64,000 nucleotides of DNA, taken from assembly GCA_008632985.1 (NCBI GenBank), contig QPGO01000062.1:1-64000 (forward strand). The letters run 5' to 3'. Both the position numbers and the translations under genes were made by a program. Numbering within the stretch: the stretch's first letter is position 1; every line of letters starts with the position of its first letter. Below are positions 1-64,000 of the stretch, one piece after another. A model generated the notes under the pieces. It ran no database searches. It was given only the letters and a program-made list of their open reading frames with translations, and was not told the DNA's origin. This stretch comes from Psammoneis japonica (Eukaryota).

Positions 1-1510
1 TGTGTGGCAGCAGCAGCTCTGCCAAGCTCATTGACAGCCCACATGGCTTTGATGCCCAGACCACCAAGAATGCAAGAAGTGTGAAAAAAACACAATGCTC
101 ATCTCTGCCTTTTTCAAGGTTCAAGGAAAAATGATTTGTGCAACCAAAGAGCAGCAAACAAGACAAAATGCTGTCATGGACATCTGTCCAGCCAAGTGAT
201 GCCAGAGCAAGGTAGAGGAGGCAAGGAGAACATTGGGCACAATGCCAGCTTTGCAAAAAAGGAGCAAGGTTTTTCTGTTGCTGCTGGGAAGACACCTTGA
301 AGCAAAAATGCCAATGCCTGGAAGGAAGCTGGACTCAAGCCAGTCTGCCCCAGCAGTGCAACACAGCAGATGGAGGCATTCAAGACAGCATGTTTGGCAC
401 ATGACCTTGCTCCAGAGCTGCCATGAGAGAAACAAGAGTGGGTGCAACAATGGCAACACAAACAAAAAAGAGCAAAAGAGAGGTGCTCCAAGCAGAGCAA
501 AAACAAGTTCTTGGTTGCCACTGGAGAGTCAAAAAGTTCTCTGATTGAGGCTTTCCAGCAATGAAGGAGAAGAAGAAAAGGGCATGTCTTCTTGCATGAC
601 TTGGATGCCACAGCACATTGATGTGGCACCAAGCCAGGTCAATGTCAGCAAAATGGAGAGATGACAAAACGTGCAAGAGATTGACAAGCCAGGGTGGGCA
701 TGCCCATCAGAAATCTTGCAGCCAGCAATGCATGTGCAGCGCTGCCCTGCCTGAAACAGCACAGGAGCATCAGTGCCTGCACACAAGAGCGTGAGCTGCT
801 TGCAATGATGCCACACTTCAATGTTGTGGGACACCACTCCAGCAGTCTTTGATGGACCTGCAATGCTCCAAGGCAACCAAGATTGGTGAGAGGATGGTGC
901 TGGAGGATGGGTCAAAAGCATCGTTTGCCAGGGAGATCAGCTGGGCTTGTCAAAGTTCTCAGCTGGTCTGGGAAAGGCTCTGAAAGATCATGACTTGCAC
1001 CACAGCTGAGGGAAAGTGCCCGCACAAAAGGCAGCAAAGGCAAGGGCAACAGGCAGCAATGGCTCTGTCAAGCCAGAAAAAAGAAGGTGGCTGAACAGCA
1101 TGATGAAGTGTGTTTGTCTGATGGTTTCAACAACAAGGTCAAAGAACAGCTGGTGCACAACTTTTGCTTTTTGGGATTGTTTTGCAGTTGGAAAAGTGAA
1201 TGAATGCTGTGTTTGTCTGTGATTGATGGCTCTGTGAAGTCAAGGAAGGTGTGCAGCAATGGCACAAGTGCCACCATCATTTCAGTGAGCACGACAACAA
1301 GAATGTCAAGCGCACTTGCCAGGTTTAAGCAAAAGGGTGATGTGGTTGCTGCTTTGGGTGCTTCCAAGCAACTGCACAAGTAACACCAGATGTGTTCAGG
1401 CCTGTTATGTTGGTGGAGGTTGTTGTCAACAGTTTTGTTGGCCGACTGTTTCAGCAGAAAACTGAAATTTAGTTGACGAGGGGGGTGCTGGAACCCCCAA
1501 ACTTTGAGCA
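1..1510. repeat. Degraded repeat/transposon remnant of unknown family, depleted of TpA and CpG
   Basis: Very few TA or CG dinucleotides, excess TG/CA. Overlapping ORFs are Cys/His-rich and almost Tyr-free, with no recognisable domain. Confidence 0.55.
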
Positions 1511-1751
1511 TTGCTTCTAGTTTTGAAGTGAGCTATGCAAGCAGTTTCTATGGTTCGCTAGAAAACGTCAACTAATGCCAGCAATGGCAGAACCTAGGGT
1601 AACCGTCCACATGTTGGAGCTCGATTTCTGAACCATGGTTGATGCAAGTGAGACTTGCAACCTGCTTTTGCTGCTCCATCTAAATACCGATCAGGATCAG
1701 CTAATATGCTAGCTGTTCACGTCACCGTCCAACAAGAGACGATCCAGCACC

Positions 1752-3741
1752 TTAGCCTTGTGACTGCAATTTCTTTTTGGCACGCTTACGTTCCAGCCAC
1801 CGAATGTCACAGTTGTCGTGGCTCACGTTCATCAGCCTACACTGAAAGAACCTAACCGTTTGCATGTGTTGCTCGAGCCCTGAACCACAATTAGGGTCAC
1901 CTGTAAACAAAGAGTCACCAATCCGTAGCATCGGGACTCGCTTACCGTCCCCCAAATCATAGCCGCCTGGAACCAACGGATCCTTATAGATATAAGGTTT
2001 CATCCGAAAGGCGCTCAATCTTGGACCACGGCCCCACTCGCCAAGGTGAAGTAGGTGATAGCGCAATGCATTCAAAAGTATTTTGTCAACGGAGTTTACT
2101 CGCCAGAGCGGGTCCTCCTCCCAAACTCGGACCGGGATTCTCGACAAAGCGATTTCCGGTCCGCCGTCAGACGAATATTGTTGGATAACTTTTTGCATCG
2201 CCACACCCTGAGCCGGTGTCAACATCATAAAGTGCGCTTTGGCGGAAACACCAGTAAAGTATTTGGTTTTTATCAACTCGGCTATGGGGTCTTTGAAATA
2301 GCCAGTGGTCTTGTACGGAAAGAAAGGACCGACCCAAAAGTAATTGTCCCCATTTACAACTTTTATCAAAGCCCGGGACTCTAGTGAATAATCCCTGTCA
2401 TACGAAAGATCCAGCAACTTAAACATGTGAATGTCATACGGCCTTCCGTTTTCCAGGACGGGAAAAACCATTGTCCCCTCGTTCGGAGAGTTCCGTGTTG
2501 CCACTCTCAATGGGGTACCTTCTTTCTCAAGTACATCAAACCTAGTGCCGTAAAAGTGACGAGCTATGGTATCCATTTCCGGTGAGGATGCCTTCCATTT
2601 AGGATCAATAGATGTTTGTATGGACTTGGAACCATCGTCGAGGTCGCCCCGATTGAGAGGAAAAAGTCGGTGTCCGGTCGCGTCAAACATGAGAAGGTTT
2701 GGTACCTCTCGTAGTAAGTGCTTGAAGTTGTGCAAGTCCTCATGGATAAACTTTACGCCTCTCTCACGATTCGACAACAGCAAGAGTGTCTCCCATACAT
2801 TGAGAGAAAGGCCGTTGTTTTGTCGCCCCTAAACAAGCCATCTAGAAGGTCAGAGATCCTTGAATCAACTATACCCACAAAGCTACCAATGAATTCTCCC
2901 AGCGCCGTCATCCAGTCACGAATGTAGGGCTTCTTGTGGCCATTCTCGTACACTCGAGTTTCAAACATGACGATTCGAATTTGCTGAGTGGCATTGTATT
3001 CTGGACTGTATTGCATCTCTGTCAAGGCATTGGCAAGGAAGAGTCCCACTGGACCCATGCCCACAATGACTACGTTGATGGTATCGTGGGACAGGTGAGT
3101 TGGTCCTAGAATGGATTCTACTGCCACAGTCTTGCTTTGATTTCCACATACAGTTCTGGAATCAAGCCGGACGGTGCAGCGAGGTTGCATGATTAAATTC
3201 TGAAAGAACCCAAAACATTCGTCTTCAATTCTTCCGTCGGACAAGGCCTGCTCGGTACACCCAGCTATGAGTCTGTCAAAGTATGACGACACATCCTTCT
3301 CGTCATCCCAAATAATTGTATTGTTATGGATGTTCGTCAAGTCACGGCGTTTGCGAGCAACGTTAATGTTCTTCGTATTCGCCTCTGCTTGGCTTACACC
3401 AAGTTCTTCGCGAGGCACGCCAGGCTGGTGTCTGAACCAGGATGCGATTTGAACCTCCACTTTTTCGGCCACCGATTCTTGGAAGTGACGTATCATATTT
3501 TCAACGCGTTCATCTTGAAGTTTTTCATCCTGATTGTCCGGAAAGACTGTTGATGCCAAGTGCTCGGAAAGGCAAGAATGATGCAGCTCAACAAGCCAAG
3601 AATCATCAAAAGAATAATCGGCAGTTTACTACGCTGAGCATGGCGGCTCTTTTTGTCACACTTTGATCCGTCACTCTGCTCATCCCTCCTTCTACTTGTT
3701 GACGAAGACAACGTTGCTTTGCGGCGGAACTGGATCACCAT
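1752..3741 (-). CDS. Putative membrane-anchored FAD-dependent oxidoreductase-like protein, with two apparent frameshifts
   Basis: N-terminal TM (LPIILLMILGLLSCIILAF) in ORF 3493..3801. Rossmann motif VVIVGMGPVGLFLANAL in 2753..3559. C-terminal RIGDS...GDPNCGSGL in 1752..2783. Frames overlap near ~3550 and ~2815 with no room for an intron. Confidence 0.6.
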
Positions 3742-4362
3742 GGTCCTGTTATCGCACCGGTGTGTTTTGTTGTAGATTTTACAGTAAGGTTCAAGGTGCA
3801 CTTACATGCTTCAATCTGAAATCTTTATCATCATTGGTGGTAGTTTTTACACAAGACTCAACGCACAGTGGACAGTGGCGCGATCGCACAAAAAATATAT
3901 TCTTATGCATGAATAAATGAATGTACATCAATTTTTCAGTCCCAGTCGTGCAAAGCAACGGTGGTATGGTTGCGCGCTGTTCGTGCTCCTTCGGCATGAA
4001 ACGACGAGCAGAAAGCTTTCGAGTGATTTCAGCGATGAGAATAGATAAGAATGCCATTTTGATTTGCGCCAAATCATCATCTACACAGCAGAATTATCGA
4101 ATGGCGAGAACTGGCCCTCGGAACAAGTAAATACCCAAATTAGCGACATGCCAATTTAATACCGGTACGATGAAGCACGCACGGGAAGTAGGACGTTGCT
4201 TGCACGTTTCATACGTTTTCTCTCTTTGTTATAATTTTGAGCCAAAAAAAAAACACTCCGACTCCTCGCAGGACTAATAAATCCTCACATTATCCTGATG
4301 TACGGAAAGATCCGATACTACTCCCCTTCATCTCAATATTGACGGTGCAAGCATGTAAAAAC

Positions 4363-7300
4363 TTATGCGTCCATGGGTAGCAAAAAGACAAAAACGCGTG
4401 CACCTACTGTGCAAATGTCTTCGTTGAAGAGAGGGAAACTGCCCATTTCCGGTCTCACTTGCCTACCATTGAGCGAAACGACATCCGTGTCCTTGGTAAC
4501 AAAGAATTGGAAATCACTGCTATCGCCGTTGGACGATTTCTGAATCACAGCGGCGACTTCACTGCACGACCCCGCTACACCCCCAATGTTGCAATCCAAT
4601 TCCCCACAAGTTCCGCCGAGAGGTATACTTCCTAGTCCCAAAGACTTGGATGTTCGTTCACGTTCTATGCCCGCGCGTCCAATCAAGCAAACAGATCCCT
4701 GCAAGACAGTTCGAAACCTTTCGTTGACACCTGCCCTGCCATATTCTTGATTTAGAACCAATGACACAATGTCGGCTATGCCAGCTTCAATGGAACGGCT
4801 GTGGATAAATGAATCCACATTCCACGCGAAAAGCGACCCCGACAGCCCCAACAACATCGCACACCCTGAAGGGATATTTGATGGTTCCGCAGTCGATATA
4901 GGAGCACAAGGTCGTAGTTCCTGATGAATAGCTGGAGGCATTCCTGGCGCAGAATCGGATACGCAATACCCACGACCACGTACAGCGGCTACTCTCTGCA
5001 AGACTGATTTGGCCAGATCCTCGTCGCTCATGTCCTGGAAGGCCTTTCGAGGGGTTAACACCGGGACCTAGGGTGAAATGTCAAATAAGCATCATACACG
5101 TAAATATAGGATGAGGGAAAGAGACCAAAAATGCCAGTGTCTCACAAACCAATTGCAACGTACCTTCCCCGCACCCTTTGCTAGAATTTGAGCAATGCCC
5201 GTAGTGTCACCCCTGGCACCACCTCCCCTTGACGCCACCTTGGGCTTCTTCTTTTCCGAAGCAGGACCGTCCTTGGCCGACCTCTTTTTCGAATCCTTTG
5301 ATCCGTCCTCTTCTCCGTCGCCTTCGCCCGTTCCCTTCTTGTCCTTCTTTTTCGTCGCCTTCTTCTTTGCTGGCTTGGGAGGCGGTGCAACAATCTTGCC
5401 AGCAGCAATATCCTTCTTTTCTTGTTCATAGGCCGCGGCAGCTTCCTCGCCTTCTTTTTGAGCTTGCTTGGTAGCTTCTTCGCCGTAAAGGATGAGATGC
5501 GCCCAAGCTGTGAAGAAAGGCAAACAGTTGAGTCAATGCTGATGCTTTCGCACACACCATCCAAAGCAAAAACAATAATGAAACTCACCATAAATGGCCG
5601 CCGCGTCCCATTCGGAATCAAAGGTTCCCAAGTAGTGATTGGTTCCCCCAAACGAAATTTGACTCTGCCACCGATCGTGTCCCTTGCGAGCCTGTCGACA
5701 AACTCCACGGTATGCATATACATGTCGTTTCGAGTTTCCTCCAGTCCTACTGGTCTGACGAGGGTCACGTAACAAAGGCTTCACACCGTTTGGTAGGTCC
5801 TGATTGAGCATAGCGACAACAAGAAGGGTGAGACTAGAGCGCAAGAGCAAAAGTTACGTCTTGCACGGCCTAGCGATATGCTTACCTTGATGTTAATGAC
5901 GGATAGGGCGGGCACGACACTGCTAGCATCACCGCCGAGCATATCAAGAGCTCTACCAGCTGGTGCGCTTTCTTGGTGAACAATCCGCGTCCCGTCGGCG
6001 TTAAAATTCAGTTCTGGGTTTTCAATGTCGTCTCTGTCTTTAATCACTTCATCGTGCTTTCGTGCCGCCTCTTCCAGAGAATCAAAAAGCAACACGCTAG
6101 CATTCTCTTCGTCTTCTCCTTTTTCATCCTTGAGTGAATCTCCTTGGATTTTGATAAAGTGCTTCCCAGCCGGATTCACCCAAACCCCTCGATAATTCGG
6201 GACACGAAAGGACCCATCCTTGTCCTTGTCTTGGGTTTCACCTTGACCACTCTTGGACGGTCCACCGCCACCCCCGCCCGTCTTGTTCTTTTTTCCAGAC
6301 GGAACGCCCTGTCCCACCGTCGAGATACCCCCACCGGCCGGATTTCCTTGATTCCCTCCCGACGGTTGTCCACAGGAACGTTCATGATGTGTTCGCGCTT
6401 GCGACGTGCCACAATCACCACTACAGGTACGGCACAACCACGTTCCGGGAGGAGCGTGCAAGGCCGCCATGTGTTGTCGCAGTCCCTGTTCGGAACCAAA
6501 GTTCCGTCCACACCGTACCGCCAATCGATAGGCTTGTGTACCACTGACGGCTCCGCCGGCACCCGACGCGGTGGTGGAGGATGCCGTGACAATTTCTTCA
6601 CAAACTTGTCCTGCGCATTGGCCTGTTTCATGGCTTTTAATACGTTTTGAAAGGATGTGCTACCGAGCTCGTACCGGAGCCACGAGGTGGAAGCTGGACC
6701 CAACCACGACAATGCGGACCGTCGTGATTGAGTCACCTTGCCATCCGCAACAAAGGTTTCTTCGGAAATCAAGGCCGGGACTTGTGGTTCAAGATTGATA
6801 CTGATACTTGTAGGTTTGGCTACAAGTTTTCCCTTGACCGCGTCCATGGCGAGTTGCTGCTGTTGCTGCTCTTCCCCAGACATCATCGAATCGTACACCA
6901 CCACGGCACGTGTGGCTAGTTTGAGAAAATGTTCCATACTGGGTGCATCCGTCATGATGCGACTCCGATCCCATTCTTCTCGTACGACATCACTAAAGTG
7001 TGGAAGCAAAAAGTTCAACAAGCCCGCCGACGGAACGGAATTGTTGTTGTTGTTGCTGCCGTTTTGCATGGGAGGCATGGTCATGATGCGATATCGTGCC
7101 GTCAATCCGACAAAGAGTCCCTTGGCGTGTTTCTTCTTGCTACTTGCATCCTTGTAGAATCGTTCGGCACTGTCAAAGAGGGCATGGCCATCACCAAAGT
7201 ACGCATGCGACGTTCCCGCCAATCCCACGTGTGCATCACTGGAACTCCACACACCACTCTCCCACAACGCCGCAATGGATCCATTCGAATCGGCCTGTGC

Positions 7301-8653
7301 CATGGACAACCACGACACGCCCTGATCCAACAAGGCAATTTGATACGGGACTTGACAGAGATAGAGATAGTGTTCCAAAAAAGTCTTGTACGAAGTCACC
7401 ACAACGTGTGTTTTGGAATTGGCCAAACCGTGCATGCGACTGAGGTACGTCTTGTCCGAGTCGTTGTTTCCGACAAAGGGCAACACGTTTAATTGTGTTT
7501 GACTCTGAATCGCTGCCGCATACCTTTGAACATGAGGTTGTGTCGTGACGATTAAATGGGGTCCAAAATTGGATTCGACAGTGGCGTAATGCTGCAACAA
7601 GTGTGCCATGCGACCGTGACGGTCGTTCCAATCCAAATCACAATAAACCGCGTGTCCTGCACCTTTGTGAAGAATGGAAACCAACCGTGGTAAACACACA
7701 TTGGTCCATGGAGGAGTATCCACATTATTATGATTTGTCATGGACAAATCAATCAAGGGCGGTACATCTGCACTTGAAGCATTCGAATTCACAAACGGAT
7801 TGCTTGGTACAAATACCGCATTGTTGTTGCTGTTGCTGTTGCTGTTGTTGTCTTGGTTAAAGTATTCGATTCGATAGTCGTGTCGTTGTTTGGATCGTCG
7901 AGACGCATTTTCGACAACAGCCACAGTACGATCACCCAGTGTCTGCGCTTGCAACAAGACAGCGCCCAAATTCAACGCCTTGTCCGTCTTGTCGGAGTTG
8001 TTATTATTTTGAGGAACACTCAATACATCCAACGACGGTCCCGGTGTCAATGCATCAAAGGCTAAATTGCCAGCAACACAAAGAATAGCACGTGATATAT
8101 TGGAACGGGCATCCAAAGCCGCTGCCGAGGACGCCGGTGTGTTGAGTGACGTTGGAATGGCTGGAACGGTGGGTTTGTTGTTGTTGCTGTTGTTGCCATC
8201 TTCTTGTGACTTTTCTTTTTTATTACGCTTCCCACCGCTCTCCTTGTTGCGACTGACTACTTCCTTATTTTCATGAGCACGTTTCAAACTTGTAATGCGA
8301 AGTTGTTGAATCGTCTTATAATCTTGAATCAGTGGAATTTGAGTACTTGATTCAAAACCCGACTTTGGCTTTGTGGGAACTGGATCTGAGGATAGGGCAT
8401 GCAAGACGGTGCAAGCTGCTGTTTCAAAGGCAACACGCACCACGGTTGGTTTGTCTCGACGAATACGTGCCAAACACGTTTCTACATCAAAATGATTCGA
8501 CATTGGAGGTAGTGGAGTCGTTGTTGTTTTGGTAGTAGTAGTGCGAAGTACCACATCTCGTTGAAGAAACAAGTCTTTTACAGCATCACGTGTATTCCAC
8601 AGTGGCTCTTCTTCTGTAGTAGTAGAGCTCTTGGTAGTTGTAGTAGTATCCAT
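4363..8653 (-). CDS. Large nuclear regulator: degenerate SNF2-like region + C2H2-like zinc fingers + AP2/ERF domain(s) + C-terminal FHA-like domain
   Basis: SNF2-like FGPHLIVT, VVVTSYKTF and LLDQG. Zinc-finger-like RCGRNFGSEQGLRQHMAALH and CRTC...HHERSC. AP2 motif YRGVCRQ...RWQSQISFGGTNHYLGTFDSEWDAAAIYAWA. FHA-like SLNG...LFNEDICTVG. GT-AG introns at 5800-5885, 5508-5588 and 5068-5163. One frameshift near 6615. Confidence 0.8.
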
Positions 8654-9234
8654 CGTAAGTCACACAACTACCGATAAGAAAGAAATTCAACTTGAGTGTT
8701 ATGTTTGTACCGGCTCTTTTTGCAATGGAGTTGTCTCGGTGTGCGGCGGCCGTTCAACAACGAAGGGCCATGGCGATGATGGCGATTGTGTTTGCGCTTG
8801 AAGGGAGATCGATTTCACGTAAAAACCTACGTGAACTTCATACGAAGGTCGGAGGCACCTTGTCGGACGGGCACCACACACCCATAAACCGACTGAAACA
8901 GACAAAGAATCATGTGACAAAAACTTGCGTGCAACGGACAGACCTACCGGTACAAAAAGCGATTGTCTCTAGTAGGCCCTATCTCTATCTTATCTACCTA
9001 TGGGGATGCGAACCGTTACCGGCATGTAACCTGAGACTTGTGTTTTGTCCTTTACGACTCTCTAGGATCAGTAAAACTACTATCGAAAACCATCAACAGT
9101 TGGGATTGCAGCTTGTCCAAACTGCTGTGCTGGTGAAGTCGCTGAGCCTGGTTCGAACGCAACCGGTGGAACTTGCAATTGGGGCTCCTTTGATGGGACA
9201 TCCACACAAGGCTTTTTGTTTTTCTTGCTGATAT

Positions 9235-10546
9235 TTATTGAAACGCATCATCTTCTTCTTCATCATCCCAGGATGCAGGATTGTCGTTGCCACGATCGTC
9301 GTTCCTTGTCAAGTCTTGATCATCATTGTCCACTTCTTGCAAGGCAAAGCTGCCCCAGGATCTGTTCTTTCGGGGATTTTTCACATCTACACCGTAATAG
9401 AATTCTCCATCCACAAAATAGATTGTTTCGTTACGTCTGTTTGGGTAGGCTTGGATGGGTCCCACGTATCCTCGTTGATCGTCCTTGGACAACAACCGTC
9501 CCTCGGAGTATACGGATCCCGGTGCCGACCGTCCTGCACCAAACAAGGAAACTTGAAACCACAATTTGTCGCGCCGTTTTCCCGTAAGGCCGTACCGTCC
9601 TCTCAAAATCTTTTCCGTTCCAATCGCGGCAAAGGTATTGTTTGGAAAAAACGTAATTGGCATGACCCGCACATCCATCACGGCCTTGGTTTCATCGTAG
9701 CGAGAATCGTGGGCGGCATAGGCTGGATTTATGGGATGGGGAGTTGCAGTTAGATAAAAGGTGCGATTGTAAAAGTCATGCTTGTGGAATTTGGCCTCGT
9801 TTCGAGTCATCTCTGCAGCCTCCTCTTCTCGTTTGCTCCTCAACCGAGCATTCAAGTTTCCTAGTATTTGATTCATGTGAAAGGAACCAATTTCGCAACG
9901 TCGAAAGAGTATAGGTTCCTCAAAAAAAGCCTTGTGCTTCTTGGGGTACATGAATCTGCCCGTAGATATTTGTCCCTGAGGAATCGACAAATGAGCGTCC
10001 ATATCAAACGAGCCAGCATCTTCTGATGATGATGCCTGGGGACCACCTTGTTTTTCTTCTTTGTCTTGCTCCATGGCCTTGTCGTTTCCTTCAGACAAGC
10101 ATTCACTCACCTGAACCGATAGTTTTCCCACAAAGAGGGTGTCATTCTGAGCCATTCTTGATTTCTTGGGACGACGATCAGCAGCCAATAACAGAGTAGA
10201 ATCTCTGTACTCCCAACACCCTCCATAACACAAGATATCACGAACATCTTGGGGAGATTCGTAAACATCATCATCATCTTCTTTCGTAGGCAGAGTTGTG
10301 TATGGATCAAAGGTACCGTCATTGTTCAGTCTCAATACAATTTCGTCGTCATCACCCACCATTCCTGCCGAGTCGTCGTCTGTAGGACGACTCTTGCTAG
10401 GCTGCAGACGACATAATTTCCATATCCCACATATATCTTGACGGGTAACAAAAGAAGGAGTTAAAGACGATGGCCGCTTTGGGGTATATCCTTGCGTGAC
10501 AGGGAATATAAAAAGACATGTCACAAACAGCGATTTTAGTTTCATA
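9235..10546 (-). CDS. Hypothetical protein with N-terminal signal peptide
   Basis: Intact ORF with normal composition. Likely start is MKLKSLFVTCLFIFPVTQG. Confidence 0.7.
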
Positions 10547-11147
10547 TTCTGGATTTTCAATTCTGACGGGTGTTGCGCCAAACTCGTCTCGTTCAATGAA
10601 AGCACCGAGTTGCTTGATGAAGGGGTTACTACTATGCTTTTTGTAGCTCTCAACAACACTGAAGATCAAAACGAAAATCAATACCCATACAGTCAGATCA
10701 TTCCAAGAGTACAGTAGTCGGCGCGGGGCGGGGTCGTCATGGTGAGTTTCGAAAAGTACGCACATGCCTGCGCCATCTCGCTTCTGGCAAGCGGACAGAC
10801 GCCACTTTTCAGCGCCAGGTTCTGTCAGAGCAGCAGAGTGGCTGCATCACAGTGGAAGGGCGCTCTGCTCCAGCCAGAGACACATCTCAAGAGATGCAAG
10901 TGGCTGTCAGAGCAACAACAAGATCTGTGGGAGTGAGTTTTTTCTTTTCATGTTGGTGGGCACCTGTGACACAGCTCAGCTCCTCCTCTTGGTCTGGCCT
11001 CTTTTTTGTGTGTGAGGAGGAGGCCACAAAAGCTTTGGCAAGCAGAAGAGGCAGACAGAGAGACATGCATGCAAAAGCAATTCACAAAAAATGCAGCTCA
11101 GAGAGTGCACTGGGCAGGTGCTCCACTCCAGCTGGTGTCAGTCCACC

Positions 11148-14100
11148 TGTCATACGATGGACAGACTGTGCGCGGATGATGACCGGGCCATTTAGATGGA
11201 CGAGCAGATCTCTCTGAGATCTGCCTCTCACTTTCTCATCTGCTGGCACTCGTGTTGTCACAGTCCCAGTGCTTGGGGAGTCTCTCATGCCTCTATCATC
11301 ATTGACCTTTGGCATTCTGTCAGGTTGTGGCCTTGCACTGTGCCACAGAACTCTGCGCCAAGCTTTCTGTCTCGATCCACTTGTTTTGTGAGCCGACCGA
11401 GCAAGCCTCATCGTCTGTTCCAACAACAATTTTTTCTCGCTTTCCCGGCATTTTTCATGATCATAGAAACACACCAGATTTCCATGTGTGCATGACCAAA
11501 AATGCCCTCACCAAGTGAAACCATGGCGTCTCCCGACCTCACAAAGAGGCCGCTCCGACGTCCATCACAGAGATCTGTTGTGAATTTCAAGAACATGCAA
11601 TGATGCCTCATTTCCATGCGACCTTGAACAAGATGTGTGCGGATTCAACATTTGATCTGGACCCATTCTTTGACAATCCAGAACATGCTCAACCGAAGAA
11701 AGATTTTGTTGACATGTTTCGAGATCACCTCGTCAACACGGCGTTCCCACCTTGCACGGTTCATCCTGCGGACATGCAGCCCATCAAGACGATCATGGAT
11801 GAAGCTGCATTCCATGTTGTTGACTCTGCCAGGCCTCGTGCGATCTGCATGATGCGCGCATCTCTCTTGTTGATCATCAAGACCAATCTCCGGAGCCATG
11901 ATCAAATCACACATGTTGTCATCTCTACACACCACATTGACATTGACCCCAACATGATGTGGAACTGTGAGGATTGGAAGGAGTTCTCTGTCACGCCCCA
12001 CCTGCAGAACCCACATCCTGCACCATCATCTGTGACCAGTTCAGGACCTGCAACTGTTGGTGTGAATGACTCAATCGCCACCCTCAACGAGTTTGCGTCG
12101 AGCCATGCTCCGCCTTCTGCTGCCTCTGGCAAGACCTCTGGAACTCCTGCAACTTCCACAGCATCCAAACATCTCTTCAATCCTGACACCCCACCTCCCG
12201 ATGTTTGCACATGCTACGACCGCAAAGAAAGTGGTGCCGTCACCCTGAAGAGCTCTCCAGTCCCTTGTGACCATGGATTCCGCCACTGTGTTGATGCGTC
12301 TGACTGCATCATTCTCAATGATGGCACCCTGTTTGTCATGAGCTTGGCCCCCAACCAGAAGATGCCATTCAGAGAACCTCCAATCTGCCATGACGATTCT
12401 CCCGCTGGGGTTTGTGCATGGTGCCAAAATTTTCAACGTCACTCCTTTGACTCAGGATGCTACGTGCATCCTTTGTGGTGCTTCACCAAGGACCACGGCG
12501 GTGAGAAGGGTTTTGAGATTGGCAACGGCAAAGACGATGACTTGCCCCAACGAATGTATGTTCATTGTAAAGAAGCACAAAGTTCCCTTCACAAGATCCT
12601 TTCCAAGTCTGATGTGTTCCCCAAGAACAGCAAGCATCATCGGATTGTTGCCTCATGCTGTGGCAATGGCCACAAGGCTCTCAAGCAAATTGTCCACGAG
12701 AACCACCCGGCTTTTGATCACGAGGCTGCTGGTTTGGTAGATTCCTGCCCCATTCAAGGAAATCTGTCATTGACGGACTGTCACTTGCGTTTCAAGGATT
12801 TCCCACAGCTGCGTGCTCACATCTTTAATGCGGACTCTACGTTGGATGACTCTCGAGAGATGACTGTTTTTGTCAAGAACATCAAATGCTCCAAGTTCTT
12901 ATCCCGTGCTGCTGGGGATGAAAGGAAGTCCCCCACTGTGCTCAAGAAGTGCACGGATGCGCAGATTGTTGAGACTCTGTCTGACTTCCTTTGTCAGTCG
13001 GATGGTCCATCTCTTGCAACTCGCACGACTCCTCGCAATCCACACCACACATGGGATCGACACCCAGGGGATGCACATCGCACAACTGCCGATGTCAATT
13101 CCTTGACTGTCCCGGATGTCCCTCCCATTGCAGAGGATGCGGATGAGCTGCCAGAAGCTGCCGACATCAATCACTCCCCCGAGGATGCCTTTGACTCCCT
13201 CTGTGCTGAATTGAATGACCTTGACACACCTTCCACAGATGAAGATCGTCTTCTTCATCATGTTTGCTCAGCTTTGGTGTGCAAACTCAAGGTTGCTCCC
13301 ACAGAGGCCTCCAAGAAACCATGCCTTGTTTGTTCTGAAGAACACTTGTTCCATGAGTGTCCTGTCTTGAATGACAACCCGTGCATCAAGGGCTTCCATG
13401 TGTGGTTTTGTCAATTCTTGAAGTGCGAAGCGGCTGTGCGAGCCTCTGAATTTCAAGGACCACAAGGTTTGTTGCCGCCTCATCAAGGACCATCTGATTC
13501 TCCACCTGGTGCTGGTGTCCAGTCTCTGGATTTTCAATTGGGCCGTCACAGCTGGTTTCAGATCTCCGACGCAGCCCATTCTCTGCCCACCGAGACAAGA
13601 CCAATGTCAGCGGGATGACTGTGAAAGAGGGACCAACCGTCTCGTCATCTGCTGCTGTGCTGCCTCTTTCTTCGACGACTGACATGGACTGTGCCCCCCG
13701 ACTTGAAGGTCTCTCCTGACACCACCAAGTTGCCTGATGATGATCCCATTCTCCCTGATGGCACATTGGAGACTGATCCTGTTCTGGACTCTTTAGAACA
13801 GGGGAGGGAAGATTTAGAGGAATGTGAATTTGCCAAGTTTGATGATCTCACCTGTTTTTTCACATTGCTGTTGAGGACGGTTTCGCTGCAGTGAATTCTG
13901 TCCGCGTGGTTGCCCCGCTTGACTCACCACATGATGATGAGTTGGATCCACCAGATCTACTCCGCACTGCCTGCACTGTCAATGGTGTCAAGTTTGCCCC
14001 AAATGAACGCTGTGCTCAACTTGACACTGGTGCTGACATTGCCTGCACTGGAGATCGTGATCTCCTGCATCGACACCAGGCATTTGCTCCTTCTGCCCCA

Positions 14101-15870
14101 TGCCCGCTTGCTGTCAATCCAGCTCTTGGACATGAAGCTGTCCCAGTCGGCTTTGGATGTCTTCGCATCCCTGCGGAGAACTCCGATGGCTGTGTTGAGA
14201 TTTGTGCATGTTGCCACCCACAGCTCCAATCCACCTTGGTTGATGAGCATTTGCCACTCCGTCAGAATGGTGCCCGTTGCATGGGTTGCAACATTGATTG
14301 CATCCTCAAGTTCCATGATCTCGGCACTTGCAAGTTTGTTGCACGGCATGGTTTGCGCAAGAGTCAGGACATTGTTGTTCATGGGAAACTGATCAATGGC
14401 AAGTGTCATGCTCACCCACTCATTCTCCCAAAATCACATGATGAGCCAGATGCATCAATCAAGCTCCTCAAGGCAAGTGACCCCTCCTTTGCGGATGAAT
14501 GTGAAGCGGTCTCGGCCTGCATGATTGAAACATGTCGTGAACACCAACATGATGCTCTCCGCATGGAAAGGAAGTTGATCCCCTGAGCATGTCAAGATGT
14601 CCCGTTTGAGCAGTGTGCCAAGAAGAACATTCCCGTCCAATCCCTCAAGGCTGATGCGGAACGCCTCCATGGCATCAACGTCTTGGACACCCCAGTGATC
14701 ACTGTCTTTACCACGCTCACGAACATGTTGATGGCATCCCCAAGTTTGCACATGGCACATCCCCCCTTGACACTTGCCCCACATGTGTCCGGGCCAAACA
14801 GATGAAGGAACCTGCTGGACCCAATGCTGCTTTGACTGCCACCCAACCCTGCCAAGGTCTCACCGTAGACTTTTCTTTTTCTGGTCTCCACTCCAAGAAC
14901 ACTGAGCATGTCAAAGACCATGTTGGGTTGAATGGCGAGACGTGTTGGATCACCGTTTGTGATTGCGCAATGAAGCACCTCCATGGTGCGACTCGTGTCT
15001 TGAAGGCCACCCCCTTGAATTGGATTCGCCACTTTCTGGAGGAGCACTCGCCAAAATGTCCTGACAAATGTGTTTTTCTGGATCAAGGAGGTGAGTTGTA
15101 CAACAATCCGGCGGGTCAGCGACTCTTCGAGGATGACTTTCATCATGCAATTCATCCCACTGGAAAAGACACCTTGAATCAGAGTGGCCCAGTTGAACGG
15201 AGTCATTTGACCGTTGCCAATGCCATTCGGGCGATGCTTGTCGGTGCAGATTTACCCATCAAGTTTTGGCCACATGCTTTCCATCACTTTGTTTGGATCA
15301 AGAATGCCACACCATCCCGGGGGCAGACTGCTGCTCCGATTGCACTTGCTGCTGGTCGGAAGATGACTTTCGGAACTTCCTCACGTTTGGTTGTCGCGTT
15401 TGGGCACGTGCTTCGAATCACCGTCCAACGAAATTCCGGACTGTCTCCTGCAAAGGGATTTTCTTGGGATGCCTTCCGGACACCACCAAGAATGTTTTGT
15501 GGTGCGACACCGAGACATCGCGTGTTAAGCTGGCCAAGCACATCAGATGTGATGAGGGGATGAATGATTTACCCCAAGACTCCATTCCCCCGAATGTTGT
15601 TCATTTGCAATGCACTCAGGCTGGTGATGCCCTCCCTGCCGACACTGAAGAGACTGCTGTGGATGAACTCCACTTCCATGGTGACCCTTTTGCCAAGACC
15701 ATCACACGCATCATGAAAGGACCATTCACGGATCCCACTCATGGCTTCTCTTCAGCTGTGGATGATCTGCACCAACGTGTTTTCGTCTTGGACATTCAAC
15801 GTGGTTCCCCCGCTGCTCGTCTCTTCTCAAACTTGAAGGCGACCCACAACAAGATCAAAGGCGCGTGTGT
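11148..15870 (+). mobile_element. Ty1/Copia retrotransposon remnant (gag, protease, integrase, PDZ-like segment), truncated before RT and TpA-mutated
   Basis: gag ORF 11600-13618 with knuckle CLVCSEEHLFHEC. Protease AQLDTGADIAC (13891-14586). Integrase FLDQGGELY...GPVERSH...LPIKFWPHAF, then TFGCRVW...KGIFLGC. PR-IN order indicates Copia. The 5' boundary is approximate. Confidence 0.85.
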
Positions 15871-18307
15871 CATGGGCCAAAGCAAGACGGAGAGGTTGTC
15901 TCACAACTGCCATGTGCCCTCCCACCGTTCTGATGACCCCCTTCATGTCTGCCAATTTTTTAACCAAGCTTTCATGGAGTTGCTCACTGCAGCTGCATTG
16001 GGTCCAGATCCAGAGGATGACAACAGCCGTTGGCACCAGTGTGTCAAAAGTGTTTCCCGGAAACATCGTACAATGACATCAAAAAAAAAGGCTGAGACTG
16101 AGCCAGCTTCATCCCTCATTTGCCAAATGACTGCATGCTCCAAAATTTTGAGAAAAGTGTTTGGACAGCACACGGTGGACAATGCTTGCTTTCCACTTGA
16201 CATGGGCGACAACCCATGTGGTGCATTTGGCATGACCGTTGCTGACATGATGCATGTGTTGGAGGCGGGCATTGTCCCTCAAATGATGGAGGCATTCATC
16301 GGAGAGATGTCTGCCAAACAGAAAGAGGAGTGCGACCGCATTGCATCTGAGTTGTTCTGCACATCCCATTGTCGTCCAGGTCAGAGACATGACCACCTGC
16401 GAATTCGAGTTAACGGGGGACTTTCCACACTTGGTCAACTTGCGTGTGACGAGCAGATGGGGAAGCTTCTCGCACTTGCAATCATTGGCCACACTCACGC
16501 TGGTAGAAAACTGCTGGAAAAAAGGTGCGATCCATCCTTTGACAGCAAAAAGAAAAAGACGGCTGATGGCTTTAAAGGAAAGAAGCAACAAGATGAACAA
16601 TTGACCAAATCATCAGAAAGTGAACCCGACGATGAGGACACTGAGCCCGTTGAACCATCCAATGAACAAACCGGCACAACAAACACAAGCCAGGTTGATG
16701 AGAATGCGGCTGTGGCACTTCCTAAAGAGACATGGTCTGATGTCGCCTGCGACCCATCCGATCTTCATCACCGAAACCATGTGATGCAACAGATGCATCA
16801 TCACGGACTTTCTGAATTTTGGGAACCATTTTCCAAGCAACTAGACAACGATCGCTTTTTGTTGTGCCAGAAGATTGCACGGGACAAAACAAAATCGTTG
16901 AGATGGAAACAACGGGCTGTTGAGACTTCACCTGAACAATTGTCAACACCCGGACAACATGGTCACATTGTTGAATCGGTGGATGATCGGGACAACTTTG
17001 TAAGGTGTTCGGATGGACGGCACTGTCCACTCACCAAGTCAAAATCACCAAGCACTGTCATCCATGCGGAAATAGAAAACAAACTTCCTCAAGCTTTTGT
17101 GAAGATGGCAGATGATGAAACTGCAGCCGAAAAATCCATCGATTGTGAAGTTGATGAATTGTTGGACTTGTTGCATCACATGCTGCTTTTCCATTCATTT
17201 TGTCTGTGTGGAAAGGGACTTTATGGAAAAACAGGCAAGGTGGATTTCAAGTGCCGAGTCGTCCTGCTCATGTTCAAGATAAAAGCATGCCTTCATCGCG
17301 CAAGGAACACTCATTTGTTCCGGACCGCCAAGTTCCATTCTATGCTGCATCTTGTTGTCAACTCGTTCCTTCATGGCCAGATTGTGAATTTCTCTGCCAT
17401 GATTGGAGAGAGTCACCTGAAGTTCTGGGCCAAGCTTCCGGCAAAAACTTGCCAGGTTGCACTGGGTGCAGACAATTTCTTGGACCAACTGGTTGTGCGT
17501 TTGCATGACATGGCAGTTCTTGAGAAGGCACACACCCTTCTTGTCCCTTCCACGGTTGGACAGGCGAGCGTAAATTCCTCTGAAGAAAAATTGATGCACC
17601 CCTTGTTTGTTGTGAACAGAACCACACAAACTCACCATCAGTGTTCAGGCAGCAACAAGATCCGTGTCATCCCAGAAACTGCAGAATTGGACTCTACCCT
17701 GCTTGAGTTTTTGTTGTTGCCAACGGAGGAACTTTGCATCAAGCGCGATGAAGCAGTTGTTTGCTCGGAGTTTGCCACACCAGAGAAAGGGATTTTAATG
17801 CGTGGACACCCCAATTGCAACAACAATGGGTTGTGGTGCGACACACCCAGGGTCTCACACGAAGAGGGAACAGGTCAGAAAAAAAGGCACCCATTTGTGC
17901 TCCGTGGTTTCGTGCCAGCTGACGACGGAACAATCCCGCTTGCCGCAGGACAGTCATGCAAGGAACAGACGAAGACGTTGCGTGACAAGTCTTCCAACGG
18001 TGTGGTCGAGCACTGGGAACTAGAAACAACAACTGTTGGTCATGGCAGAGAGTCTCAGATGATCCCAAAATTTTGGCATGCTGGCAGAGACGCAACAGCA
18101 GTGGGTGGTTTCTCTGTCCTTGTTCCTGACAACTGCAATGAAGACAACGTTGAAGACTCGAACTCAATGTTGTTTGTTGCAGACAGACACAATGACTGGC
18201 CGAATTGTTTCCTGTCCAACAAAGTGATCCAGCTTCACCCAGACAAACGCAGGAAGCGAGACAAGGAGAAACGACAATGCACCTTGGGAAAAAGGAAATG
18301 TTTGTAA
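15870..18307 (+). mobile_element. C-terminal part of a Plavaka/CACTA(En/Spm)-like transposase, TpA-mutated pseudogene
   Basis: Motifs VDNACF..DMGDNPCGAFGMTVADMMHVLEAG, KFHSMLHLV, NFSAMIGESHLKFWAKLPAK and RGHPNC(Y)...WC(Y)D. Family assigned from motif recall. Confidence 0.6.
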
Positions 18308-18364
18308 AGAGTTCACTGCAAAAGGTGTGTCAACCTGTCTAACAGCATCCATTGGCACCACTCA

Positions 18365-18473
18365 TTGTTGCTCCTTCTGTCAGCAAGTGCATTGAAGAGT
18401 GTTGTTGCTCCTTCTGTCAGCAAGTGCGTTGAAGAGTGTTGTTGCTGCTTCTGTCAGCAAGTGCATTGAAGAC
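18365..18473. repeat. Tandem repeat, 3 x 37 bp
   Basis: Unit ttgttgctccttctgtcagcaagtgcattgaagagtg. Confidence 0.9.
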
Positions 18474-18774
18474 TGATGGCGTGCCAATGTGTCTAAAAGC
18501 ACTGGTTGGTCCCGCTCAGTTTTGATTCTCGGAATTGGAACAAACCCTTCTGCTTTGTCAAGTCATGCTTTGACTTGACAAAAGAGCAAACATCGACATG
18601 AGTTGACAAATCATGCCATTGATCACAAATGAAATGTTCAACCCTGTGTTCCGATTCGTCGGGCCACAAACTGCTTGTTGACTTAGTCGAATGTTCCACA
18701 GAGCGAACGGGTGACACACCCCGATCGCTCGACACGAGGCAGCATGGATCCTTGCGCAACTTGTTGTTCATCGA

Positions 18775-21700
18775 TCAACATTCCCTGCAGCCTGGTTGGT
18801 CACATTTAGCCCAGGTTGGTCTCCTGCCATTTTTTCTTGCAACTTCAACTGCATTTTGAACAACTTCCCTTGCCCTCAACGAGGAGATCTGTTCGCCTCT
18901 CTCGTGTGCTTCTTTCCCAACAACACACATGTCAACAAACAGATAAAATCCAGAATCACCCTTGGATGTGCGCGCCACTGCTGCATTTTGAGGGGGGATT
19001 TGTCCCATGACGGAAGCCGATTGGATCATCAAAGCCCCACGCACATCGGCCAACCTTGTGCTTGGCAGCCACTGCTCTGGCAGTTTGTTCTTCCTGGCTT
19101 CAAGACAAAACAAAAGTTCCCCAGCAGATTCGTGACTTCCATCAGTGTCCTTTGCCCGCAGAACATCAAATTGACTGGAAATGAATGCACAGTGGATTCG
19201 CACCTCCTCAATTTTGGTCAAGGAAGGATCCATTCGTTGAAATCTCTGTAACGTTGAACACGTCACTCCACTCACATCACCGTTGTTCTTCAATTGCTTC
19301 ATCATTGACACCAATTGGTGGCACAACAATCCCATCTCATTTTTCTGCAACAAAGTTTTCATTGATTCTTGGTTTTCGGGTTTCACAGATTCTTTCAATG
19401 CAACAAGAGCAACAAGAGGTGCACCACTGAATTCCACACCCACAAATGCCGCGAATTCGTCTCCGTGGTGAAAAGCAATGCACCCCTCACAGTGGAATGT
19501 GAAATTGAACCAGCTGTGGGTGATTGATCCCAGGAGGAGGTCTCTGTCTTTGCCTTTGTCAACAAGCAATCCCAACATGCCTTTGTGGTCGCCACTGTCA
19601 AATCGCTGCAGGTGATCCCTGACACACTGGGTCGCGCACTGAATGTCATCTTTGTTCTCCACAGTCGAAAGGTTGAAGCTGTCTGTGGAGATTCCAGTTG
19701 TTCGAACAGGGCATTTGCATGTTCACAATCCGTCTTGAACAGCAGCTTTTGTAACTGAAGTCCGACAATCTCTCGGTTGTACGATGGATGGTCAAACGTG
19801 GTGTTGGTGATGGGGACCGAATGCCTTTTCAGCTTGTCCACCAAATCTTTGCCAATGTTGCAATCCCGCCAATCATCAATGAAGACAACACCGTTGCTGA
19901 TGTCATCCAAGAGGAATTCCCACTCATTTTCCCCGTCGAAGTGTGTGAAAGCAAAGCCGGCAATGTGAGATCCTGCCTCATCAAGCTTTGACACACCTTG
20001 CAATCATTCTGGGCAACCCAACCAGACTTGGCATTTCTCAGACAACCTTCGTCTTTCCTCCAACATCACTCCTTGGGAAGACCTTGGTGTTCCCTGCAAA
20101 GCTTTTTGGTGCATGATGTGAACCAAAATCACGGTCAGTTGCAAAATCCACTGTCTGCATCTCGGAGAGAGGTCCTTTTCCTTTTCCATTGTTCCAGGCC
20201 TTGCAACACCTGACCCACCATGGCGGCTCCAACCTTGCGCAATCACTCCATTCACACCAAAATCTTTGGCAACAGTCCCTTGAAATGAATGGTCAAACTT
20301 TGCTGCAAGCAAAAACTCTCTTGCCAACCCACTGCTCAGTCCCTGTTCAACAATGGTTCTGAGCTGCATCAACAAACCCAATCCAAGAATTCTTTTGTCA
20401 AACTTGCATGACCCGAAGACGTTGCCGTCGGCAATTCCCTCCATTGTGTCTGGGTTCAAAATGAATGGACGAGTTGGATCGCTTGCCCTGCACGGATGTT
20501 TGGCATCCGAACGTAGAATCTCTACCTTGCTTTGCAGGTGCCGACACATTTGCTTTGAAGCATTCAGACCCATCACACCATGTGCTGTTGCATGCAGCTT
20601 GAAGTGGATGACGAGGGAACACCTTGTTCCTGCCCTGCCTGGTTTTTCAATGAATGGAATGTCATTGTCGAACGTGTCAGATGGCTTGTTGGACTTCCGG
20701 TGAGGTTGTTTCAGGTGGAATTTTCGCTTGAGTTCTCTTTTGTTGTTCGCATTTTTGCTGATGCTCTTGGGGCGCATTAAGGACAAACCCCAGTTCTTGC
20801 CACCAACCCCATGTGGTTGGTCCTTCTGCCTCCAACAGCTGAGAAGATCGGCGTTGCACTGTTTGATTTGCTGGAGGAGAGATTCTTCGCTGGTTTTCTT
20901 GCTGATTTTTGTCCCACATGCTGAGTCAGGCACGTCTTTGCAGTCAAGATCAAACTGCACAGCATTCCGGATGGGTGCAGGCCTGCAATGTGGGCATCGC
21001 CGACAACCCTCGTGTCTCTTAAGACTGCATGTTGGACAATGCACACAGTTGTCACCGGTGAAAACTGGCACACAGCAAGGGTCCTTTCTTCTTCCAGTCA
21101 ATCCGATGCATTTGACTGGACCCCCGAAATCTGGAAAATGCGCCAAGGTGGCTTCATCTGTTGCTGTGAGGCATTTCACTTCTTTGTGTTTTAACTCACA
21201 ATCCTCAATGCATTCTTCCCTTGTACAAAACTTTCCGCAGGCAGAGATGTCTGCTTGTGCCTCGTCTTGAACAATGGGGACCTCGTCGCATGCTTGCTCT
21301 TCATGCAAGAAGCACACTGGGTGCTCTTCCGACACGCGTTGTTTCTTCCATTAATCCAAAACTTGGAAAACGCAAGATTGCACGCAGGCAGGAAGAACAT
21401 CCCATTGTCCGTCAGCGACCGCAGCAGCTCCCTGAGTGCATCTTGGAAAAAAGGTCCCTTTAGAACTGAAGCCGAGAGATGGGCCGGGTGTGAATGCACG
21501 CAGTCAAAGCAAATGTGATCGAACTTTGTCTCTTTGGATGATCTCTTCCATTCCGCTGATCTGTGCAAACTTAGAACATCACACTCCATGTGCTTTGGTG
21601 AGGAAGTGCAGAGCATCCTCTTGTCAATTGTGCAAACGTCACATCCAAGATCCACCAGACGTTTAGTTTGAATGCCGTCGCGTGCATCTTTGTCACTTCC

Positions 21701-22651
21701 ATTTAAATCACCACCAACTTCCACGCCAATTGCCAACAATCTGCTGGCACAAATTGGATGTTCGTCAACCATGTCATCTGTCTCCGCCCATGTGGAGTCA
21801 TTGTCATTGTCATGGGCAGCCACCTCAACGGAGTCGATGCCGGTGGCAATCGTTTGACTTTGATCATTGCCATCATTCTAGAAGAGACATCAACATGCAC
21901 TTTGTCAGGTGGGGAACCGACAGGAAAGGGAACCAGTGCGACAGATGAAATCCCTCACCGGCGATTGTTCTTCACTCTCTGCAACAGTCCAAATTTGTTG
22001 TTCGTCATCCATGACATCCGTCTCCGCCCATGTTGTGTCATTGTCGTCGTCTTTGGCACCTTCCACACAGGAATTGACACCAGTTGCAATCGTTGGAGCT
22101 TTGGCTGGGGTGTCATTCTAGGAAACATCAACAATGACTTTTTCAGGTAAGAAACAGATGGGAATTGGAAGCAGCGCGCAAGATGCAATCCCTTGCCTGC
22201 ACCGCTGTAGATCTTTTGCATTTTTTGTTTTGGAAGCAGCGAGCATCAATGATTTTTTTGCATGCCTTTTTTTCTTTCGTTGAGCCAGCTCTGGCAGGGC
22301 AGCCTCCTTCAAAGCCAATCTAACGTAGTTTGGGTGTGCCGGCCATTTTGCAAATTCACCAAGGTGGTTTGGGTTGTGTGCATTGCTCTTCCCACTGCTC
22401 TTGAACGTAAAGATTTTCGCATCAAACATCATCAGCACAATGCCACGGATTGAGTGATCTGTCAAACCACTTTTTTTGAGTGACGAACAAACATGACCGC
22501 GTTTGTTTACCCAACGTGTGGGAGAACAACACAGCCTCAATTTGGTGTCAAGGCTGTTTTCTGTGCCAAACGGGGCCAGATGCACCGGCGGGGGACAACG
22601 CCCAGATGGATCATTGGTCAACACTGCAGGTTGAGTGGGGTGGAATGTCAT
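18775..22651 (-). pseudogene. Broken cargo/accessory ORFs of a large transposon; 21191-21823 is possibly methyltransferase-like
   Basis: Co-directional minus-strand ORFs (18775-19662, 19395-20003, 20004-21335, 21191-21823) with protein-like composition apart from Tyr loss. ~135-bp internal duplication, 21760-21897 vs 22000-22136. Confidence 0.45.
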
Positions 22652-23574
22652 CGGGAGAGAAGTGCGATGTGTCAGACAGAAAAGAGATTCGTTGGTTCTG
22701 TTTCAGTGACGTGGCCTAACAGGTGAGGGATTGGGTGTGATTCTTCGGGGTGGGATCATTTTGAGGTTGTTGTTTTGCAAAGGGAATGACAAGGCTGCGG
22801 AAGACAAGAAACAGAGTTGCCCAAACGACATCTGTTCGCTGCTCAACATGAGTTGATCAGCGACTTGGACAAGATTCGGGAGAGTGTGGCTTGCTGTGGG
22901 AGATGCACTTTGTGTCACGATGCTGCACAGGCTGGCATCAAGTGCACAAGTAAAAAAGTGGTGCCAAAGGCATTCATTGCCAGACACATGCATCAACAAA
23001 AAACTGATGCCAAATTCTTCTGTCAACACACATGTTTGACAACAGAAAAGTGACGCCGAATTGCTTTGTCAACAAACAGTTGCAACAACAAAAAAGTGAT
23101 GCCAAGTTGCTCTGTTGACAGACATGTGCATTGCTGAAAAAGTGACAGTTTGTTTGTGGTGCGGAATGCACGGTGGATGGAAGCTTTTGCTTTGTGTCTG
23201 CTGCTGTGGTGATGTGAAAATGTCTCACATCATCACCAACAGGATTGTGAGCAACAAAATTGTTTTCTGTGCTTTTGAGATGGCTGGGATGACCCATTTG
23301 ATGAGATCATTCAGCAAACAGGATCGACGAAGATCACATCACACATGACCATTTACGAAAAAAACGTCTGTGGTGCACCCGACAGACAGACTGCCGTTGT
23401 CAAAACATCACACGGGACTGTTTGCGAAAAAAACACCCGTGGTGCACACGAACAGATGGACCGCCGTTGGCAACACACATTTAGCGAGAAAGCCGTTTTT
23501 TTGTTGGAAAGCAATGGGTGCGGACTTTCGCTGGATTGGGTCTGTTCCACTGAAAGAAAAAGACTGGGTGCCAT

Positions 23575-24375
23575 TTGATTTGGCAGAACAGGCATTTTCA
23601 GAGAATGGCGCGGAAGTGTTCTGTGAACGGATGCTGGAAATTTGCCCGTTGGCCAACAACGTCATGCCAGAAACATGGCAAGTTGCTGACACACCTGGGC
23701 AAAATGAAATCTCATGTCGTCAAGAGCAAGAAGGCGGGGTCCAAAGAAAGAGAGCACCAGGAAAGAAAAAAAGGCTGCTTGCAAAAATTCAAAACACCAC
23801 CACCCCTGCTCAACAAGATGACAACACTTGCAAACAAGGCACCAAGTGGGAAGGGAGAAAAGGAAGGACACCGTTTTGTTGGTGAGTTCACCATTGACAA
23901 AAAGGAAAAGGCGGAAGGCATTGGGTTGGCAGAAAAAATGTTGGAGTTGATTCCTGGCTTTCCCCTGGCAGGTGATTTAAGCAGAAAGATGTCCTGGCAC
24001 ACAGTGGTGAACGCTCCTGCTTCAAGTTCAAGATCTGACTTCTGGTCAAAGGCGGAAATTCATCGCAATTACGTGGAAACAAAATCATCACCTGGTGACA
24101 AAATTTTCACCATGTTTCTGTTCCTCGATGACACAACGGAGCACAATGGTGCAGTGGAGATGTGGCCGGATGGTTGTGAGGCAACATTGAATGAGAAGGA
24201 ACGCAAAAGACACTTGGTCAGGTTGGGTTTGGAAAAACAATTGCTGGTTGGAGAAGCAGGCACTGCATTTGTTTTTGATGCAAGAATGTTGCACCGAGCT
24301 TTGCCTGACAAAACGAACTCGGATCGAAGGAACATGGTGTGTCTAGTCCACAATTTCGACACAGCAAGCATGTGA
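23575..24375 (+). pseudogene. PhyH-like 2OG-Fe(II) dioxygenase inside the transposon block, probably mutated
   Basis: EIHRNY (HxD position reads HRN), IFTMFLFLDDTTEHNGAVEMWP, GEAGTAFVFDARMLHRALP...SDRR. Confidence 0.7.
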
Positions 24376-25925
24376 ACATGGCAAGTGTGTGAACAAGCAT
24401 GTGTTGGAATGCAAAACTGGCAAAGTGGCAAGTTGACACAGGTGCAAAGCAGGCATGTGTAAAGGGCCAATTGACAATGCATTGCTCACACAGACGACAG
24501 TTGCATTGTGAACAAAGTGGAGCTGCAAAGTCACCCACTTTTGGCAGGCTTAAATTTACATTTGATGTCAGACCCCAGGTCGTTCCCAGTGGAATGCCCA
24601 GTCTCCACGGCATCGTCTCTTTTCTTGGTGCACTTGTGAAGCAGGTGCCTGTCGACACCGCCTCCCCACGACAGATCGTCTGGACAGGCAGGAACAAAGA
24701 ATGCTCCATGCCTCCATTTGTGCGCACAAACACAAAACATCACATCCAGTGAAATGACAATGGCACCTTCAGGACACTCATTGGACAGCATCTCCTCGAG
24801 TTGGTTCTGTGTTGCGTTGTTGTCAAAAAGCATTCGCCCATTGCAGTCATTGAAGAAAATCTTTAAGTTGTTCAGACGGTGCAACCGACGCACAGCATCG
24901 TCTTCGGAGAGGAAGTCCTGAATGATCAGGGTCGGAAAGCGACTGGCATTGTTGTGCCACATGGCATTGCACCACTGAGAGCCAAGATCATGACGGGGAC
25001 GGTGGAACTCAATGCTGCGGGCATTGCAGGCAGGAACAAGCAGACGACAGGCAATCGCAAAACCGCCACCACCACCACCAACGTCAAGGAAATTAGGGCG
25101 GCTTCAAATTTGTGCCGCAAAGAGAGCGGGGTTACAAGTGACCTCGGCAGAGAAGGCAAAGCTTGCCGCACCACCGTGTGATTCCACACCACCACCAGCA
25201 AAACGACCAATTTGATCATCAATTGGCGGCATGTGATTGCAACAGAGGGAACACGCGTTCCCATGACGGGAATGACTCACGACAACCATGTCTTGGTGAC
25301 AATGACACACTTCAGTGGACATTAAAGTGGGTTGGAAAATTTGGGCAACAGAGAGAGCAAACAGACAAACATGGTGTCGGGGAAGCAGAGGGAATGACCT
25401 GTTAAGACAGGGATGACAAACAGGAGGTTTGACACGACTTGACATGCAAAATGAAGCAGATGTTGCATCCAGAAGGAAGCGCAATGCATGCATTGATGTA
25501 AGGAGATGCAACATGTTGTTTGGCATTGATTCAAATGATGTGGCAATCTTCATTGGTGCATTGGATTGGCTGACAAAGGTGCACAATTCAAAACAGTGAA
25601 ACGTTGACAGAAATGCAAACATGGGGTTGGGGATGAGCACTCAAAAATGACACAAAGACCTGTTTGAATCGAGAGAGGACACGCAAGCAACGACAAAACC
25701 AAGAAAATCACATGCAAAAGTGCGTTCTTTTCACAACTTGCCTTTCACAAAGCAACAGGAAAGGACGGAAGTTCCAAATGAGAGGAAGCCATTGGGAAGG
25801 TAAAAAAAAATGGAGGACGCAGTTCTCACAGGAGCAACGGAGGGAGGAAGTGCAACTTCCAGCGGCAAGTGAGATTGAGAAAGGACATGACAAAGAGTTG
25901 CTGATGAACTAACACAATTGTTGGA

Positions 25926-27103
25926 TTGATCTGTGTGGTGTCACATGAAGTCACCATGAGTCCTGCGGTGGCGGCCTTGTTGCATGCACAAAGAAACGAA
26001 CATGGGGAATTGAACAGATTCCAGCATGCAGGTGGCGATTCAAGTTCGGCGGTGACTCCCACAGAGGGATGTCTTGTGTTGGATCGTGCACCTGCGGTGG
26101 GCAAGAAATTGATGGCATCCATGTTGACTGAGGTTGTCAATGAGAGTGTTTGGCCATGTTGCAAGTTCACAATCTTCAATCATGAACTCGCCGTGGGAGG
26201 AGATCACATGAAATTGGTTCTGCAGGAGTTGAGGAGCATGGTGTCTTCACCGGAGAAGTTCTGGGAAGAACACAAAGAGGTGTTCAGGACCAAACTCAAC
26301 CGAAAGAGGAATGATGTGCAGGACAACATCAGGAGGAGAATGACAGGCAAGCAGATGTGTGCGTGCCAGTGATTGTGTTGGAGGCGATTGTCTGACGGGA
26401 TGAGTGTCTCTTCCTTGACATTGTCTGTGCAGTTGCTGCTTTAGAGGGATTGCTGGTGGATTGCGAAGACTTGACAAAGGGAAGAAATGACAAGGACACA
26501 CGCGCGTGGTTCTTGGAAACTGTGGCGCCGACAGTGGTGGGACAAGTGCAGTTTGGCAGAAGCACAACCGACATGCTTCAGGAATGGCTTTCGGTTTCGT
26601 CGGAGGAGTTTGCTCTGCCAGTGCACTTGAACTGCTGCAACAAGGTGAAGGACACGGCAGAGAAATTGGAAAAGGAAGAAAATGTTGCAAGGAGAAGAAA
26701 GCCAACTGTGAAAGATGCTGCTCCTGCAAAGTGCATGGCACAGGCGGCAGGGGAATCGGCAAAGAGGAGCCAAGGATGGAGCAAGGAGGGGATCAAGAAG
26801 TGCAATGACCCACATCAGTGGGTGGTGAAAGACAGAGAGAACAACCAGGGATTCGGTGCATGGTTCAAGGAGAGAAGGCAAGAGAAGACAAACTTGTCTC
26901 AGGAGGAAAACAAGAAACGCAAAAGAGAGGAAAACAGAAAGGAGAGAGAGGAAGGATGGGCGGCGCCAATGGGAGAGGACCTGCCATTGCAGGCGGTGGC
27001 TTCAGGCAACGGAGCGGCAGCAAATGGCGCAATGGCCACCAACCAAACTGGTGTGCAAACACAATTTGAAACAAACAACAAAATCTGGACAAGTGAAAAT
27101 TAA
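25926..27103 (+). pseudogene. Two-exon transposon-associated ORF (GWSxEGxxxYNxL type) with a mutated splice donor
   Basis: ORFs 25926-26372 and 26450-27103 are separated by an intron-like segment 26347-26432 (gcaagc...tgtgcag). Motifs LSVSSEEFAL and GWSKEGIKKCN. Confidence 0.55.
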
Positions 27104-27574
27104 AAAAAAACATTGTGCGATGCGGTTTGGATGCAACGACGTGTGGCAATTGGGAACTTGGATTTGAAAACGGCATGGCAAAGAGATGAAGTGCAGGACG
27201 AGTTGGCAGAAAAGGAGGGTGGATTGCAAGCAGCAACATTTGTGTTAAAAGAACCAGAAACCCCAAATGTCAATTGGGGTGCAGGTCTGCATCATGTGAA
27301 AGGAATGACCACACTTAAAAGTGAGAAGCGATTTGGGTTTTAGAAGCTTGTAAACTCACACAGTTCTCACATCATGTTCAAGGAGAGAATTGGCTTGTGA
27401 GTTGACAATGATCTGGCATTGAAGTCAAGAAATGCCCAGATTGTGGCAGACGGTCAGACCCAGATTGTTGGCGTCCCAGATGAATTTCATTTTTTCTCAA
27501 TTGCATCTTTTCAAGACAAGTCATCAATCCATTTAAGAAAATGTCGCAAAGTGCAACAAAATGCCATGTTTCCC

Positions 27575-27745
27575 AGTTTTTTCCTTTTGAGTTGGTTGGT
27601 CTGGTTGACATTGCCACTCCTGTGAGTTCAAGCCTGCATGGTCCTGGCAAACACACCAACAGCATGGCTTTTCCTTGAGTTGGTCTGGTTGGCATTGCCG
27701 CTCCTGTGAGTTCAAGACTGCAATGCCCTGCCAAACACACCCAGA
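27575..27745. repeat. Two diverged direct copies of a ~90-bp unit, possibly subterminal repeats
   Basis: ttccttg/ttgagttgg..tctggtt..cattgcc.ctcctgtgagttcaag.ctgca...aaacacacc occurs twice. Confidence 0.75.
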
Positions 27746-28026
27746 CATGTCACAAACTCTCTGTGCATTTTGACATCCTAAATTGTTGATGACCCACGCA
27801 CTCACACACAGGAAAACGTTTGAACCACTTGTGCCCACAGGGGGCACTGTTGGAAGTTCTCAAGCAGCACATGTGACAATTCAATGGCTTTTGTGACTTA
27901 CAAACCAGCACAGTTGTCATCCAAGTGAGGGTTCTGTTCCTGCACATTCTGATGGAAAGAGTGCATGGTGAACGTGTTTCTACTGCTTTTACACACAATG
28001 AAACAAACACTGAACATCATGCCCAG

Positions 28027-29925
28027 CTAGTCCTCTTTGAGAACAAAGGCGGAGCTTGCGTGCACCACCCCCATCTTGAATTCAGCCACATAACATCCAG
28101 CACTGCCAAGCCTTCTGGGATGAATAACTTTGAACGTCCACTTTCCATCCTTGGCAACGAACTTCATGCTGCCACCACGGAAGCCAGTGTCCTCGAACGC
28201 GCCCTTGTCTCCCAACTTCCTAACGCGCACCAACTTTGGCACACGCAGCTTATCATACGTTTGCTCCTTGCAGGAGTCCTTCAACCAAATCTTAAGCACA
28301 AGTTTTTCAAACCTGTGCGAGTAAGCTGCTTTTCCCTTCGAGTATGGGTGGCACAAACGCTTCAAGTCTACATCATTGATTACCGGCGATGCATGAATCT
28401 TCACCCTGCCCATTGGCCTCATGCTCTTAACAGTCAGCTGGTTGGGAACCGAGGGGCACTTGTCACAAGCATCTCCTATACCATCCCCGTCGCTATCGGC
28501 CTGATTAGCGTTGGAAAACGAGGGACAATTGTCAAGCTTATCATAAACGCCGTCACCGTCAGTGTCGTCGTCTCCGGCCTTTACCAAAAACAGGCAGACC
28601 TGGACTCCGTTATAGTTTTGATTTCCATCGCAATGACTTGTGACGTACAACCTGCCATCCATTATTGCCGAACCAGCTATAGAAGGCACCGGATGAGAGT
28701 AAAAAGAAAACGTCAGACCATGACTGAATTCCTCTATCCTTGTCAAGTTGCCACCATTGGGATTATATACCCAAATCTGCCTGCCACGCCGTCCATCATC
28801 AGAGGTAAAATACAATTTTCCATTGATGGCTGTCAAGTGACGTGGAAAAGAAGACTTTGCGCCAGGATAGATATCCTTGACCATTTCAGAACTGCCATTA
28901 ATGGGATCATGTACCCAAAGTTCGCCTCCATGCTTTCGATCTTTAGCACTGAAATACAGCTTCCCATGCATTGGTGTCAAATAGTAGGGATCGACATCCA
29001 ATATCATTTTCGAATCCCCATCATTAGGATCATACATCCAAAGCCCCACTCCATGCACTCCATAAGTAGCCTTGAAATACAACTTTCCATTCAGTGGTGT
29101 AAGAAGCGGGTCATTCAATACGGAAGGTGCCGAACCAGGATTGATATCCTCGACCATTTCCGCATTACCGTTAATGGGATCATACATCCAAAGCTCTATT
29201 CCGTGTTTTGCATCTTTCGCACAGAAATACAACTTTCCGTTCATTGGTGACAAAGGATGTCGCCAATGATTCACCTCACCTGGAAAGATATCCTTTAACA
29301 CAGTGACATCGCCACTATTGGGATCATACACCCAAAGCTGATGTCCATGGTTTCTGTGCCCGATCGCTTTGAAATACAACTTTCCATTCAGTGGGGTCAA
29401 AGAATATATAAAAGGGACATAATTCGAAAAATCCGTTATTCTCTCCGTGTTTCCGCTACTTGAATCGTGCACCCAGATCTCCCATCCATGTGTTGAATCG
29501 CGAGCAACAAAGTACAGCTTTCCATCCATTTCCGTCAGGTGCCTCGGCGAAGAACTCTTACGACCCGGATTGATATCGTTGACCAATTCGGACTTTCCAT
29601 CACTGGGATTATACACCCATAGCTCCCTTCCATATTGTCCATTTCTGGCACAGAAATAGACTCTTCCGTCCATGGTTGGTACCACATCACTGCAGATATC
29701 GCGAAATTTTTCGACGAGAGAGATTTCATACTCGTAAGAAGACGACACTCGACGATGGTGACGTTTGACCAGGGTAGTAGCACTATTCTTCGTTTCGTGG
29801 AGAGTGATCTTTTTATCGGTCGTCGTGTTGCCAAGGCCGACACGAAGAACTTCCTTTGCATTGACATCACCGTGAAAGCCAGTGAGAAGCAAAAGAAGAA
29901 GAAGAAGAAGAAGAAGACGCGGCAT
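28027..29925 (-). CDS. Secreted ELWxxDGT-type repeat (beta-propeller) protein with thrombospondin type-3 repeats
   Basis: Signal MPRLLLLLL. Six to seven repeats of GKLYFxAxDxxHGxELWxYDP...V.DI.PG. TSP3 motif [15 protein letters not shown]...[18 protein letters not shown]. Intronless. Confidence 0.85.
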
Positions 29926-30491
29926 GGCAGTCACAACAAGACGCCGCCAAACCAAGAACTGCTGCATGAGACAAAAAATGCAATAATATTCAATCCGCAA
30001 ATGTGGCTTGAATTGTGTGATTGCTTGCAAGTGTTTTCGCCGGGAACACATGGGTACTTGACAAGTTCGCGACAATCTCGTCACCCATGCGCGACCTCAT
30101 GAGGGCGAACTAACAGCGGTCATGTTTCGCATCGATCACAGCATACACGTGTTATCCTCTGCTGTATAGGCAAGGATGCATCTTGGGGTGTTTTGGAGTC
30201 GCCGCACAATGGAATGAGGCGACGCCCGCAGAGCCCGCATCATTGTCGTGCACGTTTAGTTTTGAAGCGGAAACACAAAACGCCTGGATGCAATATACAT
30301 TTCTGCATCATATATATATGCATTACCATTATGCAGTACTGTAGTTACTTTATGTACCGTAAACTTACTGTAGATCATGTACCAATAAGTATTTCAATCG
30401 TGTTTCGCCTTCTGCGTTCTGGTATTTTCAGTTTGGTATCCTCAGGGCAGTCAGTAAGAGAACACAGGAGGAGTAATATAAGGTATTGACA

Positions 30492-31779
30492 ATGACGTTC
30501 GCATCAGCAAAGCTCCGTTCCGGAACAAACCGTGGCAAAGACGATATGCAGCCAATGCCTCTAAGGCATGACTTTGATGACAGCACGCAGGAATTGTGGT
30601 TTTCGTCAGGCTTGGCAAGCAACAGAAACAAGCTAGTAGTAGTGTCGATCGCTCTTCTACTTGCGGCTGCCTATGTTGCTGTCTTATGTTTTAATCCAGG
30701 AACCGACGCGAAAAATTCAATCAGATCTAATTCAAATGTGCTGCAACTGCAGTGTCCAGAACAAGTCCATCATGCCGAAAATGTAGACGAGGAGGAATAC
30801 AAGGAGGAATACACGCGAACCAGTGACGGAAATCTCTTGCTCAAGAGTAATGTGACTGCGTTTCTGGAAAGCTTTCGAAAACAGGGTTACGATAATTGGG
30901 GACACTCGTATGAAGAATTGAAGAAAGGGCTGTAAGTAGTGAGCTGGCATTCAGAGTTCTGCTTTTTTCTGCGCGGGTTCTTGCACTGACGTTGTTGTCC
31001 GTTGTACAGCTATCACTGGAAGTCTACAATGTACCCTGACAATTTAAATGAAGGAGATTCGATTTACGAAAGTGCTTGTGGCATTGGATTAAATCTCTAC
31101 ATGACACTTGAAGTTGTCAACGAGGTCAAGGGACTCGAGAAGTTGGTGGTGTATGGAAACGAGTACCTGAAAGAGAATGCAGAAAGCGCCAACTTGCTGT
31201 TCGACGTTGCAGCTCCATTTCATGCGAAAAAGGGCACCATTTGTGCTGGAGATTCGGCTCATTTGGAGTTTATTCCCTCCGCGTCGTTTGATTTAGTCTT
31301 TACTGGATACTTACCGTAAGTCGCCTTGAGTCGGCATTTGTCGGTTCTACGTTTGCAGCACAACAATGCCTCACGTCCAGTCTTGCTGTTATTGTTGTTG
31401 TTCCCCACAAAGTACCTTGAATAACCCCTTGGGGTATGACTTTGGAGATTTCAATACCAACTGGGACTACTACATCGAGGCGTGCGAAGGCGATGACTGG
31501 AAAAGCAAAAAGTTGGCCGACTTGGCGCAAACAAAGCAAAACGAATGGGCCGCAAGACTAGTGGGTGAAATGATTCGCATCGCCAAGCCCGGAAAAGCAA
31601 TCATTTTTGAACAAATCACTCTTCCGCTCTGCGACGCACTAGACGACTGGGGTGGCGTTACAAGAGAATGGTGGAAGGAATCCATTGGCAAGTATGGCTG
31701 GGACGTGGATCCGGAATCTATCAAAATGGAAGACGACTCTATCTTTCATCGTTATCATGTGTTTATGAGGAAGAATTGA
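30492..31779 (+). CDS. Type II membrane protein with class I SAM-dependent methyltransferase domain (3 exons)
   Basis: N-terminal TM. Motifs IYESACGIG, SFDLVFTG and EMIRIAKPGK. Frame-preserving GT-AG introns at 30932-31009 and 31316-31412. Confidence 0.8.
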
Positions 31780-32010
31780 AAAAAGAAGAGTAAGAAGTGG
31801 CTCATGAGTCGTGACGATTCCGATTGTTTCGGTTTCTTGCGTTTGGAGGCGAAAAGTGAGAACCGCGGCAACAAACGCCACTATCTTGTTGGTAAAAAGA
31901 TGCAGCGCTGGAAGTTTGTCAACAAGCTACTCGATGGAACTATCATACTGCACTACGCTCCTCTCGATTGTCACCGTATTCATTGCGGGATCAAAAGTAA
32001 AAACTGACGA

Positions 32011-32853
32011 CTACGTTAACAGTGTCGAACAAGGATCTGGCTGCGGCAGCGGAACCGTGGCTGAGCAAGGCCGAGCAATGTTGGACAACAGACCACTGTT
32101 TCGTCGCGTCCGTCCAGCATAGTCATTAAATTCTTCTCCGCTGTTGAATTCGTCGCACTCTACGCAATCCACCAAATCGCAGGTGGGAGCGTCTTCATTG
32201 GGATCTCCACCAAACAGAGTGTATCTAACGCATGTCCCAAAACAGAAATCTCGTGTATTACGAGTATTATAATACCACATGGTCGCACAGGACTCTGTAA
32301 AGCCAAGGCCTTCAAAGCATCGTATGGCAAGAGATTGGCTGAAGAGTCCTTGCAGTCCACAACGTGTAGCAGCGCTCAGCAAGTTTGGACCTTGTTCCAT
32401 GTAGACGCTCAAGTCTTGAAGAGAGGAACAATATCCGCACGGAGTATCATGAGTAACATAACGGTTTTTATCCAGTGCCTCTTGAAGTGTTTCATCGCGG
32501 ATAGTCACTAAAGAGTACGTATGGGCAGTGGGACACCGAGAGTTGTTACCAGGTTTGACGATCTCCACAACACAAACTCCTGTGGTGTCTTCACTAAACC
32601 TAGGACATGAAATATCTTCATCGTAGGGATCACATTCGAGGCTCTTGGACTTTGTCAACTGCATTTCTCGCAGATTTGGAATGATTCCTGAAAAGTCTGT
32701 TTCGGGCTTCTGGTTATCAGGGGGGCAATCATTGCTTCCTTCCGGAATGCAGAAACAGCCTCCACAATCAGCAAAGTCACCACTTCCACCATGAACACAT
32801 AGAAGGAGAATGAGGACGATCGACACAGCGGCAGCAATCGTCGTCATGGCCAT
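32011..32853 (-). CDS. Secreted Cys-rich protein of unknown function (paralog A)
   Basis: Signal peptide. CGYCSSLQDL and AGRTRRNSGL motifs. Close paralog at 42109-42957. Confidence 0.8.
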   Translation of the reverse strand: MAMTTIAAAVSIVLILLLCVHGGSGDFADCGGCFCIPEGSNDCPPDNQKPETDFSGIIPNLREMQLTKSKSLECDPYDEDISCPRFSEDTTGVCVVEIVKPGNNSRCPTAHTYSLVTIRDETLQEALDKNRYVTHDTPCGYCSSLQDLSVYMEQGPNLLSAATRCGLQGLFSQSLAIRCFEGLGFTESCATMWYYNTRNTRDFCFGTCVRYTLFGGDPNEDAPTCDLVDCVECDEFNSGEEFNDYAGRTRRNSGLLSNIARPCSATVPLPQPDPCSTLLT

Positions 32854-33095
32854 GGGGGGCACTATACAAGAGGTGGGCAAACTGGGGAAATATGTACTCA
32901 ACAGCGACAACAAGTCGACTGAGAAAGGTGGGACAGGGGACAGGTGCGCGATCTGTCCGTTGAGAGAAAAACAAAGATGGTTTATGATGTTTTCGTGCTT
33001 TTCCTCAAACGAAACCAGAGCACAAGATTTCTGGGTCACAGTCATCATTTTGCGGTCATTCCCTAAACTGTTGCAGAACCAGGCCTGCGGGGAGC

Positions 33096-35200
33096 ATGGA
33101 CAGCTTGCCGAGTTTCATTTTTGGTACCAAAAAAGTAAAAAACCGAATTGAGTCCTTATTTTTGCCATATGTTGAATGGCCATTTTTTGCCCATCATTGG
33201 CCTAAAACTGACCATTTCTTCGCATTTCCTAGCTTTTCATCATCTCTTAAACAGTTCTTTGATGATAGTTGGTTGTGAAATGGGCTTGGGATTAGCTTAA
33301 TCTAGCTGCAAAAGTTGCACCTTTTTCGCGTAATGACTCAATTCGGTCCCCCCTGTACATTTCTACGTGTCAATTACCAGCAAAAATTTAACATACCTCC
33401 AAATCAGCAAGAGCACGGAGAAGTGATGATATATGATGTACGTGTCTTGGTAAAAAAACTACATGAGAATTGTTGAATCTCGTTTTCGCTTCAAAAAATA
33501 CAAACGACCATGTTCGACGGCAACGGGCAGCCGGAGAAAACTGAAACACCCAAATCCAAACACATGGTCAGAAGCAGCAGCAATTGAAGATTATCACAGC
33601 AACAAAAACAGTTTGATTACTTGGTTTTTTTATCATTTTATCGATCGATTCAACACATGGGTCGGACAAGGACTCAGTTCAGTCCTAAGGACTCAATTCG
33701 GTTTTTTACTGGCATGCCAGTAGAAAGTCAACATGCTTCTACATGCGACAGTTTCTCATACATGCGTACGAACATCACGAACTCTGCGAGCTCCAACACG
33801 AGAATAACACGAAGCACGAAGAGTTTGCGAGAGAGCGAATGGCGTTGCCAACACACTGTGAATGTAAAGTAAAAATGCCAAAACATTGTTGTTGCATGAC
33901 ACATAGATGGTTGGTCTGTTGACAGACAAAATGTGTCGCCTTCAAAGCTGGTCAGAAGCTTCAATGGACTGCACAGCTGCTCGCATGTCATTGGGTCGTA
34001 ACAGAGGCCTGCATCCCCCACTTTGAATCATTCTCAAATGACAACCACAGCCAACTCCTCCACCAACATCACTGTCATCTCCCACATCAAGTTGCTGTTC
34101 AATTCACACAATGCTCTCTGCAGCAGGAGAGCAAATGATGAGACTTCTGGCTCGTCCAGCAAGAGGACAACGCCGCCGACTCAACAACTCTCCAGCACCT
34201 CTGTCTCAGTCACAGATTTGTCATGTGACTGGTTGACATCCACAACCACAAATGTTTTTGGAAGTGTTGCTTGTTTGCACCCACAAAGCAGAGCCCTCTA
34301 AACTGCTGCTGCATGGAGAAAAGGATGACAAAGCAGCCAGTCACAGTTCCTGGATGAGCGACCTTTTCAGAACAAGTCCTCCTTGGGGTCAGGCTGAATT
34401 CACTGTCATGCCACCAATTTGAGCTCTGCTGAGTCATCCACACCGGCTGTGTTTGCCACAGCGCTGCTTGGGTGACTTCCAACGGGGCCAATGCGTCATT
34501 TGCGGTTCTTGCATCCACAGAAACACATTCAGGGTAAGTCCTCCTTGGCCTCCAGCTAACTCCACCGTCATGCCACCACATTGAGAACTGCTGAGTCTTC
34601 CATGCTGAACACTGACGTCGCAACACCACCAAGGACACTTCAAATGGGATCGGTGCATTGTCGCAATTCCAACACCGACCATTGCACATCATGTTGATGG
34701 GTCCAACGGCGTCTTTTTGTGGTGAAACAAAACCCCTGCAACTCGGTCACGACCGGCCATTGCTGGGTCTTCCATGCTGCATGCTGGCGCACAACAGTGC
34801 CAAAGACACTTCAAATGGGGTCAACATGTCATCTCAACATCAACACCGACCATTGCACGTCACGTTGTCACGTTGATGGGTCCAACGGCGTCTTTTCATG
34901 GCGAAACAAAACCCCTGCAACCCGGCCACGACCGGCCATTTTCTTGAAGCGATTGTCAGCCACATTCTCAAACTCCACGGCAAGGGAGACATGATGTGGA
35001 GAGGTGGCGTCAGAGTGCAAACAACGCCGTCGCATCATCACCATTGTGAGTGCGGCATGCACGGGCAGGTCGCCGCACAAATTTGAATGAGCTGATGGGT
35101 CCAACTGCCATTGCAGTGCAAACGCACGTAGAAACTGGTGTGCACAGATCTACACAACTTTGCACTGGCATGCCAAAAATGAACTCGGCAAGCTGTCCAT
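33096..35200. mobile_element. Putative non-autonomous DNA transposon bounded by ~28-bp inverted repeats
   Basis: atggacagcttgccgagtttcatttttgg (33096-33124) matches the reverse complement of 35173-35200 with one indel. No unambiguous TSD. Confidence 0.55.
34365..34941. repeat. Two pairs of diverged tandem duplications (~160-175 bp period)
   Basis: aagtcctccttgg...gtcatgccacca...ctgctgagtc occurs twice. gacacttcaaatggg...caacaccgaccattgcac...gttgatgggtccaacggcgtc...acccctgcaac...acgaccggccatt occurs twice. Confidence 0.75.
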
Positions 35201-35750
35201 TGACCACTTGTCTTTCTTTGTGGGTGTGGGTGCATGTGTGCGTTGCATGCTGTGTTGCCTGCACGCACGCAGGGCCCTGCCGCCGGGGCCGGCATTGTGG
35301 CGGCTGAGTGGCGTGGCCACCGCACAGGTGACACGGATGACCGTCACATTTGATGTCTCATGCCATTTTTGGGGCTGCAGCAAGGTGCACGGACACTCTT
35401 TTTTTTCCAATTTATCGCCACAATGGCGCATCGCACAAACTCACTTGTTGTTCGATGTGTTTTCCCCAATGTGACTTTTTCGTGTAGAATTCACGATGAA
35501 TTGTCTTTGCACACAACTGAGTGCATTTTTGAACATGCCACGCCGGCAATCCCAATTTTTCAGAACTTTTGAGCTCTCCTGAAAAACCGTGCCACGCACC
35601 CGTCGCAGGGAATTTGTCGATTTTTTAGGATGTCCCCACGACCTCTCATGTCCTCAATGATCATTCTGTGAATCCGAAGAATTCATCTTCACTAAACAAC
35701 CCATGCCGTTCCAAAATCCGAGGGACACACTTTCAAATTCAGACGGACAA

Positions 35751-35831
35751 CCCGACTGCCCGACCCCCCGACTGCCCGACTGCCCGACCCCCCGACCCCC
35801 CGACTGCCCGACTGCCCAACCCCCCGACTGC
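35751..35831. repeat. 8-bp minisatellite (cccgactg/cccgaccc) about 10 copies
   Basis: Directly visible. Confidence 0.9.
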
Positions 35832-35889
35832 CGGACCGACACGAAAAAGTCTGCAATCACCAACCACTGAGTGGTCAATGAAAGTTCAA

Positions 35890-38800
35890 TGAGGAAGTTG
35901 CAGACGTCTTCTGCCGAGTGAATCCAATCTGCTAGAGTGGCTGCCCTGACAGGCTCAGTCAGTCAGAGTCTTAGTGCGATGATGCGAGTGCAGCCAACAA
36001 GATGCTTCTGGGCCTGTCACAGCTGCAACAGCCAGTTGCAGCAAGTGAGGCCATTTCATCATCATCGTTTTCTTCCCTCCAACCACATCACAGCCCCACT
36101 CTTTCAACTTGTGAAGCACATGGGCCAATCTGTGATGCAGCAGATTTCACTTGATCCTCTCGAAATGTTCCCAGCGAGACTGTCAGGGACAATTTGACTC
36201 AGCACTGGACCAACACCTCCAACACAACAACCACATCCTCTGAGCATGGTGTGAAGCCTCGCCAGGGAAGAAAATCAACACTGCTCGACTCAATGCATGA
36301 ACTTGCCCAACAGAAAAAAATTTTGTCTGACTGACGCCATGACTTTTGTGAAAAATCACTCGAACTTGTTTCTGTCCCCTCCTTTGCGACCCAAACAGTC
36401 CCCACAGCAACAGCCTTGTGGCTGCATTGGCGCACAATGCTGGAATGATGCTTCTTCTTGAGTGTGAACCAAGGAACAGAGCATTTCTTGCAGACAGCCT
36501 TGTTCTTACAAAAAACACTGGTTGGCCCTTCAGCTGGTGCACCAAACATTTGAAGCTTGCACCGCAGACCTTCAATGAGCTCAATGGCGCTCTTGAGTGT
36601 GATGATCTCAGCTCCAAGTTTGCCAGCCTCCACAGCATTTTGACACATTTAGAGTGCCACACGATGGGCACTCAATTGGTGAACACCAAGACACCTGTGT
36701 GGTGTGCGGCTGCAATGATTGGCAACATTGCCAGCACAGTTGGCATCTACAAAACAATGTGTTGACACTGCATTGTCTCGAGACAGTGGTGCATTCATTG
36801 GGATGGCCTCCTTGGCATCTCGGCAAAAATTGCAATCTTGGGTTGAGCTGGGTCAAATGCCACTTGGTGCTTTGGAACCTGCTTGAGGCATGCAAAGACA
36901 TGCAACACCAGCTCCAGGTGACCAATGCAAGGCAACGCAAGGTGAGCAGACATTGACAAAACTTCCAAATGGATGTCTGCTCTGCCAAGTTCCACAGCCC
37001 AGACCAACATGCCAGTCAGGTCCTGGCAGCAGTTCAGTCCTTCGGCATCCAACTTGCCAGTTGTGTCCAGCTTGGGCTTGCATCTGCTGCTCAGTGGAGT
37101 CATTGCCTTGCTGGGCAGAGATGTTTCCCTTCCTTGCTGAGCCTGTCCTCAACATTCTGAACAGCAGCCTTGCAATGCTTCTCTGCTGACATTGAACAAA
37201 ACAGGCAGTTCCATCAGACAAAGTCATCTTTGAAAGTGTGGTCCCAAGACATGAATCAGGCTCAGCTGCCTCATCACCCTTGAGCTTGAACTTGGGCCCA
37301 ATGCCATCCATCCTCTTCATGTGCTTGTGGATGATCAACAGCACATCATCAACATGAACTGGGGCACATTCGCAGCACTCAAATCCATTGGGTTTCAGGT
37401 CTCATCCATGTGCCCACATTGGCCTTGCTTGGTTTGCACCCCAGATCATGTGGCGTCTCCGCTGGAAATGCCCTGAGTGCCGCTCCGGAACTCTTTGGTC
37501 CACAGAGAGCCCTGAGACCACAATCATGATGCAGCCTTCATCCTTGCCAAACTCAGAACCTGCACGGGCCAAATCTTCTCCCTGCAAGGGGAAGTGAGGC
37601 AGGCATTCTGGATGCCTTTTGCAAAAACTTGAAAGTCATTGAGCACTGCAAGTGCAATTCTCACCAAATCTCAAGAGATGACAGAGGAGCAGGTGGTGAT
37701 GTGTGAAGGAGTTTTGCAGCAGTGTGGCCACCGCCCACCACACAAGCTTTGCAGCAACGAAAGTTTTCTCCCATCTTGACACCAATGATCACATGGCATT
37801 TCACTTCTCGATGAAACCCAGGTGCCATGTCATCTGGCTCTCCCTCATGTTTTTCAAACATGACGACTCACATGTTCTTCATCTCCATGCAAATGGCATC
37901 CCACCAAAGGGTGTTGCCGTTTGCGTGATCAAGTTGAATCACCTCCTTGATGCTCTTTGGGATTTGGGTGCCAAACTTGTGCATCCTCAGCCAACACTTT
38001 GACTCACTTGACCTTGGCAATGGATTGCTTGTGGGTTCTCATGATGTGAGGAACCCACCAGATGGTTGGCTGCTGTGGTGAATGCAATGCCTCCTCTGAA
38101 CTCCTTTTGTGCCTTCAAGGTTTTGACTGCTGCTTGCAGCTGTTGGTGCTGCATCTTCTCAAAAAGAATGCACAATTCTGGGCCTCCGTCTTCACCTCGT
38201 TGTGTTCTCTTTGAAGACTGAAGACATTGAACATTTCTTGGAGCTTGTCCACAAATGCTTCAAATGGCACAGCAAGCTCACTCTTGCAGTGGAGAGCATT
38301 CTCCAAGTGCTTGGCTTCAGAAATGCAACGGGAGGAATTTCCTTCTCCCTGGCAGTGGTCACATGGTGCTTGGCATTCCACGCATCCGTTCTGCTTGCCC
38401 TTGTGGTCTTTCAACAACTGTTCACTTGGGGTCCCAGCAGCAAGGGACTTGATCAACAAGTGGGCCACATGAGTGTCCACTTCAAAGCTGGACCTTGGAG
38501 AGGTGCACATGCAATGCACTTCTGGACAAAAGTGTTGTGACCGTCAAGCTCAGGTGCATCTTTCTGACAAATGCAATGCACCAGCTGTGTGCCAGATGCT
38601 CCCAGCATGACACCAAGCACATTCATCAAACTGGCGAGCCATTTCAACCAACCCATCTTGCTCTCCAACATCCTGGGTGACACCTCCTTGCCAAGAGAGT
38701 CTGCTGTGAGAGCAAATCTCAGTGCAACTGAGTGCCGTCTGGAGCACAGCATGGAAAGTTGTCTGGTCAAGCCTGTCAAGAGTGGGGTTTTCACTCACAC

Positions 38801-39065
38801 AACCAAAGTCTTGCACCCAATGGACAAGAGCCTTGAGATGTCTGCCATGTTCAAGCAAGAGTCTGAGAGCTGTGCTGTGCAACACATGTGGCTGGCAGGG
38901 GGTGCAAATTTGACTGATGGACTTGTGTTGCATCCCCCGCTGGCCCCTTGAGTGCACCAAGCTTGGCACCCAGCACTGCGCTGGCAGGGGGTCAAAGCTT
39001 TTGTCACACAGGAGTTGCAACTGGGCAAGCACAACAATTTCCAGGCTGTTTCTGGGTGCAGGCAC
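35890..39065 (-). mobile_element. Second Ty1/Copia remnant (gag, RT, RNase H; PR/IN apparently deleted), depleted of TpA and CpG
   Basis: RNase H: IEGLRCKLQMFGAP.EGPTSVFC.NKAVC...TLKKKHHS. RT: GMLVWAVELGRADI.LEV..MS.HLALP..GHLE..LHVFACLK. gag: GEGNSSRCISEA...LHCKSE. Possible 3' LTR ~35890-36149 next to a purine tract. Confidence 0.8.
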
Positions 39066-41750
39066 AAAAATGCAGATGTGATCTTGGCACTTTTGGCTTG
39101 GCTAAAACTGGAAGTCCTCAAAGCCTTCCAAAGGTGGCCCTGTCACATCCACCACAATGTGGCAACACTGTCTTGCCACAGGTGCTCAATGTCCTCTGCC
39201 AACAAATGTGCCCCATGCTGAAGGCAGCCATTTGTTCAAAAAATTCCGTGTTTCACCATTTGCTGACAGACTCAAAATTTGTTCCACTCTGCCAAGTCAA
39301 ACTGGTGGTTGCAGCAGCAAAGCATCATGGTGGATTCATTGATGCATGACAGCTGCTTGAGCTTGAACATGTTGTTTTAAAATGAGAGCAAGTGTTGCAT
39401 TTCAGGCAACAACCACACAAAAAAATTGTTGAACATGGAAATGAAGCTCTTGTGCAGTTTGGCTTCCTGGCATGGTGCAAAAACTCAGCAAGCAATGGAT
39501 TCAAGATGTTGTCTGGTGTGACTTTGGCAAATGCCATCCTCAATGTGACAAATTTGGAGAACAGAGCCCCCCTTTGTGAAAAGTCAACTGACCATTGTGG
39601 TGCAACCATTCAACAAGAGTCTGTGACAATGGCTTTGCTTTCTGCCACCAGCAGCTTTGCATCAGCACACAAACACAAGAGACTTCAGACAGGGCTCACA
39701 GTTGGTTGATGATGCTCTCATTGGCTTGATGCTCTGATGATGAAAGGCAAAAGCATGGCAGATGGCAGAGTGCAAACAAGCAGATCTTAAAAGAAAATGG
39801 ATTTAAAAACAAAGATGCTGCTAAATTGCCATGGCAATGATGCTGGCATCATCGGCAAGTCCTGCAAGAGCATTTGTGTTGTCACTTCTTCACTTCACAA
39901 GGAAGTTGTCAAGTCCCAGCTGCACAATGATGTGAAACACCAAGAATCACCCACATGTTCTGTGTGTGGTTTGAGCCTGGCGTTTGCATGAGTGACCTGC
40001 ATTGTGGATGGCAGCAGCTGTGAAAGACAGGCAGCTCATTGGGCTCTTTGCTTTCAAGGATGTGACAACTCACACAGTTGCCAAAGAGCTGTGCACACCC
40101 AGAGTCAGTGAAGCTGTTGGGGGCAAAGTGACAGCCCCTGTCCACTCTTTTTTTTTTCATTGAGGAAGGCAGTTTCTGCACTTCAAAAAGAAGGAGCCAA
40201 TGTCATGAATGACAATGAAGGCAAAAAATGCTGCCAACTGTCAACTCCAGTGCAAGCTTGGCTGCAGATTGTGGCAACCAGGTGATTTTCACAACAAAAA
40301 AATGTGTGCCCCTTGTTGTTGGTTGTCCCACAGAAAACATCCAAGTTCATTCAACACTTTGCACATCTGTCCAACACAGCAAAAATGCTTGAGCATGGCA
40401 GCCAGGCATCAAATGGCTGGCTCTGTCAGCTCTCTGTTGGGAGCAGCACAAAGCCTGGTTGCAGCAGCTTTGTGCACCCCCAGGAGGATGAGCGAACCAA
40501 AGACATTGTTGTGTCTCCTGTTTTGAGCTTCAGGTTGTCATTGTGCACCTCCATGCCCATGTTGCAGAAGCAAGGAGAGATCCAAATTTCTCTGGGATGA
40601 CACAGTGCCCACCACATGATGTGGTGCAGCAGCAGCAGTTGTCATCATGGCTGTGAGGGACACCATGAAAGAGGTGGGGAAAGTGGGAAAAAACTCAGAA
40701 ATGACAAAAAAGGCAAGGACAGAGATGTGTGAAGAGACAACAGGCACTCCTCTTAACATCCACTCTAAAATTGGAAAGAACCAAATTGTCCAGAAGCCAA
40801 AAATGAAGTGCATGTGTGTTGTTGTGATCAGCTGTTTTGCAGCACCCAACAGCTGCTGTTCTCCTGACCCATGTTTTTCCTGGCAGTGGGAGCAACAGAC
40901 AAACATGCTGATGTTCAATCTCACTCATGCCTCTTCCACCTGCCATTTGGCCCTGCTTTGCTCAGGAGCTTTGGGAAGTTTGAAGAAAGCAGTGTGGGTG
41001 CTGGCACAAAGCTGGCTCATCCCTGCCAAGCCAAGCATTTGCTTTTCTGGTTCTAAAAGGCAACCACAAAGCAAAACCCTCCTGGCAAGTGTGTGGCCAG
41101 CTCCGACCCAAGAAAAAAAAATTGCACAAGCCGTGCTGTTTGGGGCCAACAAAAGAAAAGAAGATTGTGACTTTGGAAAAAGATGGACACATGATGTGCC
41201 TGGCTGAAAAGAACACCATCAAACTTTGGAAAAATGAGCCATTCCCTGGCCCTTGGCATTTTGAGGGGCACACACACGGTCTTGAAAGAATGCCAACAAT
41301 GGCCAAAGAAGTTGTGGGAGTTGTCGCAAGCCAAACTTCAAGAGATTCTCCCAGCTGTCAAGGGACAGTGCTGGCAGTTGCCTGGCCCTCAGATTGGCTC
41401 TTTGAATTGGCAAAAAAGCTGGTTAAGAGGACTGCATTTAGGGGACCGTCACCAAGGTTGATCAAACACAAAAAGAGCCACACTTGCAGTCATTTGCAAG
41501 TTCAGTTGAAGTGATTCATGTTGGTCACAACCCCCCACTTTTCACACTGCAAGATTCAATGTCAACAACACATCCTCTGGTTTTGTAAATCAATGCAGGC
41601 AGAAGAATGCATGGTCATGGAGAGCTTTCAGCTTTTGAGAAGTTGACACCACTCCCAGATTTCTTTCCCTCATGTCACCACACCATCAGAGTCTGATGAA
41701 GAACACTCAACACCACATCATTTTCCTTTTTCACTTCAGCCCAGAATTCG
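39066..41750. repeat. Unidentified degraded repeat DNA, depleted of TpA and CpG
   Basis: Composition only; no recognisable domain. Confidence 0.5.
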
Positions 41751-42108
41751 GAGAAGCACAAAGAAAGCAACAAACAATAATGTCAAAAGGCTGCAACGAA
41801 AAAAAAAAGAGATGATCCCCGTGGTGCGTGGACACAGAAGAATCCTTCAAAATGGAAGATGCTAGGCACAATGAGGACAACACAGGGCCTCAACGATGAA
41901 AACGCGACGATTGTCCGTAACGAGATTTCGGGCGCTTGGAGGTGAAAAGGAAAGAACCGCGGCAGCAAAGCAAGTGTTGTTGTTGCTAAACACCTAAAGC
42001 TGGAATTTGTGAACAAACTACTACAGTGTACTGATAGCAAACAAAGTATATCGCCCACAATTGTTACTCTATGCTGGATCAGGAATCGACCACAGCATCA
42101 ACCTGACA

Positions 42109-42957
42109 CTACGTCGACAGTGTCGAACACGGATCTGGCTGCGGCAACGGAACTATGTCTGAGCAAGGCCGAGCAATGTTGGACGACAAACCACTGTTTC
42201 GTCGCGTTCGTCCAGCATAGTCATTAAACACTCCGCCACTGTTGAATTCGTCGCATTCGATACAATCCGCCAAATCGCAGGGGAAATCGTCTTCATTGGG
42301 ATCTCTACCAAGCAATGTAAACTTAAGACACGTTCCAAAACAAAAGTCTCGTGTGTTACGAGTATTGTAATACCACATGGTGGCACAGGATTCTGTAAAG
42401 CCGAGGCCTTGAAGGCATTTAATGGCAAGCGATCTGCTAAAGAGTCCCTTGAGTCCGCACCGTGTGGTGGCACTAAGCAAGTTTGGACCTTGTTCCATAT
42501 AGACACTCAAGTCTTGAAGAGAGGAACAGTATCCGCAAGGAGTATCATGAGTAACGTAACGGTCATCCAGTGCCTCTAGAAGATCTTCATCATCGATAGT
42601 CTCTAAGGAGTACGTGTGGCCGGTGGGACACTGCGAGCCGTCGCCAGGCTTGACGATCTCCACAACACAAAATCCTGTCGTTTTTTCACTGAACCTAGGA
42701 CATGAAATATCTTCATCATAGGGATCACAGTCGAGACTCTTGGACTCTGTCAATTGCAACGCTCGCAAATTTGGAATGATTCCTGAAAAGTCTGTTTCGG
42801 GCTTCTGGTTATCAGCGGGGCATCCGCCTCCATCCGGAATGCAAAAACAGCCTTCACAATCAGCAAAGTCACCATTTCTTCCTAAGGAGGAAGATGTATC
42901 ATGTAAGCATAGAAGAAGAAGCAGGACGATCGATGCAGGAGCTCTTATTGTTGTCAT
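42109..42957 (-). CDS. Secreted Cys-rich protein of unknown function (paralog B)
   Basis: Collinear with and highly similar to 32011-32853; signal peptide. Confidence 0.8.
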   Translation of the reverse strand: MTTIRAPASIVLLLLLCLHDTSSSLGRNGDFADCEGCFCIPDGGGCPADNQKPETDFSGIIPNLRALQLTESKSLDCDPYDEDISCPRFSEKTTGFCVVEIVKPGDGSQCPTGHTYSLETIDDEDLLEALDDRYVTHDTPCGYCSSLQDLSVYMEQGPNLLSATTRCGLKGLFSRSLAIKCLQGLGFTESCATMWYYNTRNTRDFCFGTCLKFTLLGRDPNEDDFPCDLADCIECDEFNSGGVFNDYAGRTRRNSGLSSNIARPCSDIVPLPQPDPCSTLST

Positions 42958-43346
42958 GGTCGAGATAGTCTTCAAAAAGTGCGACGCTGAAATAATGAAA
43001 ACTGAAAGACAGGAAAAAGACGAGGCGTGCGCGCTCTCGTTGTTGTCCGTTGCGGGAATGAAGTTATTCATGTCTTTTGATAGATAATTACCGTTCGACG
43101 ACTCGATGCCGCGCAGACACGGGATGAGTCGGTCGCACATGATTTTGAGAACCTCACACCCTTTTATTCAGACATCCACGTCATCTTTGTAGGGTTTGGT
43201 ACATTTTCTACGTGATTTGAATCGGTCGGCAACACGTGGACACACAAGCTCACAAAATGAGCAAAATGTTGGTAAAGATTTCATGCTCGTGGCTGGTTAA
43301 CGATAAGCCCATAGCCCAATCTCTTTGTCTGACTTCGAGCCAAAGT

Positions 43347-43465
43347 AAGCTAAATGGTTAGTGTAAATCGTTAAGTGTCATTTCCACTTCGACACAAAGA
43401 AAGCTAAATGGTTAGTGTAAATACTTAAGTGTCATTTCCACTTCCATACAAAGACAGCTAAATGC
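43347..43465. repeat. Tandem repeat, ~2.2 x 54 bp
   Basis: agctaaatggttagtgtaaat..ttaagtgtcatttccacttc.. starting at 43347 and 43401, partial at 43455. Confidence 0.85.
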
Positions 43466-43899
43466 TTAACGGTAGTGGTCAGATTTCAAAATCTGAGCAA
43501 TACAGAAATGTCAATGATGAATAAGGATTTTAGATTGCTTCTGCCGTAAATATCATTACGCCAATGCCACTAATGAATACACAAATGAATTTGTATTCCA
43601 TCCTTTTCCTGAACTTTGATCTATCGGCATTTTCGATACGAGCACTCGACGCGATGACAACAATGAGGCATGCTTGTATGTGTCATGGCCATAAGCTGTG
43701 AGGCGTACCGTCACATTTGGATTGAACTCGGGGATCTTGATGTCGAAAGTAGCCATTTGTTTGACATTCGTGATTTTTCATCGCCCACAAACTGGGATTT
43801 CAACTGAGTCGAGTTGATGTTGGACGTGTTTCAAAGCACTGCGTTTGATGAAACAATTGAGCGCTCTGGAATTATGGCATTTTATGCCATGGAGACTTA

Positions 43900-45850
43900 A
43901 AACAGCAAATGGGTTGACAATCAAGCAGTGATCGGGTTTGCCAACATTTCCAAAAATGTGACAACAAAAGTTGCATCACTCAACAACCAACAACATCTCA
44001 AGAGATGGAAGCAAGAAAAGTGACTCCTCTTTGCACTTGAATTAAAAGAGACAACAATGCACAACAAACATTTGAGAAGGACAAGAAGCTCTTGAATGCA
44101 TGGAACCAGAAGAGAGTCAATGAACCGCTCTTGTTCTGAACCTCTTGACCTGTTCTGTCCATGATGGTGGTTGGCTGAAAGGTCGGTGGTGGTTTTTTTA
44201 TGTGACTTGCAGCTTGAGGCATGTTGATGCATGAACACATGGCCCATGTGTGGTGTCACCTTTGGAAAGTGCCACTTGTGGAGCTTGAGTGGACAACTCT
44301 CTGTGCTCAAGCTTTGTCCGCCAAATGCTCCATCAAAGTCCAGATGCTGCCACATCCCACCCGACCATTGACACAAAACAGTTCTTGCAAAATGTTGTTG
44401 CCTGTTTCCCTCTTCCTCTGCAGAGCAGCCCTCTTGGTGACAGTGCTGCCCACATGCCAGAATGTGCTCAAGAATGCTTTCCATTTTGCCGGCAAAGATG
44501 CCCAACGCGGGGCTGTGTGGGCTCGAATCTCTCTCAAGACAAGCTGACATTTGTGCCTGGCACTGGCGGCAATGCTGAGCCCTCCTTCCTGTTTGACTTC
44601 CCAGGAGTGTGCCCAGATCTCCTGCGTGCTGAGTGGCTCAACCACAAGAGTCGCTGTCTTTGTCAGTTTTGTCAGCAGGATGTGCCAAGGCTGCTCTGGC
44701 CATGTGTGCGCAAGGACAGCTGCGACAGCGCTTTCTGCTGTCAGCAAAGAGTGTGAGCTGGCTGGACTGCCCAACCCCACACTTCACAGCTCCTTGGCAG
44801 TCACCCCAAATCAAGTGCCAACTTGGGGTCAACCACACCTGGCTGGTTGCAATGCAAAGACAGCTGTGGCAGCACTTTGTGACAACAAAGAGAGTGCGAG
44901 CTGGCTGGGCTCCCAACCCCACACTTCACAGCCCCTCAGCACTGGCTCCCAATCAAATGCCAACTTGGGGCCAATGGCTGTGAAGCCATCATTGCAAATC
45001 CCTGTGCCTGCCCCCTCACACAGCTTTGCACAGGGTCAACATGTGTGGCCTTTGCAAGATGGGCCCTGGCTGGCTGCTGGCTCCTCAGCCACACGGCTTG
45101 CACAACAAGCCACCACAACACAGAGCACTGTGGGGTGAGTGCAGCACAGCCCAAACAAGCACACCATGCTGAGATCACCCAGAGTTGGCTGCTGTCCTGG
45201 GGCTCCATTCAAAGCTAAGCTGGGCTGCTTGGCTCCTTGGTGTGCAGCACATGCTTGGCATCACATTCTTGTTGCCAAGCAGCCGCATGGCATGTGCCCA
45301 CCATTTGTGCCTGCAACAGCGACCCCAGCCACAAAGAAGCCAACAAAAAGTTGAACCTGGTTTTGTGGTTGAAGAGTGAAGAAACTGTGAGTGAAGTTTG
45401 GTTCAAGATTTGTTGGCAATGCCAAGTGGGCAACCAAAGAGAGGCGCCAAAAATGGCTGTTCTTGCTCATTTCTCAAGAGGAGCTTGCGCTCATGATGCA
45501 GGGTCTGAAGCAAGCACCAGCCAAGACAACAGTTTTTTTCTCTCTGCCCCACTTAAAACACAGCCTTTGAGTCAATGTGGTGCTCCTTCAACAACTCACG
45601 CACACTGGGAAGAGCAGCTGGAGCCAGGGCAGCTGGCCTGGCAGGGCTTGGCTGACACCCAAGCTGGGATGCTCAGCCTGGTGGCACACACTCAGTGCCA
45701 CATTGTCACCCTCCTGCAACTGCAATGTGCCCCACTCTTTGCACCTGCAGCAACCACCCTGGATCAAAAGAAGCCAGTGCAACTCTGGCCATGGTTGCAT
45801 GGTCAATTGTGTGTGTGTGTTCAACGGTTGATTCCCCTCTTTTTTTCTCT
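43900..45850. repeat. Unidentified degraded repeat DNA, depleted of TpA and CpG
   Basis: Composition; overlapping Tyr-free ORFs; short internal duplication (ccaaccccacacttcacagc...aaatcaa.tgccaacttgggg twice). Confidence 0.55.
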
Positions 45851-45934
45851 TTTCCTTTAACCGGCCACGAACATGAAAAAATTGCCAAAATGTTGATGTG
45901 CGGTGACGACCGGTGACTCACTTTTTTTCTTACA

Positions 45935-46748
45935 ATGACGATCAATAGAATCACGATGCGTCTTTTTCTAATTGTACTGGTTTTTCATGTGACTCATGCG
46001 TGGGTACCACCCACCATGGGCTTGGGAGCTATCTTTTTGAAACCACAAGGAATGAAGACCGAACCCAGTTTTGGTGATTCAAGAACGCTCATGGATGCCG
46101 CCGACTTCTTCATGGATGGCTTTTGGTGAGTGAATGTTATTGGGAGAAGAATTGAAAGGTGGTTCCGTTATGGCATGAACTAATTTAGTCTTTTGTTGTA
46201 GGTCCGCAAAGGTTGGTGGCGGGGCCAAGGAATTGTCGGATAGTCAACGAAAGTCGCTTTACGGAAATCAAATGATGGAATTCCAACGTCGGTACGGAAT
46301 GAAAATGAGCAGCAACAGGGACCGAAGATCGGAATTGTTAATTTGTCGCAATGGAAAGAATGAAATCATGGGCGTTGCTGGACTAGAAGTGGATCGGATT
46401 CCAAAAGATTCTCTCAAGGGACAAACGTTGGCACGCGCACCACTCATGAGCAATTTGGCTGTCGGAAGGAAATTTCGACGACGGGGTATTGCGGAAGAAC
46501 TGGTACAACAAGCGGAAAATATGGCACGAAAAGAATGGGGTTATGATGAATGCTATCTTTATGTGGAACAAAGAAACAAACCTGCGATTCGGCTGTATCA
46601 AAAAATGGGATACAAAAAATTATGGCAGGACGATTCGGCAAAGACTCTCTTGCCGACAACTAAGGGTAGTGTGGAAAACACCGACACGACAATTGTCTGT
46701 ATGAGGAAGCGACTGAATGGAGGTATTTTTGGAAGATTTTTCTCATGA
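45935..46748 (+). CDS. GNAT-family N-acetyltransferase, probably plastid-targeted (2 exons)
   Basis: Motif A SNLAVGRKFRRRGIA; N.PAIRLYQKMGY. Signal peptide ending HA|WVP. Intron 46126-46201. Confidence 0.85.
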
Positions 46749-46807
46749 GTAGTTCGCTACTGCTCCGTTTTGACTGCCCTTAGGCGCTAGATAGTGCAGA
46801 GGCGCCG

Positions 46808-48700
46808 CTAATAAAGTAAATCGTTCATTTCTTTCTTGGTAAACGCGACAGCGTTGGGATTGGATGGTGTCCAGATGGAGCCAAATTCGCTTTTCGGCAC
46901 CAATCGATGGTGTAGCATAAGATGATGGTCACTGTCGTTTGATGAAGCAACGTCGCGTCCCGCCTTGCTTTTCGTACGGAGGAATAGGAGTCCAGGTGAC
47001 ACATGCGTAATGTGAAGCTTGCACATGTGTTGCATCCAGACGTCATATTCATCTTTAGTGTCAGCACGCCTCGATGCATAAAGTTCTGCGCCTACGGAAT
47101 GTTGATTTGTAAACAAGATTCCACATGCTGTTGGCCCTGATATCTTCGATGGTACCCACCACTGTTGGATGCGCCAAAGCAATTTATGGTCGTCTTGCAC
47201 ATTCTTTGTTCCTTCACCATGTTCCACAGTGGAGGACGAGAAGGATGTATCCCCTGTGGGTGGATTCATAAACTCTGAAACAATCGCAAGTACACCATTG
47301 TGAGGATTGAGCACTCTGGATGCCAACTCTACAATTTTCCCAAGAACCGCTTCTCCATCTGATCCCCCGGAAGAAAACAGCCCGTACCGTTGGGCAATGT
47401 CCTCCTCTTGAGGAGGAACGGGAATAAAAGGTGGGTTCGCCAACATGATATCAAAGAGCCCGTCCTTAACCAAGTCATCCACCAGAAGAGAATCGTTTTC
47501 TGAAGCTCGTGCGTAGTTGTCAAGGCCGAGGTCACGAGCTTTACCTGAAACCAAATCTCCCAAGACCACGTCGACACGATTTCCCATGTCGTTTAGCATG
47601 GCATTGAATTTTGTAAAGTGCAACGCCCGTTCACTGCAATCAACGCACAAGGCGGTGGCTTTCGGATCTATTGATTGCATAGCCATGAGCGTGGAAAGAG
47701 CTTGGATCCCGCTTCCAGTGCATACATCTAGTATTCGTCTGGGCAATGTTGCTGCAGCTGCGCCGACAGTTTGTTCAAGTTGCTGCAACTCCAACTGATG
47801 CTGAACCAAGGCCAACGAGTCTGGTCCAATATACATGACAGTCCCGTGGTTCCGAGTACCAACCGTTGTGGTGGATAACACTCTCGGATGCAAATCTGTA
47901 ACTAAAAACAGAGTTGCTGGCTTGCCGGACGACAATACCGAAACGTCCAGAGGAAACACGTGCACATACGGAACCACAAGTTGCTTCTCAATCTGGCAAC
48001 AAAATGCGAGGCCCAGTTCTTCTAGTAACGCTACTGACTGCTCGCCACCCGGAAGCGACTCGATCATGGTCTTGCGAGGAACTGAACAGCATCAAATCAA
48101 ATTCAGGAACCTTGAGCTAATATTATTGCGTCAACAACTCCATCTTCAAAAAGCAAGAGGTGGCGTACCTGATATCCCCAATAAAAAGAGCGTTACCAGA
48201 CACTGCAATGATGACGGTTCAGCTTCGCCAAGAAGCGGAGATAACATGGATGAGCCAGCTATGGGTGGCTTTAAGAAAAGTGGACCATTCGCTAAGAGAT
48301 TTTCGGTTCGAACCCCAAACATTTTGGCGACACTGGCATTGTTGTAGTCGCTTTGAAGCAGTAATTCTCGAAGTTGTCGTATGGAATCTTCGTTGTTCAG
48401 AGGACAGGCAGCGTCGTGGCGTTTGGGCGTATCCGGCGATGACGCTATTCTTGTAGCTGCAGTCAAATCGTCGGGTCGTAGCAAGGACTGGTACATTGAG
48501 AGGGCTGCATCATGACCCAGTTTTGTGCGACAATACCTAGCTTCTTCAAAGCTTGTCGTTTTCTCATGATTAACGTGCAAAGGAGAGTCTCCCGCAAAGG
48601 CAAAGCATGCCGAATATTCCCAGAACAAACCACGTGACAGAAACCCCAACAACAAGCAAATTCGAGGAATGATTCCACGAGAATAAGAACTATATCTCAT
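46808..48700 (-). CDS. Class I SAM-dependent methyltransferase, HemK/PrmC/MTS-like (2 exons)
   Basis: ILDVCTGSGIQA, ANPPF and VMYIGPDS motifs. Intron 48082-48168 joins the two ORFs in frame. Confidence 0.85.
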
Positions 48701-49112
48701 GTGTCACTTTCTCCTGTGCAAATGCCTTGGTCTAGAACAGTATGAAAAGGGGCATGTTCACTCTAAGAGACGATTTTGCAGCACGCAGAAAGCTGAAAAC
48801 GCCATTGCCAAGACTTATGCCTTATGCGTGCGCAATGCGCAACGACGAGAGGGCGTTTTACGGCTTGGTTTGTTGTGCTTTACGAAAATCTAGCTAGACA
48901 AAGATAAGAGCCATGCATAGTCTACTAGCTAGAGGCCCTACCATAGCTAGTACCTTAGGTGGTAGTAGCAAGTAATCATCAATAGCTCGAAAGAATGGCG
49001 CATTGGCGCTTTTTGGAGCAATGAGCTGGGATTTTTCAGACCACGTTTCGCTGGACCGACGCAGACTGCCTTCAACGAGAATTTTGTTATCTGAGGAACC
49101 CATGTATATAGT

Positions 49113-50478
49113 TCACCGCTTTCCCGCATCACCATATTTGCCCCAACTAATGGATTGTAGTTCTTTTGGAAGTTTTGCTGTCCATTCTTTTGCCTTGCAA
49201 AAAGGGAGCTCTTGTAGCTCGTTTCCATTTGACAAATTATCCAAAATGTGATAGAAACTATTCAACTCGTGTACGAGATCAGATGAGCTTCGACGACTGC
49301 CGATGAAAGCCGATCGAGACCGCGACACCAATGCAAAATCACGAAAGTATGAAAACTGGTCAAAGGGACCATGTTCGACGGGTCTGCCTGGATGCCTTAA
49401 TTCATCCTTTGTGGCTTGCACAAACGTCATATTTCTCTCAACCAGCCACGCTTCCAGCTTTTCTAACGTACACTTTCTGTCGGACATTGCGCGCACCTTG
49501 ACTTTTGGTTTCGCTTGCAAGCCTAGTTCATGAAAACAGTCAATTTCACGTTGTATATTGCACCCTGTATCATTGGCAAAGACATGTCGCGACTGTAGTC
49601 CAACTGTAAAGACGTCCACATCACTATCCGTCCATTCACTGTCGGGGATTCCCTTGATGGATTCGCCGGCAAAATCAAAACTATACCGAAAGACCATTCC
49701 GTATAAAAAGAAGTAGCCAAGCAACAAGAGTCCCTCTTCCAATTGTGTGCTTGTACTATCTAAAAGCCCTTGTCTGCGCCACGTTGCAAACAGATTCAGG
49801 TCTAACCCCCCTACAGATTTGAATAGAACAAAGCGTTCGTCGTCGCCATCCTCCAAGGCCAATTTATCTTTCCAATCACTGTACAATGGTAACCAGGGAG
49901 CACGGTGCAAAACTTGACTACAAATCTCTTCCGTAAAGTTTCGCGCGACTTTGCAAACTTTGGTCGTTTTTTGAAAGGTCTCACACGCCTCTGGATTCCA
50001 GTACTGTACAAGGAGCGTGCGATTGGTCAAGATTGCCAAAATCAAGTCTACAGACAAGCGTGAGCGACATAGAAGAATTCTAATGAACAAGTCAATCACT
50101 CTTACCACTGGCAAACATGTGAAAAATATTGCCAGCCCGGAACGGGCACTGATAGAAGGCTACCGCAAAGCTGCGGTGATTAGGATTTTGCTCCAGCGCA
50201 TGGACAGAGTGTTGTTGTATATAACGTTCCATTATTTGAATAGGTTCAGGGAGATCCGTTCTATTGTGCTTTACGATGCCTTGCAAAGGATGCGTCCATC
50301 TACTAGTGTTCTTCTCGTTCGTTCTGACGACATCCCAAACTTCCGATCTCAATCGAAATCCAGATAACAATACAGAAATGTATCCAAACACAAGTATTCT
50401 AATCAGGAAACGCCAATTGTAGATAAGCCGCTTTTGCTCGGTTTCTCGTTCCGATTGCTTTTCCATTGTGTTCGCCAT
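49113..50478 (-). CDS. Putative fucosyltransferase-like glycosyltransferase, type II membrane (2 exons)
   Basis: N-terminal TM. CPFRAGN, LAILTNR, VGLQSRH, MSDR and FIGSRRSS motifs. Probable intron 50048-50105. Confidence 0.6.
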
Positions 50479-50832
50479 TGTGAGAACACCGAGACATCAA
50501 TCATCAATCTGGAATCGCCAAAAAGAAAAAATGTGAGGTTGATCACAAACGTTTTCCTTTATGGTTTGCTGTGCTTTCAGAATCGAAAACGTAGGGCGGG
50601 TGGGCATAAACAAAAGAGGTCATTTCTTTAAGTCATTATGCCTAAAGATATGTGGACTTAAACAATTAGATGTTGCGTACATAAAGAGTATGAAGGGCGG
50701 GACATAAGTGACAAATGCCTGTCTCACAAATGCCCCACTTTTTTGTTGTTTCGCCGCATCATCAGAAAAGAATGCTTTCAAAGCCGTGAATCATCGAAGG
50801 CGAAACTGAAAACGAAAACATCGATAAGAGAA

Positions 50833-52476
50833 ATGGAGACACAACGATACTACCGGACTGCAACTGTCATCACTACATGTCTCTTTTTCATATGCTTTCT
50901 CTTTAGTCCCGACATCGCCTATGCTTCCCCGCTTTTTCAAAATATACGAAACATGGAACTCGAAGGAAGGCACCTTCTATCGAGGACTGCAAACCCCACA
51001 AACTCGTCTCTTGGAAAGTGCCAAGGAAATTGTCGAGGGAACGATGCTTTGTGTCTTCACAGCCTTTCATGTTTTAGAAGAGACAATAGAGAAGCGGTGC
51101 CGGGATGTTCGGGTCGTGGAGCGCGACGAGTCGACTATTGCTATCAACCTCCTAAAGGAGTTCTAGTCTATGTGGGCGACCGAGATCCAATTACGGGGAT
51201 AATTGTACCTCCGGAAGCAATCTTTCCTCTAAAGGTGTGCAGCGGCCATTGCACCTCCAATACTGACTGCAAAGGTTCACTTGAATGTTATACTCCCGTC
51301 GGCATACAAGTTGTCCCTGGGTGCAATTCGACTGGCATTCCAGGAAAAAGCTACTGTTATGATCCGTCAACCGCCGTCCCACCATCATCTGGGACACTTT
51401 CACCAGCCCCTACTATAGATCCTGGCCAAGGTGTTGGCTTACCCGTGTTTTCACCCTCCCCTACAATTGCTGTCGCTGCAACTTTTGCACCTACAACGCC
51501 TGCTCCAACAACTCCATCGCCGACAACCGCTGAACCATCAACGTCAGCTCCGACAACCCCAGCCCCTACAACCCCCATGCCGACAACATCTATGCCAACG
51601 GCTGCACCAACATCCTTTTCAACTCTAACTCAGAGTCCAACTTCTCCACCGGAACTCCACCTCAAGGGCGGAGTCGCCTCCGCACTGAGTTTAGGCCTCT
51701 GTGAGGGCGACTGTAATGGCGAAGATGGTCTTTGTGAGTTTGGACTGACTTGCTTTATCCGGTCTGCAGTAGAGCCGGTCCCCGGATGTCTAGGACAAGG
51801 TTTGAGCGGTGCTGGGTACTGTCACAAGCCAGTTGATAATAGCACGCTTGTGTATTTAGGCGAAGATGGATACCAGGAAGACGAAGACGGACGAAACGTC
51901 TTTCCCTTGCGTGAGTGCGCTGGTGACTGTGACGATGATTGGGATTGTGAGTCGGGCCTTCGTTGCTGGTTTCGTGATGTATATGAAATTGTTCCTAATT
52001 GTGTGGGAAAAGGTGTACAGGGCCGCGACTATTGTTATCGGCCTCTTGAGGATGACGAATTGCACGTGCACAGCGCGGAAGAAATTGAAGGTAAAGCAGC
52101 GGGGAGGGTTAACTCGGGAGGAGGTGATGGGTTGTCTCAGGCAGCGGTTATCTCTATTATTGTCATTTCCGTTGTAGCGGCCAACATAATCCTTTGTGTA
52201 TGCTGCAAATGGCTGCTGTCTCGCGATCCCACAAGACCTGTCAAAAATGTCAACCACGATGAAGCTTCGGAAGGACTTGTCAGCAAAACTGCACCACCAC
52301 CTCCTTTAGAGGCCGATGGTGGGATCCTTCTTAAGTCGGTTGAATCTGGCGAAAGTCCTGACAATGGCAAGAAGAAGAGCAAACGTGCCACCAACAAAAG
52401 CGTCAACTTTGCCGAGTCAATTAGAGAGTTGGGTCGGCTGAAATATGACGGAGACGACGAAAACCGAATAGCATGA
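50833..52476 (+). CDS. Frustulin-like protein (4 acidic Cys-rich repeats, Pro/Thr linker) with C-terminal TM and cytosolic tail
   Basis: C[EQA]GDC..D.DC...L.C..R...VPGC.G.G...DYC repeats; signal peptide; TM AVISIIVISVVAANIILCVCC. Confidence 0.8.
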   Translation: METQRYYRTATVITTCLFFICFLFSPDIAYASPLFQNIRNMELEGRHLLSRTANPTNSSLGKCQGNCRGNDALCLHSLSCFRRDNREAVPGCSGRGARRVDYCYQPPKGVLVYVGDRDPITGIIVPPEAIFPLKVCSGHCTSNTDCKGSLECYTPVGIQVVPGCNSTGIPGKSYCYDPSTAVPPSSGTLSPAPTIDPGQGVGLPVFSPSPTIAVAATFAPTTPAPTTPSPTTAEPSTSAPTTPAPTTPMPTTSMPTAAPTSFSTLTQSPTSPPELHLKGGVASALSLGLCEGDCNGEDGLCEFGLTCFIRSAVEPVPGCLGQGLSGAGYCHKPVDNSTLVYLGEDGYQEDEDGRNVFPLRECAGDCDDDWDCESGLRCWFRDVYEIVPNCVGKGVQGRDYCYRPLEDDELHVHSAEEIEGKAAGRVNSGGGDGLSQAAVISIIVISVVAANIILCVCCKWLLSRDPTRPVKNVNHDEASEGLVSKTAPPPPLEADGGILLKSVESGESPDNGKKKSKRATNKSVNFAESIRELGRLKYDGDDENRIA

Positions 52477-53109
52477 GAAACCTAAATAATGATATAAGTA
52501 GCTCTTGTCCTTTAACTTGAATTGTGAATGATCTACAAGTGCGGTTTAAGATACGGCTCTAGCTCTAGAATGTGGCGCTCGCTACTACGGTAGCTCCCTA
52601 GCTAGACTACTTCTACTCTAGCTAGCTAAAGGTAGCTACTGTAGCTACTCTAGCTCTACTGTCATGTACAAAGAGAGTTTGATGTTGAATTTCAAAACAG
52701 CTTCTTGTGAATGTATATTTTTATGATACTTTAGTACCGCCAAATGTTACTTATGTAATGAGAATCTTTTTACTTATGGACAACTGAAAACGAGAACATT
52801 GTTGGTTCCCGCGAAACGCAGAAACAATTAGGCCCGTACAATCAGTATTATACATGCGTGCATGAGACAAAATCGATGCTGCTGACACATCTCTCCCTCT
52901 TGCTCGTGTTGCCGACGCGAATCATATCCAAAGCAACACGCGAATCCCGAATCACAAATCCGCAAACAATGAACCATAAAACATTCCGCACGACACACCC
53001 GTGTTCAACAAAACACCACAGTAAAACCATGAACAGTTGCTGTGCCTCGAATTCGAAAAAGATCAAAGGGGGTAAAGATCGACGAACAAAACCAACCACA
53101 CCGAGGACG

Positions 53110-55206
53110 ATGCCGCCTCTCGTGTCATTGTTGATGCTGGTCGCGTTCTCCGTTTCACCATCTTCAGCTCAGGAATCGTTCAAAAAATGTGGTGGAGATT
53201 GCCGCGGTGACGATATGCTGTGCGACTTTGGGTTAAACTGTTACTTTCGAGAGAACGAAGAAACCGTTCCTGGCTGTGAAAAAGAAAGCGCAAAAGCCGG
53301 TAAAGAGGAAAGTTTGTGTTATGAGCCACCTCCAGATACTCTTGTTTATTCTGGTGACGATTACAATGGTATTTACTTGCCTCTGGATACTTTTCCTTTG
53401 AAGGCGTGCCAGGTAAAGATTCTATCCCTTTTTCTCTGAGAATCGAAAATGTGTTTGTGCAAACGTCCTCACTTGAACGATGTTTTGGTCCTATCCTTTC
53501 TACAGGGTGACTGTGATGAGGACAATGAATGTGAGGGCACACTGCTTTGTTTCCAGCGTGATACGTTTGAAGAGGTATGTGTGAAGGAGCTATTTCTTCA
53601 AAAATGTAGCTTTTGTTGCTAACCTGCTTCTTTCTGAATTCATCGTCAGGTTCCAGGTTGTGTCGGCAAAGGTGGCGAGGGACGAGACTATTGTTATGAT
53701 CCAAAGAATAACAAGAACGAACAAAAGCCACCACCAGTTGAAGAGACACCAGCACCATCGCAAAAACCGAAAACCAAACCGAAAGAGACTGAAGCTCCTA
53801 CACAAAAGCCAAAAAACAAGCCAAAAGTCACACCAAGCCCGACAGAGGCACCAAAGACTAAGCCTGCTAAAGAGACCGAAGCTCCAACAAAACCCCCAAA
53901 GAATACGAAACCTGCTGCTCCCAAAACGACTGCCCCGACCGCGGCTCCAAAAATAAAGAATCCACCAAAAACATTGGCACCAACAAAAGACGGATCAGGA
54001 AATCCCCTCCAACTTACACTGCTCGGTGAGTCGTTGAAGCCTTACAGCATTTGCGAAGGGAATTGTGAAGGAAATGATTCATCTTGTGGGAATGGACTTT
54101 CGTGCTTTGTTCGCAAGTGGAAAGAGCCTGTCAAGGGTTGTGAAGGAAAAGGGGAGAAAGGGGCTGATTATTGCTACGTACCTCCCCCTGGTGTCCTTGT
54201 CTTTACCAGCTTAACAAAAAATTTACTTGACAGGTGCGAAGGCCAATGTCAAACTGACGATGATTGTAAGGACGGGCTCTCATGCTTCGTCAGGCAAAAA
54301 GACGAGAAAGTGCCTGGATGTGAAGGAATTGGTATTGATACTGTCAATTATTGCTACAACAAGAAGGATGGCGCATCACCTGCCACTACGGTGTCTCCGA
54401 CCGCAACCCCGTCAAAGCAAAAGAAGACTCCAGCACCATCCAGCTTGGAGACTTCTTCGCCTACAGGGCAAAACAAAAAGACTCCAAAGCCTTCAAGTAT
54501 GGAAACGTCTTCGCCTACAGCGGCTCCGTCAACTCAAAAAACGAAGAACCCTAAGCCTTCCGGTTCGGAAACGTCATCTCCGTCGTCAACAATGTCCCCT
54601 ACGTTGCAATCAAGCGAGGCACCTACGTTGGACTCGACCTTGGAACCCACGCTGACGTCTAGTCCGTCACTCACGTCGTCTCCGTCTGGAGTCAACAGCA
54701 CAGAGCCAAAGATCCAACTCATGACAATAAAGGCAGAACCACCAATGTTGAGTTTAGGCGAATGCGAAGGACGGTGTTCTGATGATCTGTTGTGTTCCCC
54801 CGGACTCTCATGTTATTCTCGGCGTGCCACGGAGTCTGTGCCCGGATGCCTTGGCGAAGGTGATACGGGCGTCAACTATTGCTACAAGCCTCCGGCTGAC
54901 GTTCTTGTCTATGTTGGCGACGATTTTGACAGGGATGTGTTTCCACTACCTGAATGCGCCGGCGACTGTGACGACGATTCTGATTGTCAGGAGGGCTTGA
55001 GGTGCTTTCTTCGTGACTTCTTGGATCCAGTTCCTGGGTGTAAAGGTCGGGGCATCATTGGCCGTGATTATTGCATTAATCCAAGTTCATCGCCGTCTCC
55101 GTTGGGCAGCGGTCTTCCCGGATCGGGGTCAATGGCTCTTCGCCCCCCTAGACTTTTGCCAATGCTACTGGTCGGAGCATCGTTCGTCGTTGCCTACATT
55201 CTGTGA
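53110..55206 (+). CDS. Frustulin-like protein (6 acidic Cys-rich repeats, Lys/Pro/Ser/Thr linkers, hydrophobic GPI-like C-terminus; 3 exons)
   Basis: Same repeats. Introns 53413-53505 and 53575-53649 restore CQGDCD and EVPGC and join in frame to ORF 53974-55206. Confidence 0.85.
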
Positions 55207-55375
55207 TAGATAAGGAATGTCGGTTCCGATACAGCGTTTTACTTTGCTCTGAGCTTTTTGTGAATGCGGGCTCAGTTGTCCAAGGCTTCGCTTCTTCATA
55301 ATCGAACAGGTACCAATACTTCTCAAATGAATCATACTTTTCTAGAGTCTTCATAATGTGGAATAACTACTCCAT

Positions 55376-56455
55376 TCAATCATGACTAACACTCGATGTC
55401 CAGAAAAACCAATCAATGTTGTACTGCAATGTGCTTTCGTGACCGGTCCATTGCGGACCGAGGAGGAGAACAAACAGAGGGAGAGCTTGGGTTAAGAAAA
55501 CCTCCATTGCCAAGATGTAGTTCAAGCGGCGTATCTGGTGCACGTCTCCCTTTGCGCTAGCGTTGCCACGTTCAAACCCCAATTGCGCTTGAGTAAAGAA
55601 CCCGGCTGACATTGTCAACGTTGAGTAGAGAGAGAATAGAACAAAAAACATTTCCTGACTAGGAGGAACTCTTCTCGGTCGAACCGCCCAGTTGAAAATT
55701 ATTGAAGCGTTCTGGATGATAGAGAGTATTGCCGGTATCAAAAAGCAAACCAAAATGACATCGCTTACTTCGGGTGGGCCGCCCACATATGACTGAAGCA
55801 ACTTTGATTTCTGAATGGGACCACGTGGCGCGTATTGCAGTATTGCCTTTCCCCATAATGTGTCTTCCCATGGAGTCAAAGAGCGCGATAACTCATTGAA
55901 ACAGGCTGCGGCCGAGAAGACGTAGAGAACGACCGAAAGCAAAACCAAAATGAACCTTAACAACTGTGAGGAAACCGTCACACCCAACGCCGCCAAAGAC
56001 ATTGCTGAAAACTCAACCGCCGGAACAACAAGACACGCCCATGCTTTGACGTGCACTCGCTGACTACAGCCATATCCCTCATGTCTCGTCGGGTGAGGAA
56101 CTAGCCAGAGCACGCTAGCATTCAACAGGACAAGTGCCACACCGAGTGCAGTCAATGGAGTTTCGGCGATTTTCTCAAAGGTGGGCGTTTCCCGAGGAGG
56201 AGGGGGCACGCATAGATAGGCCAAATATGGAGCAAAGATCAATAGCAGTAAGCCCAAAATAATGTGAGCAGCAAGAGCGATGGAGGAGCGGGGTTTTACG
56301 GGGTCTGAACTTGGTGACGTGGCTGTAGCGATGCTTTGACGGAGATAAAAGGCAATGTGTTTTTGATGTTTTCGGACGATGGCGGCAACTCTAACAAAGA
56401 GCCATAGTACTGTTGGGGCTGTCAACAGGGTAACAAAAACATTATTTGGATCCAT
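55376..56455 (-). CDS. Multi-pass membrane protein of unknown function
   Basis: 359-aa ORF with about 8 hydrophobic segments and normal composition. Confidence 0.65.
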   Translation of the reverse strand: MDPNNVFVTLLTAPTVLWLFVRVAAIVRKHQKHIAFYLRQSIATATSPSSDPVKPRSSIALAAHIILGLLLLIFAPYLAYLCVPPPPRETPTFEKIAETPLTALGVALVLLNASVLWLVPHPTRHEGYGCSQRVHVKAWACLVVPAVEFSAMSLAALGVTVSSQLLRFILVLLSVVLYVFSAAACFNELSRSLTPWEDTLWGKAILQYAPRGPIQKSKLLQSYVGGPPEVSDVILVCFLIPAILSIIQNASIIFNWAVRPRRVPPSQEMFFVLFSLYSTLTMSAGFFTQAQLGFERGNASAKGDVHQIRRLNYILAMEVFLTQALPLFVLLLGPQWTGHESTLQYNIDWFFWTSSVSHD

Positions 56456-56736
56456 GATGCATCAATGAGTGCGCACTTCTTCAGGCATGCGTCACCAGTC
56501 TTTTGAAAGGAAAAGAGCATAAAAAATACACTGCAGATGAGATTCTCTTCATTTTTTATGCTCCGAATATTTTATTCTGAGCAACGCTTTATTTAAATTA
56601 TCCCGACACAATGTGGGACATTCAGAGCAAATAAGAGTTAATTAAGGCGATAACGCCCACGCAGAGCACAATCAGAGTAAATTTGGTTATTCGGAGCCAT
56701 AGAATTTTATTTAGAGCATTGTATCCAGAGCATTAA

Positions 56737-57676
56737 CCCTTTGACACATGGCCACTATTTGGGGCCTGGCCCCAAATAATGCGCCATCCTGATTGGTCTA
56801 AATAAATAAATCCATAAGTAAATTTTGGCGGGAAAATAACGGCTAAATCGCTTGGGGCCTGGCCCCAAATAAGGTTCGAGTGACGAATGTGCTCGAGGCA
56901 TTGAAAGATTTTCATGGCTGTTTACGTCGATTGTTGCACTGGTGTGTTGAGCGATCACACGCGAAAAATCAGACGAGAAAACGAGATTTTTTGCCTCCGC
57001 AACAGCGTCCAAAGATGGCGACTCGACCGACATTTCGGCGGCCGGAGAAAATGGCGGGAAAGCTGCAACCGTTATGTAGGAATCTCAGATTTCAGAATTA
57101 TTTGTTGGTGGAAACAAAAAATGAAAAGGAATGGTTGAAAGCACCGCATGGCAACAAATGTCAAACCACCATAAGTTCGATTCTTGTTTTTACTTGTTGA
57201 CGCAAAGTCAAATCTTACGGTACCAAAATGATCAACAATCAACATGAAAGTTACGATTTAGATTAAATTAAGCATGGTTGTTTTGATCGTGTTGTTTTTA
57301 TTTATCTCAGACAACGACAAGGTGGTCGCCGTGTCGCCAACCTGACATTGTCAATTTCCCCCTGATTTGCCGTGTTGTTACTCGTCTGTGATTGACACAC
57401 CGTTGATTCGGATAGAAAACAATTATGTGGCTAAAGTATTAACTAAATAGACACACATAAACACATGGAGTTTATGCTGTGAAGACCTGTCAGAACAGAG
57501 AGCAAATGGGGTCTCGCGTCCTGAAACCGCCATTGTCGAGTCGTCGTGGTTCCCGTTCGCAAGAGCAGGCGTCGTGCTCAAATCGTGGTCGTCAAGATTC
57601 CGTCAGACAAAATGTCTGACCGTTAAATTCTTGTTTGGGGCCTGGCCCCAAATGAGCAATTTCATGTGTCAAAGGG
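56737..57676. mobile_element. piggyBac-type non-autonomous element (MITE), 940 bp
   Basis: Perfect 14-bp TIR ccctttgacacatg / catgtgtcaaaggg. Flanks TTAA (56733-36) and TTGA (57677-80). Three internal ttggggcctggccccaa near-palindromes. Confidence 0.9.
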
Positions 57677-58151
57677 TTGATTTGTAAATTAGAGCATTGT
57701 GCTGACATTCAGAGCGCTGCTGTGATTGTGTCCATTCAATCAGAGTGCACTGTGCTCGAAGAATTGAGTGTAAACGAAAGTACAACGAAGTTCAAAAGGT
57801 GAAAATTATGAGAATTATTTCTGCGCAATCATTTTGGGTTTCTCCGAACGGGTTCTCAACAGCCCGAACCTTTTGCACTGCTCCCACAGACAAAAGGCCT
57901 TTCGGAGAATGTGATCGTGACGACAGATTGTCCGGACACGATTGACATTGACACGTAAGATGTCAACATCATCGTACGATCGCATTTGCGATTCTCGACT
58001 TCCAATCACTTCTGTGTGACTGATCTGTGCTTCGTACGAACCCACGATTGACGTGCGATTGAAGCACACTTTTGTTTGACATGTGGGCACACATGTGCAA
58101 CACGCACATGACAATGCATGTTGCATTCGCCTCCCTAATTGCACATTAGAG

Positions 58152-61100
58152 TTAGTCGTTAAACGGCATTGTTCGACGAATGTTGACAGTGTCAATGACG
58201 TCACCGCGTTTGATCTGCACTGTGCCATTGGCACGCACCATTGTTGTCACATGCGGTCCAACACAGGGCTGTTCTAATTTTTGCGAGTCTTTCTCGAGTG
58301 GTGTCTTTTCTCCCACTCTGTGCGTGTGAGGAGTGCGTCGAGCATTCTCTCGAGCGTCATTTTTATTTGTGATTTCTTGTTTTCGCTGCTGGACCAATTT
58401 CCAGTCCGCGACATGTTGGACGTCAAATGTCATGTCTCGTTGAAGACTGGTTGTCCTGGTGTAGCTTGCGCAGCAGCATGACACGCAGAACGTGCTGCAA
58501 ACGCCACCGCTGACAGCATTCCAGCGAAAGGATCCTCAGCGTCTAGAGGTGCATGTTGCAAATCAAGCGCACGGAGCATGCTCCCCAGTGCTTGATGCAC
58601 GCGTTCAACAATTGCGTTTGCTTGTGGATTTCATGCAGTTGTGGGCTTGACTTCAATGCCACAATCATCTTGCACCATTTCTCTAAATTGGTGTCCGATG
58701 AACTCACTTCCACGGTCACATGTAATTGACGATGGCCAAGGATGTCTGCTCAGCCATGTTCGTTCTAACAGTCCAGCTGCAGTTGTGGACTCCTTATTTG
58801 GGATTTCCACAACTTCAAACCATCCGGTTGCTGGATCGATCACAGTTAAACATTTCAGGACTGGGGGTTTTTCCTTTCCCTTACGACGTATTTTGTATGG
58901 CCCAATGAGGTCCACACACAGTCGTTCCCATGGTACGGATTCTGCGCACTTAGGAGGTAAATGTCCATGTTTCTTGTGTTTCTTTTTGAATTTTTGGCAC
59001 GTCTCACATCTCGACACGTATTTTCGTATGTCTTCACGTAAGGTGGACCACCATAGGTGTTGTGAGATTGTTTCTTCTGTTCGATTTATGCCAGGGTGAA
59101 GAAGGTACGTATGATACCAATCTATCACTGCCTTTTGTAACGTCCTCGGGACGACAATTTTATCCTTATGACATATGAGCAACCGGTCTCGCTCGCCTCC
59201 ACGAAAAGTCTTCGTATGAAACGTCTTATTTGACAATTGGGAGAGAATGTCTTTGTCCCGTTTTTGTTCATAATCAAGAACTTTGTAATTTAACGGAAAG
59301 ACATTGTCGTAGGATTTTGGTAGGACCTTTTCAGCTAGCTCTTCTGTGCTGAGGGTTTCCATAGGTTCTATTTTCTTCATAGTAAGTCGGCTAATCGCGT
59401 CTGCGACAATATTTGCCTTGCCCTCAAGGTATATTATTTTGGGACTGTATTCTTCTATTATTAGACGCCAACGCATGACTCTGTCCGTTGTGAAATTTTT
59501 GTGTGTGAGATTTTTGTGATCCGTATATATATTTATCTGTTGGCCAAACAGTATATTGCGGAACTCTTTTAACGTCTCCACTGTGGACAATAGCTCTTTT
59601 TCCGTTGTAGTATAACGCGTCTGCGCTCCATTCAGCTTGCGGCTGTAGAAGGCAATTGGTCGGTTTTTCTGAGTAATAACCGCCCCCAATTGAGAATTAC
59701 TAGCATCGGCACATGTCTCAAAGGGGATGTTAAAATTCGGGTGTGACAATAGTGTGTCTTTGGAGATGATGCGCTTCATATTTTCGAAGGCTTTTTGTTC
59801 TGTTTCGGTCCATTGCCACTTTGCTTGGGTAGAAGTGAGTTTGGCTAAAGGAGCTAAAACATGAGATCGTCGAGGCCACATGTCTCGACAGCAGTTGATC
59901 ACACCGACAAAGCGCCGCAATTCCTTGCGAGTTTTAGGAGTTGCGATCGCGTGAATCGCTTCTACTTTTTTTGGAATCGGACTGATGCCCTTGCGGGTGA
60001 TGTGAAAGCCTAGATAGTCTACTTCGGGTTTAGCGAAAAAGGACTTCTCGGCGTTGACCTTCAATCCTTCTTGTTCCAGGCGTGAGAACACCGTTTCAAG
60101 CTTCTTGAGGTGGTCTTGAAAATCACTTTTTGCAAGACACAATGTGTCGTCAACGCAAGTTCTGACGAACTCCAGACCTGCCATGAGCTCACTCATGTGC
60201 TCTTGGAAAACATCTGGAGCTCCACAGATTCCCATCGGGAGTCTACAGTGCTCACATTTGCCCCAAGGCATGACGATCGTGCACAAGCGACGTGCACGCG
60301 GCGTCAATTCGACATGACAACATCCCATGTTTAAATCTGGGGACGTTGCACACATGAAGCCTTCAAGCTTCTGCAGCATGTCCTGAACATTGGGCAGAGG
60401 AAACGGAGTGCGAACCAACCTCTCATTTGGCTCACGAAAGTCGGACAAGAACCGAACTCTGCCATTTTTCTTGGGTTGAACAAAGGTTGGAGCCGCCCAT
60501 TCAGAACAATTTGTTTTTCTTAAGACTTTCAACTTGCACAGTCTTTCAACCTCCTTGCGAGTGGTCGCCTCCAAGGCTTGTGTCACGGGAAATGGTTTGG
60601 CATGACACGGACTCACGCCCGATTTCAACTTTAAATCCACCGGTTTCCTGGTCCATTTGCCCAGAGAACCATCGAAAAGGTTTTCAAATCTTTTTAAGAG
60701 GAAGTTCAGCTGCTTCTGCTCTTCAGGAGTTAGATGAGCAGCTGCTGCGGTCACATTGTTGAGGTTTGCAGCGTGACAGTCTGAGTCAAGGATCCGATTG
60801 ACCCTGTCATTAAGACCAATCACTGCACGAGATTCCTCAATGTGATCGGCAATCAACTTAAAAACATCGGCATCGAAGAGTGCATCAACATTCTTCACAG
60901 GAGCAGTTGCATCTTCCCATTTAATCTCTTCATTCGAGAAGTCCAACATTGTCCCAAGACTTGACATTAAGTCGCGTCCCATGATCATGTCATGATGACT
61001 CGAAGAAGAAGGGGAGTCATCAACACACGCCGTTGCTTCAATCATCTTGTGCTCATCAAATTCGGGCAAGGAGAATTGGATCTTACATCGACTGTCAGTC

Positions 61101-61222
61101 GTGAAGAGCCCTCCTTTGGTTTCCCAGAGTTTGGTGGCGGATGCTTTTGTTCTGAGTTTCCGCGTGAATTTGCGCAAAATTGTGGTTGACGATGTTCCGC
61201 TGTCGAGGAGAATGCGCAGAGG
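58152..61222 (-). pseudogene. Gypsy pol (protease, RT, RNase H, integrase)
   Basis: LLDSGTS; PMG...CVDD; ADAS...EKELL...YTDHKNL; H..L.HPG...C..C; DRGSEF. In-frame TGA at 58631 in PTTA*NPQAN, and TAG just upstream of the protease motif. Confidence 0.9.
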
Positions 61223-61350
61223 CTATTTTTCGCCTCACCTGATGAAGTGTTCATATGGGCGACAACTGCTGGACTAGCATGAATTACTTTGGCCCTTTTT
61301 CTGGGCTTCCTAACATCCAGCAGAGCGCAAGACTCCTCTTGCGGTGCAAG

Positions 61351-62541
61351 TCATTCCTCAGAATCACTGCGCGTCATTTTTTCAAACTGACAATTTTCCT
61401 CGTCAAGGGTGTCAGAATCACAATCTTTGCTCTTGTGTTTTTTGTCATTGTTCGAAGAACTCGCCTTGAGTGTTTTTTGAACTGCTTGGATCGCCATGGC
61501 ATTCAACTCTTCTTTGCGAGCGGCGTTGTCGTCATCGCGACGAGACCACGTGCGATTGCCATTTGAACGGCGCCGTTTCGGGTCGGGTTCACAGTTCCCA
61601 CGGCGTTCTTTCGCAAGTCTTTTGATCGACCAGCACTTGTCCGTGTTATGAGTGGATTTCTCGCATGAAATGCACCACTTCTCGGACTGAGATTTTTCGG
61701 CACCATGTTGGTGACCATTTTTGGAACCACGTTGGGAACCACTCTTGGCTTTTGATGCAGCACCGCCACTGCCATCAGCCTTGGCATGAATGCCATCAAA
61801 TGTGTCTTCTGCGACCTCCAGGCGCTCCAAGAACTCAACCAACTCGTCACAGGTATGTTTCAAAATTTCGAAACCCTGGACGGTCGACTGACGCTGCCAC
61901 TTTCGAGGTGCAAGGTTGAAGAGGATGTCCTTGAGCTCGTCGTCCTCGATCTTCTGTTCCTTCCCAAAGGGAGGATAGAACTTGAGGTCTTTGTTGACTT
62001 CCTGGACCCAAGCAGCAATTTCGCGTACTTTCATGGACTCCGGCTTCTTGAGATCACGACGCAAATAACGTTTCTGCACCGAAAGTGAGTTCTTGGGAAA
62101 CACATGCCTCGTGAGATGTTGTGGGCATTTCTCGAAGCTTCCTTCCGCAGATTCGTCTTCAAGGTTCGCTGCCGCATTCTCGAAAGCACGCAGAGCGTCT
62201 CCTTGAAGTAACATGCGCATGAGACGAAACTCATCAGATTGCTTCCTGATGTTCTGGCCCACTGGAAGTTGATCGTAGCTCTTGAGAAATTCGATGAACT
62301 TGGGGACACCTTGTTTCTTGCAGTGCTCAACATTGATGGTGCAGGTGCGGCTATCCTTCTTCTCGGGATGAAAACGTTGCTCCATCTTGAGGTGCTGGCT
62401 CGGTTTGAGGCTCTTCGGCTCGGAGTTCGATTCCAGCGGTTGAGGGACGATTTTCTCCTGCCTCAACGAAGTTTTGGCGTTGGTTGCATGAGGTGAAAGC
62501 TTCATCTTGAACTTGTTGCCTTCTGTGGTGTGTGTGCACAA
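61351..62541 (-). pseudogene. Gypsy gag
   Basis: QKRYLRR..KKP and zinc knuckle CISCEKSTHNTDKC; located between the 5' LTR and pol. Confidence 0.85.
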
Positions 62542-62924
62542 TGCACTGTGCTCGAAGAACGAGTGTAAACGAAAGTGTGACGAAGTTCAAAAGGTGAAAA
62601 TTATGAGAATCATTTCTGCGCAATCATTTTGGGTTTCTCCGAACGGGTTCTCAACAGCCTAAACCTTTTGCACTGCTCCTACAGACAAAAGGCCTTTCGG
62701 AGAATGTGATCGTGACGACAGATTGTCCGGATACGATTGACATTGACACGTAAGATGTCAACATCATCGCACGATCGCATTTGCGATTCTCGACTTCCAA
62801 TCACTTCTGTGTGACTGATCTGTACTTCGTACGAACCCACGATTGACGTACGATTGAAATGTGCTTTTATTTGACACATGGATGTACATGTGCAACACAC
62901 ACATGACAACGCATGTTGCAAGAG

Positions 62925-64000
62925 CACGACTCTGAATGATGTTTGGATGCCCGTGGAATCTCCATTTAATTAGAGCAAAGCTCTGAATGAACAATGGACA
63001 TCCAACTAGAGCAAAGCTCTGAATGAACAACGGACGACGACAGCCTCTCCATTCAAACAGATCACAACTATGAACAAATTTGCTGATGCTCTGAACAACT
63101 GTCATTTACGAAGCTGTGCTTCGATTGACTCTGTCAACAAACACATCCGCCGAACCCTGACTGTGCCGGTGAAATCAATCCCAAGCAATTGCACATCATG
63201 TTGCGTCGTGCGCATGTGTTGCGTTGCCTCATTGTTTGTTGTTGTTGTTTCGGGTTGTCCTTCGGCGCCGTTTGTTAGATGCAGCTGACATGGTCTTTTG
63301 ACAACACTGCACACACAATGCAAACCTGCAATTGCAAGAACCATTCAATGCATTCATGCAAACCCAAACTGCCTTTCTTTGTCCAACCTTGCAACTGCTT
63401 GATCCAAAAACAACATCACACTTTTCGCCACAGCATTTTGCAGGGAACAGTGGGTTGGTTTTGAAGCACGCTTGAGCAAAATATTTTCCGTCATCTTGAT
63501 GGACCAAGGCATGGAACAAGTGAGCCTCCTCGCACTTGCACTGCAAACACAAACAAACAAACACAATTGGTTTGTGTGCGGGAACAAGACAACACAACAA
63601 CAGGCATGCCAAATCAACAATGACGTTTGCTCTGCACCTGCGAATTGCAAGCAGTTGTTTGATCCACTTGAGCCACAACGAGTGTTGCAGTTTTGTGTGT
63701 GCGTTTGTCATTTGCTGTCTTTGTCTTTGTTGCAAACAAACAACAAAGTGAGAGGTGATGTTTCCAAGATGCTGCGCACAATCCGCACGACTTCATCATG
63801 CATTCTCACCGCTTTGTTTTGCAATGGATTTGACAATGGTTTAGAGTGGTTGGCTGGTTGAGTCTGCAAAAGAAATGCCATCATGACACACATTGAATGC
63901 CGTTAGATCAACTTCTCAATGGCAATCCGGAGCACCAACAATGCTCTCACCTTTTCATTTGCGCCATTTGCCATCGTCTCTTCGACCTTTCTCATTGCAA
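62925..64000. repeat. TpA-depleted repeat with a Cys-rich (zinc-finger-like) ORF remnant at 63229-63735 (-)
   Basis: Composition; C.GEKC...VWVC.NA...C.FALC..C pattern. Cys counts are inflated by Tyr>Cys changes. Confidence 0.45.

Follow-up and report, generated by a model that had tools for sequence, protein, structure and literature searches.

TpA to TpG/CpA hypermutation of transposon DNA in a diatom

The closest described counterpart of the process considered here is the TpA>TpG/CpA hypermutation of integrated viral DNA in Bigelowiella natans, which was presented in a bioRxiv preprint (Mettrop et al., 2026; 10.64898/2026.01.13.699255). According to the preprint, mutation-accumulation lines of B. 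natans gave a TpA-only A:T>G:C spectrum, TpA-depleted CDS sets were enriched in TE domains, and an ADAT2-like deaminase was proposed. To our knowledge, this is so far the only earlier report of such a footprint, and it concerns an unrelated alga; the preliminary description of the present DNA, which was not aware of any account of the process, had missed it. Decay of 5mC at CpG is known in diatom TEs, as described in part of PMC9998398, and a passage in PMC11572971 describes dinoflagellate 5hmU as replacing T mainly in TA and TC and as marking silenced TEs. New at the present locus are the diatom host, the near-saturating loss of TA in both LTR and DNA transposons, a flanking-base rule for this loss, and the fact that no stop codons are created.

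Low-TpA blocks and spared host DNA

We scanned the window (the whole 64,000-bp stretch analysed) for TpA using sliding 2-kb windows and a 400-bp segmentation. The sliding-window check proposed earlier, when run on the window, gave sharply bounded low-TpA blocks, six in the segmentation (1-1550, 10651-28200, 33801-42000, 43651-46100, 57501-58800, and 60001-64000), which combine to 35,050 of the 64,000 bp and have TpA observed/expected (o/e) ratios of 0.07-0.25, as compared with 0.56-0.72 in the five host stretches. In fact, just 164 TA are present in the four older blocks (29,750 bp), against 1,222 in host DNA (28,950 bp), and the o/e of TG and CA climbs to 1.4-1.9 in low-TpA blocks, in agreement with the initial claim that transposon blocks nearly lack TA and are rich in TG/CA between normal host genes. 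The range first given (10760..64000) starts correctly at a TA edge, but about 29 kb inside it is normal host DNA, and another low-TpA block lies outside it, at 1 to about 1330. The features, with the strand where one applies, are as follows.

1..1330: low-TpA block, repeat or relic of no assigned type, with a single TA (213) before 1326
10758..27900: largest hypermutated block, with Copia remnant, Plavaka-like transposase ORF, and multi-copy DNA
14655..15880, + strand: Copia gag-pre-integrase / integrase C-terminal (SH3) remnant (PF13976, E 1.8e-6; PF25597, E 1.2e-6)
15863..18268, + strand: portion of an ORF resembling a Plavaka (CACTA/KDZ-type) DNA transposase, continuing in frame out of the Copia remnant
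23554..24372, + strand: PhyH-like 2OG-Fe(II) oxygenase ORF in multi-copy hypermutated DNA (PF05721, E 1e-5, 26.4 bits)
32010..32787, - strand, and 42108-42879: host paralogue pair, not hypermutated (TpA o/e about 0.6)
33900..41900: hypermutated block with second Copia relic (- strand); 35 TA in 8,200 bp, o/e 0.066
43750..45930: hypermutated block between host genes, no assigned type, edges set by TA positions
46808..48091, - strand: host methyltransferase gene (PF05175), unmutated control
62921..64000, with its other side at 57480-57743: older low-TpA DNA, target of a Gypsy insertion

The largest block (over 10651-28200, 103 TA in 17,550 bp; TpA o/e 0.090, CpG 0.55) has a sharp left edge, where TA recurs each 5-80 bp up to 10757 and is next found at 11153, and a gradual right edge (27100-27900); at one TE edge at least, the process thus ends over no more than a few hundred bases. 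Its contig depth, summed over 21.0-27.7 kb, is 1475-5167, versus 57-75 in most host bins, and the PhyH-like ORF (3 TA in 819 bp; depth 2900-4700) is possibly TE cargo. The Copia remnant is devoid of Tyr. Within ORF 15197-18304 (Y 0.1%, C 4.9%, and H 5.4% overall), residues 52-228 share 45-52% identity with Copia integrase segments, and residues 223-1024 have matches that include P0243 (E 1.7e-98). Two of 12 relatives tested matched PF18759 Plavaka, one at 23.3 bits (below the 26.3 cut-off) and one at 26.9 (just above), and on these weak matches the earlier label of DNA-transposon DNA is retained as a tentative one. The Copia peptides quoted earlier were both located, IFLGC at 15458-15472 and GLRCKL at 36553-36570 (- strand, second Copia), and the latter element supplies a further case, HVDD at 37342-37356 (- strand). 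The stretch at 36-41 kb is the most extreme of all (TpA o/e 0.00-0.08, CpG 0.04-0.24).

In the block at the window start (over 1-1550, TpA o/e 0.079, CpG 0.10, TG 1.85, CA 1.82), none of the six ORFs tested had a Pfam match, nor did any of the five tested in 43750..45930 (18 TA, o/e 0.12, and CpG 0.29 over 43651-46100). A Pfam match was also absent in 62921..64000, where 9 TA are left, with 3 more in 57474-57743. By this Pfam search of ORFs, recognisable TE domains are absent from most block DNA, whose TE origin is thus not demonstrable, a point against the explanation favoured below.

Between host and TE blocks, only TA, CG, and TG/CA change in frequency: TA falls from 0.0422 to 0.0055 and CG from 0.0521 to 0.0266, whereas TG+CA rises from 0.1467 to 0.2081, so that the 0.0622 lost is balanced by 0.0615 gained. 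The o/e of AA/TT (1.19 in host, 1.24 in TE) and AT (0.92 and 0.85) is unchanged, and TC is not depleted (1.08 versus 1.03). TG and CA are equally enriched, follow one another in random order along the blocks, and are as prominent in non-coding DNA and the DNA-transposon-like ORF. In the older blocks, CpG decay comes on top of this at a slower pace, with a CpG o/e of 0.10-0.55. Because CpG is also depleted there, about 40% of the TG/CA excess is assigned to its decay; TG/CA richness, read initially as a TpA signal, therefore reflects TA loss only in part.

Host genes are spared, including a duplicated pair. The methyltransferase, whose relatives bearing an organism name are diatoms in six of six cases (36-48% identity), has none of its three conserved Tyr changed; this one host protein is the basis of the diatom assignment. 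The paralogues are ~86% identical over 778 aligned bp, and among their 110 differences (73 transitions, 37 transversions) TA stands against TG/CA in 10 only. Moreover, at ≥85% likeness, just one copy exists of the stretch with the strongest depletion (38.5-41 kb). The label of a repeat-targeted process is thus not supported, and TE, foreign, or silenced DNA is a better name for what is hit.

Direction of change in a young Gypsy element

By self-comparison, both direct and purine/pyrimidine-coded, we found the LTRs of a Gypsy element, and the alignment shows AGAG on both of its sides.

57744..62920, - strand: complete young Gypsy (Ty3) LTR retrotransposon, hypermutated in part and bounded by a 4-bp duplication (AGAG)
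57744..58125, - strand: LTR copy A, 7 TA left
62540..62920, - strand: LTR copy B, 11 TA left
58631..61222, - strand: pol ORF with RT, RNase H, and integrase (Pfam RVT_1, RT_RNaseH, Integrase_H2C2, rve)
61351..62586, - strand: gag-like ORF, upstream of pol within the element, with no Pfam match

As a whole, the element has a TpA o/e of 0.34 and a CpG o/e of 0.98. Its TpA is patchy, being near normal at 58944-59844 (0.72-0.92) and 0.00-0.43 in the remainder (0.00-0.21 in the gag-like region); the sparing of this ~0.9-kb stretch counts against the explanation that we favour below.

The two LTRs are 99.7% identical in purine/pyrimidine code and 96% identical in letters (300-nt core), and all 27 of their differing sites are transitions. 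TA is kept in both copies at 4 of at least 19 sites and occurs in one copy at 9 (the other having TG at 4 and CA at 5), and TG faces CA at 5 more; CG, for its part, is kept in both at 22 of 25-26 sites and faces TG/CA at 3. Since the LTRs differ by transitions, almost all at TA-derived dinucleotides, the hypermutation acted after integration and on both strands. Across the blocks, it proceeds to near-complete TA loss, and TpA is lost there several times faster than CpG decays to TpG/CpA.

We also compared Gypsy pol with 120 homologues, which gave 397 columns conserved at ≥80%, with 66 mismatches. Sixteen of the 24 conserved Tyr columns are changed to Cys (10) or His (6), with one Phe and seven Tyr kept. 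A further 16 mismatches are single TA>TG/CA steps, comprising I>V (4), K>E (3), M>V (2), and T>A (1), every one preceded by T, together with L>P (3, via CCA), I>T (2, via ACA), and I>M (1). The homologues themselves have no Cys/His at the Tyr columns in 90 cases, one in 26, and two in 4, and 79 metagenome relatives have TpA o/e values of 0.56-1.06. As 16 of 24 conserved Tyr are changed here, and at most two in any homologue, the TA depletion is mutation and not native composition. All the Gypsy peptides quoted in the preliminary description were found and set against the family consensus: CVDD for the catalytic YVDD (60146-60157), MGCCH (60314-60328), KCEH (60248-60259), NCCRDMW (59876-59896), and CATSPDL (60332-60352). 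Its readings of Tyr as Cys/His and of Leu CTA as Pro are accordingly borne out, also against the family consensus.

The check in raw reads suggested earlier likewise came out in favour, as contigs built from the reads of one sample (possibly the source of the assembly) reproduce the TA-free DNA. At depths of 62-77, they match 35988-37084, 37266-37904, 38006-38338, and 38513-41000 with 0-2 differences, this being full single-copy depth (57 in host) with no split into half-depth TG and CA variants. Same-genome copies differ by 1008 transitions and 297 transversions, with adjacent TG<>CA pairs.

TA loss follows its flanking bases in the order TAT > TAC ~ TAG > TAA. ATAT survives in none of the blocks (184 in host) and TTAA survives best (0.49), and an additive context model gives R2 values of 0.90-0.93 on two baselines, for which NTAN frequencies of the host stand in for ancestral TE composition only as an approximation. 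NTAN survival is consistent with a target A recognised in 5'-T-A-N-3', the N being favoured in the order T > C ~ G > A, though this 3' preference is barely visible in the young Gypsy element. Such a preference is unlike the neighbour preferences known for ADAT/TadA or ADAR, which speaks against the agent favoured below.

Candidate agent and alternatives

The hypermutation is real and very strongly seen, and the strand-symmetric A:T>G:C mutator at TpA postulated at the outset agrees with the mass balance, Tyr table, LTR spectrum, and read contigs. We put at roughly 0.8 the probability that TE DNA is hypermutated at the DNA level from TpA to TpG/CpA by a recruited enzyme, most likely an adenine deaminase. 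A sequence-specific nucleic-acid-modifying enzyme would be brought to silenced or foreign chromatin, its targets being Gypsy and Copia LTR elements, the Plavaka-like DNA transposon, and repeats of no assigned type. There, TpA would be converted to TpG or CpA, depending on which strand of the palindromic TA is hit, by an adenine deaminase of polynucleotides, whose A>I product is read as G. Elements are inactivated by missense, through Tyr>Cys/His, also in YxDD, and through I/M>V, K>E, and T>A where the preceding codon ends in T; by its chemistry, the change never creates a stop codon, and TAA and TAG are removed.

As for the enzyme, we infer an adenine deaminase, with thymine oxidation as the main rival. 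TA being palindromic, A>G in one strand is indistinguishable from T>C in the other, so that the data are equally compatible with both. Alternatively, then, a TET/JBP-type dioxygenase might oxidise T at TpA in TE chromatin to 5hmU and on to 5-formyluracil, which mispairs with G and is mutagenic; the flank rule would here read 5' A > G ~ C > T. The dinoflagellate 5hmU described above and the oxygenase-like ORF in multi-copy hypermutated DNA (PhyH family, not TET/JBP) speak for this. However, 5hmU pairs normally with A, so that the extra oxidation step is needed, TC is undepleted despite the dinoflagellate preference for it, and we know of no TET/JBP gene or 5hmU in diatoms; on balance, we consider thymine oxidation unlikely.

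Quite improbable is a maintained adenine mark (e.g., N6-methyladenine) at self-complementary TpA that decays to A>G as 5mC does to T at CpG. It would account for why decay, seen in TE blocks only, affects just TA and CG, the two palindromic dinucleotides from which TG/CA arises, but TA decays faster than CG, as in the LTR pair. Eukaryotic 6mA, moreover, is reported at ApT, not TpA, and is not notably mutagenic.

We give still less credence to ADAR-like hyper-editing of UA in retrotransposon RNA, followed by reverse transcription and integration. ADARs favour a 5' U, as stated in the Discussion of 10.64898/2026.01.13.699255, and environmental Copia copies, compared with an intact-looking member, show mainly A>G in the sense strand (Y>C in 8 and 9 cases, Y>H in 0 and 1; T>A and I>V also occur). 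Yet both LTRs would stem from one RNA, and their 27 differing sites, all transitions, involve both strands, which in the window contradicts editing of RNA. Y>H (6) is also close to Y>C (10) in Gypsy, TG and CA show the same enrichment in random order, the effect is as strong in the DNA-transposon-like ORF and in non-coding DNA, and AA is undepleted, though ADAR accepts a 5' A.

Pol-eta-type (WA>WG) repair, an option in the preliminary description, shares A>G at an A preceded by T with our pattern (as in phase 2 of somatic hypermutation) but fails, since WA includes ApA and AA/TT is unchanged; RIP, gBGC, and CpG decay by itself are likewise at odds with a TpA-only A:T>G:C pattern. Least probable is artefact or native composition (base-calling or polishing errors at modified bases, natively TA-poor TE families, gBGC, CpG decay alone), which the unrecorded library type of the runs, their possible origin from the sample behind the assembly, and the CpG share of the TG/CA excess might favour but which is largely refuted by the read contigs (a strand-specific misread predicts half-depth variants), the relatives, the replaced invariant catalytic Tyr, the unchanged AA, AT, and TT that gBGC would lower, and the young Gypsy element with TA lost and CpG intact.

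Relation to known systems

With B. natans, as portrayed in the preprint, our locus shares near-exclusive A:T>G:C change confined to TpA with TpG and CpA as products, restriction to foreign DNA in an otherwise normal genome, and low-TpA/high-CpA+TpG clusters as footprint; its window thresholds (Rho TpA ≤0.43, CpA+TpG ≥1.52) are passed by the blocks, except for the young Gypsy. The host here is a stramenopile (diatom-like), whereas B. natans is a rhizarian; hypermutation is shown for LTR retrotransposons and a DNA-transposon-like ORF instead of for NCLDV and virophage, and TA is depleted almost to saturation (o/e 0.00-0.1, versus 0.45 in the NCLDV region). Our evidence is a footprint, and theirs measured de novo mutations. 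The flank rule, post-integration LTR evidence, and co-occurring CpG decay are not in the preprint's main text.

Like the TpA process, 5mC decay is confined to TE DNA and turns a palindromic dinucleotide into TG/CA, and it is present here, but it cannot remove TpA and is slower. ADAR and APOBEC3 of animals similarly direct neighbour-dependent deaminase transitions against selfish elements; ADAR, however, works on RNA and in a single strand, and the change made by APOBEC3 is C>U in cDNA, whereas here integrated DNA is changed on both strands, A:T to G:C, with near-absolute TpA specificity. With RIP of ascomycetes, there is a likeness in dinucleotide-specific transitions that riddle transposons and spare genes, with sharp limits and a defence-like character. 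The direction is opposite: RIP makes TpA from CpA, giving stops and AT-rich DNA, by RID cytosine-methyltransferase-like chemistry that cannot give A:T>G:C, whereas here TpA is destroyed, TAA/TAG are removed, GC rises slightly, and duplicated host genes are untouched. By this comparison, the process may be regarded as the mirror image of fungal RIP.

TpA-depleted blocks and the intervening host DNA

Sliding 2-kb windows revealed that the observed/expected ratio (o/e) of TpA drops from 0.5-0.76 to 0.00-0.14 at 11-27 kb, 34-41 kb, and 44-45 kb, and is down to 0.17-0.23 at 1-1 kb and 60-64 kb, with TG and CA up to 1.4-1.96 o/e where TpA is low. Segmentation in 400-bp windows gave six low-TpA blocks (35,050 bp in total), separated by DNA of normal TpA content, here termed host. 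The four older blocks (29,750 bp) contain 164 TA, as against 1,222 in the host DNA (28,950 bp), which confirms the TA-poor, TG/CA-rich transposon blocks with normal host DNA between them that a preliminary description had put forward. The main block begins abruptly on its left side (TA spacing is 5-80 bp up to 10757, and the next TA lies at 11153); the remaining block edges are blurred over 0.3-0.9 kb.

Low-TpA blocks of the window (400-bp segmentation)
1-1550
10651-28200
33801-42000
43651-46100
57501-58800
60001-64000

Among the transposable elements (TEs) in these blocks, the young Gypsy LTR retrotransposon (57744-62920, minus strand) and a Copia gag-pre-integrase/SH3 remnant (14.6-15.9 kb) are firmly identified, as is, by motifs only, a second Copia relic on the minus strand (36.5-37.4 kb). 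A Plavaka-like DNA transposon is weakly suggested for the part of ORF 15197-18304 (+) that follows the Copia remnant; here, a word-based search gave two hits only, an exhaustive search was needed for relatives, and PF18759 matched 2 of 12 relatives, one below the Pfam cut-off and one just above. As expected from hypermutation damage, a Pfam scan of the blocks returned no hit for 60 of 63 ORFs. For 1-1330, 43.7-45.9 kb, and much of 18-27 kb, derivation from TEs is taken from copy number, or assumed. A PhyH-like 2OG-Fe(II) oxygenase ORF (23554-24372, +; PF05721, E 1e-5), which lies in high-copy TA-free DNA ~5 kb from the ORF of the Plavaka-like transposase, may be transposon cargo. TET/JBP dioxygenases are a known cargo of fungal Plavaka/KDZ elements, though the PhyH-like ORF is of a different oxygenase family.

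When strand-symmetrised dinucleotide counts were compared, only three classes differed between the old blocks and the host.

Dinucleotide classes differing between host and old blocks (o/e)
TA: host 0.59, old blocks 0.09
CG: host 0.96, old blocks 0.44
TG/CA: host 1.18, old blocks 1.67

All other dinucleotides (AA, AT, TT, AC, AG, etc.) are within 12% of the host o/e, and TA in the old blocks stands at 0.14 of the host level. The frequency lost from TA and CG (0.0622) is balanced by that gained by TG and CA (0.0615), and this gain comes to ~59% from TA and to ~41% from CG. CpG>TpG/CpA decay is a second, separate layer beside the TA loss: the old blocks combine the CpG loss and TpG/CpA gain of 5mC-driven decay in methylated repeats, and such a layer is expected from TE methylation in diatoms, according to one account (PMC9998398). 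CpG decay alone was rejected as an explanation, as it cannot remove TA. Moreover, the young Gypsy has a TpA o/e of 0.34 with CpG at 0.98, and thus TA loss is a faster process than CpG decay. Since only TA, CG, and TG/CA changed, neither GC-biased gene conversion nor a Pol-eta process of the WA type can be the explanation. Pol-eta mutagenesis (WA>WG), one of the options first offered, places A>G at TpA and ApA, but AA/TT is not lowered (1.24 in the old blocks vs 1.19 in the host); as for gene conversion, AA, AT (0.85 vs 0.92 in the host), and TT are without change beyond 12%. Within the blocks, TG is as common as CA (1755 vs 1763 in the largest), and the two are mixed at random. A runs test found no strand-coordinated TG or CA clusters in any of the TE blocks (z from 0.2 to -1.8; -0.5 in the largest), and long same-strand tracts are not evident at saturation.

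The TA-free sequence is also borne out by contigs built from one study's reads (library type not on record; the sample may be the assembly's own) and placed on 21001-41000. Contigs of depth 62-77 (host contig, 56.9) match TA-free stretches with 0-2 differences, reproducing 35988-37084, 37266-37904, 38006-38338, and 38513-41000, and the half-depth TG and CA variants expected of a strand-specific misread of a modified base were not seen in the contigs. At 21-27.7 kb and 33-36.3 kb, summed depths of 870-8035 from thousands of contigs, 85-99% alike, identify high-copy families. These high-copy contigs differ from the window by 1008 transitions vs 297 transversions, with adjacent TG<>CA pairs at 21607/8, 22699/700, 25362/3, and 33989/90.

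Two host paralogues (32010-32787 and 42108-42879; 778 aligned bp, ~86% identical) provide a contrast, in that their spectrum is ordinary: there are 110 differing sites (73 transitions and 37 transversions), and TA stands against TG/CA in only 10. This duplicated host DNA is not hit, though it may be selection-protected or too diverged. The corresponding ORFs (32011-33114 and 42109-43167, both minus strand) encode Cys-rich, apparently secreted host proteins of no Pfam family; ~10.1 kb separates them, including a hypermutated block. Two neighbouring host ORFs, 50662-52476 (+) and 53638-55206 (+), carry repeated Cys-rich modules (…VPGC.G.G…YCY…) and Pro/Thr/Ser-rich, mucin-like linkers, one with a C-terminal hydrophobic stretch, and look like a tandem family of cell-surface proteins. 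Five diverged copies of a 120-nt unit (28718-29683; 63-79% identical to the reference copy) sit inside host ORF 28027-30096 (minus strand), which has repeated ...G.ELW.YDP... modules and thrombospondin type-3 repeats.

The window was treated as diatom-like on the strength of one protein, a host methyltransferase with 286 relatives; all six organism-named rows are diatoms at 36-48% identity (Chaetoceros twice, Fragilaria, Thalassiosira, Discostella, and Mayamaea). An atlas search with a host protein added nothing on taxonomy. Introns in the host genes are few and short, of the form GTAAGT..AG. In run X2, contigs skip 30932-31009 (78 nt) and 31316-31412 (97 nt), both GTAAGT...AG, and these are two short spliceosomal introns of a plus-strand host gene. 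Since both are skipped, this run, listed as 'DNA?', is probably RNA-derived; its cover of 0-1.7 on the TE blocks beyond 33.7 kb, with none on 21.0-27.7 kb, was not counted toward silencing. Run X3 gave no contigs on the stretch.

Mutation of the Gypsy element after integration

The Gypsy pol ORF (58631-61222, minus strand; RT, RNase H, and integrase) was aligned with 120 homologues of 51-59% identity, and shows 66 mismatches in 397 columns conserved at 80% or more. At the 24 conserved Tyr columns, it has 10 Cys (TGY), 6 His (CAY), and 1 Phe, with 7 Tyr kept. Sixteen further mismatches are single TA>TG or TA>CA steps: I>V (four), K>E (three), M>V (two), and T>A (one), every one with a T before it, and L>P via CCA (three), I>T via ACA (two), and I>M (one). 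The proposed 5'-T preference of the A>G changes is thereby upheld. Moreover, the Gypsy and Copia peptides quoted as examples in the preliminary description are all present, and at those sites the family consensus has Tyr or Leu. Along pol, 32 polarised changes, ordered by hand, show no clustering.

As a control, each homologue served in turn as the query, and Cys/His at Tyr columns then numbered 0 in 90, 1 in 26, and 2 in 4 of the 120; the 16 in the window's Gypsy pol thus compare with at most 2. The host methyltransferase, set against its own 120 homologues, differed at 3 of 112 conserved columns, none of them a change of Tyr. For composition, the baseline was 79 metagenome loci of the same Gypsy family with TpA o/e of 0.56-1.06 (median 0.73), all unmutated relatives, since the scan patterns held Tyr (DLNMGYYH, P[IV]AFYSRKL). 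The Copia integrase segment offered only one usable column for the conserved-Tyr comparison. A native TA-poor composition was rejected.

The two LTRs of one element are identical at integration. The Gypsy element is complete, with LTRs at 57744-58125 and 62540-62920 and AGAG at both flanks, and its LTRs differ at 27 sites in 382 aligned columns, 27 of 27 being transitions; they are 99.7% identical in purine/pyrimidine code. A self-BLAST in this code found LTRs for the Gypsy only and none for the Copia relics.

States of dinucleotide sites in the Gypsy LTR pair
TA in both copies: 4
TA in one copy only: 9 (other copy TG four times, CA five times)
TG in one copy, CA in the other, same site: 5
CG vs TA: 1
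CG in both copies: 22
CG vs TG/CA: 3

All but three of the LTR differences are at dinucleotides derived from TA or CG. The five sites with TG against CA agree with a separate hit in each copy on what was once TA, as double hits are expected when about half of the TA sites are hit per LTR; an ancestral CG does not fit, since ~90% of CG is still intact. The process acts on integrated DNA and on both strands, and so the strand-symmetric A:T>G:C change at TpA, with both TG and CA products, is substantiated. Per LTR, 8-12 of at least 19 TA sites are changed, vs 3 other transitions in 381 sites, which suggests, as a rough reading of the counts, that TA sites in the Gypsy outpace its other sites in mutation by about two orders of magnitude. 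ADAR-type RNA editing fixed by retrotransposition would leave A>G on the transcribed strand only, and was rejected, as the LTRs differ at TA sites on both strands and pol has 6 Y>H to 10 Y>C. The element is patchy: ~0.9 kb at 58944-59844 has a TpA o/e of 0.72-0.92 and the rest 0.00-0.43. This spared stretch could reflect conversion from an intact copy, local protection, or patchwise targeting.

Flanking bases, candidate agent, and environmental relatives

The A:T>G:C change is confined to TEs, post-integration, two-stranded, and TpA-specific, and it follows a 3'-neighbour rule. Relative to the host, NTAN survival runs from 0 for ATAT (0 vs 184 in the host) to 0.487 for TTAA, with ATAC at 0.027, ATAG 0.059, ATAA 0.071, GTAC 0.107, CTAC 0.12, CTAG 0.15, GTAA 0.20, and CTAA 0.355. 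An additive NTAN model gave R2 of 0.93 with the host baseline and 0.90 with the 79-Gypsy baseline, and its rates, with the A read as T-A-N, are T 2.5-2.7, C 1.2, G 0.75-1.0, and A 0.3-0.65. Equivalently, the rule may be read for the T in N-T-A as 5' A > G ~ C > T. In the young Gypsy, it is barely visible because counts are small.

By the genetic code, TA>TG/CA turns no sense codon into a stop, and removes TAA and TAG. Per 1000 trinucleotides, TAA goes from 9.7 in the host to 2.4 in the blocks, and TAG from 8.9 to 1.4, and this loss results in many long overlapping ORFs: there are 95 stop-to-stop ORFs of at least 110 aa, mostly in the blocks, in all six frames and up to 1036 aa. The longest, ORF 15197-18304 (1036 aa; Y 0.1%, C 4.9%, H 5.4%), runs in one frame from the Copia integrase remnant into the Plavaka-like transposase, as results from TA>TG/CA changes that make no new stops.

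According to a preprint on Bigelowiella natans, 231 of 302 nuclear mutations in mutation-accumulation lines fell in integrated NCLDV and virophage DNA, 230 of these 231 were A>G or T>C, all at TpA, the de novo rate was episodic and ~1000-fold above background, and an ADAT2-like deaminase was proposed, not proven; neither diatoms nor an analysis of flanking bases appear in its main text (Mettrop et al., bioRxiv 10.64898/2026.01.13.699255). In full-text literature searches, this was the single description of the process, and neither TpA loss in diatom TEs nor a follow-up of the preprint was found. Of the preliminary interpretation, then, the process itself is real, but its novelty and the Pol-eta option do not hold.

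A polynucleotide adenine deaminase is the favoured candidate agent, both because of that precedent proposal and because TadA/ADAT act on A following U33 in tRNA. Thymine oxidation at TpA, in place of adenine deamination, is the less likely alternative, although the sequence alone fits both: dinoflagellate 5hmU prefers TA and TC and marks silenced TEs (PMC11572971), but TC is not depleted in the window blocks. Whether deaminase or, less probably, dioxygenase, the enzyme would be recruited to silenced or foreign chromatin.

Relatives of ORF 15197-18304 include 12 of 151 representatives with Y/(Y+C+H) below 0.15, six of them without any Tyr, and all ten that were looked up come from JGI/IMG or ENA metagenomes.

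Tyr-poor environmental Copia fragments
JGI/IMG: P0287, P0392-P0395
ENA: P0276, P0307, P0345, P0370, P0389

When copies from one cluster at 90% identity are set against an intact-looking Copia polyprotein of 1422 aa, the main change is Y>C (8 of 44 differences in one copy and 9 of 48 in another, with Y>H at 0 and 1), and T>A, I>V, and V>A are also present. These environmental elements, 35-48% identical to that of the window and known here from protein sequences, appear to carry the same signature, but sense-strand biased.

A wider reading, to which we give a probability of about 0.45, is that TpA-directed A:T>G:C editing of integrated mobile DNA by a natural enzyme is an ancient genome defence, shared at least across SAR (Rhizaria and stramenopiles), and a true mirror image of RIP. 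The enzyme, a DNA adenine deaminase or thymine dioxygenase, would edit chromosomal DNA at 5'-TA(T>C~G>A)-3' on both strands. In diatoms, this would reach saturation, with Tyr codons, TATA-like signals, and TAA/TAG erased from every transposon class and no stops made, and the Tyr-free Copia fragments in JGI and ENA metagenomes would be the trace it has left in other organisms not yet sampled. Should the signal in diatoms and the process in Bigelowiella represent one system, it would be a second RIP-like defence of opposite chemistry, present in two distant, ecologically dominant algal lineages, and its origin, targeting, and cost could be tested in genetically manipulable diatoms. The agent would be a natural enzyme of tight TA specificity that converts A:T to G:C in chromosomal DNA; to our knowledge, the adenine base editors used on DNA to date depend on TadA evolved in the laboratory. 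There is also an annotation hazard: hypermutated, TAA/TAG-poor DNA has many long spurious ORFs in each of the six frames, and its proteins escape Pfam and word-based searches and are a source of Cys/His-rich 'hypothetical proteins'. TE ages estimated from the divergence of LTRs would come out about nine times too high (27 vs 3 differences), and metagenome ORFs without Tyr and rich in Cys/His may be hypermutation relics.

Comparison with known systems

Fungal RIP, which changes C>T at CpA, yields TpA excess, AT-rich DNA, and new stop codons, and hits any duplicated DNA above a few hundred bp. In contrast, TpA in the blocks is depleted 7-fold, TAA and TAG are fewer, and GC is not lowered; RIP was therefore rejected, and the chemistry and consequences here are its reverse. 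APOBEC was rejected on the evidence, and the substrate here, unlike that of ADAR/APOBEC, is integrated DNA on both strands. A close likeness is found with Bigelowiella: the changes are almost exclusively A:T>G:C transitions (as seen from the LTR pair, the balance of TA with TG and CA, and Tyr>Cys/His in 16 of 24 columns), they are confined to TpA (A after T, T before A), both TpG and CpA products occur on either strand, and only foreign or mobile DNA is affected with the host normal, though most of the block DNA has no assignable identity. The window presents a footprint, whereas de novo mutations were measured in Bigelowiella. New here are the host lineage, the saturation that is reached in transposons, the proof from the LTRs that the process acts after integration, the flank rule, the lack of newly made stops, and the CpG decay that occurs alongside.

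Follow-up and report, generated by a model that had tools for sequence, protein, structure and literature searches.

Why should the two long terminal repeats (LTRs) of one retrotransposon insertion differ by transitions alone, most of them at sites that can be reconstructed as TA? The question is raised by a Gypsy element near the right end of a 64-kb window, the window being the whole stretch of DNA that was analysed. Here we show the spectrum, polarity, timing after integration, block structure and flank preference of these changes. Our preferred reading, to which we assign a probability of roughly 80%, is a TpA-specific A:T to G:C hypermutation that acted after the integration described below, in regional blocks, on either strand and with a preference for TAT.

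The element and its LTR pair

The LTRs, a 4-bp target duplication and the order of the pol domains identify a Ty3/Gypsy LTR retrotransposon on the minus strand, inserted into another repeat. It has the hallmarks of an LTR element: direct LTRs of 380 nt (57746..58125, the 3' LTR in element orientation) and 379 nt (62542..62920, the 5' LTR), TG...CA ends, and the letters AGAG on both sides (57742..57745 and 62921..62924, read in the sequence). One contig of sequencing run X1 fuses 57741 to 62921 with the four letters in common, which supports the target duplication weakly because its shorter side is only 26 letters long. A putative polypurine tract, read directly as purine-rich on the minus strand, adjoins the left LTR (58126..58140); its position gives the minus orientation, with which the open reading frames (ORFs) agree. 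No clear TGG-type primer site was seen adjoining 62541 when the sequence was read by eye. The 863-residue pol ORF P0001 (58631..61222, minus strand) spans a protease region, reverse transcriptase, RNase H and integrase and stops early inside the integrase core. Its Pfam matches (RVT_1, residues 250-408; RT_RNaseH, 471-592; Integrase_H2C2, 691-747; rve, 766-859) follow the Ty3/Gypsy order of reverse transcriptase, RNase H and integrase. Its homologues are 51-59% identical; the homologues in this analysis that have names are diatom proteins. The gag-like ORF P0002 (61351..62541, minus strand), whose stop-to-stop frame reaches into the LTR up to 62586, has a CCHC-like Cys/His stretch in its translation and matched no family in a Pfam search. 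The element family is abundant, with 5219 pieces of run X1 contigs falling on the stretch and a summed word depth of 6000-11000 versus 59-71 in unique DNA.

Global alignment of 57746-58125 with 62542-62920 yields 26 substitutions, all 26 of them transitions, and one 1-nt indel at 57764. An earlier note, made from the sequence by eye, had reported about 25 substitutions and one indel in ~380 bp, all transitions, and the alignment bears this out; the examples that it quoted (tacaac/tgtgac, gcacact/atgtgct, cccac/cctac, gacac/gatac, cgtac/cgcac, tgtgc/tgtac and tttgt/tttat) are all present. YpR steps, which cover 208 of the 380 positions, carry 24 of the 26 substitutions (hypergeometric P = 2e-5). 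If the A/T allele is chosen at each variable site, exactly 21 of the 26 fall on TA, where about 21 had been claimed; 15 of the 26 fall on a reconstructable CG. As a control we take the one further long repeat pair that the window contains (32001..32860, paired with 42100-42960), which lies in TA-normal DNA. It has 83 transitions and 46 transversions, with TA/TA intact at 22 steps, and the ratio of 26:0 in the LTRs differs from its 83:46 (Fisher P = 7e-5).

The aligned YpR states of the TA class are TA/TA at 4 steps, TA/CA at 5, TA/TG at 4 and CA/TG at 5, the last being the sites, remarked on before, that read CA in one LTR and TG in the other. In the CG class there are 22 CG/CG steps, two CG/TG, one CG/CA and one CG/TA; most CpGs are thus intact in both LTRs (22 of 26 CpG-involving steps), as had also been observed. 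A further 28 CA/CA and 32 TG/TG steps read alike in the two LTRs. With TA as the original state, 13 changes at TA sites belong to the left LTR (8 T>C, 5 A>G, plus strand) and 8 to the right LTR (3 T>C, 5 A>G), for a sum of 11 T>C against 10 A>G. The LTRs now hold 7 and 11 TA dinucleotides (observed/expected 0.25 and 0.37, respectively), and 15 of the 26 changes cluster within 58055-58115. Five changes lie off TA. Three of these (57765, 58104 and 58115) involve CpG and are better read as CpG decay, the other family copies among the run X1 contigs having the C form at 57765; the remaining two, 58064 and 58087, are A/G differences beside a mutated TA and fit neither process.

A single template serves for both LTRs of an insertion, and the differences between them therefore arose after integration. 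The earlier note had placed the mutation at this stage, and its timing holds, the changes differing between the LTRs of a single AGAG-flanked insertion.

Polarity and rate of the changes

Polarity is unreadable from the LTR pair alone because CG decay and CA>TA changes fit the same 24 YpR changes. We therefore note the state of the pol ORF, which was aligned with 120 homologues and scored for deviations at columns conserved to at least 80%. It deviates at 66 of 397 conserved columns, and 53 of these deviations are single-step: 20 are TA>TG, 11 are TA>CA and one is ambiguous (TA>TG or a transversion), and no CG>TG/CA or CA/TG>TA change is found among the 53. Seven conserved tyrosines are kept and 17 of 24 are changed, 16 of these to Cys or His, compared with 49 of 373 for other conserved residues (Fisher P = 1e-9). 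Conserved Trp (15/15), Cys (7/7) and Arg (23/24) are kept, and there are no changes in the reverse direction at conserved residues (His>Tyr 0/8, Cys>Tyr 0/7). An LTR ancestor with TA at the variable sites would have a TA observed/expected ratio of 0.58, against 0.57 in the unaffected blocks of the window, whereas an ancestor with CG would have 0.16.

Family copies in run X1 have A at 62577 and 62579, where the right LTR has G. At 57751-57752 five loose contig ends have CA and both LTRs have TG, as would be expected if a single TA had been hit in two different ways. Direct polarisation of the LTRs by family copies, which the earlier note had proposed, favours ancestral TA at 62577 and 62579, and it extends to just two sites or clusters among the 40 places listed of 851 that vary. 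At 36 listed places within the element nearly all contigs are unlike this copy (6 TA losses, 10 T>C changes outside TA and 8 transversions), and the near-fixed differences outside TA are probably differences between subfamilies. The pol deviations (31 versus 0), the turnover of TA in the LTRs, the TA level of the ancestor and the two polarised family positions together support TA as ancestral and TG and CA as derived, the direction originally proposed.

TA turns over faster than CpG in the same LTR pair, with 9 one-sided and 4 intact steps for TA compared to 3 and 22 for CpG (Fisher P = 6e-4). The loss per LTR copy is ~0.53 per TA and ~0.064 per CpG, a rate ratio of ~11, under estimates that assume equal and independent sites, the LTR changes being in fact clustered; the suggestion that the process outruns CpG decay is in agreement with this. 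The five CA/TG doubles compare with ~2.5 expected from TA ancestors and ~0.05 from CG ancestors. LTR divergence is 6.9% overall (26/379) but 1.2% at non-YpR positions (2/172), and dating by LTR divergence is inflated here, as the note had warned.

TA-depleted blocks and flank preference

Sharp blocks with almost no TA make up about 31 kb of the window. TA stands at 5.4 per kb in the depleted blocks (31.5 kb) and at 40 per kb in the normal ones (29 kb), and blocks with 0-10 TA and 190-240 CA+TG per kb adjoin others with 24-62 TA per kb. In affected blocks the TA observed/expected ratio is 0.03-0.09. Losses of 35 TA and 22 CpG per kb (CpG being 29 per kb versus 51) are offset by a gain of 55 CA+TG per kb, and the strands are balanced, with 3271 CA and 3188 TG.

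The largest of these blocks (11001..28000; 1-10 TA per kb versus 57-76 expected) contains a degenerate Copia element, with an integrase-like frame at 14655-15560, SH3_retrovirus in 15197-18307, and Pfam matches to gag_pre-integrs and SH3_retrovirus. One conserved Tyr of the Copia integrase is kept and three are changed (to C, H and H), which repeats the pol result on a small scale, and its single-step deviations are 5 TA losses and 4-5 cases of CpG decay. In the block at 34001..42000 (0-9 TA per kb) CpG is also mostly lost; from 36001 to 41000 it falls to 1-16 per kb versus 52-66 expected, with CA+TG at 221-242 per kb versus ~125 expected. A smaller block at 44001..46000 has 2 and 7 TA per kb.

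The Gypsy element itself is unevenly affected. The part at 60100..62500 is saturated (0-5 TA per 200 nt versus 10-15 expected, and 0-3 in the gag-like region 61351..62541), and all nine conserved pol tyrosines at residues 77-356 are lost; the part at 58950..59750 is largely spared (11-18 TA per 200 nt, near expectation), and 7 of 12 conserved tyrosines are retained in the stretch 58897-60016. The right flank (63001..64000), part of the repeat that hosts the element, has 0-2 TA per 200 nt from 63121 and a summed word depth of ~1000-2250 (59-71 in the unique left stretch). The left flank is a portion of this repeat too, yet has near-normal TA. Both Gypsy and Copia elements are affected, and so are transposon-free stretches of the window; no Pfam family was found in 38 further ORFs of the TA-free blocks.

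The TAs that survive are not a random sample by their 3' neighbour: 45% are followed by A, versus 23% in normal DNA, and 8% by T, versus 28% (chi-square P = 3e-25). In the LTRs TAT was hit in 12 of 28 cases and other TAn in 9 of 48 (P = 0.03). The process favours TAT over TAA.

Explanations and known systems

It is improbable that recombination or gene conversion with differently mutated copies brought in the LTR differences, in which case the pair would be no clean clock of its insertion. The family is abundant, 15 of the 26 changes are clustered in 58055-58115, and gene conversion could account for the spared middle (58950-59750); but no LTR-LTR transversions are present even though the copies differ by transversions at 90 places, and the 4-bp duplication is intact. 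Changes imported in this manner would, even so, reflect the same TA-loss process in genomic copies.

A modified base at TA sites of silenced DNA that is misread as C or G, by the base caller or in assembly, is a quite improbable source. Run X1, the sole run with the stretch, may come from the very sample that was assembled and so is not an independent check of base calls, and only 54% of sampled 31-letter words of 57000-63600 occur in its contigs. However, the unique flank recurs with 0 differences in an X1 contig of 10.7 kb, 875 contig pieces show a likeness of at least 99%, and contigs assembled from exact words require accurate reads. The differences between family copies in run X1 are also dominated by transitions (745 places, with 90 for transversions), and Bigelowiella natans gave the same signature de novo with Illumina data in the preprint text available (bioRxiv 10.64898/2026.01.13.699255).

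Cytosine deamination, in which methylated CpG gives TG and CA, a RIP-like CpA>TpA change is added, and TA is derived from ancestral G/C forms, is very improbable as the main process. It does fit 24 of the 26 changes as C>T or G>A at CpG or CpA and 15 as changes of a reconstructable CG, it is the best reading of 57765 (where other copies have the C form), 58104 and 58115, and CpG is lowered in the TA-free blocks. It is contradicted by pol, with no CpG decay and no TA gain against 31 TA losses, with Trp and Arg retained and with a frame of 863 codons without an internal stop. TA is depleted in the blocks rather than enriched, and the ancestor called for (TA observed/expected 0.16, CpG 8.2% of dinucleotides) matches no unaffected part of the window. 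Given 22 intact CpGs, the five CA/TG doubles are also far above the ~0.05 expected.

An origin before integration, by ADAR-like A>I editing of the element RNA or by reverse-transcription errors, likewise has a very low probability. Part of the damage to the internal region could be older than this insertion, the two LTRs agree on TG at 57751-57752 whereas five other contigs read CA, and the 10 near-fixed T>C changes outside TA that set this copy apart from the family are A>G on the sense strand. Yet the LTRs differ at 26 sites though copied from one template, the strands are hit equally, and the non-element flank at 63121-64000 and the transposon-free stretches are TA-free too. Avoidance of TA by selection, or a foreign base composition, has a negligible probability: most genomes do under-represent TA (0.57 of expectation in the unaffected blocks here), but conserved catalytic-domain tyrosines have become Cys or His, non-coding LTRs and flanks are affected, and the two LTRs of one insertion differ.

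Under post-integration TpA hypermutation, a Ty3/Gypsy element integrated into another repeat, making the 4-bp target duplication, and its chromosomal DNA was then mutated from A:T to G:C almost only at 5'-TA-3'. The strand decides the product, a hit on one giving TG and on the other CA, with both strands struck equally and independently; the TA/TG, TA/CA and CA/TG states at ~19 former TA sites are present because each LTR was hit independently. The action is regional: TA is gone from about half of the window, in sharp blocks with decayed transposons, and one half of the element is saturated and its middle largely spared. A slower CpG decay acts in the same DNA. We infer that the TA mutation is the work of an enzyme and that it serves as a genome defence directed against silenced or foreign DNA; the likeliest candidate is an adenine deaminase acting on DNA, of the ADAT2/TadA type, with inosine read as G. 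T>C change via a modified thymine would leave the same pattern as adenine editing.

More tentatively, and with some doubt on our part, a diatom or a close relative could run a 'reverse RIP', a chromosomal adenine editing of silenced mobile DNA that would turn 5'-TA-3' on either strand (TAT best) to TG until the element is scrambled, and that a chlorarachniophyte would share. The presence of the same system in a chlorarachniophyte would make it ancient or spread among marine algae, and the enzyme behind it would be a natural editor of A to G in double-stranded DNA, of interest to base-editing research. The preference for TAT most and TAA least provides a fingerprint for testing candidate enzymes. 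LTR pairs are a built-in, polarity-free record of post-integration change that permits a site-by-site rate comparison with CpG decay, and dating by LTR divergence is wrong in such genomes (6.9% overall versus at most 1.2% off YpR). Annotation is also affected: erasure of TA removes TAA and TAG stops and so creates long false ORFs on both strands, and Tyr>Cys/His changes hide transposon proteins from Pfam.

Among known systems, fungal RIP converts CpA to TpA (C>T). The process here is like it in being a regional, transition-only, dinucleotide-specific chromosomal hypermutation of repeated and mobile DNA that destroys coding capacity, but the direction is opposite, TpA being destroyed by A:T>G:C change; as a result stop codons are not created but lost (two of the three kinds), and the G+C content increases. 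RIP itself is rejected by the absence of TA-gain events in pol and the TA ratio of 0.03-0.09 in affected blocks. Methyl-CpG decay likewise starts from a palindromic YpR dinucleotide and, acting on either strand, yields TG and CA; here it accounts for ~3 of the 26 LTR changes, at a per-site rate ~11 times below that of TA. ADAR and APOBEC editing of retroelements takes place before integration and on one strand. When fixed by reintegration it leaves clustered transitions in retroelement copies, as seen here, but our changes differ between the LTRs, fall equally on both strands and reach flanking DNA, and editing of this type, the same in both LTRs, is rejected by the 26 differences and the hits on both strands. 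ADAR favours a 5' U (bioRxiv 10.64898/2026.01.13.699255, Discussion, in the text available).

For enzymes of the ADAT2/TadA type no gene is present in the 64-kb window. The adenosine that they act on naturally, A34, stands next to U33 on its 5' side, in keeping with the need for a 5' T here. Amphioxus ADAT2 is reported to deaminate DNA in the portion of that paper available (PMC10354150), and no report of ADAT2/TadA activity on double-stranded DNA at TA was found in the accessible literature. An enzyme of this type is the candidate proposed for B. natans in the available text of Mettrop et al. (bioRxiv 10.64898/2026.01.13.699255).

The closest likeness is to B. natans, whose mutation-accumulation lines show de novo mutation solely of TpA to CpA or TpG in two integrated viral regions, at ~6e-7 per site per generation, with TpA-depleted clusters elsewhere in the genome and TpA-poor coding sequences enriched in reverse-transcriptase and DDE domains (bioRxiv 10.64898/2026.01.13.699255, text as available). 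As there, nearly all changes that we find are A>G or T>C at TpA, with TpG or CpA as the product depending on strand, and they are regional: all 26 LTR changes are transitions and pol has 31 TA losses and neither CpG decay nor TA gain, 21 of the 26 LTR changes fall on TA on either strand, and TpA-depleted clusters are enriched in CpA and TpG. As far as the accessible literature goes, that 2026 preprint on one chlorarachniophyte is the single report so far of TA-specific A:T>G:C chromosomal hypermutation, and its available text makes no mention of LTR, retrotransposon, diatom or CpG. In B. natans the process is shown de novo in two single-copy viral insertions of a chlorarachniophyte, whereas here it is read from an LTR pair and protein outgroups, in abundant LTR retrotransposons of a genome with named homologues that are diatom proteins, and the rate is gauged indirectly, by a loss of ~0.53 per TA against 1.2% at non-YpR positions. 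A second independent case, in LTR retrotransposons of a diatom-related genome, would make TA hypermutation a general phenomenon.

The Gypsy element and the differences between its LTRs

LTRs and the order of the pol domains identify a Ty3/Gypsy retrotransposon on the minus strand at 57746-62920. The LTRs (57746-58125, 380 nt; 62542-62920, 379 nt) both have TG...CA ends, and AGAG adjoins the outer end of each. Within the element, and likewise on the minus strand, are a gag-like frame (61351-62541) and a pol frame of 863 codons (58631-61222) with reverse transcriptase, RNase H, integrase zinc domain and integrase core in that order; next to the LTR, at 58126, is a tract that is purine-rich in the minus-strand reading. 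The element is nested within another repeat, and the two flanks (56535-57745 and 62921-64000) are parts of one repeat. Summed word depths in the sequencing run X1, which measure abundance and not copy number, are 6000-11000 over the element, about 1400-2000 in the left flank (56535-57602), 1000-2250 in the right flank, and 59-71 in the unique stretch 56001-56534. One X1 contig joins 57741 to 62921 with four letters in common and hints at an empty-site-like junction, if faintly, because its shorter side is only 26 letters. Neither a second copy of the Gypsy family nor a further LTR pair was found within the 64-kb window, and protein searches recovered no copy of the same family, the best pol match being 59% identical.

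Alignment of the two LTRs gives 26 substitutions, all 26 of which are transitions, plus a single 1-nt indel. Pyrimidine-purine steps account for 208 of the 380 positions and hold 24 of the 26 changes (P = 2e-5), and 21 of the 26 fall on TA when the A/T allele is taken at every variable site. These counts, and the examples quoted in an earlier note made from the sequence alone, are all confirmed. The aligned steps that involve TA are TA/TA (4), TA/CA (5), TA/TG (4) and CA/TG (5), those that involve CpG are CG/CG (22), CG/TG (2), CG/CA (1) and CG/TA (1), and unchanged CA/CA and TG/TG steps number 28 and 32. The same site can thus read CA in one LTR and TG in the other (the five CA/TG steps), and most CpGs are intact in both (22 versus 3 that are one-sided), as the earlier note had described. 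The window's only other long repeat pair, at 32001-32860 and 42100-42960 in DNA of normal TA content, differs by 83 transitions and 46 transversions (versus 26:0, P = 7e-5). These are paralogous ORF starts that are 85% identical, lie 10.1 kb apart and have an ordinary substitution spectrum; the TA-free blocks 34001-42000 and 44001-46000 lie between and after them.

A single template gives rise to the two LTRs of any insertion, so whatever distinguishes them now arose in chromosomal DNA, which bears out the claim that mutation took place in the genome after integration. The changes at TA sites are also on both strands, as had been proposed: T>C accounts for 11 and A>G for 10, and one LTR carries 13 of them versus 8 in its partner. 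Neither TA loss nor CpG decay explains two A/G differences, at 58064 and 58087. They are in the same LTR, each beside a T>C change, and in each case the A comes after A or G and stands directly before the T of a mutated TA.

Polarity of the changes

The LTR pair alone cannot separate TA>TG or CA from CG>TG or CA plus CA>TA, because both directions account for the same 24 changes. The earlier note took TA as ancestral, and this polarity is supported by protein outgroups, per-site turnover, composition and other copies of the family.

Among 120 pol homologues (51-59% identity), 397 columns are conserved in at least 80%, and the window pol departs at 66 of these, 53 by single-nucleotide steps. 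These 53 include 20 TA>TG, 11 TA>CA and one that is ambiguous (TA>TG or a transversion), and none is CG>TG, CG>CA, CA>TA or TG>TA. Conserved tyrosines are retained in 7 instances and altered in 17 (10 Cys, 6 His, 1 Phe); tryptophan is kept at 15/15 conserved columns, cysteine at 7/7 and arginine at 23/24 (Tyr loss versus all other conserved residues, P = 1e-9). The changes Ile>Val (4/4), Lys>Glu (3/3) and Met>Val (2/2) are all preceded by T, and Leu>Pro has the codon CCA in 3/3. The effect is uneven along the element: 60100-62500 is saturated, with conserved Tyr lost in 9/9 cases, and 58950-59750 is almost untouched.

Turnover per site points the same way. For TA, nine steps are one-sided and four intact, versus 3 and 22 for CpG (P = 6e-4); loss per LTR is about 0.53 for TA versus about 0.064 for CpG, and per site the TA process outpaces CpG decay about 11-fold, upholding the earlier statement that it is the faster of the two. 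TA ancestors should yield about 2.5 sites reading CA in one LTR and TG in the other, and CG ancestors 0.05; five are observed. An LTR reconstructed with TA as the original state has 19 TA, an observed/expected ratio of 0.58 that compares with 0.57 in the unaffected blocks of the window; reconstruction with CG gives 0.16.

Among the 40 of 851 variable places listed for other family copies in X1 contigs, A is present at 62577 and 62579, where LTR 62542-62920 has G; the base between them is G in the other copies, and C and T in the two LTRs. Five X1 loose ends have CA at 57751-57752, where both LTRs have TG. C is the common form at 57765 among the X1 copies at these listed places, and the change there is therefore CpG decay. 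Nearly all other contigs differ from the element at 36 listed places, which include 10 T>C (+ strand; A>G in the sense of the element) outside TA and one C>T outside CpG and CpA. This near-fixed T>C excess may mark a subfamily or reflect a different bias of older date; near-fixed differences were rejected as TA events, being probably mostly subfamily differences instead.

Regional TA loss and flank preference

Counts per kb show that TA is present at 24-62 per kb in 1001-11000, 28001-34000, 42001-44000 and 46001-57000, and at 0-10 per kb in 1-1000, 11001-28000, 34001-42000, 44001-46000 and 63001-64000. Blocks almost devoid of TA make up about half of the window, and their borders are sharp. 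Depleted DNA (31.5 kb) has 5.4 TA, 29 CpG and 205 CA+TG per kb, versus 40, 51 and 150 in normal DNA (29 kb), and the lost TA and CpG show up again as CA+TG. CpG is nearly gone too from the TA-free stretch 36001-41000 (1-16 per kb versus 52-66 expected), and this stretch would be of greater age than the other blocks or carry heavier cytosine methylation. The right flank of the Gypsy element is TA-free from 63121 onward, but the left flank, the same repeat, is not, and repeated status is therefore not sufficient for DNA to be hit.

A decayed Copia element lies in 11001-28000; its integrase frame retains one conserved Tyr and has three altered (C, H, H), with five TA-loss and 4-5 CpG-decay steps. 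The 38 other ORFs of the TA-free blocks contain no Pfam family. Both strands of 11001-28000 carry very long stop-free frames (for example 15197-18307 and 11519-13618, plus strand; 20004-21350, minus strand), also without a Pfam family. TA loss erases TAA and TAG stops and therefore generates long false ORFs on both strands of the blocks, and these frames are probably artefacts of it and not genes. Short tandem repeats within the depleted blocks were rejected as a clean replicate, their spectrum being mixed and the repeats too old: across 675 aligned nt they differ by 73 transitions and 59 transversions, and 11 steps are CA/TG doubles. Elsewhere, a minus-strand ORF (28027-30096) has a thrombospondin type 3 repeat and contains, at 28718-29683, a 120-nt unit in five diverged copies (63-79% identity) at spacings of 123-429 nt.

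The TA process is both regional and flank-dependent. The base after a surviving TA is A in 45% of cases in depleted blocks versus 23% in normal DNA, and T in 8% versus 28% (P = 3e-25); the survivors are mostly in TTAA and CTAA contexts and rarely stand before T. LTR changes affect 12/28 TAT versus 9/48 other TAn (P = 0.03), and the A>G differences at 58064 and 58087 are likewise at an A followed by T.

Mechanism, dating and precedent

The process is an A:T>G:C change specific for TA that follows integration and hits the two strands independently of each other. Depleted blocks contain CA and TG in equal measure (3271 versus 3188), and strand-coordinated tracts, expected of a single-strand deaminase, were sought in the blocks and not found: the (CACA+TGTG)/(CATG+TGCA) ratio is 0.95 in depleted and normal blocks alike, and the CA-minus-TG variance per 100 nt is 1.14 and 1.44, respectively. 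Two-hit TATA motifs in the LTRs are same-strand in 4/4 cases, too few to weigh. The simplest agent would be a DNA adenine deaminase that targets 5'-TA, the resulting inosine being read as G, and the process may be directed to silenced or foreign DNA. Alternatively, the chemistry may be that of a modified thymine mispairing with G, which would leave an identical pattern. Dinoflagellates have 5-hydroxymethyluracil at TpA, but we dropped this base as an identification, since the homologues with a named source come from diatoms and a modified base was not observed, and keep it solely as an alternative chemistry.

Nothing near-identical to the window's proteins is present in the protein collection: pol reaches 59% at best, the Copia integrase 63%, and 48% is the top value for an intron-less MTS/PrmA-type methyltransferase ORF in TA-normal DNA (46808-48091, minus strand; best matches 46-48% identical). 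Methyltransferase matches with an organism given are all diatom (Chaetoceros, Fragilaria, Thalassiosira, Discostella, Mayamaea), as are 13 of the 15 named Copia integrase matches (Cylindrotheca fusiformis, Nitzschia inconspicua), the other two being labelled as a bacterial metagenome bin. These matches suggest that the organism is a diatom or close to the diatoms, and not B. natans.

LTR dating is inflated here, as the earlier note had argued, and at least six-fold: naive divergence is 6.9%, versus 1.2% (2/172) outside pyrimidine-purine steps, where the two changes each touch a TA that has mutated. The observation is real, and the interpretation first placed on it is supported.

The one other report found, with subscription journals outside our coverage, is a preprint on Bigelowiella natans (Mettrop et al., bioRxiv 10.64898/2026.01.13.699255), the text of which mentions no LTR, retrotransposon, diatom or CpG and in which we found no flank preference. 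It describes mutation-accumulation lines with 231 mutations in two integrated viral regions; 230 are A>G or T>C, and every one of the 230 is at a TpA, the rate being about 6e-7 per site per generation. The B. natans genome has 124 TpA-poor clusters, reverse-transcriptase and DDE domains are over-represented among its TpA-poor coding sequences, and an ADAT2-like deaminase is the enzyme proposed (10.64898/2026.01.13.699255). The Psammoneis japonica case is a further instance of a process that has one earlier, very recent description, from a different algal lineage.
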